A stretch of 64,000 nt of DNA from Heterodontus francisci (Eukaryota), in NCBI RefSeq assembly GCF_036365525.1, contig NC_090399.1:14817558-14881557 (forward strand). Reading direction: 5' to 3'. The position numbers were made by a program, and so were the translations under genes. The notes below the pieces were generated by a model. It worked only from the letters and a program-made list of their open reading frames with translations. It was not told where the DNA came from and did no database searches. How positions within the stretch are numbered: position 1 is the stretch's first letter; each line of letters begins with the position of its first letter. Shown here piece after piece: positions 1 to 64,000 of the stretch.

Positions 1-169
1 AGACGTGGCTTTCAAAAGGGCATTGGATCATTATTTAAAGTGATAAAAAATTACAGGTGATTGGGGGCAAAGGTGCGGGAGTAGGACCAGCTGAGAGGAT
101 CCTACAAAGAGCTGGCACAGACGCGATGGGCTGAATGGCCTCCTGCGTTACAACCATTCTATAATTAGT

Positions 170-830
170 CTCTGATTCCATATCTGCAAGACTGGTGGTG
201 AGAGAACCAACACGAGAGAAAAACCAACATGGCCACATCGTCACCATTTGACCTGTCACAGCTGCATCCATCCACGACAGTATTGGTAGGAGTGACCGTG
301 ACACAGTCTTTGTGGGAACGAAGTCCCATCTTCACACAGAAGACATCCTGCATCATGTTGTGTGGGATGATCACCGTGCTAAATAGAATAGATGCAGAAC
401 AAATCTAGCAGCTCAAAACTGGGCATCCATGAGGCACTGTGGGCCATCAGCAGCAGAATTTTATTTAGCCACAATCTGTAACCTCATGGCCTGGCATTTC
501 CCTTGCTCCACCATTACCACCAAGCCGGGGGACCAACCCTGGTTCAATGAGGAGTGTAGGAGAGCATGCCAGGAGCTGCACCAGGCATACTTAAAAAGAG
601 GTGCGAATGTGGTGAAGCTACAACACAGGACTACATGCATGCGAAACAGTGGAAGCAGCATGCGATAGAGCTAAGGGATCCCGCAAACGATAGATCAGGT
701 CAGAGCCCTGCAGTCTTGCCACATGCAGTTGTAAGTGGTGGTGGACAATTAAACTGGAAGATGAGACTCCACAAACTTCCCTGTCCTCTGCAACCATCTT
801 TAGGAAATGTATGTCCTGATTGCAGTAGAA
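170..830 (+). mobile_element. Degenerate CR1-group LINE fragment (probably family B)
   Basis: ORF2 linker remnant KPGDQPWFNEECRRAC, frameshifted. Confidence 0.55.
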
Positions 831-1013
831 GAATCATAGAATGGTTACAGCACAGAAGGAGGCCATTCAGCCCATTGTGTCCATGACGGCTCTCTGCAAG
901 AGCAATTCAGCTAGTCCCACTTCCCCATAACCCTGCAGATTCTTTTTCATCAGGTGCATTCCAGATCCTAACCACTCGCTGCGTAAAATAAAAAGCTGCG
1001 TTTGCGGAGAATG

Positions 1014-1032
1014 CAGCCACTAGGTGGCGCAG
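1014..1032 (+). promoter_or_regulatory. CTCF-binding-like motif (forward)
   Basis: CAGCCACTAGGTGGCGCAG closely matches the vertebrate CTCF core consensus. Confidence 0.5.
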
Positions 1033-1049
1033 TACTGTCACATACTAAG

Positions 1050-2560
1050 GAACTAGGAGCAGGAGTAGGCAATTCAGCCCCTCGAGCCTGCTCCGCTATT
1101 CAATATGATCATGGCTGATCTCATCTCGGCCTCAACTCCACTTTCCTGCCAGTTACCCATAACCCTTCAACCCATTACTAATTAAAAATCTGTCTATCTC
1201 CTCCTTAAATTTACTCAATGTCCCTGCATCCACCGCACTCTGGAGTAGTGAATTCCACAGATTCATGACCCTTTGAGAGAAGCAATTTTTCCTCATCTCT
1301 GTTTTAAATTTGCTACCCCTTATCCTAAAGTTATGATCTCTCATTCTAGATTGCCTCACCAGAGGAAACATCCTCTCTACGTCTACTTTGTCAATCCCCT
1401 TAATCATCGTATATACCTCAATTAGATCTCCTCTCATTCTTCTAAATTCTAGAGAGTAAAGGCCTAAGCTGCTCAATCTCTCTTCATAAGACAAACCCCT
1501 CATCCCTGGAATCAATCTAGTGAACCTCCTCTGAACTGCCTCCAACGCAACTACATCCTTCCTCAAGTAAGGGGACCAAAACTGTACGTAGTACTCCAGG
1601 TGTGGTCTCACTAATGTCTTGTACAGTTTCAGCAGCACTTCCCTACTTTTATACTCTATTCCTTTAGAAATAAATGCCAAAATTCAATTTGCCTTCTTTA
1701 TTACCTGCTGTACCTGCAAACTAGTTTTCTGCGATTCATGCACGAGGACACCCAGATCCCTCTGCACCCAAGCACTCTGAAGTTTCTCTCCATTTAGATC
1801 ATAATTTGCCTTTCTATTCTTCTGACCAAAATGGATAACTTCATACTTATCCACGTTAAACTCCATCTGCCAAATTTTGGCTCATTTATCTAATCCATAT
1901 CCATTTGTAGATTTCTTATTTCTTTATTGCAACTTACTATCCCTCCTATTTTAATGTCATCTGCAAATTTGGCTATAGTACCTTCTATCCCTGCATCCAA
2001 GTCGTTAATATAGATTGCAAATAGTTGGGGCCCGAGGACCAAACCCTGTGGCACCCCACTAGTTACATCTTGCCAACCAGAAAAAGACCCATTTATCCCG
2101 ACTGTCTGTTTTCTGTTGGTTAGCCAATCCTCTATCCAAACTAATAAATTTTCCCTAACCCCATGTGAACTTACCTTGTGGATTAAGCTTTTGTACGGCA
2201 CCTTATCAAATGCCTTCTGGAAGTCCAGATATACTACAGCTACAGGATCCCCATTGTCCACTTCGCTTGTTACAGCTTCGAAGAACTCTAGCAAATCAGT
2301 CAAACACGATTTACCCTTCATAAAATCATGCTGACTCTGATGGTTTGCGTTTTGACTTTCTAAATGACCTGTGATTACTTCCTTAATAAAGGATTTTAAC
2401 AATTTCCCAACGACAGATGTTAAACTAACTGGTCTATAGGTTCCTACTTTCTGCTACCCTCCCTTTTTGAATAAGGGTGTTACAGTAGCTTTTTTCCAAT
2501 CCACTGGAACCTTTCCCGTATCCAGAGAATTTTGGAATATTATAACCATCACATGTGCAA
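1050..2560 (-). mobile_element. CR1 LINE, 5'-truncated (RT + 3' UTR)
   Basis: Broken ORFs with YLDFQKAFDKV, SGVPQG, KFADD and [12 protein letters not shown]. Confidence 0.9.
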
Positions 2561-2609
2561 ATGCAGCCTCTTCCACTGAAACATCACTGCGACCTTTCAG
2601 GCAGCTGCC

Positions 2610-3600
2610 AGGATTAAAGATGGCGCGGCTCAACTTATTACAAAAAAACAATTCAACTCGCAAGTCCCCTCAATGGATGTCATCGCCGCCTCCATCCCAC
2701 CCCCAACAGTCCCCTGCTCCCTCCTGCCATTGCGTTTCTATTGGCCACTCCCTCCTGTGCCCGTCTTCGTGTCGCTCACTCCCCGCTGCCTTCCCTTAGC
2801 CACTCACTCCCCGCTTTCCCCAACCTGCTCTCTGGTCACTCGCTCCCCGCTCCCACCCCACCTCAGCCGCTCGCTCCAAACCTCGCCACTGCTCCCCCCT
2901 CCCCTTGGCTGATTGTACCCCGCTCCTTGCTTACGCCCCCCTCAACCCATCTCTCCGACTGCTCACTTGCTCCCTGCTTCCCCCCCTCCCTCCCTCCAGC
3001 CAGTAGCCCCAGGCCGCGTCGCATCCCTTCTCTCGGCCAGTCGCTCCCATGTTCGATCGTTCTCCGCCACGCCGCTTGAAGAAGCAAGGCGGGCCGCGAG
3101 AGGTGACAGGGCGACGTAGGAGCGAGTGGCCGAGAGGAGGGAAGGAGTGCGACCCGGAGAGCGGAGCGGGGAGAGGAGGAGGAAGTGAGGAGCTGGCAAC
3201 AATCAGCCTAGTGGAGTCGGTGGGGGGGGAAGGGGTGCATGGGGAGGAAGTGGCCAGTGGGGAGAAAGCGTCGAGGGTGGGAGAATGACTGAGAGGGTGG
3301 AAGCTGGGAGGCCTGGAGCGAGTGGCCGAGGGGTAGAGTGGCCAGTGGGGCGGCAGCGAGTAGCTGAGAGAGATGTTAAGCGCGGGGGGGAGCGAGTGGC
3401 TGAAGGAAGGCAGCAACGTGACGGGGATCGAGCAGAGGGAAGGGATGATTGAAGCAGGGATGGTGGGAGAGAGTGGGGTACTGTTCGGGTGAATGGAGAC
3501 AGCCTATTGGAGGGGTGAGGACATCATTACATGGTGACAACATGCACACGCATGTGCGCATTCATATAGGCAGTCTGGGAAATGTTTGCACACATTGATG
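2610..3600. repeat. C-rich / G-rich mirror low-complexity element
   Basis: CCACTCGCTCCC-like units on + at 2.7-3.05 kb; their reverse complement GGAGCGAGTGG at 3.1-3.45 kb. Confidence 0.5.
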
Positions 3601-3604
3601 ACGT

Positions 3605-4395
3605 CTGAGTCTCCTCTGGTTCTCAACCCTTCCACCAATGGGAACAGTTTCTCCCTATCTACACTGTCCAGACCCCTCATGATTTTGAACACCTCTATCA
3701 AATCTCCTCTCAACCTTCTCTTCTCCAAGGAGAACAGCCCCAGCTTCTCCAATCTATCCACATAACTGAAGTTCCTCATCCCTGGAACCATTCTAGTAAT
3801 TTTTTCTGCATCCTCTCTAAAGCCTTCACATCCTTCCTAAAGTGTCGTGCCCAGAACAGGACACAAATCTCCAGTTGAACCAGGCTGAACCAGTGTTTTA
3901 TAGAGATTTATCATAACTTCCTTGCTTTTGTACTCTGTACTTCTGTTTTCTAAAGCCCAGGATCCCATATGCCTTTTAAACCACTTTATCAACCTGCCCT
4001 GCCACCTTCAGAGATTTGTGCACAAACACCCCAAGGTATTTTTCTAGCTGCACCCGCTTTAGAATTGCACCCTTTATTTTCTATTGCCTCTCTCATTCTT
4101 CCTACCAAAATGTATCACTTCACATTTTTATTAAATTTCATCTGCAATGGTCTGCCCATTCCACCATCTATGTTCTCTTGAAATCTATCACCGTCCCCCC
4201 AGTTCACAGTACTTCCAGGTTTTGTGTCATCTGCAAATGTTGAAATTGTACCCTGTACACCTAAGTCTAGGTCATTAATATATGTCATGAAAAGCAATGG
4301 TCCTATACCCTCCCCTGGGGGACCCCACTGTAAACCACCCTTTAGTCCGAGAAACAACCATTCACCACCACTCTCTATTTCCTGTCTCTCAGCCA
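3605..4395 (-). mobile_element. Degenerate CR1 LINE fragment
   Basis: RT remnants TFADD and LGLFSLEKRRLRGDLIEVFK. Confidence 0.8.
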
Positions 4396-4399
4396 ACAT

Positions 4400-6290
4400 T
4401 ATATCCATCTTCAGCCAGAGTGTCTAGTAGATGATCCATCTCAGCCTCCTACTGAGGCTCCCATCATCACATATGCCTTCAGTCTTCAGACAATTCGATT
4501 CACTCCACGTGATCATAGAATCATAGAAAGTTTACAGCACAGAAGGAGGCCACTTGATATCAAGAAACAGTTGAACTCACTGGGCTTTGACAACATCCCA
4601 GCTGTAGTACTGAAGGCTTGTGCCCCAGAGTTGGCCGCACCCCTAGCCAACACAACACAGCTACAACACTGGCATCTACACAGATGTGTCCTGTCCACAT
4701 AGAGCAGAACAAATCCAGCCAATTACCGGTCCATCAGTCTACTCTCGATCAACAGCAAAGTGTTGGAAGGTGTCGTTGACAGGACTGTCATGCAGCACTT
4801 ACTCAGCAATAACCTGGTCACCGATGCTCAGTTTGGGTTCAATCAGGGCCACACAGCTTGGGACAAACATGGACAAAAGAGGTGAATTCCAGAGGTGAGT
4901 TGAGAGTGACTGCCCTTGACATCAAGGCAGCATTTGACCGAGTATGGCATCAAGGAGCCCTAGCAAAACTGAAGTCAATGGGAATCAGGAAGAAAACTCT
5001 CCGTTAGTTGGAGTCATACCTAACACGAAGGAAGGTTGTGGTTGTTGGAGGCGAATCATCCTAGTCCCAGGACATTGCTGCAGGAGTTTCGCAGGATAGT
5101 GTCCTAGGCCCAACCATCTTCAGCTGCTTCATCAATGACCTTCCCTCCATCATAAGGTCAGAAGTGGGGATGCTTGCTGAAGATGATACGATGTTCAGTA
5201 CCATTTGCAACTCCTCAGATACAGACACTGCCTGTGTGGAGTTTGCAAGTTCTCCCTGTGTCTGCGTGGGTTTCCTTCGGGTGCTCCGGTTTCCTCCCAC
5301 ATGCCAAAAGACTTGCTGGTTGATAGGTTAATTGGCCATTATAAATTGCCCCTAGTATAGGTAGGTGGTAGGGAAATATAGGGACAGGTGGGGATGTGGT
5401 AGGAATATGGAATTAGTGTAGGATTAGTATAAATGGGTGGTTGATGGTCGGCACAAACTTGGTGGGCCGAAGGGCCTGTTTCAGTGCTGTATCTCTAAAA
5501 AAAAATTCCAATTGCAGCAAGACCCAAACAACATTCAGGCTTGGGCTGGTAAGTAACACAAGGGAGAATCTAACCATCTGCCCTTGATATTCAATGGCAT
5601 TACCATTGCCAAATCCCCTAACATCAACATCCTGGGGGTTACCATTGACCAGAAACTGACCTGAACAAATCACATAAATACCGTAGCTGCAAGAGCAGGT
5701 CAGAGGCTGGGAATGCTGTGATGAGTAACTCGCCTCCTGACTCCCCAAAGCATGTCCACCATCTACAAGGCACAAGTCAGGAGTGAGATGGAATACTCTG
5801 CACTTGCCTGGATGGGTGCAGCTCCAACAACACTCAAGAAGCTCAACACTGTCTAGAACAAAGCAGCCCACTTGATTGTCACCCGATCCACCACCTTAGA
5901 CGTTCACTCCCTCCACACAGATGCAGCATAGGGTATCATCTACAAGATGCACAGCAGCAACTCACCAAGGCACCTTCGATAGCATTTTCCAAACCCATGA
6001 CTTCTACCACCTAGAAGGACAAGGGCAGCAAATGCATGGGAACACCACCACCTGCAAGTTCCCCTCCAAGCCACACACCATCCTGACTTGGAACTATATC
6101 GCCGTTCCCTCACTGTCGCTGGGTCAAAATCCTGGAACTCCCTTCCTAACAGCACTGTGGGTGTACCCACCCCACATGGACTGCAGCGGTTCAAGAAGGC
6201 AGCTCACCACCACCTTCTCAAGGGCAATTAGGGATGGGCAATAAATGTTGGCCTGGCCAGTGACGCCCACATCCCATTAAGGAATAAAAA
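4400..6290 (+). mobile_element. CR1-group LINE family B (RT + 3' end), interrupted by a SINE
   Basis: Degenerate RT; 3' end ...GGGCAATAAATGyTGGCCTGGCCAGTGAyGCCCACATCCC shared with copies at 11.5, 14.4, 37.3 and 41.5 kb. Confidence 0.75.
5225..5505 (+). mobile_element. HE1-like V-SINE, 5'-truncated
   Basis: V-core TGTGGAGTTTGCAAGTTCTCCCTGTGTCTGCGTGGGTTTCC, CR1-type tail and A-run. Confidence 0.8.
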
Positions 6291-6423
6291 GAAAATCTGC
6301 CCATTGGGAAACTAATGAGATTGTGGACACAGTTCTTCCCACCTGGACGAGACAATTCTACCAATGGGAAGGATTTAATATTCAGGACAATATTATTTTT
6401 ATAATAATAAAAAGTGATCTTAC

Positions 6424-6631
6424 CTGAATCTGAACTTGATCTGAAATATAAACAGATTGTGTTACACATTTACATAATGCAGACAAGGTAGAGTTTACAT
6501 TGCTTACTTTGTATTTCCTCCCCTCAAACCCTCCTTCCCTTCTGTTATGAGGGCACTGACATTGGCTGGGTGAAGTACTTGGGTTGCCTGATAGTAATAC
6601 TTCATCCAAGTGGGCATTTCATTATATATAG
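6424..6631 (-). CDS. Candidate cytoplasmic exon(s) of gene 1 (6508-6631 and micro-exon 6424-6440)
   Basis: 6508-6631: AAG acceptor, phase-1 frame AIYNEMPTWMKYYY..., GTAAGC donor. 6424-6440: tatttcag acceptor and GTAAGA donor. Both lie in a non-repeat island downstream of the TM exon. Confidence 0.35.
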
Positions 6632-6984
6632 CTTGTAAGCAGAAAGGTTCGAATTGTCCCATCAACATTCCCCTCACAGACCCCAGGCACCTACTGAGAA
6701 ATCTGAATTGCCAATCCATAATTTTTCCAAGTCAGGAATTACATCCGGAGCATTGTAGCAGGAGGAGGCCATTCACCCCTTCGAGCCTATTCCACCATTA
6801 CATTAAATCATGGCTGTTTTGTATCTTAACTCCACCCAACCACATTAGTTCCGTACACTTAATACCTTCGCCTAAAAGAAATCTACCCATCTCAGTTTTG
6901 AAATTTTCAATTGCCCCTCCCGAACCTCGGCTGCTTTTTCAGGGCAGACATTTCACCCTTTGTTTGAAAAAGGGATTCCTGTCA

Positions 6985-7330
6985 TTGCAAAACACTTTGG
7001 AATGTAGTCACTGTTGCAGGGTAGGGAACACAGCAACCAGTTTGTACTCAGCAAGATTTGAAAAACAGCACTCTGATCGATGGTGGTGCGATAGGCCAGA
7101 TAATCTGTTTTTGTGATGTTGACTGAGGGATAAATATTGGCCAGGACACTGGGGATAGCCCTGCTGCTTTCGGGCCATGGAATCCTTGAGAGGTCCTCAG
7201 TTTAACAGCTCACATGGAAGATGGCATCGTCAACAGTGCAGTACTGAGGGTATGCCAGCCTAGATTTTTGTGCTCAAATCCGTGAGAGCAGCAATGAACT
7301 TTGTGGCTCAAAGACGAGAATGCTGCTACA
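6985..7330 (-). mobile_element. Deu-domain SINE (SacSINE1/AmnSINE-like)
   Basis: Core GAGGGATAAATATTGGCCAGGACAC on + strand, shared with the copy at 18.1-18.6 kb. Confidence 0.6.
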
Positions 7331-7389
7331 CTTTCTGAGCTGTGCTGATTATCCACTATTAATTTGCATGGCGAGTTTCCCCTCATTTA

Positions 7390-7782
7390 GAACATAGAAC
7401 ATAGAACAGTACAGCACAGTACAGGCCCTTCGGCCCACGATGTTGTGCCGACCCTTTAATCTACTCTAAGATCAAACTACCTACATACCTTCATTCTACT
7501 ATCATCCATGTACCTATCCAAGAGTCGCTTAAATGTCCCTAATGTATCTGCTTCTACTACCACCACTAGCAGTGCATTCCACGCACCCACCACTCTCTGT
7601 GTAAAGAACCTACCTCTGACATCTCCCCTAAACCTTCCTCCAATCATCTTAAAATTATGCCTCCTGGTGATAGCCCTTTCCGCCCTGGGAAAAAGTCTCT
7701 GGCCATCCACTCTATCTATGCCTCTCATCATCTTGTACCCCTCTATCAAGTCACCTCTCATGCTTCTTCGCTCCAATGAGAA
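7390..7782 (-). mobile_element. CR1 3' end
   Basis: RGDLIE...FFTQRVVGAWNAL and a (TTCTATG)n tail. Confidence 0.85.
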
Positions 7783-8298
7783 ATTTACAGAGAACTATTT
7801 ATAGACTAGCCACTAAATGCCATTATGAAGCGCACGGTCGCACAAAAAATAAATTAATCAGAAAAAGCACCGCGTTCGACTTTCAGAAATGGGATTGTCT
7901 TAAATCCAAGTATTGTGCAGAAATAATTACCATATTGGTGGTCATCACTTATTGACAGTGCAACCGTATGAGACCTACAAGATAAGATCAAGTTAAATGT
8001 AATTATATATTGCTAAGTTGTAAATTCCAATTCGTACATAAATAATAATGCATTATTTTGGATACGTACCCTTTAAGCCTTCTTATAGCTAAATTAGAAG
8101 GAAACAGCATAAGATTATATAACTTTACAGGAGTTTTTTTTTAGTTTGCGTTTAACAGAGCAAATAACAGCTATTAATGTTTATGTAAATATTTATATAA
8201 ATAGCATAATCAGCGCCAAGCTTGCCCCCAAATCTGTAATTACAGACAAACATAAATGGTTCTCACAATTAACAGAAAGGCTACAATTACATTTGCAT

Positions 8299-8444
8299 TT
8301 AAACGGTACCTTTACGTTGATGATACAGCCGAGAGAGCAGGAGAATGATGACAACGGTGAACAGCCCCAGGAAAATTCTCAGCATTATTGGAAATATTCC
8401 ATCTTTAATTGAAACGCCCAGTGGAGGACAATCAGTTGCCTTCT
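8299..8444 (-). CDS. NCR3: NKp30/NCR3-like receptor gene 1, exon 3 (stalk + transmembrane with Arg)
   Basis: Acceptor ...tctaccag, phase 1; KATDCPPLGVSIKDGIFPIMLRIFLGLFTVVIILLLSRLYHQRKG. Either reads through to TAA at 8299-8301 or splices at AAG|GTACCG (exon end 8310). Confidence 0.8.
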
Positions 8445-8719
8445 CTGGTAGAAGACAACGAAGAGGGTTTATTTCACAACTCACTGTTTAGTCATTTATC
8501 TCACAAGCTGAAGCACCCATCAAAACTGGAATGGGGACCAAGAAGTAGAAGTCAAATGAGACATTCTTGGGGTAATTAGCAACAATACACTGTTAAATAT
8601 TGCAGCTGCTGCAAACTCAATACGACCATTAAACATTCGTGAGGAATAAACTTCATGAATCTAAGTTATCACCTGCCCCATGCAAATACTTCGGGTTTAG
8701 TAACACATAAACTGAGCTT

Positions 8720-10560
8720 CCTGACGGGGTGGTTACCGACCAGGAGGATATCGGTGAGGTTTTAAATGATTTCTTTTCATCTGTGTTCACGATGGAGAAG
8801 GACGATGTAGGTGTAGAGATCAGGGAGGGGGATTGTGATATCCTTGACCATATTAGCATTGAAAGGGAGGAGGTATTAGTGGTTTTAGGGGGGGGGCTTA
8901 AAAGTGGATGAATCCCCAGGCCCAGATGAGATGTATCCCAGGCTGTTATGTGAGGCAAGGGAGGAGATTGCAGGGGCTTTGACTCAAATTTTCAAATCCT
9001 CTCTGGCCACAGGAGAGGACTGGAGGACAGCAAATGTGGTACCATTATTCAAGAAGGGTAGTAGGGATAAACCAGGTAATTACAGGCTGGTGAGTCTAGC
9101 ATCAGTGGTAGGGAAACTATTGGAAACTATTCTGAGGGACAGGATTAATTTCCACTTGGAGAGGCCGGGATTAATCAAGGATAGTCAGCATAGCTTTGTC
9201 ATGGGGGAGGTCATGTCTAACATTTGATTGAAGGTTTCGAGGATGTGACTAGGTGTGTAGATGAGGGTAAAGCAGTAGATACATGGACTTCAGTAAGGCT
9301 TTTGATAAGATCCCACATGGGAGATTGGCCAAGAAGGTAAGAGCCCTTAGGATCCAGGGCAATTTGGCAAATTGGATCCAAAATTGGCTTAGTGGCAGGA
9401 AACAGAGGGTGATGCTCGAGGGCTGTTTTTGCAATTGGAATCCTGTGACCAGTGGTGTACCGCAGGGATCGGTGCTGGGACCCTTGGGTTTGTAGTGTGG
9501 CAACCAGAACTGTACAGTCATCCAGCTGTAGCCTAACCAGCGTTTTATACAGTTCCATAATAACCTCCCTGCTCTTATATTCTATGCCTCAGTTAATGAA
9601 GGAAAGTTTTTAGACGTGAATATAGGAGGTGTGATCAGTAAGTTCGCAGATGATATGAAAATTGGTGGTGTCGTAAATAGTGAAGAGGAAAGCCTTAGAT
9701 TACAGGACAATATGGATGGGCTGGTAAGATGGGCAGAGCAGTGGCAAATGGAATTTAATCCTGAGTAGTGTGAGGCAATGCATTTTGGGAGGACTAATAA
9801 GGCAATGGAATATACAATGGATGGTAGGACCCTAGGAACTACAGAGGGTCAGAGGGACCTTGTCCATAGATCACTGAAGGCAGCAGCACAGGTAGGTAAG
9901 GTGGTTAGGAAGGCATATGGGATACTTGACTTTATTAGCGGAGGCATAGAATATAAGAGCAGGGGGGTTATTATGGAGATGTATAAAATGCTGGTTAGGC
10001 CACAGCTTTGTCTGTACTGTGTACAGTTCTGATTGCCACACTATAGGAAGGATGTGATTACACTGGAGAGGGTGCGGAGGAGATTCACCAGGATGTTGCC
10101 TTGGCTGGAGCATGACAGCTATGAAGAGAGACTGAATAGGCTAGGGTTGTTTTCCTTAGAGCAGAGAAGGCTGAGAGGGGACCTGATTGAGGTATATAAA
10201 ATTATGAGGGGCATAGATAGGGTAGATAGGAAGAAACTTTTCCCCTTAGCGGAGGGGTCAATAACCAAGGGGTATAGATGGAAGGTAAGGGGAAGGAGGT
10301 TTAGAGGGGATTTGTGGAAATAAAATTTCACCCAGAGGGAGTTGGAATTTGGAACACACTGCCTGAAGGGCTGGTAGAGGCAGGAACCCTCACAACATTT
10401 AAGAAGCATTTAGATGAGCAGTTGAAACGGCAGAGCATACAAGGCTACAGGCCAAGTGCTGGAAAATGGGATTAGAATAGATAGGCTTCATGGACAGTGC
10501 AGACATGATGGGCCAAAGGGCCTGTTTCTGTGCTGTATAACTCTATGACTCAATGACTCT
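8720..10560 (+). mobile_element. CR1 LINE, 5'-truncated, with an internal inverted segment; intron 2 of gene 1
   Basis: SPGPD, DFSKAFDK and [14 protein letters not shown] pieces plus the 3' UTR. Confidence 0.9.
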
Positions 10561-10562
10561 AT

Positions 10563-10885
10563 ATTGCCTCAAACTTTTCCCCTTCATGCATTCTACATTT
10601 TCTGTCTCTATCTGCGTGTGTGTTTATGGCATATGCATGCTGGCGTGGTTGTGTCACGTATTTGTAGCCATTACCCGAATTAGAGTTGAAGATTAATAAA
10701 CTTCCACCTTTCCTGTTTAAATCTAAGAAAATCTGTTTGATTTCTTTGCCTTAGGGGAGCAGTGAACAAGGATTCACTGAGGGGGAACTAAAAACACACT
10801 GTTTCTAAAATTAAACCCTGTTACGGTTAAACCAGGCAAAGGCTGGGAGGGAACCCCTAGACCCCTATCTCACCTGGTTGTAACA
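10563..10885 (+). mobile_element. Possible LTR 3' half
   Basis: Contains AATAAA and ends ...GGTTGTAACA; 5' part absent or overwritten by the CR1. Confidence 0.35.
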
Positions 10886-10945
10886 CTTACAAATGTCAAA
10901 ATAATTGGGCAATTCTTAAAAAGTACTCTGGTCTCTTCTACTTAC

Positions 10946-11284
10946 TGTCAATTACAATAAGTTGTGTTCCTTTCCCAGTTTCTACCCCAATCCCCTGAAT
11001 TTCCACCTCACAGTAGTAAAAGTCAGAGTCCATTTTCGTTAAATTGTGGATTTTGATAAAAATCATTTTTTGAGCAAATAAAGTTGGCCCGGACTTCACT
11101 ATCCGTCTCTGGTAGAAAGGATTCGAATCCGACATCTCCATGTTTTCTGAGGCCCGCCTCCAAACAACTCGGCCGACAGTTTGGTTCGCTTCAAAGGTGC
11201 AATTCAGCTGCATTGACCCTCCTTCTGTCACATTAATGGCGGCCGGAGACTGGAACACTTTGAGTTCGCCCTTCAACCCATTGA
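10946..11284 (-). CDS. NCR3: NKp30/NCR3-like receptor gene 1, exon 2 (Ig V domain)
   Basis: Acceptor ...tactgcag and donor GTAAGT, phase 1-1. LKVFQSP...LNC...VVW...DSDFYYCEVEIQGIGVETGKGTQLIV carries the V-set C-W-C and DxxxYxC motifs and resembles human NKp30 CRVEVLGLGVGTGNGTRLVV. Orthology is not tested. Confidence 0.88.
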
Positions 11285-11309
11285 CTGCAGTATAAATGGA
11301 ACAATATAA

Positions 11310-12080
11310 TCATAAGAAACAGGAGCAGGAGTAGGCCATTTGGCCCTTTGAGCATACTCTGCCATTCAATATGATCATGGCCAATCTACCACTTTCTCAC
11401 ACTCATATCACTTAATTCCCTTAGTATCCAAAAATCTATTGACCTTTATCTGGAATGTTCTCAGTGACTGAACATCTACAGCCTTCTGCGATAGAGAATT
11501 CCAAAGATTCACAACCCTCTGAGTAAGAAATTCACCTCCTGATTCCCCAAAGCCTCTTCACCCAGATACAAGATCCATGTTAGGATTGTGATGGAATACT
11601 GTTCACTTGCCTAGATAGGTGCAGCTTCAGCAATGCTCAAGATATGGATACCATCCAGGACAAAGCAACCCGCTTGATCAGCACCCCATCCACCACCTTA
11701 AATCTTCACTCCCTCCACCATTGGCACATACTTGCAGCATCTACAAGATGCACTGCATCAACTCACCAAGTCTTCTTCGACAGCACCTTCCAAACCCACG
11801 ACCTCTACCACCTAGAAGGACAAGGGCAGTAGATGCATGGCAACACCACCACCTGCAAGTTCCCCAAGTCACGCGCCCTCCTGACTTAGAACTATATCAC
11901 AGTTCCTTCACTGTTGCTTGGTCAGAATCCTGGAACACCCTTCCTAACAGCACTGTGGGTGTACCGACACCCCAAGGACTGCAGTGGTTTGAAAAGGCAG
12001 CTCACCACCACCTTCTCATGGGCAATAAATGCTGGTCTTGCCAAAGATGCCCACATCCCGAGACGGAGATAAAAAAAACA
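11310..12080. mobile_element. CR1 3' tail (-, 11310-11535) abutting a family B LINE 3' end (+, 11535-12080)
   Basis: GGAGCAGGAGTAGGCCATT tail motif; DTIQDKATRLI...HSLHH remnant. Confidence 0.75.
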
Positions 12081-13029
12081 GGATCTATGTACCTCAGTGT
12101 GAAGTATCAGAATCTGCCAATTAAGTGTGTAAAATTGATAAGAATTGATCCCAGACACATTGATCATTATGGGAAAGGATTTAATTTCTAAAAGGCACGG
12201 GTTAGAAGTTAAAAGTTAGGGGTAAGAAGGGAGGTTAGGGAGAAACTGTTCATCTAAAAAGTAACAGATTTGTGTAAGTAAGGGAGTGGGTAATACAAGT
12301 AGACTCTAGGGACGTCTATTGTGGGTTTGGTGAAGGAACTTTGATCTGTCAAAAAGGGACAGTTTTTTGTGGGGTGGTGGGGGGTGGTGGAGGAGCAGAT
12401 AATGATCGCTTATTACGTCCAGGCTCCTACAAATACATTAAAATACTGACAACCCGAAAGCAGCATTGAGCCATAAGCCATTTAACAAGCTTTTATAAAC
12501 AGTCATTAATTTGGGTCTTTTCCAGTTCCTAAACGCAACCTTTTGGAAATTGATGATCTCGGGAAAGCTGTTTCTCAAAATTTCCATTTTCCCTAGGACA
12601 ACTACATCTCTGATTTTTTTGGTTTGTTTTAATCTTATTGGTTTTCCATTTTAAAACCGGTTTTCCACACATTTCCCTCTGTGCATCACCGCTGTTCAAA
12701 TCAAGATTCATGCCCCGATGTTTATTACACCAACTTACTGATGACCACCAAACAGCGGAACTCCTCGAGGTATCAGCTAACCACTAATTCCCCAATTACT
12801 TCTTTCTCCTACTTGGGCGTGGTGGTTGGGATGGGATGGGATGGGAAGGGGACGGGAGAGGGACTGTACTCCTGCCATCTTTACCCATTTAACTGGAAAA
12901 CTTGTCCTTTCTATTTTGCAAAATGTAAGTATGGGAACGTTAGATGGATGTAGGTTCTGAACCCTCTGCCAATAGAACAATTTGTATCTACTGCAAAAGC
13001 TATGAATTATCAAGTAAATGTATAATATG

Positions 13030-13150
13030 TAAAATATACTTGATGAAAGGTAATCGATCTGAAACGTTGAAACTATTTCTCCACAGCGGTTGCCTGAGTT
13101 GCTGTGTATTTCCAGCATTTTCCGTTTTGAGCTCAGATTTCCAGATTCCC
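13030..13150 (+). mobile_element. Penelope-derived repeat with degenerate hammerhead
   Basis: TTGATGA...GAAACGTT followed by a degenerate copy of the 3' end seen at 52250-52350. Confidence 0.55.
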
Positions 13151-13652
13151 ATATATCACAGTCGGTTAGGAGTCCGGCAGTTAATTTACTTCCAGACCTA
13201 AATTCTACTGGGTCCCTTTAATTATATTAATCTGCAATGGAAGTCCAGGGCATTTTCTTGAAGGAGAATGTTTAATGTAAGCAACCTCTAACCCGGGTGC
13301 GACATCTGAAAGGTTGGTGGAAGCGGTTTGAATAAGGAATGGAATAAAGACCTGAAAAAGAAAACAGTTGCACGGCTGTGGGGAAAGAGTGGAAGAGTGA
13401 GAGTAATTGGATAGCTCTTTCAAAGAATAGAGACGCAACGACGGGCCGAATGGACTCCTATACTGTGTGTGTCTGTGATAAAGTTGGCCTTAAAGATAGT
13501 TGGATTCAGCACAGTATAGTAGAATGAAACAGATTGTCACACACTTACTTCATTTTGTTTTAGTTCTGCATAAGGAAACAGTCTGTCCAACCAAATATGT
13601 TAAAGTGTTCATGGATACAGAAATAAAATGTGATAATAAGACGGTGACTCAC

Positions 13653-13710
13653 CGGTATGTAGAATAATTACCATTAAATTCAATAACGTCCATATGTGAA
13701 CAGTTTGCAT
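13653..13710 (-). CDS. NCR3: NKp30/NCR3-like receptor gene 1, exon 1 (signal peptide)
   Basis: ATG at 13710; encodes MQTVHIWTLLNLMVIILHT plus one G base, then GTGAGT donor; 58 bp, phase 1; same length and NLM motif as the gene 2 leader. Confidence 0.8.
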
Positions 13711-14387
13711 CGTGATATTTGCTTTGCAGGACAACAGAAAACTCTCTTGCGTCTTGCAACCACCGAAAGTCACGTTAAACAGAACGAACATCCCATCGCA
13801 GGTGCTGACGTGTATGGAGGGGGAGAAAAAAAAACTTGAGGTGGTTTTAAACTTACCTTTTATTAATTTTCCAATTGTGGTGGGAAACAATATTTTAAGA
13901 ATAATTATGAAGGAACACTAATTGAGTATTACACAGGTATCACCGAATGCATTGAGGCAGAAGATTAACGGATTTAAAGTTCAGTTTAATCGTTCATAAA
14001 CTTCTACGGTGTGCAAACTTCAACGGAGATAGAAACTCGTGTTAAGTTTGTTCAGATAGCAATATGCACAGAATGATTGCTCAGTGTGAAGCCAAACTGA
14101 AAGGCAGAATTCCCATGGATTAGAACCAGGCAGAACTAACCTCCAGGGTTAACATTTACACCGCATTCACACAAGGGAACAAGAGCGTTGCAAAGATTTG
14201 TTTTCAGCAGATAGCTGGGCGTTATCCACAGTCGAGGGAACCAGCAAGGTTTGAAATATTAGAAGAGAAACTAAAGTAAAGTTAACGATTTGGAGACACG
14301 AGTCTTGGGATTTTAAAAGCTGCAGATTGCAGGATGGCGAGAAGACAGAGGAAGGTTATAAAGTTTCATAACTTTGAGTTCCTGCGA

Positions 14388-14885
14388 CATACTCTCCACT
14401 TGCCTGGATGGGTGCAGCTCCAACAACACTCAAGAAGCTCAACACCATCCAGGACAAAGCAGCCCACTTGATTGTCACCCCATCCACAAACATTCACTCC
14501 CTCCACCACCGACGCACAGTGGCAGCAGTGTGTACCATCTACCAGATGCACTGCAGCAACGCACCAAGGCTCCTTCAACAGCAACTTCCAAACTGTGACC
14601 TCTACCACCTAGAAGGACAAGGGCAGCAAATGCATGGGAACACCACCACCTGCAAGTTCCCCTCCCAGTCACACACCATCCTGACTTGGAATTATATCGC
14701 CACTGTCGCTGGGTCAAAATCCTGGAACTCCCTTCCTAACAGCACTGTGGGTGTACCTACCCCACATGGACTGCAGCGGTTCAAGAAGGCAGCTCACCAC
14801 CACCTTCTCAAGGGAAATTAGGAATGGGCAATAAATGCTGGCCTAGCCAGCGATGCCCACATCCCATGAATGAATAAAAAAAAAA
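14388..14885 (+). mobile_element. Family B LINE 3' end
   Basis: ORF GAAPTTLKKLNTIQDKAAHLI...SWNSLP; A-rich tail. Confidence 0.85.
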
Positions 14886-14959
14886 CATTTGACACGAGAG
14901 AAATATGATTTCAACAGAACAATAATCCAGAATAAGGGAGGCAGTGGTGCTCCATAATC

Positions 14960-15213
14960 TTCTGGTCAGATATTCTCTGTGACCCTCTGTCCTATCAACA
15001 CCTTCACTTGTGTTATCTCATGCCCCACCCCTGTTTTGTTTGCTTGAAACCTATTACATTTCTAACCTTTGCCAGTTCTGATGAAGGATCACCGACCTGA
15101 AACATTAACTCTGCTTCTCTCTCCACAGATGCTGCCAGACCTGCTGAGTATTTCCAGCATTTCTTGGTTATATTTCAGATTTCCAGCATCTGCAGTATTT
15201 TGCTTTTATATTA
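14960..15213 (+). mobile_element. Penelope-derived non-autonomous repeat with hammerhead ribozyme
   Basis: Homologous to 52110-52353; hammerhead at 15074-15110. Confidence 0.7.
15074..15110 (+). ncRNA. Minimal type I hammerhead ribozyme motif
   Basis: AGTT-CTGATGA-AGG(loop)CCT-GAAA-CATT-AACT: canonical core with paired stems I and II. Confidence 0.65.
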
Positions 15214-15216
15214 TAT

Positions 15217-15595
15217 TGTAGTGGTAATGTCACTGGTACAGGTAATCCAGAGCCCAGGGTAATCCTCTGTGGACACGGGTTCGAATCCCATGGGTTCAAT
15301 GGTGAAATTTGAATTCAATTAATAAATCTGGAATTAAAAAGCTAGTCCAATTATGACTACGAAATCATTGACAATTGTTGTAAAAACCTATTGGGTTCAT
15401 TAATGTTCTTTAGGGAAAGAAATCTGCCATCATTACCTGGCCTGCCCTATATGTAACTCCAGACCCACAGTAATGTGGTTGACTCTTAAAAAATGCCTTC
15501 TGAAAATGGCCTAGTAAGCCATTTCAAGGGCAGTTAGGGGTGGGCAATAAATGCTGGCCTGGCCAGTGATGCCCACATCCCACAAACAAATAAAA
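15217..15595 (+). mobile_element. tRNA-headed SINE with a family-B LINE-derived tail
   Basis: A-box-like GTAGTGGTAA, B-box GGTTCGAATCC; 3' ~70 nt match the family B LINE end. Confidence 0.6.
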
Positions 15596-15747
15596 ATAAG
15601 TTGATTGTGTTGGATGGCAAATTTGGAGTTCAGGGTGCATAAGGAAGGGAATTTCAGATGAGCAAAGGATGCGATGTAGAAATAACCAGAAACCAGAATT
15701 GTGGAATTCGTCACAAAGAGCCATAGAATCATAGTCATAGAGTTATA

Positions 15748-16805
15748 CAAAGAACAAAGAACAGTACAGCACAGGAACAGGCCATTCGGCCCTCCAAGCC
15801 TGCCCCGATCTTGATGCCCGCCTAAACTAACACCTTCTGCACTTCCGGGGCCCATATCCCTCTATTTCCTTCCTATTCATATATTTGTCAAGATGTCTCT
15901 TAAACATCACTATCATATCTGCTTCCACCACCTCCCCTGGCAGCAAGTTCCAGGCACTCACCACCCTCTGTGTAAAAAACTTGCCTCGCACATCCCCTCT
16001 AAACTTTGCCCCTCGCACCTTAAACCTATGTCCCCTAGTAACTGACTCTTCCACCCTGGGAAAAAGCTTCTGACTATCCACTCTGTCCATGGCGCTCATA
16101 ACTTTGTAAACCTCTATCATGTCGCCCCTCCACCTCCGTCGTTCCAGTGAAAACAATCTGGGTTTTTCCAACCTCTCCTCAATGCTAATGCCCTCCAGAC
16201 CAGGCAACATCCTGGTAAACCTCCTCTGTACCCTCTCCAAAGCCTCCACGTCCTTCAGGTAGTGTGGCGACCAGAATTGCACGCAATATTCTAAGTGTGG
16301 CCTAACTAAAGTTCTGTACAGCTGCAATATGACTTGTCAATTTTTATACTCTATGCCCTAACCGATGAAGGCAAGCATGCCGTATGCCTTCTTGACTACC
16401 TTATCCACCTGCGTTGCCACTTTCAGTGACCTGTGGACCTGTACGCCCAGATCTCTCTGCATGTCAATACTCCTAAGGGTTCTGTCATTTACTGTACACC
16501 TCCCACCTGCATTAAACCTTCCAAAATGCATTACCTCACATTTGTCCAGATTAAACTCCATCTGCCATTTCTCCGCCCAAGTCTCCAACCGATCTATATC
16601 CTGCTGTATCCTCTGACAATCCTCATCATTATCCGTAACTCCAACAACCTTTGTGTCGTCCGCAAACTTACTAATCAGACCAGCTACATTTTCCTCCAAA
16701 TCATTTATATATACTACAAACAGCAAAGGTCCCAGCACTGATCCCTGCGGAACACCACTAGTCACATCCCTCCATTCAGAAAAACACCCATCCACTGTTA
16801 CCCTC
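15748..16805 (-). mobile_element. Young CR1 3' portion nested in an older CR1 (15722-17465)
   Basis: Near-identical to about 62715-63770; (TTCTTTG)n tail; the host tail resumes at about 16805. Confidence 0.9.
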
Positions 16806-18079
16806 AGCACAGAAACAGGCCCTTCAGCCCATCGTGTCCGTGCCAGCCATCAAGCACCTATCTATTCTAATCCCTCTTTCCAGCACTTGGCCCGTATCCT
16901 TGTATGCGATGTCGTTTCAGGTACTCATCTAAATACTTCTTAAATGATGTGAGGGTTCCTGCCTCTACCACCTCTTCAGGCAGTGGGTTCCAGATTCCAA
17001 ACACCCTCTGGGTGAATTATTTTTTTCCTCAAATCCCCTCTAAAACCTCCTGCCCCATACCTTAAATCTATGCCCCCTGGTTATTGACCCCTCCGCTAAG
17101 TGAAAAATTTTCTTCCTATCTACCTTATCTACGCCCCTCAAAATTTTATATACCTCAATCAGGTCCCCTCTCAGCCTTTTCTACTTTAAGGAAAACAACC
17201 CCAGCCTCTCCAGTCTCTCTTCGAAGCTGGCATGCTCCAGCCCAGGCAACATCCTGGTGAATCTCCTCCGCACCCTCTCCAGTGTAATCACATCCTTCCT
17301 ATAGTGTGGTGCCCAGAACTGTATACAGTACTCCAGCTGTGGCCTAACTAGCGTTTTATACAGCTTCATCATAACCTCCCTGCTCTTATATTCTATGCCT
17401 CAGCTAATAAAGGCAAGTACCACATATGCCTTCGTAACCACCTTATCTACCTGCGCTGCTGCCTTCGTTAACTCTGCTTCTCTCTGAACAGATGCTGCCA
17501 GACCTGCTGGTATTTCCAGCATTTTTTGTTTTTATTTCAGTTCCTACTCTTTGGGGTTTAACAAGGTCCTCTTTTTGTTTCGGTATGTCAAAACAACAAA
17601 CTATTTAATGCGCTTCAGCTGCAGAGAGATATGAAACCTTGATGCTTCTTTTCAATATAACTTGTCCAAAATATGGAAGGAATACCTTCCAAAAGGAATC
17701 AAGTCAACGAACTAACATATTCTTTCATAACAGCATTTATAAATCGGGATTCGAGTTGGTCTATGATATTATCTCGCCCATACATCGGCAACTGTCTACC
17801 AGAACTTCGATTGTAGATTCATGCCAGAGAAGGCGGGAGAATATTGCCAGTTCATTGCAGAAAACTACAAACTAATGTCAAGCCTAAATAAAATGGCATG
17901 GAGTCTGTGCAAAGTCCATCTGCCCCTCAAACCTGCTCTGTATTGACCACCATTTCTCTTAAGCATTAAGCTAATAAGCTATAAGTATGAATAATTATGT
18001 CACAATAATCCCGACTGATTCATTATATGAATGTATGCTCCTGAAATGCCTTTTCAGAAACACAATTTCTTGGAAATAG

Positions 18080-18630
18080 CGCCTTTAGCCACCTCAGGGC
18101 ACTCAAAAGCCCTTTGAAGTAGCTTTGAAGTGGAGTCATGTCTGGAACGTGGCAAACGCGACAGCCAATTTGTGCACAGAAAGCACCCACAAGCAGCAAT
18201 ATGATAAATGACCAGATAAGCTGTTTTTGTGATATTGGTTGAGGGATAAATATGGGCCAGAACACCCGGGAGAACTCCCTTACTCTTCTTCGATATAGTA
18301 TTCAAGGATCTTGAGTAATGCTGAAAACAGAGACATTTTGTTGATTTCCCTTCAATTGGCATTCTTGTGAATTGTCCTGATGAGTGCAAGACGCAAAGTT
18401 TTGACAAAATGTCTCCGTTTTCGGCAATACTCCTGTGCTGTACTACTAAATGACTATTCTGGGATCTTTTGGATCCATCTGAGAGGGCGTGCGGGGCCTC
18501 AGTTTAACTTCTCATTCTAAAGAGGGCACCTCTGACAGTGCAGCACTGGGAGAGTCAACATACATAGTTCATGTCTCAGGAGCAGGGCAATGAACCCACA
18601 GCCTTCAGACACAGAGGCGAGAGGGCTACA
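18080..18630 (-). mobile_element. Deu-domain SINE containing a small inverted-repeat insert
   Basis: Same core as 6985-7330, split at about 18310-18460. Confidence 0.6.
18313..18432 (+). mobile_element. Small inverted-repeat element with a hammerhead-like core (Penelope-derived?)
   Basis: ~30-bp imperfect inverted ends; TTGTC-CTGATGA-GT(gcaag)AC-GCAA-AGTTTT-GACAA at 18372-18407. Confidence 0.5.
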
Positions 18631-19809
18631 CATGGTACCGTGACTGAATGTGGAATAGCATTAATATGTAAAGTTGTGGATAATTCTGGTCTTTAAAAGG
18701 TAGTCTGCTGAGAAGTTAACAAAGATACGCTCCTTGTGCTACCTGCGGCGCTTCATAGAAGGAGGAAAGGCCACTTCTATGCTAAAAATTCTGTGCAGTT
18801 TACACAGAGGGAAGTGAAATCTTTCTGACCATGTTCGAAACTAATAAAAAAAGGAAGCCATGCATAAAGAAAATGAAGATTAAACTGTATAGTCACAACC
18901 AGACCGAAAATCAGTTTTATTTTTTATAGGGTCTCTCTCTGACTCTCTGGCACCCATGTCCATTCAATGTGGTCCTTATTCTATCTGCTTGCCCCGTCGT
19001 TTTGGCTCTGAAATCATTCACAAAATACAACTTAGCCCCTGTCTATAGATACCCCATGGTGCACATTGGTCTATACACATAAGAATATATGAAATATATT
19101 TGTTGCTATGTGAGTGTGAACTTGAGAATAAGAAACTATTTCCACTGGCAGGGGGATCGGTAAACAGAGGGGACAGATTTTAAATAATTGGCAAAAAAAA
19201 TTCAGGGGGATGGACGGAGTTGAGTAGGTTTTTTTTTTTACTCAGGGGGTTCCTGTGATCCGGAATCTTCTTCCTGAAAGGGTGGTGGAAGCAGATTCAA
19301 TCATAACTTTCAGAAAGAAATTGTATAAATACTTTAAAAGGAAAGATTTGCAAGGATATCAGGAGTGGGCGTAATTGGTAACTCTTTCAGAGAGCCAGCA
19401 TAGACACGATGGGCCAAATGGCCTCCTTCTCTGCTGCCTGATTCAATAATACCCCGTGACTTTGCAGCAAGCATGGTTTATCTGGATATGTGATGGACTA
19501 TCCCATTGCTTCAACAGACGGGTGTTCAGCAATGAGATTGGTTGTTGAACATCTAGGATGGAGCCATCTCATATGTGATGTTAAATCAAATCTTGATTTG
19601 CAGATATGATTGCAAATATTACATATGAAGTCACTGTTGGAGGGGTGGGTGAAGGTACTGGCTTTGTGGAATGCTCACTTGTCCTGTAGGGACCTGACTC
19701 CGTTCTCCTCAAATGTGGAGATTGTTTGATGAGGGAGACTTCTCCATTTGGATCTGCCCATGGTTGTTTTTTCCCATGTAGTGGGGTCCAACTTACAGGC
19801 TCGGAGATA

Positions 19810-22190
19810 GGAACATAGGAACATAATAACCATAGGAGCAGGAGTAGGTCATTCGGCCCATCGAGCCTGCCCCGCCATTCAGTACAATCATGGCTGATCT
19901 TCCACTTCAATGCCATTTTCCCACTCTATCCCGAAATCCCTTTAAGTCATTTGTATTTAAAAATCTGTCAATCCCTGCTTTAAACATACTCAATGACTGA
20001 GCTTCCACAGCCCTCTGCGGTAGAGAATTCCAAAGATTCACAACCCTCTGAGTGAAGAAATTTCTCCTCATCTCTATCCTAAGTGGCTTACCCCTTATTT
20101 TGAAATTATGTCCCCTGGTTCTAGACTCCCCAACCAGGGTAAACATCTTAGCTGCAGCTACCCTGTCTATCCCTTTAAGTATTTTGTAGGTTTCAATGAG
20201 ATCACCTCTCATTCTTCGAAACTCCAGAGAATTACAGGCCCAGTTTCCCCAATTTATCTTCATAGGATAGTCCCGCCATCTGGGGAACAAGTCTGGTGAA
20301 CCTTCGTTGCAGTCCCTCTCTGGCAATAACATCCTTCCAAAGGTAAGGGGACTAAAACTGCACACAGTACTCCAGGTGCGATCTAACCAAGGTTCTATAC
20401 AATTTAAACAATACTTCACTACTCCTGTACTCAAATCCTCTTGCGATAAAGGCTAACATACCATTAGCCTTCCTAATTGCTTGCTGCACCTGCATGTTAG
20501 CTTTCAGTGACTTATTGACAAGGAAAACCATGTCCCTTTGTACATCTACACTTTCTAATCTCTTACCATTTAAGAAATACTCTGCACATCTATTCCTCTT
20601 ACCAAAGTGGATAACCTCACACTTTTTCACATTATCTTACGTCTGCCACATTCTTGCCCACTCACAAAGTCTGTCCAAATCCCCTTGAAGCTGCTTTGCA
20701 TCTTCCTCACAACACACATTCCTACCTAGTTTTGTGTTATCCGCGAATTTGGAAATATTACATTTGGTCCCCATATCCAAATCATTGATATATATTGTGA
20801 ACAGCTGGGGCCCAAGCACTGATCCCTGTGGTGCCCCACTAGTCACAGCCTGCTAATACGAGAATGACCCGCTTATTCCTACCTTTCTGCCTGTTAACCA
20901 ATCTTTTATCCATGCCAGTATATTACCTCCTATCCCATGTGCTTTAATTTTGCTAACCAACCTCCTGTGGGGGACTTTATCAAAAACCTTCTGAAAATCC
21001 AAGTATACCACGTCCACCAACTCCCCTTTATCAATTCTGTTAGTAACGTCCTCAAAAAACTCCAAAGTTTCGTCAAACATGATTTCCCATTCATAAATCC
21101 ATGTTGACTATGCTCAATCAGATCATTATTATCCAAGTGTCCATTTATTACATCCTTTAGAATAGATTCTAGCATTTTCCCAATGACTAATGTAAGGCTA
21201 ACAGGTCTGTAATTCCTTGTTTTCTCTCTCCCTCCCTTCTCAAATAGCGGGGTAACATTTGCGACCTTCCAATCTGCAGGAACCATTCCAGAATCTATAG
21301 AATTTTGGAAGATGATCACCAATGCATCCATTATCTCCATAGCTGCCTCTTTCAAAACTCTGGGATGTAGAATATCAGGTCCTGAGGACTTATCAATCTT
21401 CAGCCCCATTAATTTTTACAATATAATCTTCTTACTTGGATCTCTAATTCTGGGAGATTTTGTGTATCTTCCTCAGTGAAGACAGACACAAAGTAATCAT
21501 TTAGCTCCTCTGCAATTTCTCTTTTCCCCATTATAAATTCTCCTGACTCTACCTGTAATGGACCCACATTTGTCTGAGCCAAACGTTTCCTTTTTACGAA
21601 CCTACAGAGGCTTTTACAGTCCGTTTTTATATTTTTTGCTAGCTTATATTCATATTCTATTCTCCCTTTCTTTATCAGTTTCTTCATCCTCCTTTGCTGT
21701 ATTTTAAAATCCTCCCAATCCTCAGGTTTACTACTATTTCTGACAACTTTATAGGCCTTTTCTTTTAATCTTATACAATCCTTAGCTTCTTTTGTTAGCC
21801 ACAGTTGACTACCTTTACTTTTGGGGTTTTTGTGCCTTGAAGGAATGTACAGTTGCTATAAACTATGTAATATTTCTTTAAAGACTGTCTATTGCCTTTA
21901 TACTGTCATACCTTTTAATGTATTTCCCCAATCCACCTCAGCCAATTTGCCCCTCAGAACTTCATAATTTCTTTTGTTCAAATTTAACACCCTGGCTTCA
22001 AATTGAACTGCCTCACTTTCAAACAGAATGTAAAATTCTAGTTTTTTTGATCACTCATCTCTAAAGGTTCTTTTACAACAAGATTATTAATTAGCTCTTT
22101 CACATTCCATAATACTAGATCTAAAAGAGCCTGTTCTCAAGTTGGTCCCTCAACATACTGCTCTAGAAAAACCTTCCCTAACACACTCCA
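19810..22190 (-). mobile_element. CR1 LINE, 5'-truncated ORF2
   Basis: Series of frameshifted EN-linker-RT ORFs (DKSSGPD, YLDFQKVFDKV, KFADN) and tail. Confidence 0.9.
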
Positions 22191-22645
22191 GATTGGCTTT
22201 CAGAATGTCTTTGGGACATCCTATGGTGCGGGTTCCCATGCTCAGCTGGCTGTGGAATACTGCCTTTGGTATGCAGGAATCCTCCATGTGAACCACATGG
22301 CCAAGCCAGCAAAGCTGAGCTCTGATGAGCATGCTCAATACCAGGTATGAGGTAACTTGCAAGAACTCGTCCTGCCACTTGATGTTGCAGACAGATCTTA
22401 AGCAGAGAAGGTGGAGTGCATCTCATTGCTTTTTGACTCCAGTAGGTTGTCCATGCCTCACATCGATAGAGAAGTGATGTGAAACTCACTGCCTGGTAGA
22501 CTTGATCTTTGTTTTGAGACAGACTCCATGTTCTCTACAAAACCTGTGGGTGAGCCTGCTGAAAGCTGAGCTTGCTTTTGCCAGGTGATGGATGATTTTA
22601 TCATCCAACGTGGTGTTGTTGGAGAGGATACTCCCAAGATAGCAG
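22190..22645 (-). mobile_element. RTE-clade LINE fragment
   Basis: YLGSILSNNTTLDDKIIHHLAKASSAFSRL and WLGHVVHMEDSCIPK are typical of the RTE C-terminus. Confidence 0.75.
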
Positions 22646-22839
22646 AACATAGAAACATGGAAAATAGGAGCAGGAGTAGGCCATTCGGCCCTTCGGGCCT
22701 GCTCCGCCATTCAATAAAGATCATGGCTGATCGTCTAATTCAGTACCCTGTTTCTGCTTTCTCCCCATATCCTTTGATCCCTTTGGCATTTAAGAATCTC
22801 TGAACTAAGTTGAGGGGTATATTGTTGGTTATGACTATG

Positions 22840-24380
22840 ATCATAAGAACATAAGAAATAGAAGCAGGAGTAGGCCATTCGGCCCCTCGAGCCTGTGCCG
22901 CCATTCAATAAGATCATGGCTGATCTGATTGTGGCCTTCACTCCACTTTCCTGTTGGCCTCCTATAACCCTTTGACTCCCTTGTGGATAATAAATCTGTC
23001 TAACTCAGCCTTGAATCTATTCAATGACCCAGCCTCCACTGCTCTCTGGGGAAGAGAATTCCAAAGATTAACAACCCTCTGAGAGAGGAAATTCCTCCTC
23101 CCCTCTGTCTTAAATAGGAGACCCCTTATGTTGAAACTGTGCCCCCTAATTCTCGGTTCCCACACAAGGAGAAACACCCTCTCAGCATCTGCCCTGTCGA
23201 GCCTCCTTAGAATCCTATATGTTTCAATAAGATCACCTCTCATTCTTCTAAACTCCAATGAGTATAGGCCCAACCTGCTCAACCTTTCCTCATAGGACAA
23301 CCCCTTCATCCCAGGAATTAGTTCAGTGAAACTTCCCTGAACTGCTTCCAATGAAAGTATATCCCTCCTTAAATAAAGAGACCAAATGTACACAGTACTC
23401 CAAAGCCTGGCTCGGGTATAAAATTAAAACCCGACCTGGGCCTGACCCGACCACAGCCAATCCGAACCTGACCCGAGCCCTAGCCCGAGCCCGAGCCCTT
23501 TCATTTTTTTCCGCGCCCAACCTGACCCGACACGAATCTCCTTCATTTGTTCCAGCAGCAGGCTATTCCTGCAGCTAGAGTTGTGGGGAATTATGGGTAA
23601 TCCTGATCCCGTGACTTCCTGGAAGCATTGTCCAACCCGAGCCGAGCCGTGCCCGAATGCTGGACTTGGAATTTCGACCCGAGCCTGACACATGTATTCG
23701 GGTCTAGTCGGGTTCGGGTTGGGTAGTCAGACTTTACAATACTCTAGGTGCAGTATCACCAATGCTCTGCATGTCTGTAGCAAGGCGTCCCTACTTTTAT
23801 ACTCCATCCCACTTGCAATAAATGTCAACATTCCATTTGCCTTCCTAATTATTTGCTTTTAGTGATTCATGTATGAGGACACCCAGATCGCTCTGTACTG
23901 CAGCAATCTGCAGTCTCTCTCCATTTAAATAATATACTGCTTTTCTATCCTACCCGCCAAAGTGGACAACCTCACATTTTCCCACATTATACTCCATCTG
24001 CCAAATTTTTTGCCCCCTCCCTTAACCTATCTATATCAGTTTGGAGAAACTTTGCATCCTCCTCACAACTTGCTTTCCTACCTATCTTTGTGTCATCAGC
24101 AAATTTGGCTACAATACACTCGGTGCCTTCATCCAAGTCATTGGTATGTATCATAAATAGTTGAGGCCCCAGCACTGATCGTTGTGGTACTCCATTAGTC
24201 ATGGTTTGCCAACCTGAAAATGCCTCATTTACCTTGACTCTCTGTTTCCTTTTAGTTAGCCAATCTTCTATCTATGCTAATATAGTACCCCCAAAACCAT
24301 GAGCTCTTACTTTATGTACTAACCTTTTATGTGGCACCTTATTAAATTCCTTTTGCAAATCCAGATAGACTACATCCACA
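22840..24380 (-). mobile_element. CR1 LINE fragment, interrupted by a MITE
   Basis: RT remnants on both sides of 23401-23736. Confidence 0.85.
23401..23736. mobile_element. Non-autonomous DNA transposon (hAT-like MITE)
   Basis: Imperfect TIRs CAAAGCCTGGCT / AGTCAGACTTTA; flanking 8-bp repeat CAGTACTC / CAATACTC; many ACCCG/GCCCG subterminal repeats, inverted at the right end. Confidence 0.65.
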
Positions 24381-24769
24381 TGCAGCAGGGTGGGGGGAGG
24401 ACTTAGGAGCTGGAGGCTCCATGCCCCAATAAAGGTGCTGCCAATGTCAAAAGACCAAAACTTGTCCATTAAAGGGGGAATCCATCCAAAACAATGGCCC
24501 TACTCAGTCTAACATTTACAGAAGGCCAGGAGAGGGCATCCATGTTGAAGTGCTCTTGCGCCTACCTGCCTCAGCAGCGCCCCCTTTCCCAGTGGGGCTG
24601 ATGGCCGGACATCACTGCGGGCCTTCCAATTGGGCCTGCCACTTCCCTGGTCCGCCTGGGCTCCTGGAGGTGGCTTCTTAATTGGCCGCCTTCAGGAAGA
24701 TTGTGACTGATTCTCGCCATGGCTACTTCTGTTCCCGACCTGGAACTGAGGCTAACATCAGGATACGGA

Positions 24770-25800
24770 TAGATGAACATACGAATTAAGAGCAGGAGTA
24801 GGCCACTCGGCCCTTCGAGCCTGCTCTGCCATTCAACAAGTTCATGGCTGAACTGATCACTCCACATTTCCACCTACTCCTCGATAACCTTTCACCCCCT
24901 TACTTATCAAGAATCTATGTATCTCTGCGTTAAAAATATTCAAAGACTCTGCTTCCACTGCCTTTTGAGGAAGAGAATTCCAAAGACTCATGACCCTCAG
25001 AGAAAAAAATTCTCCTCATCTCTGTCTTAAATGGACGACCCCTTATTTTAAACACTGACCCCTAGTTCTAGATTCTCCCACAAGAGGAAACATCCTTTCC
25101 ACATCCACCCTGTCAAGGCCCCTCAGGATCTTATATTTTTCAATCAAGTTGCTGCTTTCTCTTCTAAATTCCAACAGATACAAGCCTAGCCTGTCCAATC
25201 TTTCCTCATAAGACAACCCGCCCATTCCAGGTATTAGTCTAGTAAACCTTCTTTGTACTGCATCCAAAGCATTTACATCCTTCCTTAAATAAGACCAGTA
25301 CTGTACACAGTACTCCAGATGTGGTCTCACCAATGCCCTGTATAGCTGAAGCATAACCTCCCTACTTCTGTATTCAATTCCCCTTGTGATAAATGATAAC
25401 ATTCTATTAGCTTTCCTAATTACGCGCTGTATCTGCATACTAACCTTTTGTAATCCATGCATGAGGACACCCAGATCCCTCTGCATCTCAGAGCTCTGCA
25501 ATCTCTCACCATTTAGAGAATATGCTTCTTTTTTATTCTTCCTGCCAAAGTGGACAATTTCCCACTTTCCCACATTATACTCCATTTGTCAGATCTTTGC
25601 GCACTCACTTAACCTATCTATATCCCTTTGTAGCCTCCTTATGTCCTCTTCACAAGTTACTTTCCTACCTATCTCTGTGTCATCAGCAAATTTAACAACT
25701 ATACCTTTGGTCCCTTCATCCAAGTCATTTATATAAATTGTAAAAAATTGAGGCCCCAGCACAGATCCCTGTGGCACACCACTCAGTACATCTTGCAACC
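24770..25800 (-). mobile_element. CR1 3' portion
   Basis: [31 protein letters not shown] and tail. Confidence 0.9.
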
Positions 25801-27304
25801 GTGACCCAATCGTGACCCAACCAGGAAAATCCAACCCTTCATTGCTTTATTGAAAAAGCAAAGGATATGCTTTTCCCATTTTACAGCAGCCTTCTCAACT
25901 TCTCCTGCCACGTTCAAAGGTATGTTTGCATAAAGCCCCAGGTCACTCTGTTACTGCACCCCTTTTAAAACTGTATGATTTAGTTTATATTCCTTCTCCT
26001 CATTCTTCCTACCAAAATGTGCCACCTTTGGCTGAAGGTCCTCATCACTGGAATCCTCTTTTGTGTGAGTTCTGAAACCAGCATCGGTCTCCTTTCCACA
26101 GGGGTGATAAGTGGTTTAGTGGAAAGGAAATCGACGGCTCGTATGTTCCGAGGAGTTGTCTTAAAGAGGAAATGATACAAGGTCAACATGTTAGCCTTCA
26201 TGTTTTGACTATTCAAAAAAAAAACTTTATAAATTTCCACATTACACCTAACCCTTCCTTCTTACTTACAAAATGCCACAGTTAGACAAATATGTTGGAA
26301 GCTTTGAAGAAAGCCATCCTAAAACCAAACACATTTTATTTATCCCCAAATTTAAAATCAATGCAATGATAATTCAGCGTAAATAGATGTTATTGAGAAT
26401 TTCTGTCCATCTCCCACTTCCTTGGCGGCCTCTTCGCCTCGTGTTCCTCCTCTAGGACCATTAAAACCGACCTCTTTGACCAAGCACTTGGGACAGCTTA
26501 CTAGGCTGAAGGCGCTACTTAAATCCAAGTAATTGTTGTTGTCAAATAATTGCATGTCCAAAAAATTACATTGTGGCCCACTGCTAGTCACGTTATAATA
26601 GGTGCACATGAGAACCTCGAAGACTTTACCCCCTACATTTGATAGAATCAGTACCCGGTTTAGCTATAAAGTTATACAGTTTGCTTTGTGCTCAGCAGGT
26701 TGGAAAGGGATGCTTCAGTCGAGGGTTGCCAACTGTGGATACCAGCAAATAGCTCAATTCATTGGCAATGAGACAATGGCAGAATGCAGGCTGGTGGCTA
26801 ACCACTTAGAGCTGTTGCACAGATAATTCAAGTACAAGGAAGTTAGAGGGCACTGAGTTTCTAAGTATATTGCCCAGTGAATGAGAATACTTGGATTTGC
26901 TTTAAATTAATAATATCAGTCAATCATTTGAAACGTGGACAAGTGCCAACTTCTCATAGTCTCCCCTTTGAAGTCCATCACCTCACACGCATAGAACCAC
27001 AGTACCAGAGAATGTTGATGAGGCCACTCGGCCCAGCACGCCTGTGCCAGCTCTTTGAAAGCGCTGTCCAGTTCGTCCCACTCTTTTGCTCTCTCCCCAT
27101 AGCCCTGCAATTATTTCCACTTTATCCAATTCGCTTTTGGAAGTTATTATTGAATCTGCTTTCCCCGCCCATTCAGGCAGTGCCTTCCAGATCATCACAA
27201 CAACTCACTGCATGAACCCCTTTTCCCCCTTCATGTTCCCTCTTATTCTTATGCTCATCGCCTTAAATCTATGTCCTCTGGTAGCCCACCCTTCTGCCCC
27301 TGGA

Positions 27305-30011
27305 AACAAAGAACAAAGAACAGTACAGCACAGGAACAGGCCATTCGGCCCTCAAAGCCTGCGCTGATCTCGATGCCTACCTAAACTAAAACCTTCTGCA
27401 CTTCCGGGGACTGTATCCCTCTATTCCCAGCCTATTCATGTATTTGTCAAGATGCCTCTTAAACGTCGCTATCGACCTGCTTCCACCACCTCCCCCGGCA
27501 GCAAGTTCCAGGCACTCACCACCCTCTGTGTTTATCGTCACTGTTCCTGAAATGCTCCCCTACTGAAACTTCGACCGCCTGGCCGGGCTCATTCCTCAAT
27601 ACCAGGTCCAGTATGGCCCCATCCCTAGTTGGACTAGCTACATATTGTTTCAAGAAGCCCTCCTGGATGCTCCTTACAAATTCTGTCCCATCCAAGCCCC
27701 TAGCACTACGTGAGTCCCAGTCAATATTGGGGAAGTTAAAATCACCCACCACTACAACCCTGTTACCTTTACATCTTTCCAAAATCTGTCAACATATCTG
27801 CTCCTCTACCTCCCGCTGGCTGTTGGGAGGCCTGTAGAAAACCCCCAACATCGTGACTGCACCCTTCCTATTCCTGAGCTCCACCCATATTGCCTCGCTC
27901 CATGACCCCTCAGAGATGTCCTCCCGCAGTACAGCTGTGATATTCTCCTTAACCAGTAATGCAACTCCCCCACCCCTTTTACATCCCCCTCTATCCTGCC
28001 TGAAGCTTCTAAATCCTGGAACATTTAGCTGCCAATCCTGTCCTTCCCTCAACCAAGTCTCTGTAATAGCAACAACATCATATTTCCAAGTACTAATCCA
28101 AGCTCTAAGTTCATCTGCCTTACCTGTTATACTTCTCACATTGAAACAAATGCACTTCAGACCACCGGTCCCGCTGAGCTCAGCAACATCTCCCTGCCTG
28201 CTCTTCCTCTTAGTCTTACTGGCCTTATTTACTAGCTCCCCCTCATTTATTTCACTTGCTGTCCTACTGCTCTGGTTCCCACCCCCCTGCCACACTAGTT
28301 TAAACACTCAGGAGTGATGCGAGCAAACCTCGCAGCCAGGATATTTGTGCCCCTCCAGTTTAGATGCAACCCATCCTTCTTGTACAGGTCCCATCTGTCC
28401 CTGAAGAGATCCCAATGGTCCAGATATCTGAAACCCTCCCTTCTACACCAGCTGTTCAGCCACGTGTTTAGCTGCACTATCTTCCTATTTCTAGCCTCAC
28501 TGGCACGTGGCACAGGGAGTAATCCCGAGATTACAACCCTAGAGGTCCTGTCTTTTAACTATCTACCTAACTCCCTAAACTACCCCTGCAGGACCTTGTC
28601 ACTCTTCATGCCTATGTTGTTGGTATCGATGTGGACCACAACCTCTGGCTGTTCACCCTCCCCCTTCAGAATGCCCCCTGTCCGTTCAGAGACATTCTTG
28701 ACCCTGTCACCTGGGAGGCAACATACCATCCTGGAGTCTCTTTCACGTCCACAGAAGCGCCTATCTGTGCCCCTGACTATCGAGTCCCCTATAACTATTG
28801 CTCTTCTGCGCTTTGTCCCTCCCTGCTGAACAACAGTGCCAGCCATGTTGCCATTGCTCTGGCTGCTGCTGTTTTCCCCTGATAGGCCACCCCCCCCCAA
28901 CAGTATCCAAAATGGTATACTTGTCACAGAGGGGGATAGCCACAGGGGATTCCTGCACCGACTGCCTGCCCCTTCTAGCGGTCACCCATCTATCTGCCTG
29001 CAGCTTGGGTGTAACCACTTCTCTAAAACTCCTGTCTATGACGCTTTCCGCCACCTGCATGCTCCTAAGTGCATCCAGTTGTCGCTCCAACCGATCCATG
29101 CGGTCTGTGAGGAGCTGCAACTGGGTACACTTCCTGCAGATGTAGTCCTCCGGAACGCTGGAAGCGTCACGGACTTCCCACATCTCACAGGTGAAGCACT
29201 TCACCCCTCTAACTGACATTTCTAGCACTATTTATTAAATTAATTTAAAATAAATAAATACTTATTAAATCCTTACTAAATTGTTATAATTAACTATATG
29301 GTCCCCAGTGCTAGATTCCTACTATAAATATTAAATGCTAACTAAATACAGTAATCTCCCCTCTGGTTTAGTTACTCTACTAATTAGTTAATTAGGGTTT
29401 TAATCAATTTTTATCAATGTTTTCTTTTCAAATTCAGTAAAAATTCCCCACCAGCCAATCAGGTCACAGCTTTCCTGTGACATCACTTTCAGTTTTTTTT
29501 AACCAGAGGTAAGTTTTTTTATACTTACCGGTCTGGATCTCCGCCCCCCAAGTCTTCTCCCTGGATGAAGGCTACAAAACCCCGAGGTAAGTTTTTTATA
29601 CTTACCGGTCCGGAACTCCACCCTCCGAGTCTTCTCCCAGTCAGCTGTGCTCTTTGGAAGCTCTCGGCTCCCCTCACTCTGAGGACAGGTAGGAAATGAA
29701 AGGAGCTCCTCACCGAACTTCCTCAGTTACCAAACTTCCACTGTAGCACTCTAATGCAAACAAAGTCAGCACTGCAAGATAGCTCACTGTTATATTGACT
29801 GACTCTAGCCCCTGAAAACTGGTTTAAGCCAATTCTCTAATTAACAAGGTGCAGCTGCAAGCAGAGCCTGAGTGAACCCTGTTTCAAGCTGATCTAAAAC
29901 CCACCTTCTCCAACCCTAACAGCAACTGTTAAATTAATCTGCTCAATAAAAGACAGATTAGATTTAAGATAAAATTAACCCTTATTTATCCTCAGTTACC
30001 AAACTTCCACT
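27305..30011 (-). mobile_element. CR1 with 5' UTR and ORF1 (zinc finger + esterase), ORF2 internally deleted; nested in an older CR1 tail
   Basis: ORF1 CFTC...CRKC and IVIGDSIV (SGNH-type); EN ITETW and GDFNFP joined directly to the 3' end at about 27531; host resumes at 30012. Confidence 0.88.
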
Positions 30012-30390
30012 TTCTCATTACTTTACCAAAACCCTTCAATGATTTTAAACAATTCTATCAATTCTCCTGTTAACCTCCTCTGCTCCAGTCCGTAGGTATC
30101 GGAGTGAAGGCTATGGAGGCGCCAAATTACCCCTCCATGCTCCCGAGGAAGCCCTAAACACATGCCGTTCTTTTTCTCTGATACCTATACACCGATTGCA
30201 CACTTTCACTAATTCTTTCTACATCATAGAAAGGTTAATGGAGCGTAAATTGTGTTCACAGCATTATTTCGTGGGCCAAATTATTCTGAACGTGAACTTG
30301 TCTTGAATCAGCACCCACCTATTTAGACACAGTGTCAGGTAGATGGTACATTACTCAGGACGGAAATAGTGATGCTATGATTATATTTCG

Positions 30391-30423
30391 TTGCCATCTG
30401 GTGGCAGTAATTCGATACTGCAG
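30391..30423 (-). promoter_or_regulatory. CTCF-binding-like motif (reverse) with upstream module
   Basis: Minus strand TGCAGTATC-6nt-CTGCCACCAGATGGCAA: core plus the upstream TGCAG module at typical spacing, in non-repeat DNA between the two genes. Confidence 0.55.
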
Positions 30424-31956
30424 TACACACCGGCGTAGGAGACAGCAGTGTAGTTTATATACACTCCATAAAGGGCTCGCCAGTGGCAGATACTGGGCAC
30501 TATAAGTCCCCTCGTAACTCGGCAGTGCCTGTTGTTCATGCATTAACCCGGAGAAAATACGTTAGCAGGCTATTCAGCTCCAGAGAATATCGCATCCTGG
30601 GCTGATGCAGTTCTAATCCAATACACACAGGGGAGGGAAAAAAACATCCTAAGCAGGAACTCTATTGACTTAAAATTTACTTGAACTGGACTATATTGAA
30701 ATGGGCAATCATAAAACAAGACTGTTGTCATAAATCTGTCACCCAGAGCTGGGTGATATGATTCCTTTTTTAACTATGTGTTCCACAACGCGGAAAATTT
30801 AATCCTGCTGTTTAATGAAATATCAGATCTAATTTTTAAAAAAGTGTTCCACCAGCAGATATCCCGTGGCATTACTTAGTCTATAACAATAGGGGTGTGA
30901 TCAACAAAGCGTAACTAGGACAGTGTTACAGGAAATGAATATGAAACTTACAGAAAGTGAGAACTATTTGGAACACTTTTAATATATTATAACTATAACT
31001 TGTAGCAGAAACAATGAACAAAATTGCTCCAATCACAAAGGCAGAGCGTGTAAATACCTTTTCACAGTATGTGAACGTACATTCGCAAAATAGTCACTGG
31101 CATAATCTCGCAGCATTTATTGCAATGTCAATATTATGGTGCGAATCTCTTTCAGCATGTTAGCTCGGTACATCAGACCGTTTCTTCCACCGATCCTGTA
31201 ACATCCATTTCATCATGCAAGGGACCACACTCATTTAAAACTCCACATAAATATTTCCCGAGGGAGTCGACAAAAGCCCTGGAAGACCTGTTCAATTCAA
31301 CTTCCCAACAATGTAACCTGGGCTGTCACCGCCCACAAATAGCATCCGATATCATTTCCAAATCAGCTAGAAACCATATTTCTTCATTCATTTTCTTTTT
31401 AACAGGTAATTTTTTTGCAGGTAATTCGCCAATGTTCTTGTTAGGTGTAGCGGCATGTGGAAAATAATTTTACAAAATTCGAATTTTATACATAGTTACT
31501 TTGAAAGGTCTCTGTCTCGTTTGATGACTTTGAAGCATAGCCTAGCATATTCCCAAGGTTTGGACTCACAAAATAAAACAGCCACGTTATTTGTAGAATG
31601 CATTTTGATTCCTATTTTGAAGATATTAAAAGACAGTATGAGCTTTTTTTTTCCTGTCAATACCCTATCTCGACAGTAAGCACACTAAAAATGTTAAAGA
31701 TCAAATAAAACCCCAAAGTAGCAATATCTCTGTGCAGCAAATAACAAGAGTGTTAACAGACCAATTCGGCAACATTTCATTTCAGCTTCTTCAAACGTTA
31801 ATCAAAACATGAGTCAGAACATGTTATTTTAAAAAATAAGCTCTTAAGCAAATACAAACATTCATCTTTGGACAAAGTCTGAATTTACGATGTAAAGGCA
31901 ACATTAGCAGGACTTCCGTGACGGAATGAATCCTTTATTCCAAATGAACTTTCATT

Positions 31957-32049
31957 TCACTGTTCTTCATGGCTCATCAAACTTCTCATGCAGACTTCGG
32001 AAGTGACAGATTTCGCCGTCGGATCTTCAGAGCAATCACGAGTCTTCGG
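31957..32049 (-). CDS. NCR3/CD28-like Ig receptor gene 2, exon 4 (cytoplasmic tail)
   Basis: Acceptor ...cgtctgcag; phase-0 open frame PKTRDCSEDPTAKSVTSEVCMRSLMSHEEQ*; AATAAA on the minus strand at 31934-31939. Confidence 0.55.
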   Translation of the reverse strand, partial: PKTRDCSEDPTAKSVTSEVCMRSLMSHEEQ

Positions 32050-32699
32050 CTGCAGACGTGTAAAATGATATTAACAATTCATACGGTCAATGCTGTCAAT
32101 CTGTCTCAACCCAAAATGTCGATATTAACGTACGAACGCTTAAGGCTTTAACAAGGTATTAACACAGATATTAACCTATCTATTTCGCATCACTAGAATG
32201 GAGCAGAAATGACTGAATGTGAACGTGCCTATTCTTGTTTTGAGTTAATGCAAAAGCGAGAAGGTTGTTGGATTTTCCAGTTTGAACTTTCAGAAGTTTT
32301 GGGGAGTGAGGATGGGGAGAAGGATCGAAAGTACAAGAAAGATAGTCAAATAATGTATTAAATTACAAGCACTGCAATGCATGGAAGAAGAGACGGTGCG
32401 AGCCGTCAAGCACATTCCTTCCAATGGGCCATGGATAACTTGGAATGTTATTGCCTCTTCGGAACTCATGGCAGAAGGGCCAGCTGCCAATTGTGGGGCA
32501 ATGAGACAGAGCGATATCCGCAGAGGTCAGCAAAACGGGTATTACTGAGGCCTCGAGCTCTCTTTAGTTGCGCAGAGCAACAAATACTGACCCTGGTATA
32601 ACTTGGCTTTCCCACTAGTTTTTGTCTGTATAGGTTTAAGTCAGAGTGCAGTTCACCTGCAGCACTGATGATAACAGCCTCATATTAAAAACCGGATAG

Positions 32700-33870
32700 C
32701 AAATTAACTGTGACGGGGCCTCAACTACTCACTGTCTTCATTCATGACTTAAACGATTGGATAGAAAGTCACATATCCAAATGTGCCGCTGACACAAAGA
32801 TAGGCGGCATTGTAAGGAGTGTAGATGGAGACATAATTACAAATTAATGGGCAAATCTGTGGTAAATGGATTTCAATGTAGACAAAAGTGAGGTCATCCA
32901 CTTTGGAACTAGAAAAGATAGACAGAATAATAAATAATCACAGAATTGTTACAGTTCCAAAGGAACTAGAAACAGCAAAGATCCAAAAGCACTTGTGGTC
33001 CAGATACACACATAATTAAAATGTCATGAACAGGTACATAAAATAATCAAAAAGGTTAATGGAATGCTTTATATCTGGAGCACGAGAACACAAGGGGGCA
33101 GAAGTCCTGCTTCTGATGTACAAATCCCTGGTCAGACCACACGTGGAGTATTGAGAGTAGTTCTGGGCAGTACACCTTAGGAAGGATATATTAGCCTTGG
33201 AGGGAGTGCAGCATTGGTTTACCAGAATGATAACTGGACTCCAAAGGTTAAATTATGCGGAAAGATTACACAAACCATGGTTATAGTCCATGGAATATAA
33301 AGGGTTAAGGGGTGATTTGATTGAATTGTTCAAGATATTAAGGGGAATAGAGGGCCTTGAGTCTTTGGAATTCTCTTCCTCAAAAGGCGGTGGAAGCAGA
33401 GTCTTTGAATATTTATAAGGCAGAGATAGATAGATTCTTGATAAGCAAGGGGGTGAAGGGTTATCGGGAGTAGGTGGGAATGTGGAGTTGAGGTTACAAA
33501 CAGTTGAGCCATGATCTTACTGAATGGCGGAGTAGACTCAAAGGGCTGAGTGGTCTACTCCTGCTCCTAATTCGTATGCTCATATGTATGTATAGATAGG
33601 GTAGATTGGGAGAAATTATTTTTGCTCGCTAGGGAGTAGAGGGAACTGTCAAAACATTAGAACCAGACCTTTCAGGAGTGAGATTAGAAAACACTTCTTC
33701 ACGCCAAGGGTAGAAGTTTGGAAACTTTCTTCTGCAAACGCAATTGATGCTCGATCAACTGTTAATTTGGGGGCAAAGGCGGGTTTGTAGAGTTAGATCG
33801 CAGATCAACCATGACCTCTTGAATGGTGGAACAGGCTTGAGGGGCTAAATGGCCTCTTCCTGTTCCTATG
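32700..33870 (+). mobile_element. Degenerate CR1 with a nested CR1 tail (33350-33590); intron 3 of gene 2
   Basis: Nucleotide similarity to the RT and 3' ends of other CR1 copies in the window. Confidence 0.7.
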
Positions 33871-33976
33871 GTCAATGCCGAACATTACTTTTCCCAATTT
33901 TATTAATTGATATTCCTTGAACAAACTCTACGCACATTATAGTTACGATATAAAGAATGAAGAAGCGAGTCAATAC

Positions 33977-34089
33977 CTTTACAAGGCATGCCACAACGCC
34001 GAAGAGAATTAGGAAGACGATGAGAATGCATTTTCCTACCAGAAGCCCAGTGACTGGAGGCGAAAGCAATTCACTTCCACAAGGCTGAC
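33977..34089 (-). CDS. NCR3/CD28-like Ig receptor gene 2, exon 3 (stalk + transmembrane with Lys)
   Basis: Acceptor ...cttttag, phase 1; RQPCGSELLSPPVTGLLVGKCILIVFLILFGVVACLVK, then AAG|GTATTG donor (phase 0). Confidence 0.75.
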
Positions 34090-34439
34090 CTAAAAGAAGA
34101 GGGCACTGAAGTGGGTGTCATTAAGGATGAACGTGAACGAAGCCTGGGCAAAATTCAGCAATACAACCTCAACACATTTCCCTTTATATTCATTCATTGT
34201 CAGAACTGAATGCTTGCTATGATGAAGTAATAACTTGCTGAATTCTGTAGCATTTCATCAACTGCCCGCAGACCCGTTTTCTTTAAAGTTGATAGAAACA
34301 TTATCAACAACAGTAAACCATACATTTTTTCCATTTGATTCTTGCTCATTAAGGTGAGGGATCTTTGGAATGCAATGCCTTTCTACTCATGGTACCTAGT
34401 ACCTGTTTTCCCAAATCAAAAGGAGGATAAAAGTGAGAT

Positions 34440-34758
34440 TTTATTTATTTATTGATACAGCACTGAAACAGGCCCTTTGGCCCACCGAGTATGTGCCGAC
34501 CAAGAACCACCCATTTATACTAACCCTACAGTAACCCCATATTCCCTACCACCTACCTACACTAGGAGCAATTTTACAATGGCCAATTTACCTATCACCT
34601 GCAAGTCTCTGGCGGTGGGAGGAAACCGGAGCACCCGGCGAAGACCCACGCGGTCACAGGGAGAACTTGCAAACTCTGCACAGGCAGTACCCAGAGTTGA
34701 ACCCGGGTCCCTGGAGCTGTGAGGCTGCGGTGCTAACCACTGCGCCACTGTGCCGCCC
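34440..34758 (-). mobile_element. Full-length HE1-like V-SINE
   Basis: tRNA head GGGCGGCACAGTGGCGCAGTGGTTAGCAC...GGGTTCAACT, V-core, CR1-type tail, (TAAA)n end. Confidence 0.85.
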
Positions 34759-35314
34759 ACTGTGCTGTGAACACAGCAAAATCAGGCCGCTCCATTTTAC
34801 ACCCATTGGTTTAAATATGGAGTGGGCTCCCCCAGCAACATGCACTCCACTCCGTCCAAATTTTCAGCATTCTCATTAACTCAGGCTTGTCAATAGCCCA
34901 GGCACAGGTCGGGACAATCTATGAAGCTTTCTTTGAACTGATTCAATGGCACAGTATAATTCTAAATACAAAAGGACCACCCTATTGTGTTTTGTTTTCA
35001 GTCGCTATTTGGTTTTCCTTTAGGCAGATTCAGCTCAATTGGGAAACATTGCAAGCTGTATTGCGTTTCAAACTTCAGCCCGCCACCAACAAAGTGGACA
35101 CGTTTGGGACGACACTTGACAAGGAGGAAAGACAACACGACCCATTGATCTTCTGAAATCAGCTTCAGTTCTGAGGGGTGAAGGGCTCTCCTCATTCACC
35201 TGCCTTGGCAGCGAATGATAAAGAAATTTATGTTTCTTGTTCTGCTTTACAGGGAGCTCTGTGCTACTTCCAATTCTTCCATCTTTTCTGCTTACCATCA
35301 AGAGGCAGTTAACG

Positions 35315-35785
35315 AAAGGAACAGGAGCAGGAGTAGGCCATTTGGCCCCTCGAGCCTGCTCCATCATTTAATAAGATCATGGCTGATCTGACTGTGGCCT
35401 TAACTCCACTTTCCCACCTTTCCCCCCATAACCCTTGACTCCCTTGAAGATCAAAAATCTAACTCGGCCTTGAATCTTTTAAATGATCCAGCCTCCACTG
35501 CTCTCTGGGGAAGAGAATTCCAAAGATTAATGATCCTCTGAGAGAAGAAATTCCTCCTCATTTCCATCTTAAATGGGAGACCCTTTATTTTTAAACTATG
35601 CCCCTAGTTCTACATTCCCCCACAAGGGAAAACATCCTCTCAGCATCTACCCTGTCAGTCAAGCCCCCGCAAAATCATATATGTTTCAATAAGATGACCT
35701 TTCATTCTTCTAAACTCCAATGAGTATAGGCCCAACATGCTCAAGCTTTCCTCACAAGACAGCCCCTTCATCCCAGGAACCAGGT
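35315..35785 (-). mobile_element. CR1 3' end
   Basis: Same tail family as 22840 and 41350. Confidence 0.85.
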
Positions 35786-35972
35786 TCAATAATAAATTTA
35801 ATTATACTTGTTAAATATAAATGTCATTAGTGAATTAATCCAAATCTGACTTCATCAGTTGATTGCAAGCCAATGCTTTTTTTGAACGAAAAATTCCTTT
35901 CCTCTTTAGAAATCTATGCAATTCGGGATCAAGTGCTCGTTCTGCAAACACCTCAGTCCATTTGCTGCTTAC

Positions 35973-36317
35973 GTTTTACATGAACTTTCGTGCCGTTCCC
36001 TATGCGGAGTTCCCCATCCATTGCTTTCACCACGCAGTAATAGGTGTCAGAATCGTGCAGTCTGAGGTCAGAGATTTTGATGAAAATTTTCCTTTCAATG
36101 AAGTGATGGGGTTTAGACTTCTCCAGGCGGTTTATAAGCAGCAGGTCGCTTTCCAAATCTGTGGCCTTTTCTCTCGATGCGCCACGTGTCCAGGAGACTT
36201 GGCTTACAGGCATCTCGGCCATCCCCTCTCCATAGGCACAGTACATTGTCACCGAGTCTCCTTCTGTTGCATCGACCGACTGAGGGGACTGCAATACATT
36301 AACCCATGATCGACAGG
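35973..36317 (-). CDS. NCR3/CD28-like Ig receptor gene 2, exon 2 (Ig V domain)
   Basis: Acceptor ...ttattccag and donor GTAAGC, phase 1-1; VNVLQSP...TMYC...VSW...DSDTYYC...GNGTKVHVK; shares IFIKI and DSDxYYC with gene 1. Confidence 0.88.
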
Positions 36318-38233
36318 CTGGAATAAAAAGAATCCAACTCTTAGAAGGCATAAAGGGCAATTTTCACCTAAACTGGTCGTTGGGAAACTGACGGGATCCA
36401 TGCAATGCTGGTTGTACGCTTACTCTCTATTGAAGTGTCATATAGGGCATAGTGTAAAATCATGGGTGTTCCCACCCTCTAGTTTCCATTAAGATTGCCA
36501 ATCGCCTAAAATTGTCTTGCCCCAAACTTAAACTTGCCCCAAACTGCACTTATGGTTTGCAAGTTGAGTGGGTATATTAACTCTTCATCCAGTTAGATTT
36601 CTTTCTTGATGACCAATTGTCCCAATGTATTTTTTGTTTATATTTTGTCATATTGGCAGACTAATTATGTATTCATGTTCCATCAGAATCACGGTTATGT
36701 ATGGACCCAGTCAGAGGAATTGCACTGAGAGTTTACAGGGAACAAAAACATACATTTATTTTTAAAGAACAAGTTCATGATTTCATTACAATACCACGTT
36801 TTTCTCGTCCACATGAATTCAGGATTTAATAAAATTAAAACTTGGTAAAAATGTGACCCAAGCAGGTAAGATAGAGTCAGTCATTATGGCACAGGAGGAA
36901 GACCATTTGGCCCATCTCTGTAGAGCAATCCAGTCAGTCCCATTCCTCTGCTCTATCCCTGTAGTCCTGTAAGTTCATTTCCCTCAAGTGCCCATCCAAT
37001 TTCCTTTTGAAATCATTGATAGTCTCTGCTTCCACCACCCTCCTAAGCAGTGAGTTCCAGGTCATTACCACTCACCACGTAAAAACGTTCTTCATCATAT
37101 TCCTCCCCCCCTGTATCTGTTGCCCAAAATCTTAAATTTGTGTCCTCCTAGCCCTTGTACCATCAGCTAATGGGAACAGCCTTTTTTTTGTCTACCTTAT
37201 CTAAATCTGTAAATGGAAGAACTTTTTAGAATAGTGCAATTACACCAGCTGCTATCATGCAATGAGACTCCTTTGGCAGCACCTTCCAAACACGTTATCT
37301 CTACTGCCTAGAAAAACAAGGGCCTCAGGAGCATGGGAACACCACCACCGCCAAGTTCTCCACCAATCACGCTGTGTCTGGGACAAAATCCCAGATTTCC
37401 TTCCCTATATCACATGGACGCCGTCGTTCAAGAAATGGCTCACCACCACCTTCTCAAAGGCAGTTAGGGATAAGCTATAAATGCTGGCCTAGCCAGTGAT
37501 GCTCACATCTCATGAATTAATTAAAAAAAAGATAGTGTAGCTATCACTAAATATGTTAAATAATGTAACACTATCTTGTTAGAAGCCATACATTAACTTT
37601 CAGTTATGCAAAACATCCAACTCAATGAACAACCCTTATTTTGATTGCAGTATTTGAGATTTCAACAGCGTTTACATTTTACTCCAGACCGTGAATGTCT
37701 AGACTTTCAAACTGACCTTATAAATGACAGTAAGATGCCTACATTATCATTTTTTGATTCACTCATGAGATGTGAGCCGTATTGTCAATTCTTATTCTAA
37801 ATTATACAAGGGGACGGAAGACCGCTGTCAGACATGGCACGGCTCAATCTGGGAGACAAACACAGGTCTAAAATTCAGTGAACTGTAAAACTCTTGCTCA
37901 ATGCAGAAAGTGCATTGTTATTTCCCACTACTGTTACTGCACTGTAGTAAAGATTAGAAGGGGATGATAATTAACATCTCTATGGAAAAAATGTGCCGTC
38001 TAAATAATTATTAAGCCATTAAAATTTAAAATAATTTCTCACTCATAATGAACGGATATTTGTAAGCGTTGTTGAACCAGTATCTTCCTGGAGGCAGTTT
38101 CTGGATCGTGTGAACCTGTGAACCAACCAACTTTTAACTCCTCACGTAAACTAGCACTAATTCTGGAAGAGGGGACAAAATAACGAGACCAAGAGAATTA
38201 AGGAACACGTGATAGTGATGAAACTGAACTTAC

Positions 38234-38291
38234 CTTTCGATAGAATCAGGAGCATTAAATTGACGCCGATGATTTTATTGAGTGCAGGCAT
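38234..38291 (-). CDS. NCR3/CD28-like Ig receptor gene 2, exon 1 (signal peptide)
   Basis: ATG at 38291; MPALNKIIGVNLMLLILSK plus one G base, then GTAAGT donor; 58 bp, phase 1. Confidence 0.8.
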
Positions 38292-38529
38292 CTTTCTTTT
38301 CCCTTCAGACAGCTCACAAAGTTGACCCGACAGGCTGCAACCACTCATGCTATTGACCGGAAGCACAAGGCAACTTTCATTGCGACCTGGCCTTTGCTGA
38401 CGGTGTTACCCTTCGTGGTGGAGGTTAGACCCCACGCGATTCAAGCATAAGGCGTCTTAATTGCACTGTATGATGTGGCACAGAGTCATAAAGACTACAA
38501 GGTTACTTGAGACCAAAGAAGTAACTTAG

Positions 38530-39590
38530 AGATTCAAAGGTGCCTGGAGGTGGAAGACGTGGGCGGGTTAAGCATAGTGAGAGAGGAAGTTTTAAGTGAT
38601 TTAGCATCTTGGAATGTGGATAAAACGCCAGGCCCGGATGAAGAACACCCCAGGCTGCTAAAGGAAGCAAGGAAGGAAATGGTGAAAGTTCTGGGCATCA
38701 TTCTCCAATCCTCTCGGGCTACGCCCATGGTGGCGGAGGACTGTAACATTGTACTGTTGTTTAAAAAGGGAAGAAGGGTATAGATCGACTAACTACCGGG
38801 CAGTCAGCCCAACCTCCAGGGTGGGAAAATTTCTGGAAAAAGTTCCGAGTGACAGTATAAATCGTCCTTTGGAAAGGCACAGATTAATCAAGGATAACCA
38901 GCATGGATTTGTTAAGGGAAGGTTGTGTCTGACTAAATTGATTAATTTTTTTTTGAGCAGGTGACAATGTTGTCGCCAGCAATGGAGAATTTTAGCAATG
39001 AGGAAAGATTGCATAGTCTGGGGTTTGTTATCTTGGAACAGAGGAGGCTGGGGGGGAGATTTAATTGAGGGCATATTTAATTGAGATGTAAATAACTGAG
39101 GGGTCTAGATAGAATGGATAGGAAGAACCTAGTTCCCTTAGCAGAGAGATTGATACCAAGAGCATAGATTTAAAGTAACTGGCAGAATAATTAGAAGGAA
39201 GTTGAGGAGAACTCACTGCCTGAAAGTGCAGTAGAGACAGAAACCCTGTTCAGGGTCAATGTTGATAGCATATTTGATGTAGTCTACATGGATTTTACAA
39301 GGCTTTGACAAGGTCCCATGGCAGACTGGTCATAAAAGTAGAGCCCATGGGATTCAAGGACAAGTAACAAGTTGGATCCAAAATTGGCTCAGTGGCAGGA
39401 AGCAAAGGTTCAGCACCCTTTCACTGTCTGGTAGAGACAGAAACCCTCTTTACATTTAAAAAGTATTTGGATATGCACTTGAAGCCTACAGGGCTATGGT
39501 CTAAGAGCTCCTACGGCCTGCACAGACTTGATGGGCCAAATGGCATACTTCTGTGCCATAAATATTCTATGTTTTTATGTTCTATCTAAG
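38530..39590 (+). mobile_element. Degenerate, rearranged CR1 fragments
   Basis: DKTPGPD and QHGFVKGRLCLT remnants; segments out of order. Confidence 0.7.
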
Positions 39591-39909
39591 GATGAGATCA
39601 AATTCCTTGAGATATCTCTGATGCTGTTTCCTCCCCTTAATTTCCTTTCCTGAAGACAATGGTTGATATTAGGATACAGTTGCATCGATGTATTGTCTTG
39701 CCTGGAAGAGGCTTTCATCAAGCCTCATCAGAGAATCTTATTGAGCTTAATGTCAATCACAGCTAAATTCCCAGGGACCTCAGCACAGACACGGTTAATA
39801 TCTATGGTCAGATATAGCAGTGACTGATAGCCCCTCCCCTGCCCAGTGACAGCAAAAGATAACATTAATATTTCCTCCAGTGTGGTTCAGACTGAGATCA
39901 AGCCGGCAC

Positions 39910-40640
39910 CCATAGAAACACAGAAACATAGAAATTTCCAGTACAGGAACCATTCAGCCAATTGTATCTGTGCTAACTGAGCAACAGCTACCAAGCCGAA
40001 TCCCACTTTCCGGCTCTTGGTCCATAGCCCTGTATGTTATGACACCTCAGATGCATATCCAAGGTTTTTTTTTTCAAATGTAATGAGAGTTTCTGCCTCT
40101 ACCACCCTTTCAGGCAGCGAGTTCCAGACTCGTACCACCCTTTGGGTGAAAAAAATACTCCAACTCCCCTCTAATCCTCCCATCAATTACTTTTAAATCT
40201 ATGCCTATGGTATCAATCTCACTTAGAAGGGATCCAGATCCTTCCTACTCGCTCTATCTAGGCCCCTCATAAATTTTACATCTCAAATAAATCTCCCCTC
40301 AGCTTCCTTTCTTCCAAAGAAAACAACCTCAATCTTTCCTCATAGGTAAAATTCTCCATTCCTGGCTACTTCCTCATAAATCTCTTCTGTACCCTCTACT
40401 GCGTGATCACATTCTTCCTGTAATGTGGTGAGCAGTACTGTACACATTACTTTAGCTGTGGACTCACGAGTGTTTTATACAGTTCTAGCACAATCTACAG
40501 GCTCTTATACTCAATGGCTCAGCTAATAAAGGAAAGTATGCAGTATGCCTTCCTAACCACCTTATATACCTGTCCTGCTACCTTCAGACATCGACTGACA
40601 TGCAGTCCATGCTGCCTCTGTTCCGCTACACCTCCTCTAT
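39910..40640 (-). mobile_element. Degenerate CR1 3' portion
   Basis: Similarity to 16806-17465. Confidence 0.7.
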
Positions 40641-41344
40641 GCTTCTCAGAATCCTACTATTTATTGCACATTCAGACCAATGTTGAATTTCCAGCGCAAT
40701 GCCGCAGAGTCGCTTGTAAAAGGGTTTACCTGAGGGTTAGACGCTCCCTGATCTCTGTGCATTTGTGGAGATTTCGCGGCAGATTTAAATGAAAACTAAA
40801 ATGGGGAAGTTTCTATAACGGGTAGCCAATTTGCACATTTCAGCTGAATGCCTAGACGGTAATTTGAAAATCTACCTCAAAGTGGGGAAAAAGTTACTTT
40901 GGCACAGAGAAATATAGAAAGCAGTCACATGTCTTTTACCGATCGCCATTACATTATCTTCCAAACTGGGCATTCCCAACTTTTCTTTCCGCAGTTCATT
41001 ATGTTCCCCAGGCCCTTTCCTGTCTGAATTAGCATGTAACCCAAGCGTAAGGTTACCTGGTAAATTAGGCCGCAGCTAAAGTTATGATGTAGAAATGTTT
41101 GTTGTTCTTTGGTTTATAGATGAGTTCCTTTTGCTTGAGACACCATTACTCCCACATGACAACAGTGACTACACTTCAGAAATGCTTCATTGACTATGAA
41201 GCACTTTGGGACATCCTGAGGTCATAAAGCACTATATAAATGCAAGGCTTTCTTACATTCTTATTCTAAATGGCATTGCCACATTTCTTCACCTTATTTT
41301 GTTAAGCACAGTTATTGGAGTTCTCTGAACTGCTGTGAGAAGTA

Positions 41345-42395
41345 CCTACGAACATATGAATTAGGAGCAGGAGTAGGCCACTCAGCCCCTCAAGCCTGCT
41401 CCGCCATTCAATAAGATCATGGCTGATCTGATTGTAACCTAAACTCCACATTTTAAAAATTTTGTTCATGGGATATGGGAGTCACTGGCCAGGCCAGCAT
41501 TTATTGCCCATCCCTAATTGCCCTTGAGAAGGTGGTGGTGAGCTACCTTCTTGAACCGCTGCAGTCCATGTGGGGTAGTACAGCCATAGTGCTGTCAGGA
41601 ACGGAGTTCCAGGATTTTGATCCAGTGACAGTGAAGGAACGGTGATATAGTTCCAAGTCAGGATGGTGTGTGACTTGGAGGGGAACTTGCATGTGGTGCT
41701 ACCCTTGTTCTTCTAGGTGGTAGAGGTGGCGGGTTTGGAAGGTGCTGTCTAAGGAGCCTTGGTGCGTTGATGTAGTGCATCTTGTAAATGGTACACGCTG
41801 CTGCCACTGTGTGTCGGTGTTGGAGGGAATGAATGTTTGTGTATGGGGTGCCAATCAAGCAGGCTGCTTTGCCCTGGGTGGTGTCGAGCTTCTTGAGTGT
41901 TGTTGGAGCTGCACCCATCCAGGCAAGTGGGGAGTATTCCATCACACTCCTGACTTGTGCCTTGTAGATGGCGGACAGGCTTTGGGGAGTCAGGGGTGAG
42001 TTACTTACCACAGGATTCCTTGCCTCTGACCTGCTCTTGTAGCCATGGTATTTGTGTGGCTGCTCCAGTTCAGTTTCTGGTCAATGGTAACCCCCCAGGA
42101 TGTTGATAGTGGGGGATTCCTGCCTAACCCCAATAACCTATCACCCCCTTGCTTATCAAGAATCTATCTACTTCTGCCTTAAAAATATTGAAAGGCTCTG
42201 CTTCCATTGCCTTTTGAGGAAGAGAGCTCCAAAGACAGATGACCCTCAGAAAAAGTTTCTCCTCGTCTCTGTGCTAAATGGCCGACCGCTTATTTTTAAA
42301 CAGTAACTCCTAGTTCTGGATTCTCCCACAAGAGGAAACATCCTTTCCACATCCACCCTGTCAAGACCCCTCAGAATCTTATATGTTTCAATCAA
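41345..42395 (-). mobile_element. CR1 tail interrupted by a family B LINE (41453-42118)
   Basis: YKAQVRSVMEYSPLAWMGAAPTTLKKL ORF; the CR1 tail resumes at about 42119. Confidence 0.8.
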
Positions 42396-42404
42396 GGATA
42401 CAAA

Positions 42405-43027
42405 TGGCAACATTTTCCCATGGGCTTGTGGATCCAGGTGTCACCGGGAGCCAGATGGGCTATTCTCCCAGAGAAGGCCTCCAATTAAGAATGGTGGCCA
42501 CACAAACAGAAGGCCAGTAGCTCTAGAGCCTTGGCAGCATCACTGAGAGAGGTGGGCGCTGCCGAGGCCACTAGGAGAATGCAATGGTACCTCCGATCAG
42601 AGGGGAAACCACTCTGGCAGTAGTGTTTGTGCCACAGATGTGGACTTTATTGCTGGTGGCCCCCTCTTTGGGTGATGGAGCATTCAGCTCTGACAGATCC
42701 ACCTCCACTCCCCCTTCCCCCGGACTTACACAGTGAGGCCGCCTTTATTAAGATGATACCCTCCACGTGCAGTGGCAGGGGCTCCTCCACCAAAATGCCG
42801 ATCAGCGCACTAAATTGGGGCCTTAAATATGCAGATTGGCTGCCCACCACCTTGCCAACCCACCCGGGAAAACATCCCAGGCGGCCGGAATGTGTTGGGG
42901 TGCCATTCCAACATGGATCGCCATTATTTTCCTGGCCGTCCCCCCTCCCACCACAACCACCCACCCCCCCCCCCCCCCCCAACCCATCTCCAATCCTGCC
43001 ACCCCTGAGCCGGGAAAAGTCTGCCCA
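42405..43027. mobile_element. Possible non-autonomous DNA element with short TIRs
   Basis: TGGCAACATTTTCCC ... GGGAAAAGTCTGCCC imperfect inverted ends; GC-rich interior with weak similarity to 24380-24740. Confidence 0.35.
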
Positions 43028-43029
43028 AA

Positions 43030-43880
43030 GAGTCTGCAAAGTGATAGAGACAGGTTAAGTGAGTGGGCAAGAAGTTGGCAGAGGGAGTATAATATTGGAG
43101 AAAGGAAGAAAAGAACAGAGTATTTTGAACTGGTGAGAAACAATTAAATATTGGTGTTTAGAGGGATTTAGGTGTCTTTGTATATTAACTTGCTGTGATT
43201 TGTGTACAAGTACAGCCAACAATTAGGAAGGCTAATGGTGTGTTGACCTTTATTACAAGGGGTTTAGAGTACAAGAGTAAGGAAGTCTTGCTGCAATTGT
43301 ACAGGGCTTTGCTGAGACTACACCTGGAGTACTGTGCACAGTTTTGGTCTCTATACCTAAGGAAGGATATACTTGCTTAGAGGCCACGCAACGGTGCTTC
43401 ACTAGATTGATTCCTGGGATGAGATGTTTATCCTATGTGGAGAGACTGTGTAGAATGAGGCTATAGTCTCTGGAGTTTAGAAGAATGAGAGGTGATCTCA
43501 TTGAAACATATAAGATTCTGAGAAGGCTTAAAAGGGTAGAAGCCGAGAGGCTGTTCCGCTGACCGGAGAGTCTAGACAAAGGGATCAATCGTCTCAGGAT
43601 TAAGGGATCGGCCATTTAGGACTGAGATGAGGAGAAATTTCTTCAGTCAGTCGGAGAGCTGTAAACCGATAGAATGCTATACCTCAGAGAGCTGTGGATG
43701 CTCAGTTGTTGAGTACATGCAAGGCTGAGATCGATAGATCTTTCAACTCTCAGGGAATCAAGAGATATGGGGATCCGGTGGACGAGTGGAGTTGAAGTAA
43801 AAGATCAGCCATGATCTTATTGAATAGGCTAGAGGGGCCAAATGGCCTATTCTTGCTCCAAACTCTTATATTATGTTGAT
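43030..43880 (+). mobile_element. CR1 3' portion
   Basis: DRDRLSEWARSWQ and LYRALLRLHLEYCAQFW remnants. Confidence 0.85.
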
Positions 43881-46265
43881 ATAATTTTAAAAAGGCACAT
43901 TAATCATTTTCATATGGTACTTGATCCAGTAAATAAACAAAAAGATATCCAATCTTTTGCTAAAAAAAAATCAATTTTAGCGTGAAGGAATATAACCCTC
44001 ACAACTTTTAAGAAGTATTTAGATGAGCACTTGAAATGCCATAGCATCCAAGGCTACAAGCCAAGTGCTGGAAAATAGGATTAGAATAGATAGGTGCTTG
44101 ATGGCCAGCACGGACGCGATGGGCCGAAGGGCCTGTTTCTGTGCTGTATAACTCCATGACTCTATTATCTACCCACAGTCCGAGCCATCGTGACAAGCCA
44201 ATTTATGAGGGTTTTAGTTGGCTTATTTCTATTACAGTGATTTTCTTGTTACAATTAGTATGTTTTTGAAAAAAAAGTCTCATCTTCCCTGTCCTCCTCT
44301 TACCATAAAACCATAGATGCTTACAGCACAGAAAGCGCCTCTTTGACTCATTGTAGATTTTCAACCTCCTGGCTGGGTATTAAACTGGCGTTGTGGGTGG
44401 GACTGCTCCTTGTAGAAACTGCCTGACATTAACTTCCATTGGCATATTAATTAGTAGTAAACAAGTGGATGTTTTTAATGCAAAACCGATTGAAATTAGG
44501 TCATGGACATTGTGTAAGTCCTTTTTCAGTTTTGGGGCAGGGTGTGACTTTAACACTCTCAACATCCGCTGTGGTAACTCTAGTGCTTTATTGTTTAAGA
44601 TTGCGCAATATCTGTCAGTAACTGCAGGAAATTGTTCAACTAAAAGTTTTAATTCTTCTTCGGTGTTAATGAGGCAATGGTCTTTTTTTGGGGTGCAAAA
44701 GAAGAAGAATTTGGAACTGGGATCTAAAGAAAAATGGCACGTACTAATTGGCAGACAACTATTTGATTTAAAGACAATTATTTGAACTCCCACGGCATCA
44801 GTCATTTAACGGGTAAAGCAAAGTCAATCTCCCTGCTGCTGTCAACTGATTTTCTTCCGACAACAACACAAGAAATAGGAGCAGAAATAGACCATATGGC
44901 CCATCGAGCCTGCTCCGCCATTCAATACGATCGTGGCTGATCTTGGGCTTCAATTCCACTTTCCTGCCCGCTCCCCATATCCCTTGATTCCCTGTGAGAC
45001 CAAAAATCTATCTATTCCAGCCTTAAATGTATTCAATGATGAAGCATCCACAACCCTCTGTGGCAGAGAATTCCAAAGATTCACAACCCTTTAAGTGGAG
45101 TAATTTCTCCTCTCAGCTTCTACCAGATCAAACCCTGTCAGAATCTTCAATGTCTCAATTAGATCGCCTCTCATTTTCTAAACTCCAGAGAATATAGTCC
45201 CACTCTCTGATAGTTTCTGCTTTTCCCTGCTTATTTTGATTATCCACCAGTACTCTCTGTAAGGAATTCACATATTGTCCTTCGCTTTCATAGCTCAAAC
45301 TCTCTGGTTTAAACTTTGCCTCGTCTCTTTATGATACCCCCCGAAGTAGATTTCTGTCTCCATTGCCCAAGAGGAATACAGTGGAACGGATCAGCCGCTA
45401 TTTGTAGTATTCATCCTATTTTCATCCCGCCAGACGGTGCAGAGGGAAAGAAAAAGCATATTTTAGCATTTTTCAAATGCTTTAAAAAGGAACAGATTTG
45501 GTCGGAGGTGAACAAGGAGAGGTGGGACTGTTTGGGCAGAGATACCACCCTATAGAGTTTGTGTCAGGTGCCTGCTTGGGGAGTGGCGATGACTGGAGCC
45601 GAAGGTTGGGTACGAGTGTGGTGGGAGCACATTCCGAAGCACAGGTCATGTGCAATCGGCCTCTGGTTGACTGGTCTAATGTTGATGCCTCTGTGGATGC
45701 TGAGTCCTGACCTTTGTGACCCGCTGGTACATCCTGGAGTGACTGTAGCAGGCTGGGCTGAGAGTGAAACTGAATGCTTTTGTGAGAATAGCCTGGGGAG
45801 CAAACTAGGGAACATAGGACTTAGGAGCAGGAGTAGGCTATTCGGCCCCTCGAGCCTGCTCCATCATTCCATAAAATCTTGGCTGACCTGGTTGTGGTCT
45901 CAACTCCACTTTCCTGTCTGCCTCTCCGTAATCCTTGACTCCATTGTCTATCAAAAATCTTACTCAGCCTTGAACAAATGTAATGACTCAGCCTCCACTG
46001 CTAACTATAACTACATGCATTTTTTGTTCCATAATGCTGGAGTCCATAATTCTGCTTTCCATGTGGTATTATGTTGTGTTTGTGGATAAGCACCATTGCT
46101 GTCCTAGTAATGAACAATGGCTTCTTAGAGGAAGCTGCTGAAGTCAATGAAAATAAAAATCTGGAGCACTGTAAAATGGGCTGTCAATTCTCTGTCTTTT
46201 ACACTACAAGGAAGAAGGAGCTTGCATTGATATGGTTCATTTTACGACCTCAGATGTCCCAAAGC

Positions 46266-46295
46266 ACTTACCCGGCAGGGGAGAGACCATGATCA
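46266..46295 (+). ncRNA. U1 snRNA 5' fragment (nt 3-32) at the 5' end of the Tx1 element; not a U1 gene
   Basis: ACTTACCCGGCAGGGGAGAGACCATGATCA vs U1 ACTTACCTGGCAGGGGAGATACCATGATCA: 28/30 identical. Confidence 0.85.
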
Positions 46296-49134
46296 GTTGC
46301 CTTTGATCCTGTTCCAGGTAGGTAACCAATTCTAGAGCTTCAGGCCAGGGAGTGCGTAACACCGTTCGGGTGTTGGTGAAAGATAATGAAGGAGGTGCAC
46401 CTGCTGACCGTACCTTCTTCATTAAGAAAATCCTTATCGATGGCTGTGCGTTCCAAGCTATAGACACCTTCTGCCTGCAAGACTGCCCCAGCAGTGGATA
46501 TTTCGACGTGCCATTCAAGAATGTGGCGGGATGCATCAAGTTCCGGAAGGCTTTCAAGGAGAAGGGAAACAAGGTGCCGCTGTCGATCCACACAGTGCAA
46601 CCATTCTTCATGCTGCTGTCACAACGCGACTGGGTGGTGACAATCCACTTCTACAACCCCCATGTTCCTGTCGTGGATGTACTCACCTTCCTTGCCAGGT
46701 ACATCGAGGTGGCCGGCAACAGCACTGATGCCAGGGACCCATTTGGGATTTGGACCAGCAAGCGACAGGTCAAGGTGACCTTGAAGGTCGATGCCAACGG
46801 TGCTATCATCCATCCTCCCTCCAGCTTCACTATCGGGGGAAGTTGAGGCTTCTTGGTCTATATTGGGCAGCCCAGAGTTTGTCGTACCTGCGGCAAATCT
46901 GGTCATGTAGCAGCCAACTGCAGCACAGTTGTCTGCAAGAACTGAAAGAAGGAAGGCCATCAGACCAAGGACTGTAAACCAAGCAAGTGCTGCAACTTGT
47001 GCGGTGGAACTGGCCACTTCTGCAAAACCTGCCCCAAATGCTGCCTCAGTTATGTTCAGGTGGCAAGGTCCAAGGAAAGGCCGGGAGAAGGAACGGTGAA
47101 CACGTCTGGTACTGGGAAGGAGATAAGCAATCCTCCCCGCAGCGAGAGAAACAGCGGGAGAGGAGAGCTTTCAAAAAGCACGCCAGAACCTCGGAGATTA
47201 GCAGAGAAGCAGCGGGAGAAGAGCAGGAGGTTCAGATGCAAATCAAAAATCGAAAAGTGAGGTCAAGATCAACAGAAAGCGTGGGGTTCAAATTAGGAGC
47301 TGGGTAATTAACATTTGGCTACCCGCATTACGGAGCTGGAGCTGCAGGTGGATTCATTATGGAGCATCCATGATGTTGAGATAGTCGTGGATAGCACGTT
47401 TAGCGAGGTGGTCACACCGCAGGCAAATGCTGCAAAGGCAGAAAGGGAATGGGTGACTACAACGCAGAGTAGAGGAAGACAGGTAGTGCAGGAGTCCCCC
47501 GTAGCCATCCCCCTCTCTGATAAGCCACTTTGGATATTGTTGGGGGAGATGGCTCAGGGGAAATCAGCAAGAACCAAGTTCATGGCACTATGGGTGGCTC
47601 TGCTGCACAGGAGGGGAGGAAGAAGAGTGGCAGGGCTATAGTGATAGGGGATTCAATCGTAAGTGGAAAAGACAGGCATTTCTGTGGCCACAAAAAAGAC
47701 TCCAGGATGGTACGTTGCTTCCCTGGGGCTAGGGTCAAGGATGTCTTTGAGCAGCTGCAGGGCATTCTGAGGGGGAGGGCAAACAGCCAGTTGTTGTGGT
47801 ACATATCAGTACCAATGAGATAGGTAAAAAAAGGGATGAGATCCTACAAGCTGAATATAGGGAGTTAGGACATAAATTAAAAAGTAGGACCTCAAAGGTA
47901 GTAATCCTGAGTGTCACGTGCTAGTGAGAGCAGAAGTAGCAGGATACATCAGATGAATATGTGCCTGGAGAAATGGTGTAGCGGGGAGGGATTCAGATTC
48001 CTGAGACATTGGGACCGGTTCAGGGGAAGGTGGGACCAGTGCAAGTTGGACGGGTTGCATCTGGGCAGGACCAGGACCCATTTCCTCGGGAGGGTATTTG
48101 ACACTGCTGTCGGGGAGGGTTGCAACTAGAATGGCAGGGGGGTGGGAATCTGAGCAGGGAGACAGAGGAGGGGGAAGCAAGGATAGAAATGAAAGACAGA
48201 AAGGGAAGAAGCAAAAGTGGAAGGCAGAGAAAACAAGAGCAAAAGACAAATGGACCGTCGTGCAAAATAAAGCTAAGATGACGAACAATGTTAAAAGGAC
48301 AAGTCTAAAGGCATTGTTTCTTATTGTGCGGAGCATTCGCAATATGGTAGATGAATTAACAGTGCAAATAGATATAAACGGTTATGATATAGTTGTGATT
48401 ACGGAGACATGGCTGCAAGGTGACCAAGGATGGGAACTGAACATCCAGGGGTATTCAATATTTAGGAAGTACAGGCAAAGAGAGAAAGGAGGAGGGATAG
48501 CGTTGTTAGTAAAGGAGGAAATCAATGCAATAGTGAGAAAGGATTTTGGCTCGGTAAATCATGACGTGGAATCTGTATGGGTGGAGCTAAGAAACACCAA
48601 GGGGCAGAAAATGTTGGTGAGGTTATCTATAGGCCCCTAAACAGTAGTGGAGATGTAAGGGATGGCATTAAAAAGGAAATTAGAGACGCATGCAATAAAG
48701 GTACAACTGTAATCATGGGTGACGTTAATCTACATATAGATTGGGCAAACCAAATTAGCAATCTTACTGTGGAGGAGGATTTCCTGGAGTGTGTACATGA
48801 TGGTTTTTTAGACCAATACATTGAGGAACCAACTAGGGAACAGGCTATGCTAGACTGGGTATTGTGCAATGAGAAAGGATTAATTAACAATCTTGTTGTG
48901 CGGGGTCCCTTGGGGAGCAGCAACCATAGCATGATAGAATTCTTCATTAAGATGGAGAGTGAAGTAGTTGAATCCGAAACTAGGGTCCTGAATCTAAATA
49001 AAGGAAACTACGAAGGTATGAGGCGCGAGTTGGCTAGGGTAGATTGGGGAACTTTACTAAAAAGGGTTGACAGTGGATAGGTAATGGATAATATTTAAAG
49101 AATGTGTGCATGAATTACAACAATTATTCATTCC

Positions 49135-52100
49135 GACGGGATTTTCGTTTGTCTCTTTCACCTTGTTCACCTTCATTGCTTTCTATTTCCCTCCTGGTGT
49201 TTGATAAGGTATCTACCAAAACTCGTTTTCACAGCCACATCTCCTTCCTCAGTGACTGTTTCTGGCTCCGACTGATTCCACGTGGATTCCAACTGCAGTT
49301 TCACCCATCATGCTTTGAAACCACCCAGGATCACAGGTATCTCCGAGAAATACAACGTTCCTCGGACTGCTACTCTCGCCGCATCCTGAGATCCACACTC
49401 AGTGCTATGCGCCGCCATATGCACACACTGGACCTCTCTCTCCAGCAGCACCGTCTCACCTTATCTCAAATCTGTTCTACTCCGCAGTTTCATCTCATCT
49501 TACGTCTCATCCGACGCATTAACAAAAAACTTTTTTTCTTCCTTTCAGGTGTTAAGGAACACAAGCTCCAGCAGCTGATGGGGACTAATGCCCCTCCAGA
49601 TCCTCCTTCCGCTTCACTTCCCTCTGACCCCACCCCTTCTGATCTGACCCCTTGCCGTGTATTCACTATACCCTCTGACCTCCCCCTCTCTGATGCTGAG
49701 CGTTCTGTACTCAGCAAAGGTCTCAGTTTTATCCCCTTACGCCCCCACCTCAATGAATTTCGCGCTCGGCATGACGTTGAGCTCTTCTTCCGTCGCCTCT
49801 GCCTCCGGGCTCACTTCTTCGACCAGGAGTCCTCCCCCCGACCAGCAGACCCATTCACCCGCCTCCAGCATTCTCCCTCTACCTGGACCCCTCCCCCTGG
49901 CCTCTTACCCGCTCTTGATCTCTTCATTGAAAACTGTCGGCGAGACATTGGTCGTCTCAATTTCTCTGCCCCCCTCACTCACTCTAACCTGTCCCCCTCT
50001 GAACTTGAGGCACTCCGTTCTCTCAGGTCTAACCCCGACATGGTCATCAAACCTGCAGACAAGGGTGGTGCTGTTGTTGCATGGCGTACCGACCTCTACC
50101 TTGCAGAAGCTCAACGCCAACTCACAGACACCTCTTCCTACCTCCCTCTGGACCATGACCCCACCACCGAACATCAAGCCACCGTCCAAAGGACTGTCAC
50201 TGACCTCATCTCCTCTGGAGATCTTCCCTCTACAGCTTCCAACCTCATAGTCCCGCAACCCCGGACAGCCCGCTTCTACCTCCTTCCCAAAATCCACAAA
50301 CGGGACTGACCCGGCAGACCCATTGTGTCAGCCTGCTCCTGCCCCACTGAACTTATTTCTTCCTATCTAGACTCTATCTTTTCTCCGCTGGTCCAGTCTC
50401 TTCCCACCTACATCCGTGACTCTTCTGACGCCCTACGTCATTTTGACAATTTCCAGTTTCCTGGTCCCAACCGCCTCCTCTTCACTATGGACGTCCAATC
50501 GCTCTACACCTCCATCCCCCACCAGGATGGTTTGAGGGCTCTCCGCTTCTTCCTGGAACAGAGGCCCAACCAGTCCCCATCCACCAACACCCTCCTCCGC
50601 CTGGCTGAACTTGTTCTCACATTGAACAACTTCTCCTTCAACTCCATGCATTTCCTTCAAGTAAAAGGTGTCGCTATGGGTACCCGCATGGGTCCTAGTT
50701 ATGCCTGTCTTTTTGTGGGATATGTCGAGCATTCTTTGTTCCAGTCCTACTCAGGCCCCCTCCCCCAACTCTTTTTCCGGTACATTGATGACTGTATCGG
50801 TGCCGTTTCCTGCTCCCGCCCCGAACTAGAAAACTTTATCAACTTTGCTTCCAATTTCCACCCTTCTCTCACCTTTACATGGTCCATCTCTGACACTTGC
50901 CTTCCCTTCCTCGACTTCTCTGTCTCCATCTCTGGGGATAGGTTGTCTACCAATATCCATTATAAGCCCACTGACTCCCACAGCTACCTCGACTACACTT
51001 CTTCACACCCTACCTCCTGTAAGGACTCCATTCCATTCTCCCAGTTTCTCCGTCTCCGACGCATCTGCTCTGATGATGCTACCTTCCATGACGGTGCTTC
51101 TGATATGACCTCCTTTTTCCTCAACCGAGGATTTCCCCCCACTGTGGTTGACAGGGCCCTCAACCGTGTCCGACCCATTCCCCGCACCTCTACCCTCACC
51201 CCTTCCCCTCCCTCCCAGAACCATGACAGGGTTCCCCTTGTCCTCACTTTTCATCCCACCAGCCTCCATATCCAAAGGATCATCCTCCGCCATTTTCGCC
51301 ACCTCCAGCGTGATGCCACTACCAGTCGCATCTTCCCCTCCCTTCCCCTGTCAGCATTCCGAAGGGATCGTTCCCTCCGCGACACCCTGGTCCACTCCTC
51401 CATTACCCCCACCACCTCGTCCCTGTCCCAGGGCACCTTCCCTTGCAATCGCAGGAGGTGTAATACCTGCCCATTTACCTCCTCTCTCCTCACTATCCCA
51501 GGCCCCAAACACTCCTTTCAGGTGAAGCAGCGATTTACTTGTACTTCTTTCAATGTAGTATACTGTATTCGCTGCTCACAGTGTGGTCTCCCCAAGCGCA
51601 GACTGGGTGACCGCTTTGCGGAACATCTCCGCTCAGTCCGCAAGCAGGACCCTGAGCTTCCGGTTGCTTGCCATTTCAACACTCCCCCCTGCTCTCATGC
51701 TCGCATCTCTGTCCTGGGATTGCTGCAGTGTTCCAGTGAACATCAACGCAAGCTCGAGGAACAGCATCTCATCTACCGATTAGGCACACTACAGCCTGCC
51801 GGACTGAACATTGAGTTCAATAATTTCAGAGCATGACAGCCCCCCACTTTACTTTCATTTTTAGTCATTTTTAGTTATTTTTTCTTCCTTTTTTTTTTAC
51901 ATTCCTTTTTACATTTTTTGCAATCTTTTTTTGCATTTATTTCATTTCATCTTAGTTTGTTCAGTTTGCTTACCCACTGTTTTTTTCAGGTTGTTTTTCT
52001 TCAGGTTTGCACTTGCTGCTGTTCAATATTCAGTGTATTAACAGCTAATCTGTACTAATGCTTTGCCTTTCAACACACCATTAACATATTGTTTGCCTTT

Positions 52101-52353
52101 GCTCCGTGACCTTTTGGTCAGCTATGTGGCCTGGTCCAATCTGCACCTTCTCCTTTGTTATCTCTTGCCCAACCCCCACCTCACTTGTTTATAATCTCTA
52201 ACTTTTCTAATATTTGTCAGTTCCGAAGAAGGGTCGCTGACCCGAAACGTTAACTCTGCTTCTCTTTCCACAGATGCTGCCAGACCTGCTGAGTGATTCC
52301 AGCATTTCTTGTTTTTGTTTCAGATTTCCAGCATCCGCAGTATTTTGCTTTTA
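49135..52353 (+). mobile_element. Penelope-like element (RT + GIY-YIG endonuclease)
   Basis: ORFs 49104-50309 and 50325-51836 are in one frame with one stop; KPADKGG, FYLLPKIHK, DVQSLYT, GVAMG, RYIDD, NVVYCIRC; 13-bp TSD AATTATTCATTCC at 49122-49134 and 52354-52366. Confidence 0.92.
52219..52255 (+). ncRNA. Hammerhead ribozyme motif (variant core) in the Penelope 3' repeat
   Basis: AGTT-CCGAAGA-A-GGGTC(gct)GACCC-GAAA-CGTT-AACT. Confidence 0.6.
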
Positions 52354-53085
52354 AATTATTCATTCCTGTCTGGCGTAAAAATAAAACCGTAAAGGTGGCT
52401 CAACCATGGCTTACAAAAGAAATTAGGGATAATATTAGATCCAAAGAGGAGGCATATAAAATTGACAGAAAAAGCAGCAAGTCTGAGGATTGGGAGCAGT
52501 TTAGAATTCAGCAAAGGAGGACAAAGAGGTTGATTAAGCGCGGGAAAATCGAGTATGAGAGTAAACTTGCAGGGAACATAAAAACTGACTGTAAAAGCTT
52601 CTACAAATATGTGAAGAGAAAAAGATTAGTGAAGACAAATGTAGGTCCCTTACAGTCAGAAACGGGGGAAATTATAATGGGGAAACAAAGAAATGGCAGA
52701 ACAATTAAACACATACTTTCGTTCTGTCTTCACAAAGGAGGACACAAATAATCTCCCAGAAATGTGAGGGAACCAAGGGTCTAATGAGAGGGAGGAACTG
52801 AAGGAAATCAGAATTAGTAAAAAAAAAATAGTGCTAGAGAAATTAATGGGGTTCAAGGCTGACAAATCCCCAGGACCTGATAATCTACATCCCAGAGTAC
52901 TAAAGGATGTGGCCCCGGAAATAGTGGATGCATTGGTGGTCATCTTCCAAAATTCTATAGACTCTGGAGCAGTTCCTACAGATTGGAAGGTGGCAAATGT
53001 AACCCCCACTATTTTAAAAAGGAGGGAGAGAGAAAACAGGGAATTACATGCCAGTTAGCCTTACATCAGTAGTGGGGGAAATGCT

Positions 53086-53982
53086 TCTTCTTCTTTGGCC
53101 TCCTTGTCTCGGGAGACAATGGGTAAGCACCTGGAGGTGGTCAGTGGTTTGTGGAGCAGTGCCTGGAGTGGCTAGAAAGGCCAATTCTAGAGTGACAGAC
53201 TCTTCCACAGGTGCTGCAGAAAAATTTGTTTGTCGGGCTGTTACACAGTTGGCTCTCCCCTTGCGCTTCTGTCTTCTTTCCTGCCAACAGCTAAGTCTCT
53301 TCGACTCGCCACACTTTAGCCCCGCCTTTATGGCTGCCCGCCAGCTCTGGCGAACGCTGGCAACTGACTCCCACGACTTGTGATCAATGTCACAGGACTT
53401 CATGTCGCGTTTGCAGACGTCTTTAAAGCAGAGACATGGACGGCCGGTGGGTCTGATACCAGTGGCGAGCTCGCTGTACAATGTGTCTTTGGGGATCCTG
53501 CCATCTTCCATGTGGCTCACATGGCCAAGCCATCTCAAGCGCCGTTGACTCAGTAGTGTGTATAAGTTGTGGATTTTGGCCGCCTCGAGGACTTCTGTGT
53601 TGGTGATACGGTCCTGCCACCTGATGCCAAGTATTCTCCGGAGGCAGCGAAGATGGAATGAATTGAGATGTCGCTCTTGGCTGACCTACGTTGTCCAGGC
53701 CTCGCTGCCATAGAGCAAGATACTGAGGACACAGGCTTGATCCACTCGGACTTTTGTGTTCCGTGTCAGTGCGCCATTTTCCCACACTTTCTTAGCCAGT
53801 CTGGACATAGCAGTGGAAGCCTTTCCCATGCGCTTGTTGATTTCTGCATCTAGAGACAGGTTACTGGTGATAGTTGAGTCTAGGTAGGTGAACTCTTGAA
53901 CCACTTCCAGAGCGTGGTCGCCGATATTGATGGATGGAGCATTTCTGACGTCCTGTCCCATGATGTTCATTTTCTTGAGGCT
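53086..53982 (-). mobile_element. RTE-clade LINE, 5'-truncated
   Basis: LEVVQEFTYL, LLYGSEAWT, RWLGHVSHMEDGRIPK; (GAA)n tail; TSD AAATGCT at 53079-53085 and 53986-53992. Confidence 0.88.
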
Positions 53983-56900
53983 GGAAAATGCTAGAGTGTA
54001 TTATAAAGGATGTGATAGCAGAACACCTGGAAAGTATAAACAGGGTTGGACAAAGTCAGCATGGATTTACGAAAGGAAAATCATGCTTAACAAATCTACC
54101 AGAGTTTTTTGAGGATGTAACTAGTAGAATAGATAAGGGAGAACCAGTGGATGTGGTGTATTTAGATTTTCAGAGGGCTTTTGATAAGGTCCCACATAAG
54201 AGGTTAGTGTGCAAAATAAAAGCACATGGGATTGGGAGTAATATACTGGCATAGATTGAAAATTGGTTGACAGACAGGAAACAGAGAGTAGGAGTAAATG
54301 GGTCTTTTTCCAGGTGGCAGGCAGTGACGAGCGGGGTACCGCAGGGATCAGTGCTTGGGCCCCAGCTATTCACAATATATATTGATGACTTGGGTGAGGG
54401 AACTAAATGTAACATTTTCAAGCTTGCAGATGACACAAAGCTGGGTGGGAATGTGAGCTGTGAGGAGGATGCAAAGAGGCTCCAATGTGATTTGGACAAG
54501 TTGGGTGAGTGGGCAAATGCATGGCAGATGCTGTATAATGTGGATAAATGCGAGGTTATCCACTTTGGTTGTAAAAACAGAAAGGCAGATTATTATCTGA
54601 ATGGTGATAGATTGGGAAAGGGGGAGGTGCAATGAGACCTGGGTGTCCTTGTACACCAGTCGCTGAAAGCAAGCATTCAGGTGCAGTAAGCAGTTAGGAA
54701 GGCGAAAGGTATGTTGGCCTTCATTGCAAGAGGATTTGAGTATAGGAGCAAGGATGTCTTACTGCAGTTATACAGGGCCTTGGTGAGACCACATCTGGAG
54801 TATTGTGTGCAGTTTTGGTCTCCTTATCTGAGGAAGGATGTTCATGCCATGGAGGGAGTGCAAAGAAGATTTACTAGGTTGATTCTTGGGATGGCAGGAT
54901 TGACGTACGAGGAGAGATTGGGTCGACTAAGGTCTATATTCACTAGAGTTTAGAAGAATGAGAGAGGATCTCATAGAAACCTATAAATTTCTAATAGGAC
55001 TAGACAGGCTAGATGCAGGGAGAATGTTCCCGATGGCTGGGGAGTCCAGAACCAGGGGTGACAGTCTGAGGATACCATACAATTTCCCACTCACCCAACT
55101 TGTCCATTTAGAACCGAAATGAGGAGAAATTTCTTCACTCAGAGGATGGTGAACCTGTGGAATTCTCTAGCGCAGAAGGCAGTGGAGGCCAAGTCATTAA
55201 ATATATTCAAGAAGGAGATAGATATATTTCTTAATGCCAAAGCGATCAAGGGATATGGGGAGAAAGCGGGAACAGGGTACTGAATTAGACGATCAGTCAT
55301 GATCTTTTTTGAATGGCGGAGCAGGCCTGAAGGGCCGAATGGCCGATTCCTGCTCCTATTTTCTATGTTTCTATGATTCTATCTGAGAAAGAGAAGAAAG
55401 TGGGGGCAGCTGCAACCAGCGACCCAACACCTACCCCGCCCCCGGAAACTCCTCCTCTACAGACAGAATCAATGGAGGAGGAGGCAGCAGATGGACAAAC
55501 TGGTCAGTGGCAAGTGGTACAAAGGAAAACCACAAAGAAGAAACCTCCAAACAAGGAACAGATCACCACCCAAACCAGTGGCAAAAGGAGCCTACCTTCT
55601 GAGACAGACTACGGCAGCTCCTCCTCATTGGACGAGGAAGAGCCGGAAAGACGGCACCTGCAAAAGAAGTGGCAGAACTCAAAGCAGCTGGAAGAGAAAG
55701 CTCCAAGCTCCGGGGCACTGGAAGCTGTGACAGGCCCAGTGTGCGCCAAACCCAGTGAGATGCCCAGTGCACTCCAGCTCCGGGAGACCGAGAGCAGCGA
55801 AGCGTCTGGTGCACTCCAGCTCCGGGGAGCTTGGAGCAGTGATATCTTCGAGGAGGGACAAAGGGGAAAGGCACCACCAGCAGAGGACAACCCAAGCCTT
55901 GCTGCCTACGAGATCGCACCCCCACCGATGTCACCCCAGCGGAATAAAACCCCCATGAGTAACAGGACGGGTTTCTGAGCCCAAAGAATGTGAAACAGTT
56001 TGTGTACATTACGGGTATGCAGGAACATACCCAAAGTCTGGGACTAGCAAGGACAACTGGTGTGGTAAGCAACACCCAACTTTAAAATGGGTTTAAAGAT
56101 TGCTTTGATTAACGTGTGTAACGTTAAATCCATTATGCGATGTGTTTCGATCTTGGACTACCTCACCAAGGTCCTGGCCGACCTGCTGTTTCTGCAGGAG
56201 TGTGGAATACCACACCTCAGCACCTACAGGCTATGGTCGCGATGGTGGTCCCACGGGCCATCGATCTGGTCAGGGGGTAATGATTCCCGTTCCTCCGGCT
56301 TGGATATTCTGCTGCGGGGAGGCAACTTCACCATCTCCGAAGTTAAGGAGGTGGTGGGTGGTCGCCTCCTCATAGCAAATGCAATGTACAACAACGCTGC
56401 GCTCAGGTTGATCAACCTGTAGGCCCCAGTTCAATGCAGCAAACAACTGAACGTGCTCCAGCAGCTCCCACTGCTGCTGGCAACATCCAGACCGGTCATT
56501 CTAGGTGGTGACTTCAACTGCATCATTAACGCAGCTGGACAATCCGGCAGTGACAACAGAAAACAGGACGCGATGTCCAGATTCCTAATGGAAGCAGTAA
56601 AAGATGCCAAGCTGCACGACTCCTTCAGCAAACCTGCAGACTGAGTGCAGCATAGATACACCTGGTTAAGACTGGATGGGTCTGCCTGTTCCAGGATTGA
56701 CTTCCTGTTTGTGTCCCGTGCTGTCACGGTCAGATCCACCGGTCAAGCTGGTGTTCTTCTCCGACCACTGCCTCTTACTGGCCAACTGTCACTTACAGGA
56801 TGACCAGCGGGTTAGCAGGGGGACATGGAAGCTGAATGTAACACTGCTAACCCCAGAGAATATTGAGGAACTCAAAAGGGATTACAAAGGTTGGAGAACC

Positions 56901-59684
56901 GTGAAACCCCTCTTTGAGTCTCTGGTGCACTGGTGGGAGGTGATCATGGAGAACATCAAGAGGTCCTTTATCCTCAAAGGTGTTCAGAGGGCGAGAGAGA
57001 GACAGAGAAAAGAATGCAAAATCTGCTCCGGCTGCAGTCGATGGGAGTCGAGGTCAAGGAGGATCTCCAAGAGGTGAAGAGCCAGCAGGCCTCGCTCTTT
57101 GCCACTTCCAAGATCATCTTCTGGTCCAGAGTCCGCTCCGTTGAGCAGGATGAGACGTGCTCGCATTACTTCTTCCAAAAGGTACAGAGAGAGACCTCTG
57201 TGATCAGCAGCCTGAAGGAAGAGGATGGCTCGGTAACGTCTTCACAGTCTGACATACTAAGGATTAGCAAATCATTTTATGCTGGGCTGTATGACGTGAA
57301 GCCCAGGGACAGCAGAACCTCCCAGTCCTTCCTGTCATCTATCACGGAGGTCTTAGATGACAGCATGAGGGAGAGTCTGGACAAACCGATAACTCTGGAC
57401 GAGCTGACTAAGGTTGCCAGGTTCTTCGAGATGAGCAAAACTCCCGGAAGTGACGGCTTACTGGTTGAGTTGTATTTGGGTCTGTGCGACTGGATCGGCC
57501 CAGACCTGCTGGAAGTATACAAGAGTATGTTTCTGGCCGGCAGCATCTCAGAATCCATGAGGAAAGGCATCATCACCCTCATCTACAAGCGGAAGGGGGA
57601 GAGGGTGGAAATCAGAAATTGGCGGCCCATCTCACTGCTTAATGTAGACTACAAGATTCTGTCCAAAGTTATCGCCAGTCGAGTCAAGTCTGCTCTGGAG
57701 TTGGTGATTCACCCTGACCAGACCTGCACTGTACCCTGCAAGACGATCTCTGATAGCCTCGCGCTACTCAGGGATACGATCGCCTAGGTACGGGACAGGA
57801 GGGTGGACACCTGCCTCATCAGCTTGGACCAGGAGAAAGCTTTTGACAGAATATCGCACACCTACATGATGGACGTGCTTTCCAAAATGGGGTTTGGGGA
57901 GGGAATCCGCAATTGGGTCAAACTGCTCTACACAAACATCAGTAGCGCAGTTTGAATCAATGGGTGGGAATCAGAAAGTTTCCCGATCAAATCTGGAGTC
58001 AGACAGGGCTGTCCTCTCTCCCCTGTCTTGTTTGTTTGCTGTATTGAACCTTTTGCTGAGTCCATTAGGAAGGATGTGGGTATAAGAGGGGTGACAATCC
58101 CAGGCAGTGGAGGCACTCAGGTCAAAGCCTCACTGTACATGGACGACGTTGCCTTTTTCTGCTCGGATCCGCCGTCCGTTCGCAGACTGATGAGCATCTG
58201 CGACCAGTTCAAACTGGCTTTGAGAGCCAAAGTTAACCACGGCAAGAGCGAGGCCATGTTTTTTGGGAACTGGGCTGACCGATCCTTTGTCCCCGTCACC
58301 GTCAGGTCAGACTACCTGAAGGTGCTGGGGATATCGTTCGGAAGGGTCGGGGCGTGTGCCAATACCTGGAAGGAGCAAGTAGCCAGGATACACCATAAAT
58401 GGAGTAGCGTTCTCTCTCCATTGTGGGAAAGAACCTGGTCATCAGGTGCGAGGCGCTCACGTTGTTGCTGTATGTGGCGCAGGTCTGGCCCATACTCAAC
58501 TCCTGCGACATGCCGTTAACCCGAGCCATTTTCCATTTTATCTGGAGATCCAAAATGGACCGTGTCCGGAGGGACATGATGTTCAAACCTTTGGATAAGG
58601 GCGGAAAAAATGTACCCAACATCGCCCTCATCCTGATGACCACCTTTGTGTGCGGCTGTGTCAAGCTGTGCGTAGAACTCCAGTACGCAAACACCAAGTG
58701 TCACTACGTGCTGTCTGTCCCCGGTGCTGTGAAGGATGGGTCTGGTCACATTGCCGCGGAACACTCCATCCAGTTGGACCATGCCGTACCACCTATCCTT
58801 CGTGGAAAAGTTTGTGCAGAAAAACACCTTTGACCACCAATCCATCAGGCAGTGGTCTGCATGGAATGTCCTCAAGGCCCTAAGGGAAAAGGAGATGGTG
58901 GATCCGGTCGGATGGTTCCCCGAGCAGACTGCCAAAGTCATTTGGCAAAATGCCTCATCACCAGAACTTTCAAATAAGCACCAAGACGTAGCTTGGCTGG
59001 TGGTGAGAAGGGTCCTCCCCGTCAGATCCTTCTTGCACGCCCGGAATCTCACTGCCTCCGCACAATGCCCTCAAAGTGTTTGTGGTGGGGAAGAGACTGT
59101 TGCCCACCTCTTTCTGGAATGTGTCTTTCCAAAACATGTGTGGAAAGAGATGCAGTGGTTTTTGTCGAGGTTCATCCCAAGCAGCTCTGTAACACAGGAG
59201 TCTGTGCTCTACGGGCTGTTCCCAGGGACACACATCTAGATAAACATTAACTGCTGCTGGAGGACTATCAATTCAGTGAAAGACGCTCTTTGTTCTGCCC
59301 GGAACTTGCTGGTCTTCCAGCGCAAAGAGGTGTCCACGACCGAGTGTTGCAGACTGGCACATTCCAAGGTCCAGGAATGCACTAAAGCTTGGAGGCAGCC
59401 GCCGAAAAGGCTCAATGGGGAAAGACCACTGTATAAGGTCCTCCCGCCATAGTGAACTGAGGGGCTGGAACCCGTATAAAACCTCTCAGGCTGTATACGC
59501 CAAATATGGGTTTGCTGTAAAATATACATGGCATGTAAAATGGAATGGAAGGGTTGTGAGGCAACTCACTCCTGTGTTGAAGAAAATTGATTTACTTTGC
59601 ACTTTCTAGTTTGTCAACTTGGTGCTGTTTTAAAATTTTTTTTTTACTGATTTTAATGAATAAAGTATATTTTTGGGGAAAAAT

Positions 59685-60923
59685 AGGTCCATACCCCACT
59701 CCTGCGCCGTGGCAGTCACCCGAGCCATTTTCCGCTTCGTCTGGGGATGTAAAATGGACCGGGTCCGGAGGGACACGATGTTCAAATCTCTGGACATGGG
59801 CGGGAAAAATGTACCCAACGTGGCCCTCATCCTGATGACCACCTTCGTGTGCGGCTGCATCAAGCTATGTGTAGATCCCCAGTACGCAAACTCCAAGTGT
59901 CACTACGTGCTGAGGTTCTATCTGTCCCCGGTGTTGCGAAGGATGGGCCTGGTCACATTGCCGCGGAACGCACCATGCAGTTGGGCGGCACCGTACCACC
60001 TATCCTTCGTGGAGCAGTTTCTGCGGAAAAACACCTTTGACCACCGGTCCATCAGGCAGTGGTCTGCACGGAATGTCCTCAAGGCCCTACGGGAAAAGGA
60101 AACGGTGGATCCTGTCGGATGGTTCCCCGAGCAGACCGTCAAAGTCATTTGGCGGAATGCCTCATCACCAGAACTTTCAAACAAGCACCAAGACGTAGCT
60201 TGGCTGGTGGTGAGAAGGGCCCTCCCCGTCAGATCCTTCATGCACACCCGAAGTCTCGCCCCCTCCGCACAGTGCCCCCGCGTTGGCTGTGGTGGGGAAG
60301 AGACGGTCACCCACCTCCTCCTGGAATGTGCCTTTGCAAAGCAGGTGTGGAAAGAGATGCAGTGGTTTTTGTCAAGGTTCATCCCAAGCAGCTCTGTAAC
60401 ACAGGAGTCTGTGCTCTACGGGCTGTTCCCAGGGACGCACACCGAGACAAACATCAACTGCTGCTGGAGGACTATCAATTCGGTGAAAGACGCCCTTTGG
60501 TCTGCCCGAAACTTGCTGGTCTTCCAGCGCAAAGAGTTGTCCACCACCGAATGTTGCAGACTGGCACATTCCAAGGTCCAGGACTACGTGCTGAGGGATG
60601 CACTAAAGCTTGGGGCAGCTGCAGCAAAGGCTCAATGGGGAAAGACCACAGTGTAAGGTTCCCCCACCAAGCTAGACTGAGGGGCTGGATCAATGGGAAA
60701 CCCCTCGAACTGTATCGTTAATATTCTCAGTTGCTGTAAATGTAAAACTGTAATTGACATGACAATTGTGTAACGGAAGGGTTGGGAAGAAACTCGTGAC
60801 AGTATTGAAGGAAACTGATCTCCCTTGCAATGTTTGTATTTTTTGGTGCTGTTTGGAAACTGTTTGGCAATGTAATTTTTACAGATTTTTATGAATAAAG
60901 TATATTTTGGAAATAAAAAAAAA
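59685..60923 (+). mobile_element. Second Tx1-clade LINE, 5'-truncated, with intact ORF2 C-terminus
   Basis: Open 327-aa frame homologous to 58490-59435; distinct 3' UTR; AATAAA + poly(A). Confidence 0.9.
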
Positions 60924-63677
60924 CGTAAGGCAGATGAACTTAGAGCTTGGATTAGTACTTGGAAATATGATGTTGTTGCTATTACAGAGACTTGGTTGAG
61001 GGAAGGGCAGGAGTGGCAGCTAAATGTTCCAGGCTTTAGAAGCTTCAGGCGGGATAGAGGGGGATGTAAAAGGGGTGGAGGAGTTGCATTACTCGTTAAG
61101 GAGAATATCACAGCTGTACTGTGGGAGGACACCTCAGAGAGGTCGTGCAGCGAGGCAATATGGGTGGAGCTCAGGAATAGGAAGGGTGCAGTCACGAAGT
61201 TGGGGGTTTACTACAGGCCTCCCAACAGCCAGCGGGAGGTAGAGGAGCAGATATGTAGACAGATTTTGGAAAGATGTAAAGGTAACAGGGTTGTAGTGGT
61301 GAGTGATTTTAACTTCCCCTATATTGACTGGGACTCACTTAGTGCTAGGGGCTTGGATGGGGCAGAATTTGTGAGGAGTATCCAGGAGGGCTTCTTGAAA
61401 CAGTATGCAGATAGTCCAACCAGGGATGGGGCCATTCTGGACCTGGTATTGGGGAATGAGCCCGGCCAGGTGGTCGAAGTTTCAGTGGGGGAGCATTTCG
61501 GGAGCAGTGACCATAATTCCATAAGTTTTAAGGTACTTGTGGATAAGGATAAGAGTAGTCCTCGGGTGAAGGTGCTAAATTGGGGGAAGGCTAATTATAA
61601 CAATATTAGGCAGGAACTGAAGAATTTAGATTGGGGGCGGCTGTTTGAGGGTAAATCAACATCTGACATGTGGGAGTCTTTCAAACGTCAGCTGATTAGA
61701 ATCCAGGACCAGCATGTTCCTGTGAGGAAGAAAGACAAGTTTGGCAAGTTTTGGGAAGCTTGGATAACACGGGATATTGTGAGCCCAGTCAAAAAGAAAA
61801 AGGAAGCATTTGTAAGGGCTGGAAGGCTAGGAACAGATGAAGCACTTGAGGAATATAAAGACAGTAGGAAGGAACTTAAGCAAGGAGTTAGGAGGGCTAA
61901 AAGGGGTCATGAAAAGTCATTGGCAAACAGGATTAAGGAAAATCCCAAGGCTTTTTATACATATATAAAGAGCAAGAGGGTAATCAGGGAAAGGGTTGGC
62001 CCACTCAAGGACAGAGATGGGAATCTATGCGTGGAGCCAGAGGAAATGGGTGAGGTGCTAAATGAGTACTTTGCATTAGTATTCACCAAGGAGAAGGACT
62101 TGGTGGATGATGAGCCTAAGGAAGGGAGTGCAGATAGTCTCAGTCATCTCATTATCAAAAAGGAGGAGGTGTTGGGTGTCTTGCAAAGCATTAAGGTAGA
62201 TAAGTCCCCAGGGCCTGATGGGATCTACCCTAGAGTACTGAGGGAGGCAAGGGAAGAAATTGCTGGGGCCTTGACAGAAATCTTTGCATCCTCATTGGCT
62301 ACAGGTGAGGTCCCAGAGGACTGGAGAATAGCCAATGTTGTTCCTTTGTTTAAGAAGGGTGACAAGGATAATCCAGGAAATTATAGGCCGGTGAGCCTTA
62401 CATCAGTGGTAGGGAAACTATTAGAGAGGATTCTTCGGGACAGGATTTACTCCCATTTGGAAACAAATGAACTTATTAATGAGAGACAGCATGGTTTTGT
62501 GAAGGGGAGGTCGTGTCTTACTAATTTGATTGAGTTTTTTGAGGAAGTGACGAAGATGATTGATGAGGGAAGGGCGGTGGATGTCGTCTATATGGACTTT
62601 AGTAAAGCCTTTGACAAGGTCCCGCATGGCAGACTGGTGCAAAAGGTGAAGTCACACGGGATCAGAGGTGAGCTGGCAAGATGGATACAGAACTGGCTCA
62701 GTCACAGAAGACAGAGGGTAACAGTGGATGGGTGTTTTTCTGAATGGAGGGATGTGACGAGTGGTGTTCCGCAGGGATCAGTGCTGGGACCTTTGCTGTT
62801 TGTCGTATATATAAATGATTTGGAGGAAAATGTAGCTGGTCTGACTAGTAAGTTTGCGGATGACACAAAGGTTGGTGGATTTGCGGGTAATGATGAGGAT
62901 TGTCAGAGGATACAGCAGGATATAGATCGGTTGGAGACTTGGGCGGAGAAATGGCAGATGGAGTTTAATTACGACAAATGTGAGGTAATGCATTTTGGAA
63001 GGTCCAATGCAGGTGGGAGGTATGCAGTAAATGGCAGAACCCTGAGGAGTATTGACAGGCAGACCGATCTGGGCGTACAGGTCCACAGGTCACTGAAAGT
63101 GGCAACGCAGGTGGATAAGGTAGTCAAGAAGGCATACGGCATGCTTGCCTTCATCGGTCAGGGCATAGAGTATAAAAATTGGCAAGTCATGTTGCAGCTG
63201 TACAGAACCTTAGTTAGGCCACACTTAGAATATTGCGTGCAATTCTGGTCACCACACTACCAGAAGGACGTGGAGGCTTTGGAGAGGGTACAGAGGAGGT
63301 TTACCAGGATGTTGCCTGGTCTGGAGGGCATTAGCTATGAGGAGAGGTTGGAAAAACTCGGATTCTTTTCACTGGAACAACGGCGGTGGAGGGGCGACAT
63401 GATAGAGGTTTACAAAGTTATGAGCGGCATGGACAGAGTGGATAGTCAGAAGCTTTTTCCCAGGGTGGAAGAGTCAGTTACTAGGGGACATAGGTTTAAG
63501 GTGCGAGGGGCAAAGTTTAGAGGGGATGTGCAAGGCAAGTTTTTTACACAGAGCGTGGTGAGTGCCTGGAACTTGCTGCCAGGGGAGGTGGTGGAAGCAG
63601 ATACGCTAGCGAAGTTTAAGAGACATCTTGACAAATATATGAATAGGAAGGGAATAGAGGGATATGGGCCCCGCTAG
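60891..63677 (+). CDS. CR1 ORF2 (APE endonuclease + reverse transcriptase), 928-aa open frame with a chimeric start
   Basis: Uninterrupted; ITETW, SDFNFP, SDHN, YMDFSKAFDKV, KFADD; the first ~11 codons come from the Tx1 tail. Confidence 0.85.
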   Translation: MNKVYFGNKKKRKADELRAWISTWKYDVVAITETWLREGQEWQLNVPGFRSFRRDRGGCKRGGGVALLVKENITAVLWEDTSERSCSEAIWVELRNRKGAVTKLGVYYRPPNSQREVEEQICRQILERCKGNRVVVVSDFNFPYIDWDSLSARGLDGAEFVRSIQEGFLKQYADSPTRDGAILDLVLGNEPGQVVEVSVGEHFGSSDHNSISFKVLVDKDKSSPRVKVLNWGKANYNNIRQELKNLDWGRLFEGKSTSDMWESFKRQLIRIQDQHVPVRKKDKFGKFWEAWITRDIVSPVKKKKEAFVRAGRLGTDEALEEYKDSRKELKQGVRRAKRGHEKSLANRIKENPKAFYTYIKSKRVIRERVGPLKDRDGNLCVEPEEMGEVLNEYFALVFTKEKDLVDDEPKEGSADSLSHLIIKKEEVLGVLQSIKVDKSPGPDGIYPRVLREAREEIAGALTEIFASSLATGEVPEDWRIANVVPLFKKGDKDNPGNYRPVSLTSVVGKLLERILRDRIYSHLETNELINERQHGFVKGRSCLTNLIEFFEEVTKMIDEGRAVDVVYMDFSKAFDKVPHGRLVQKVKSHGIRGELARWIQNWLSHRRQRVTVDGCFSEWRDVTSGVPQGSVLGPLLFVVYINDLEENVAGLTSKFADDTKVGGFAGNDEDCQRIQQDIDRLETWAEKWQMEFNYDKCEVMHFGRSNAGGRYAVNGRTLRSIDRQTDLGVQVHRSLKVATQVDKVVKKAYGMLAFIGQGIEYKNWQVMLQLYRTLVRPHLEYCVQFWSPHYQKDVEALERVQRRFTRMLPGLEGISYEERLEKLGFFSLEQRRWRGDMIEVYKVMSGMDRVDSQKLFPRVEESVTRGHRFKVRGAKFRGDVQGKFFTQSVVSAWNLLPGEVVEADTLAKFKRHLDKYMNRKGIEGYGPR

Positions 63678-63771
63678 TGCAGAAGGTGTTAGTTTCGGCA
63701 GGCATCAAGATCGGCGCAGGCTTGGAGGGCCGAATGGCCTGTTCCTGTGCTGTCCTGTTCTTTGTTCTTTG
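60925..63771 (+). mobile_element. Young CR1 LINE, 5'-truncated
   Basis: Same family as 15748-16805 and 27305-30011; (TTCTTTG)n tail. Confidence 0.92.
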
Positions 63772-64000
63772 ATATGGGGAGAGAGCAGTGGATTGGGACT
63801 AATTGGATAGCCCTACCAAAGAGGCACCACAAACATGATGGCCTGAATGGCCTCTTTATTATATGATTTTGTGATGCCATGATATAAAGGAACTCTGGTG
63901 GCTTGTTTTTTCAATTTTTTGACCTGATACTACAGCTTCTTCTGAAAGTCGAGACAGGCAACATCTGCTACACTACTTTCATCAATCCTCTGTGACTCCA

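Follow-up and report, generated by a model that had tools for sequence, protein, structure and literature searches.

Two neighbouring genes of the horn shark, Heterodontus francisci, each encode a single V domain, a stalk cysteine and a basic transmembrane (TM) residue. An earlier note on this DNA took them for activating receptors that combine NKp30 and CD28 traits, one of them possibly undescribed. To which family do they belong, and how might they signal and associate? In passages of PMC10751288 and PMC12227049, NKp30 is cited as an MHC-linked VJ-domain gene that does not rearrange and that has a bearing on the origins of antigen receptors. Both horn shark genes belong to the NKp30 (NCR3) family and have a conserved stalk Cys. 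Our overall reading, to which we give a probability of roughly 0.7, is that they are two old paralogues that have diverged within the shark NCR3 (NKp30) multigene family, with gene 1 likely inhibitory, gene 2 probably adaptor-pairing, and disulfide-linked dimers probable.

Two NCR3-like genes and their exons

The window, i.e., the whole 64,000-nt stretch of DNA that was analysed, carries both genes on the minus strand, head to tail and about 17 kb apart; the remainder holds retroelement ORFs only. Both are Heterodontus francisci RefSeq models with the product name "NCR3-like," and every exon border agrees with the RefSeq proteins, P0153 and P0003 for gene 1 and P0081 for gene 2 (Table 1). The suggestion that gene 2 might be an undescribed member is not upheld, since RefSeq calls gene 2 and its orthologues NCR3-like. 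Both genes are already in public catalogues (RefSeq).

The matching architecture reported by the earlier note is present on one strand, each gene having a leader of 58 nt, a single V exon of VJ type and an exon for stalk and TM. Human NKp30 has the exon plan leader, V, stalk/TM, tail, and both horn shark genes follow it: gene 2 has exactly four exons, and gene 1 has the first three of the plan, followed by four or more small exons for the tail. The two leader sequences are alike, and both V exons match the Pfam V-set (E about 1e-10). Each V exon encodes a single, one-exon V-set domain with a germline-joined, J-like GxGT, a feature of the NCR3/NKp30 family.

Table 1. Exons of the two genes in the window
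Feature	Position	Strand	Content
Gene 2 exon 1, coding part	38234..38291	-	58-nt leader (MPALNKIIGVNLMLLILSK + 1 nt, phase 1), donor GTAAGT; matches P0081
Gene 2 exon 2	35973..36317	-	Single VJ-type V-set exon, J-like GNGT; Pfam V-set 1.2e-10
Gene 2 exon 3	33977..34089	-	Stalk (QPCGS), TM (LLVGKCILIV...); ends phase 0
Gene 2 exon 4, coding part	31957..32049	-	30-residue tail without tyrosine, stop codon; acceptor CAG
Gene 1 exon 1, coding part	13653..13710	-	58-nt leader (MQTVHIWTLLNLMVIILHT + 1 nt, phase 1), donor GTGAGT
Gene 1 exon 2	10946..11284	-	Single VJ-type V-set exon, GKGT; Pfam V-set 1.9e-10; 100% match to P0003
Gene 1 exon 3	8310..8444	-	Stalk (KKATDCPP), TM (FPIMLRIFLGLF...), tail start; ends phase 1
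Gene 1 exon 4	8070..8088	-	19-nt cytoplasmic mini-exon (AIRRLKG); agrees with P0003/P0153
Gene 1 exon 5	7931..7974	-	44-nt cytoplasmic exon (SHTVALSISDDHQY)
Gene 1 exon 6	6424..6440	-	17-nt cytoplasmic mini-exon (DQVQIQ)

Gene 2 is expressed and spliced. Its transcript starts upstream of the coding leader, beyond 38399, and its V exon is 73% identical to that of the basking shark orthologue. Spliced RNA contigs join exons 1 to 3 exactly as predicted in three of the four runs examined, the three supporting runs coming from one sample in one study. Two contigs (in X1 and X2) cross both predicted joints (38234/36317 and 35973/34089), and a third (in X3) crosses the second joint only. In X1 and X2 the V exon is covered by pieces spanning 36317-35971 with 0 mismatches, and pieces spanning 34087-33977 cover exon 3 in all three contigs. 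Past 33977 the contigs continue for 999, 421 and 264 letters, with the aligned stretch stopping short of exon 4. The three exons listed earlier for gene 2 hold, but the fourth was missing from that list; we located it by tblastn with the catshark orthologue. It is identical to the C-terminus of P0081 and is followed by a 3' UTR with AATAAA at 31121-31116.

The ATG of gene 1 is at 13710. RefSeq isoform X1 (P0153) contains the gene 1 leader, to which that of the zebra shark orthologue P0008 is homologous. An extent ending at 6424 was too short for this gene, which includes exons 4 to 6 of Table 1 and continues past the start of the window. The final 48 residues, including LEYSTI, are encoded outside the window; among ten P0003 motifs searched in all, the seven from these last 48 residues were found in none of the window's three minus-strand frames (0/7). 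The gene 1 tail is known from RefSeq models only, the RNA support in this analysis being for gene 2 alone.

Two lineages within the NCR3 family

The proposed membership of both genes in NKp30 (NCR3) is borne out by RefSeq names, the V-domain tree and sequence matches. In the tree (24 rows, no Ig, TCR or CD28 sequences taken in), the gene 2 clade has a support of 100/99, and both lineages belong to one starred 17-row set together with nurse shark NCR3 and the NCR3-like proteins of Polypterus and Acipenser.

Gene 1 has a single VJ-type V domain with GxGT, as in mammalian NKp30 (human ectodomains 3noi, 3pv6, 6yjp and 9fww). The best PDB match of its V exon is human NKp30 (NCR3; 3noi, E 3.1e-10), which also fills the top four PDB rows for the lineage profile (E 2-4e-12). 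At full length, gene 1 matches possum NCR3 (P0089) with an E of 2e-23, in an alignment that continues from the V domain into the TM segment, where FPIMLR stands over FPLFLR with Arg at the same position, and on through the juxtamembrane stretch. The gene 1 lineage matches mammalian NKp30 through all three parts. The tie of gene 2 to the NCR3 family rests on shark NCR3 (QTT61901 and the tree), not on human NKp30. Against human sequences, the gene 2 V domain scores 26 bits with NKp30, no better than with antibody light chains, SIRP-alpha or TCR-alpha, and the best 60 PDB matches of the gene 2 lineage profile do not include NKp30.

Orthologues aside, the protein closest to both genes in the set compared is nurse shark NCR3 (QTT61901.1, P0034; named NCR3 by its authors), with 95 bits for gene 1 and 91 bits for gene 2 (40% identity over 149 residues). 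Its juxtamembrane motif is found again in gene 1 and its F-G strand region in gene 2, but it has no stalk Cys and no TM charge, and it ends in a classic ITIM. Kinlein et al. (2021, Immunogenetics 73:333) reportedly described eight divergent, MHC-linked subtypes of shark NCR3 genes and are said to have presented NKp30 as the sole natural-killer receptor that can be followed from sharks to humans. A large and diverse shark NCR3 family has already been published and entered in RefSeq, and this pair leaves that picture unchanged. The accessions of the nurse shark NCR3 family, to which QTT61901.1 belongs, appear in a passage of PMC12227049 as MT914154-914161.

The two lineages also lie together in other sharks. 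In Mustelus, gene 2 lies directly upstream of gene 1, and one fused Mustelus asterias model runs gene 2 into the gene 1 leader and V domain; Scyliorhinus canicula and Cetorhinus each have a contig that carries both lineages. Directly upstream of the NKp30-proper gene, at least two shark orders have this separate lineage with a TM Lys. Shared-word searches, which therefore give no proof of absence, placed the gene 2 lineage in only three galeomorph orders; the gene 1 lineage also turned up in Hexanchiformes and Orectolobiformes, and a sawfish has a V domain resembling that of gene 1.

Predicted signalling

For dimerisation, adaptor pairing, inhibitory signalling and ligand, we infer what the two proteins may do. 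The earlier observation that a stalk Cys precedes a basic TM residue by 16 to 17 residues was correct: Arg follows TDCPP at 17 in gene 1, and Lys follows QPCGS at 16 in gene 2. It is tempting to call both genes activating receptors on this basis, as the earlier note did. The build of gene 2 agrees with that claim (TM Lys and short tail, 7/7), but the gene 1 tail is about 80 residues long and includes a tyrosine motif, and the TM Arg of gene 1 is present in only one of five orthologues.

In gene 2, the stalk Cys and the TM Lys are found 16 residues apart in all orthologues (6/6 aligned plus the fused Mustelus model, i.e., 7/7). Neither ITIM nor YxxM occurs in the short tails of six of the seven; in the seventh, the fused Mustelus model, a run-on scores as an ITIM. 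Gene 2 is a separate, well-conserved lineage marked by its TM Lys and by a short tail that lacks ITIM and YxxM. These features give it the build of an adaptor-dependent activating receptor, which would most likely signal by pairing its TM Lys with an ITAM adaptor that has an acidic TM segment.

In the gene 1 lineage, the stalk Cys is kept in 5/5 orthologues, and the spacing from the Cys to the aligned TM position is 17 in the three orthologues measured. A YS[T/N][I/V] tail motif is present in 4/4 full-length orthologues. Given this conserved tyrosine motif in a tail of about 80 residues, gene 1 is most likely inhibitory, and in the horn shark the motif is of ITIM type, with LEYSTI satisfying the strict pattern. 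However, the label "inhibitory" is not secure, because the strict ITIM pattern occurs in two of the four full-length orthologues, at two different tyrosines. The Arg shared with possum NCR3 is missing in 4/5 shark orthologues, so that the horn shark alone among the sharks compared (1/5) has it at the mammalian TM position. Horn shark gene 1 may be dual-function, with the NKp30-position Arg kept or regained there alone. KIR2DL4 is a receptor that likewise has a basic TM residue and an ITIM tail, and horn shark gene 1 resembles it in its TM Arg and ITIM-type motif, but the families are unrelated and the shark combination is found in one species only.

The near-identical ectodomains by which paired activating and inhibitory receptors are recognized are not seen here: the two proteins are 33% identical over 171 residues, and each V lineage is separately conserved. 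In contrast to shark gene 1, mammalian NKp30, as in possum P0089, is short-tailed and lacks the stalk Cys. Since the shark NKp30-proper lineage has both the stalk Cys and a long tail with a tyrosine motif, the mammalian form, which is short-tailed and purely activating, may be derived.

The stalk cysteine

With one conserved membrane-proximal Cys each, the two proteins probably form disulfide-linked dimers, for which homodimers are our default guess. The stalk Cys had been described as unpaired. That description has to be qualified for horn shark gene 2, in which a single additional Cys, not conserved and near the N terminus, adjoins the likely signal-peptide cleavage site and could engage the stalk Cys. 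This extra Cys would also suit receptors that are monomeric like mammalian NKp30, with the stalk Cys free, modified or bonded elsewhere. Possum NCR3, which lacks the stalk Cys, points the same way, as do the bichir and sturgeon proteins, whose two stalk cysteines could pair within one chain. Yet a single stalk Cys is kept at fixed spacing in 7/7 gene 2 and 5/5 gene 1 orthologues, and a structurally idle Cys would not be expected to persist, so we consider monomers unlikely.

Alternatively, the chains of gene 1 and gene 2 might form one disulfide-linked heterodimer through their stalk Cys, a non-rearranging VJ/VJ receptor in which the gene 1 chain would supply the tyrosine-motif tail and the gene 2 chain the Lys that recruits an ITAM adaptor. 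The same-strand tandem in the horn shark, the fused Mustelus model and the shared contigs in Scyliorhinus canicula and Cetorhinus are consistent with such a pairing, as are the similar leaders and the similar fixed Cys-TM spacings (16 in 7/7 gene 2, 17 in the three gene 1 orthologues measured). If true, it would place a germline-encoded, two-chain receptor within the shark NCR3 family. However, shared-word searches, which do not prove absence, found gene 2 in three galeomorph orders only and gene 1 more widely, and we think a heterodimer quite improbable.

Homodimers of NCR3-family chains remain our default guess, and the stalk Cys also raises the question of CD28. On the strength of short hinge motifs, both genes had been read as NKp30/CD28 hybrids or CD28/CTLA-4 relatives. 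Like CD28-family members, both lineages have a membrane-proximal hinge Cys, which follows soon after the G strand, and passages of PMC11599192 link some CD28-family members, by a GxG motif, to a VJ-type domain set that includes NKp30. The same passages give as CD28-family motifs a CDR3 proline motif (P-[P/L]-P), a TM YxxxxT dimerisation motif and a YxxM-type tail, and here the two genes are unlike that family. The CDR3 motif occurs in 0/7 gene 2 and 0/5 gene 1 lineage proteins; YxxxxT in 0/7 gene 2 TM segments and 0/3 scored for gene 1, the other two being without tyrosine; and YxxM in the tails of 0/12 proteins across both lineages. Pfam assigns general Ig families only. No CD28, CTLA-4 or ICOS chain is among the best 60 PDB matches of either V exon or lineage profile, and queries with the stalk, TM and tail, with matches taken to E 10, gave chance matches only, none of them to a CD28 or CTLA-4 chain. 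The absent CDR3, TM and tail motifs, together with the lack of a sequence match, speak against a CD28-hybrid identity, to which we give almost no credence.

What is left of the CD28 traits is the stalk Cys, which is not diagnostic of that family because bichir and sturgeon NCR3-like proteins have it too. In Polypterus senegalus P0066 and Acipenser ruthenus P0103, as in gene 2, a Cys lies three residues past the KR that ends the V domain, and a basic TM residue and a very short tail follow; they differ from gene 2 in having a second stalk Cys, Arg in place of Lys, and a V domain that is only about 30% identical. With a Cys at the same position in these fishes, the stalk Cys is better read as an old trait of the NCR3 family.

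Gene structure and splicing

The earlier note described two genes of matching architecture, each with a 58-nt leader, a single V exon with a J-like GxGT motif, and a stalk cysteine ahead of a basic transmembrane (TM) residue, and the sequence bears this out. Both V exons match Pfam V-set at ∼1e-10, and the cysteine precedes the basic residue by 17 residues in gene 1 (Arg) and by 16 in gene 2 (Lys). Introns at the leader, V, and TM borders of both genes are in phase 1, with one exception, the end of the gene 2 TM exon (phase 0). The window has no N bases, and a search with 162 proteins found no Ig exons in it besides those of gene 1 and gene 2; the same search gave three further weak matches in repeat-rich DNA.

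Exons of the two NCR3-like receptor genes (window coordinates)
Feature	Position	Strand	Remarks
Gene 1 leader	13710-13653	minus	58 nt, donor GTGAGT
Gene 1 V exon, single	11284-10946	minus	Pfam V-set, J-like GxGT
Gene 1 stalk/TM exon	8444-8310	minus	
Gene 1 tail exon AIRRLKG	8088-8070	minus	follows TM exon; in P0003 and P0153
Gene 1 tail exon SHTVALSISDDHQY	7974-7931	minus	in P0003 and P0153
Gene 1 tail exon DQVQIQ	6440-6424	minus	in P0003 and P0153
Gene 2 leader	38291-38234	minus	58 nt
Gene 2 V exon	36317-35973	minus	Pfam V-set, J-like GxGT
Gene 2 stalk/TM exon	34089-33977	minus	
Gene 2 exon 4	32049-31957	minus	located with catshark orthologue; CAG acceptor

Both genes have RefSeq counterparts. 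An exhaustive search found P0003 (isoform X2 of gene 1, XP_067865593.1) with 100% identity to the gene 1 V exon, and P0003 and isoform X1 (P0153) are encoded on a 74.5-Mb Heterodontus francisci contig. A profile search returned P0081, "NCR3-like [Heterodontus francisci]," from the same contig; its sequence is that of the gene 2 exon model plus an upstream in-frame start. Gene 2, for the earlier note a possibly undescribed family member, is thus already named in RefSeq, as is gene 1. Full-length comparisons here use the database proteins P0081, P0153, and P0003.

These proteins also move the end of gene 1, which had been placed at 6424. In P0003 and P0153, 48 more residues come after DQVQIQ, including LEYSTI, a match to the ITIM pattern. 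Seven motifs from these residues were looked for in the minus-strand frames of the window and none occurs there; gene 1 therefore extends past the window start. At the other end (13653-13793, minus strand), the two isoforms begin differently. P0153 starts at an in-frame ATG upstream of 13710, and P0003 starts at an internal ATG in a different frame, using another donor inside the leader exon, which gives the N-terminus MDVIEFN without a signal peptide. The ATG at 13710 is the sole signal-peptide-like start of gene 1 and agrees with the orthologues.

For gene 2, we compared four of five sequencing runs of uncertain kind with window positions 32400-38399. Three of them, from one sample of one study, yielded minus-strand contigs that match in separate pieces with zero mismatches. 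The X1 contig (1699 letters) and X2 contig (997 letters) run from 38399 or 38351 to 38234, then cover 36317-35971 and 34087-33977; for X3 (625 letters), the matching pieces are 36220-35971 and 34087-33977. A shared GT leaves the second joint ambiguous by two letters, which is compatible with the canonical borders 35973|34089. The split of the contigs at gene 2 exon borders shows that these runs are RNA and confirms the predicted splicing of gene 2, with both joints in X1 and X2 and the second joint in X3. All three contigs exit at exactly 33977 and extend 999, 421, and 264 letters further. Exon 4 encodes 30 residues without tyrosine and then a stop, and an AATAAA lies ∼930 nt beyond it, compatible with the ∼1-kb run-on of the X1 contig. 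The fourth run, from a different organism and study, gave a single 201-letter contig on the gene 2 V exon with two mismatches. Contig depths are per contig and do not gauge expression level.

Family assignment and conservation in sharks

Gene 1 and gene 2 are two additional members of a large known family. Kinlein et al. 2021 reportedly describe eight divergent, MHC-linked NCR3 subtypes in the nurse shark. Separately, MT914154-914161 are given as nurse shark NCR3 genes in the methods of PMC12227049. What may be new are the details: a conserved Lys-TM lineage directly upstream of an NKp30-proper gene, the stalk Cys, and the horn shark Arg.

In a PDB search, the gene 1 V exon matched human NKp30 first (3noi, E 3.1e-10) and then SIRP-alpha (1e-6), and a profile of the gene 1 lineage placed four NKp30 entries on top (2-4e-12), before SIRP-alpha (1e-8). 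The alignment of P0153 to possum NCR3 (E 2e-23) spans 191 residues and includes the TM, with Arg aligned, and a juxtamembrane stretch; when possum NCR3 was compared with a 168-protein set, P0153 was the best match among rows named as shark.

The gene 2 V exon scored 29-34 bits against antibody light chains, SIRP-alpha, and TCR-alpha in the PDB and 26 bits against NKp30, which stood near the bottom of the best 60 matches of the single-sequence search (25.9-54.6 bits) and was not within the best 60 for the gene 2 lineage profile. We rejected an antibody-light-chain-like V domain for gene 2; light chains top these lists, which draw on thousands of antibody chains versus four NKp30 entries. In the protein set, the closest non-orthologue of gene 2 is QTT61901.1, named nurse shark NCR3 by its authors (40% over 149 residues). 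In a maximum-likelihood tree built from 24 V domains, which all came from searches seeded with gene 1 or gene 2 and include no Ig, TCR, or CD28 sequence, the gene 2 clade has support of 100/99; 25 rows had been chosen, and the database protein P0097 was removed for want of a recognizable VJ motif. One starred set of 17 rows in this tree holds both the gene 1 and gene 2 lineages together with QTT61901.1, two turtle proteins, and the NCR3-like proteins of bichir and sturgeon. Look-alikes of gene 2 in the ESM Atlas, taken as leads only, are single-V receptors of a generic type; the first structural row among them is an NCR3-like cluster.

Orthologues of gene 2 occur in Cetorhinus, Carcharodon, Scyliorhinus torazame (two), S. 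canicula, and Mustelus asterias, with 59-73% identity to P0081. All seven proteins of the lineage keep the stalk Cys and, 16 residues further on, the TM Lys. ITIM and YxxM motifs are missing from six of the seven, the exception being a fused M. asterias model (P0156, 337 aa), whose read-through part scores an ITIM. P0156 consists of a complete gene 2 protein that continues into the gene 1 leader and V domain and is probably a read-through or mis-merged annotation; the fusion implies that gene order and strand are the same in a carcharhiniform shark. Gene 1 has orthologues in Heptranchias, S. canicula, Stegostoma, Cetorhinus (fragment), and Chiloscyllium (V domain only), and Pristis has a V domain that is gene 1-like. 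All gene 1 lineage proteins that include the stalk (5/5) keep its Cys. The TM Arg is found in one of five, that of the horn shark, the others having Gly, Gly, Gly or Ala/Leu. The motif YS[T/N][I/V] occurs in all four full-length tails, two of which contain the strict ITIM pattern, at different tyrosines.

The 74.5-Mb contig encodes further related proteins: P0067, whose gene is also NCR3-like and has two motifs of ITIM type, and P0051, which bears the name SIRP-beta-2-like and has a related V domain of VJ type. Their presence on the chromosome of gene 1 and gene 2 fits a large receptor cluster.

The stalk cysteine and proposed function

The gene pair had been proposed to combine NKp30 and CD28 traits, a view that the CD28 side does not sustain. 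Chondrichthyan CD28/CTLA-4 features, as listed in PMC11599192, are a CDR3 proline motif, a TM YxxxxT, and a YxxM/EYxNM-type tyrosine motif, and all three are missing in both lineages. No CD28-family chain stood within the best 60 PDB matches in any of four lists (both V exons and both lineage profiles). The G-strand-to-C-terminus parts of P0081 and P0153 returned 1 and 8 PDB matches at E up to 10, all unrelated proteins, in a search informative mainly for the hinge, as PDB chains rarely include TM segments. The gene 2 stalk Cys aligns with a Cys of the sturgeon NCR3-like protein, and both this protein and its bichir counterpart have a short tail as well as a TM Arg. The simplest reading is that the stalk Cys is an old NCR3-family trait, lost in mammals.

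Conservation of the single stalk Cys suggests that the gene 1 and gene 2 proteins form covalent dimers, which may be homodimers or heterodimers. In gene 2, the V domain would bind a ligand, and the Lys would hold an ITAM adaptor with an acidic TM for signalling. Gene 1 would likewise bind a ligand, possibly a B7H6 homologue, and signal through its own tail tyrosine, most likely in an inhibitory manner. The horn shark protein could, in addition, pair with an adaptor through the Arg at the NKp30 position. The codon of this Arg is AGA, and a single base change suffices for the Arg/Gly switch; retention and regain of the Arg are equally parsimonious histories.

Retroelements in the rest of the window

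Outside gene 1 and gene 2, the window is retroelement sequence, and the window as a whole matches no Rfam family at the gathering score. An intact LINE ORF of 928 residues (60891-63677, plus strand) encodes endonuclease and reverse-transcriptase domains (Pfam Exo_endo_phos 1.7e-14, RVT_1 2.7e-35). The 17 kb that separate gene 1 from gene 2 are filled with degraded copies of elements similar to this one. Two long ORFs of 401 and 503 residues lie at 49104-51836 (plus strand); the second, of 503 residues, has a C-terminal part rich in Cys and a weak RVT_1 match (8.9e-06, under the Pfam cut-off), and it may belong to a retroelement of another kind than the LINEs.

Follow-up and report, generated by a model that had tools for sequence, protein, structure and literature searches.

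The window, a stretch of 64,000 nucleotides from Heterodontus francisci, contains a LINE copy of a Tx1-type lineage that is dead, lies off target and begins with a piece of U1 snRNA (Table 1). The head differs from host U1 at a single position (blastn E 8e-9), and the next-best ungapped 30-mer to the U1 head in the window, on both strands, reaches 18/30. The match reported in the original prediction is real, but its count of 28/30 came from the U1 of another host. Among the 42 host U1 genes and pseudogenes listed, 37 have G at nt 22 (counted by eye), and one of the two mismatches thereby disappears. The remaining mismatch, U10>C at position 46273, is absent in 29 other retrieved copies and is private decay of the window copy.

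The body of the element differs from its first description. An 18-nt deletion at about 46321/46322 has removed the ORF1 start codon, so that the remnant frame begins at 46322; in relatives the family ATG sits behind a 70-nt UTR. The element is broken apart by an 8.2-kb retroelement nest. It is 85% identical to an intact relative (L072). The linker contains a 5′-splice-site-like 10-mer (46314–46323) complementary to U1 nt 3–12, and by-eye alignments of the linker as a possible relic of U1 nt 38–51 or of U2 nt 11–28 are too weak to favour one of them.

A U1 promoter has no match anywhere in the window; the upstream flank, described in the original prediction as a SINE tail and not a U1 promoter, is a decayed repeat piece, presumably of a SINE. 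As originally claimed, the rest of U1 is missing behind both Tx1 3′ ends of the window. A TSD of the U1-headed copy was not found. An Rfam search of the whole window and of 45800–46800 (E up to 10) returned no U1, no ribozyme and one chance snoRNA match, and Rfam is blind to the 30-nt U1 piece on its own.

Table 1. Features of the window around the U1-headed copy (positions in the window)
Feature	Positions	Strand	Remarks
5′ flank without a U1 promoter: decayed piece of an interspersed repeat	46193..46265	.	75% to one other locus
U1 snRNA-derived head, U1 nt 3–32	46266..46295	+	29/30 to host U1
Family linker, predicted 3′ arm of the 5′-UTR hairpin	46296..46323	+	
Tx1 ORF1, 5′ part	46322..47151	+	stops and frameshifts; two ZCCHC3-type RNA-binding domains (PF23057, PF23058)
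Later nested insertions interrupting ORF1	47152..55378	+	EN-bearing LINE (presumably CR1-like) holding an RT element (~49131–52352) and an antisense fragment (~53084–53980)
Tx1 ORF1, 3′ part, and spacer	55379..56086	+	
Tx1 ORF2 (EN-RT-zf), broken	56087..59436	+	RVT_1 and zf-RVT in the window; Exo_endo_phos in the intact relative L072
3′ UTR of the U1-headed copy, with its short A tail	59437..59684	+	
Subfamily Y copy (young, U2-led), 5′-truncated and abutting the first tail	59685..60922	+	98.7% to intact L072

Two other elements lie nearby. The nested RT element at 49131–52352 has a weak RVT_1 match, a 13-nt direct repeat on both sides, and a C-terminal motif that we take to be a Penelope-like GIY-YIG. 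The other, at 60923–63770, is a recent EN-RT LINE with a 933-codon open frame, presumably CR1-like, whose insertion point is the A tail of the younger Tx1 piece.

The U1 head in the older subfamilies

The older subfamilies of the lineage, B, A and A′, all begin with U1 nt 1–32, and head and junction are fixed across the three. A DNA search with the element gave 2667 candidates; among the best 39 other scored matches, 37 align from within the head, in a score ranking that slightly favours headed copies. The 29 retrieved loci start at U1 nt 1–5 (16 loci) or nt 9–11 (10 loci), with three that are unparsed but headed. Exact-pattern genome searches for head plus junction gave 26 and 161 matches, with none for the controls. 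Eight of the 26 belong to subfamily B, which has the same head and ORF1 and a UTR about 130 nt longer. A one-off chimera of U1 and LINE at the window locus, made by a single template switch, was the other branch of the original prediction. Nothing beyond the single window speaks for it, and it is refuted, with a probability close to nil, by the same junction in all 161 exact matches and all 29 retrieved relatives; the unrelated flanks of these copies agree with the other branch, a family-wide head.

The retrieved old copies are all off-target (20/20), and the 20 long old-copy stretches show neither a U1 promoter upstream nor a U1 or U2 remainder after the tail. The TSDs of relatives are about 10–16 nt long and frequently overlap the first head bases. 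The base ahead of the head (n = 26) is G in 10, C in 9, A in 4 and T in 3; since it often lies within the TSD, it proves neither a cap nor a U1 start. A cap-derived G at this position was considered and set aside, being inseparable from TSD microhomology. No shared 5′ flank is seen by eye among the retrieved copies, except Tx1 tails and U2. Headed copies often follow immediately after another Tx1 tail (L022, L024, L025, L052, L059, L094, L124, L125, L132, L133, and the window at 59684/59685), and the short spacer between the two is the TSD in resolved cases.

A more divergent relative, about 72% identical to Y, occurs in the snRNA cluster of C41 (L195, L203, L211) with a shortened U1 piece, which in L195 matches nt 7–30. 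This relative suggests that the head may be older than subfamily B.

The 70-nt UTR is predicted to form a single hairpin in three A copies (z −3.4 to −3.9, dinucleotide shuffles), with −1.9 for a fourth. In the predicted hairpin the upper part of U1 stem I is kept, with 5 nt in the loop, and U1 nt 3–17 are base-paired to a stretch containing the 5′-splice-site-like word. The hairpin scores poorly for the window copy (z −0.65), for A′ (−1.4) and for Y (−0.55). The core stem forms in 7/7 B heads with 13 of 14 pairs (z −1.6 to −3.0, mononucleotide shuffles). The pair 22–38 is G-C in all 8 B rows; in A it is G-C in 28/50 and A.C in 18/50, and in A′ A-U in 26/34 and G-U in 8/34, many of the hairpin rows having been chosen by exact-head patterns, which biases head identity there. 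This compensatory change is a single two-step event. Because nt 3–17 are paired in the model, the head in the window's subfamily is predicted to be hidden in cis and not free to mask splice donors. The free splice-donor-complementary 5′ end with U10>C that was originally proposed is therefore not supported on either count, the base change being private. Recruitment of U1 snRNP by the hairpin UTR is speculation.

Insertions in U2 and U1 genes

Insertion in U2 and U1 genes, about 33–42 nt past the gene start, is shown for old and young subfamilies of the lineage. The original prediction missed that the lineage inserts in U2, in a Keno-like manner, that it also enters U1 genes, and that its later subfamilies are U2-led.

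Subfamily Y: The second Tx1 of the window belongs to this young subfamily (best 40 matches at at least 99%). One Y copy, L072, is intact, with open frames of 520 and 1136 codons; its ORF2 of 1136 aa contains Exo_endo_phos, RVT_1 and zf-RVT. The element is 5.3 kb long with two ORFs, and ORF1 contains PF23057, PF23058 and zf-CCHC; A tails are present in relatives. An ORF2 with APE-type EN and RT, an ORF1 with RNA-binding domains and CCHC, a polyA tail and TSDs are the features of Tx1-type elements. By its architecture and U2 target the lineage is presumably of the Tx1 clade. Seven of the 20 Y copies retrieved lie in U2 genes of tandem arrays and 13 are off-target. Those in U2 genes have promoter-side and 3′ U2 sequence, with U2 nt ~38–52 duplicated. 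U2 junctions fall at nt 33–38 in 18 rows, and the 3′ flank begins at nt 38 in 14 of the 18; an old-clade Tx1 tail also joins U2 nt 38 (L166). At L071–L077 (C41, C734) the U2 genes are arrayed in tandem with a 577-bp unit, and Tx1 insertions there are often tandem too, parted by the U2 TSD.

The Y head consists of U2 nt 1–52 followed by a decayed U1 head, which is 23/31 identical to U1 with all 8 changes in nt 3–18 (by eye). The Y head pattern has 623 matches genome-wide. Among the 100 dispersed heads listed, which all lie on C1–C13, away from the U2 arrays, 95 have U2 5′ sequence and about 25 reach U2 nt 1 (by eye). As the U2 promoter is external, such heads are what read-through from U2-resident masters would leave. 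Parts of a Y stretch occur in 23 sequencing runs, nearly all of them as contigs, whose RNA nature is only guessed and which therefore do not count as evidence of expression.

U1 genes: The host U1 genes cluster on C41 and C32. A pattern of an A run followed by U1 nt 41–51 gave 188 matches (control 1). A Tx1 tail lies directly in front in 98 of the 100 listed; 89 of the 100 are one amplified unit, and the count for the nt 41 junction is biased by the pattern chosen. Across retrieved loci, U1 junctions fall at nt 38–42 in 27 rows, which represent about 7 events. At L189/L190, a modern U1 gene, the promoter (99%) and nt 1–54 are followed by two full-length Y elements, a polyA and nt 40–164; L202 has a U1 promoter, nt 1–55, a truncated Y and nt 40–164, and L213 a Y tail with U1 nt 40–164. 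In two of the events the U1 gene hit keeps its promoter and both halves intact, and both promoter-flanked U1 fronts that are missing from the intact-gene set (2/2) are interrupted by insertions. L189/L190, judged by its sequence, is a candidate live source of U1-U2-Tx1 transcripts. At this locus (C41, ~6.047–6.058 Mb) a U2 leader lies between U1 nt 1–54 and the Y elements. The original prediction proposed to look for copies with a PSE upstream and the rest of U1 downstream; a U1 promoter in front and the U1 remainder behind are found around young copies, and none of the full-length old copies retrieved stands directly behind a U1 promoter.

In the tail tree (50 rows) U1-flanked tails occur in three places: L166/L185 and L172 group with the window copy in an old clade, the amplified unit falls in a pre-Y clade, and others belong to Y. 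The clade uniting the window copy and the old U1- or U2-joined tails has support of 100/99. A 7-mer is common to U1 nt 28–34 and U2 nt 25–31, just upstream of the insertion sites, and is also in the Rfam U1 consensus.

The amplified unit comprises a U1 promoter, a decayed nt 1–32, an A run, Tx1 pieces and nt 41–164, and breaks U1 at nt ~32, the same position as the head breakpoint. It is present on C35, C28, C50 and many unplaced contigs (L137–L145, L173–L180), and accounts for most of the 188 matches. It is a decayed U1 gene whose nt 32–41 gap has repeatedly collected Tx1 fragments of different ages, including young ones. The 5′ half of the C8 U1 locus was not found in ~39 kb upstream. A pattern of an A run with U1 nt 29–46 was discarded: it lay upstream of the real junction, and its single match was a piece of U1 lacking a Tx1 tail.

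Order of the subfamilies: ORF1 trees of 66 and 43 rows, with near-complete matches to the query stretch and duplicate loci excluded, give a ladder of B, A, A′, U2-led and Y. Tip lengths are ~0.08–0.11 for B, ~0.05–0.07 for A, ~0.04–0.06 for A′ and U2-led copies, and ~0.005–0.01 for Y; the trees are midpoint-rooted, so the direction of the ladder rests on these lengths. Intact U1 heads with a U2 leader in front occur in B (L057, L122) and in A′ (L116–L121, L153, L154, L159), and the leaders are joined on at several distinct points. U2-led heads are 7/100 among the old heads listed and 87/100 among the A′-junction heads listed, many of the latter being amplified duplicates. Decay behind the U2 leader is graded: C9>T comes first, followed by G16>A, A3>G, C8>T and further changes that lead to the Y form. 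Heads with A22 make up 26 of the 61 non-U2-led A and A′ rows, as an A.C or A-U pair with nt 38. A22 is absent from all 42 present U1 genes, so at least nt 22–32 are inherited through the element. Two dispersed A′ copies (L134, L147) have an extra U1-like piece (nt ~4–51) ahead of the head, a structure to be expected from read-through out of a U1 locus. The pair of sisters L156 (U2-led) and L157 (U1-only) was dropped as evidence, being only 93.7% identical with no common flanks.

Origin of the head

The best reading, at a probability of about 0.6, is that the head was captured from U1 genes and that masters were read from U1 genes. An ancestor would have landed in a U1 gene and captured its head there. 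The element would have no promoter of its own, and its RNA would start at the start of the host snRNA gene; the UTR being of only 70 nt, the RNA would begin with the snRNA gene, whose front becomes the head. U1-resident masters may have been renewed on entry into further U1 genes, with the 5′ junction there resolved through the homology of the head. Masters would later have moved to U2 arrays, and the U1 piece would thereby have turned into a passenger. Subfamily Y in U2 genes is best read as the same mechanism that is proposed for the U1 head. The branch of the original prediction with masters in or read from U1 genes, followed by dispersal, is thus supported, though no full-length U1-resident master was found. 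A full-length old copy directly behind a U1 promoter is seen in 0/20, 0/18 and 0/20 retrieved copies, and exact-pattern searches for a U1 flank plus head gave one non-promoter match and then zero, with patterns that overlook the majority of old copies. In the clean U1 insertions the 5′ junction lies at nt 51–55, not 32, so that the head needs either a target deletion or a later loss of nt 33–37 with divergence of nt 42–54.

A more elaborate course of events is a possibility to be held tentatively. The lineage would hop between snRNA promoters, residing at first in U1 genes with a head renewed by homology. Its fold-back UTR with a near-perfect 5′ splice site would hide the splice-site-binding end or recruit U1 snRNP so that a 5-kb transcript gets through snRNA-type termination. 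It would then occupy U2 arrays, where the U1 head decays, and would go on entering U1 genes at about +40 to this day.

Alternatively, the masters could reside in U2 genes or elsewhere, and as reverse transcription ends the cDNA could jump, guided by homology, from the U1-like stretch of the element onto the abundant U1 snRNA and end at U1 +1, whereby nt 1–21 would be renewed each time and the U2 leader dropped. This is less likely, although it has precedent: Kojima (2015, PMC4494074) credits snRNA head additions to template switching. It would fit the failure to find a U1-resident master, the U2 leaders that stand before intact U1 heads as early as B (L057, L122) and the several junctions of such leaders in A′. 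It would also suit the U1-only copies with host-type C9 (L127, L157, L162, L163) or G22 (L164) that stand among U2-led ones in the trees, but these placements are in open forks that lack support, and with 5% decay some single-base reversions are to be expected. With 7 of the 100 old heads listed being U2-led, more than 90% switching would be needed; copies of the L116 type, at 29/31 U1 identity, kept their U2 leaders (87/100 listed, many of them amplified duplicates), and the insertions seen in U1 genes are not predicted by such jumps. Less probable again is that the hairpin head itself is a working unit, either an internal promoter or a signal for processing, by which the RNA 5′ end is set at U1 +1 whatever transcript runs in from upstream; it would have been captured once in ancient times and kept by selection. 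The junction fixed over the whole lineage, the core stem in 7/7 B rows (13/14 pairs) with one two-step compensatory change, and a head that decays only once the U2 leader is gained are consistent with such a unit. However, the compensatory change is a single event on the ladder, decay behind U2 is equally expected if masters were read from U1 genes, and the region matches neither a ribozyme nor any other family in Rfam; nor is an internal promoter reported for snRNA genes (PMC4494074).

Relation to known elements

A U1 head on a Tx1 LINE is already known, and the present element is a variant of a published type. U1/U2 heads are described for the crocodilian Tx1-Mar families Tx1-2_Crp, Tx1-2B_Crp, Tx1-4_AMi and Tx1-11_Crp and also for SINEU (Kojima 2015, PMC4494074); the U1 heads are those of Tx1-2_Crp, Tx1-2B_Crp and Tx1-4_AMi. 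The suggestion that the family may be catalogued with its head thus holds in part, for crocodilians. The present lineage shares with Tx1-Mar an autonomous Tx1 with a U1-derived 5′ head, U1 and U2 pieces stacked in sequence, and tandem insertions around the TSD (PMC4494074). Tx1-Mar co-clusters with Keno, its target is mostly a Mariner transposon, and its heads are described as gained via template switching (PMC4494074). Unlike Tx1-Mar, the present copies lie inside U1 and U2 genes and display a dated series from U1-led to U2-led. SINEU is a short non-coding retroposon (PMC4494074), whereas the present element has 5.3 kb and two ORFs.

Keno is an APE-type Tx1 LINE specific for U2 genes (PMC4640811, PMC4494074). 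The present lineage resembles it in its APE-type EN and RT and in repeated insertion at one U2 site (nt 38 flank in 14/18), a likeness of target gene. It differs in its loose specificity (13/20 young and 20/20 old copies off-target), in having U1 genes as a second target, and in its U1 head. The lineage thus works like Keno and is not a strict Keno member.

The snRNA-targeting elements listed in PMC4640811, as known at its date, are only Keno, Utopia (U2), Dada-U1 and Dada-U6; Keno and Utopia are likewise assigned to U2 and Dada to U1 and U6 in PMC4640811 and PMC8869645. U5 is named as a Tx1 target in the legend of Fig. 3 of PMC4494074. Dada-U1 also inserts in U1 genes, but it is a DNA transposon with no RT, and the available text of PMC8869645 reports no head on dispersed copies. 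LINE insertion into U1 genes is not described in the literature searched.

The head is real, family-wide and mechanistically informative; the window copy itself is dead. A single genome holds a readable series: young copies sit in U2 and U1 genes whose promoters are intact, dispersed copies begin at or near snRNA +1, and intermediates have a U2 leader and a U1 head that decays base by base.

R2 elements are promoterless and are read from their target gene, with target 5′ sequence on the RNA that is cut off by a ribozyme. The present lineage, as proposed here, is similarly a promoterless element read from its target gene with target 5′ sequence on its RNA. In contrast to R2, it would use a Pol II snRNA promoter and retain the host 5′ end as its head, and it has an APE endonuclease and many off-target copies. 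Co-transcription of R2 with 28S rDNA is noted in PMC4494074. How snRNA-headed retroposons are transcribed is left open there, as U1 and U2 have no internal promoter (PMC4494074). Promoter borrowing would likely explain the transcription of the RNA-headed elements known from crocodiles. Copies with intact ORFs exist, so promoter borrowing, escape from snRNA 3′-end termination and dual-site targeting are directly testable.

Short U1 retro-fragments are also present on C17 (L110, nt 12–107) and C1 (L204, nt 1–71), with the same type of interspersed repeat directly after each.
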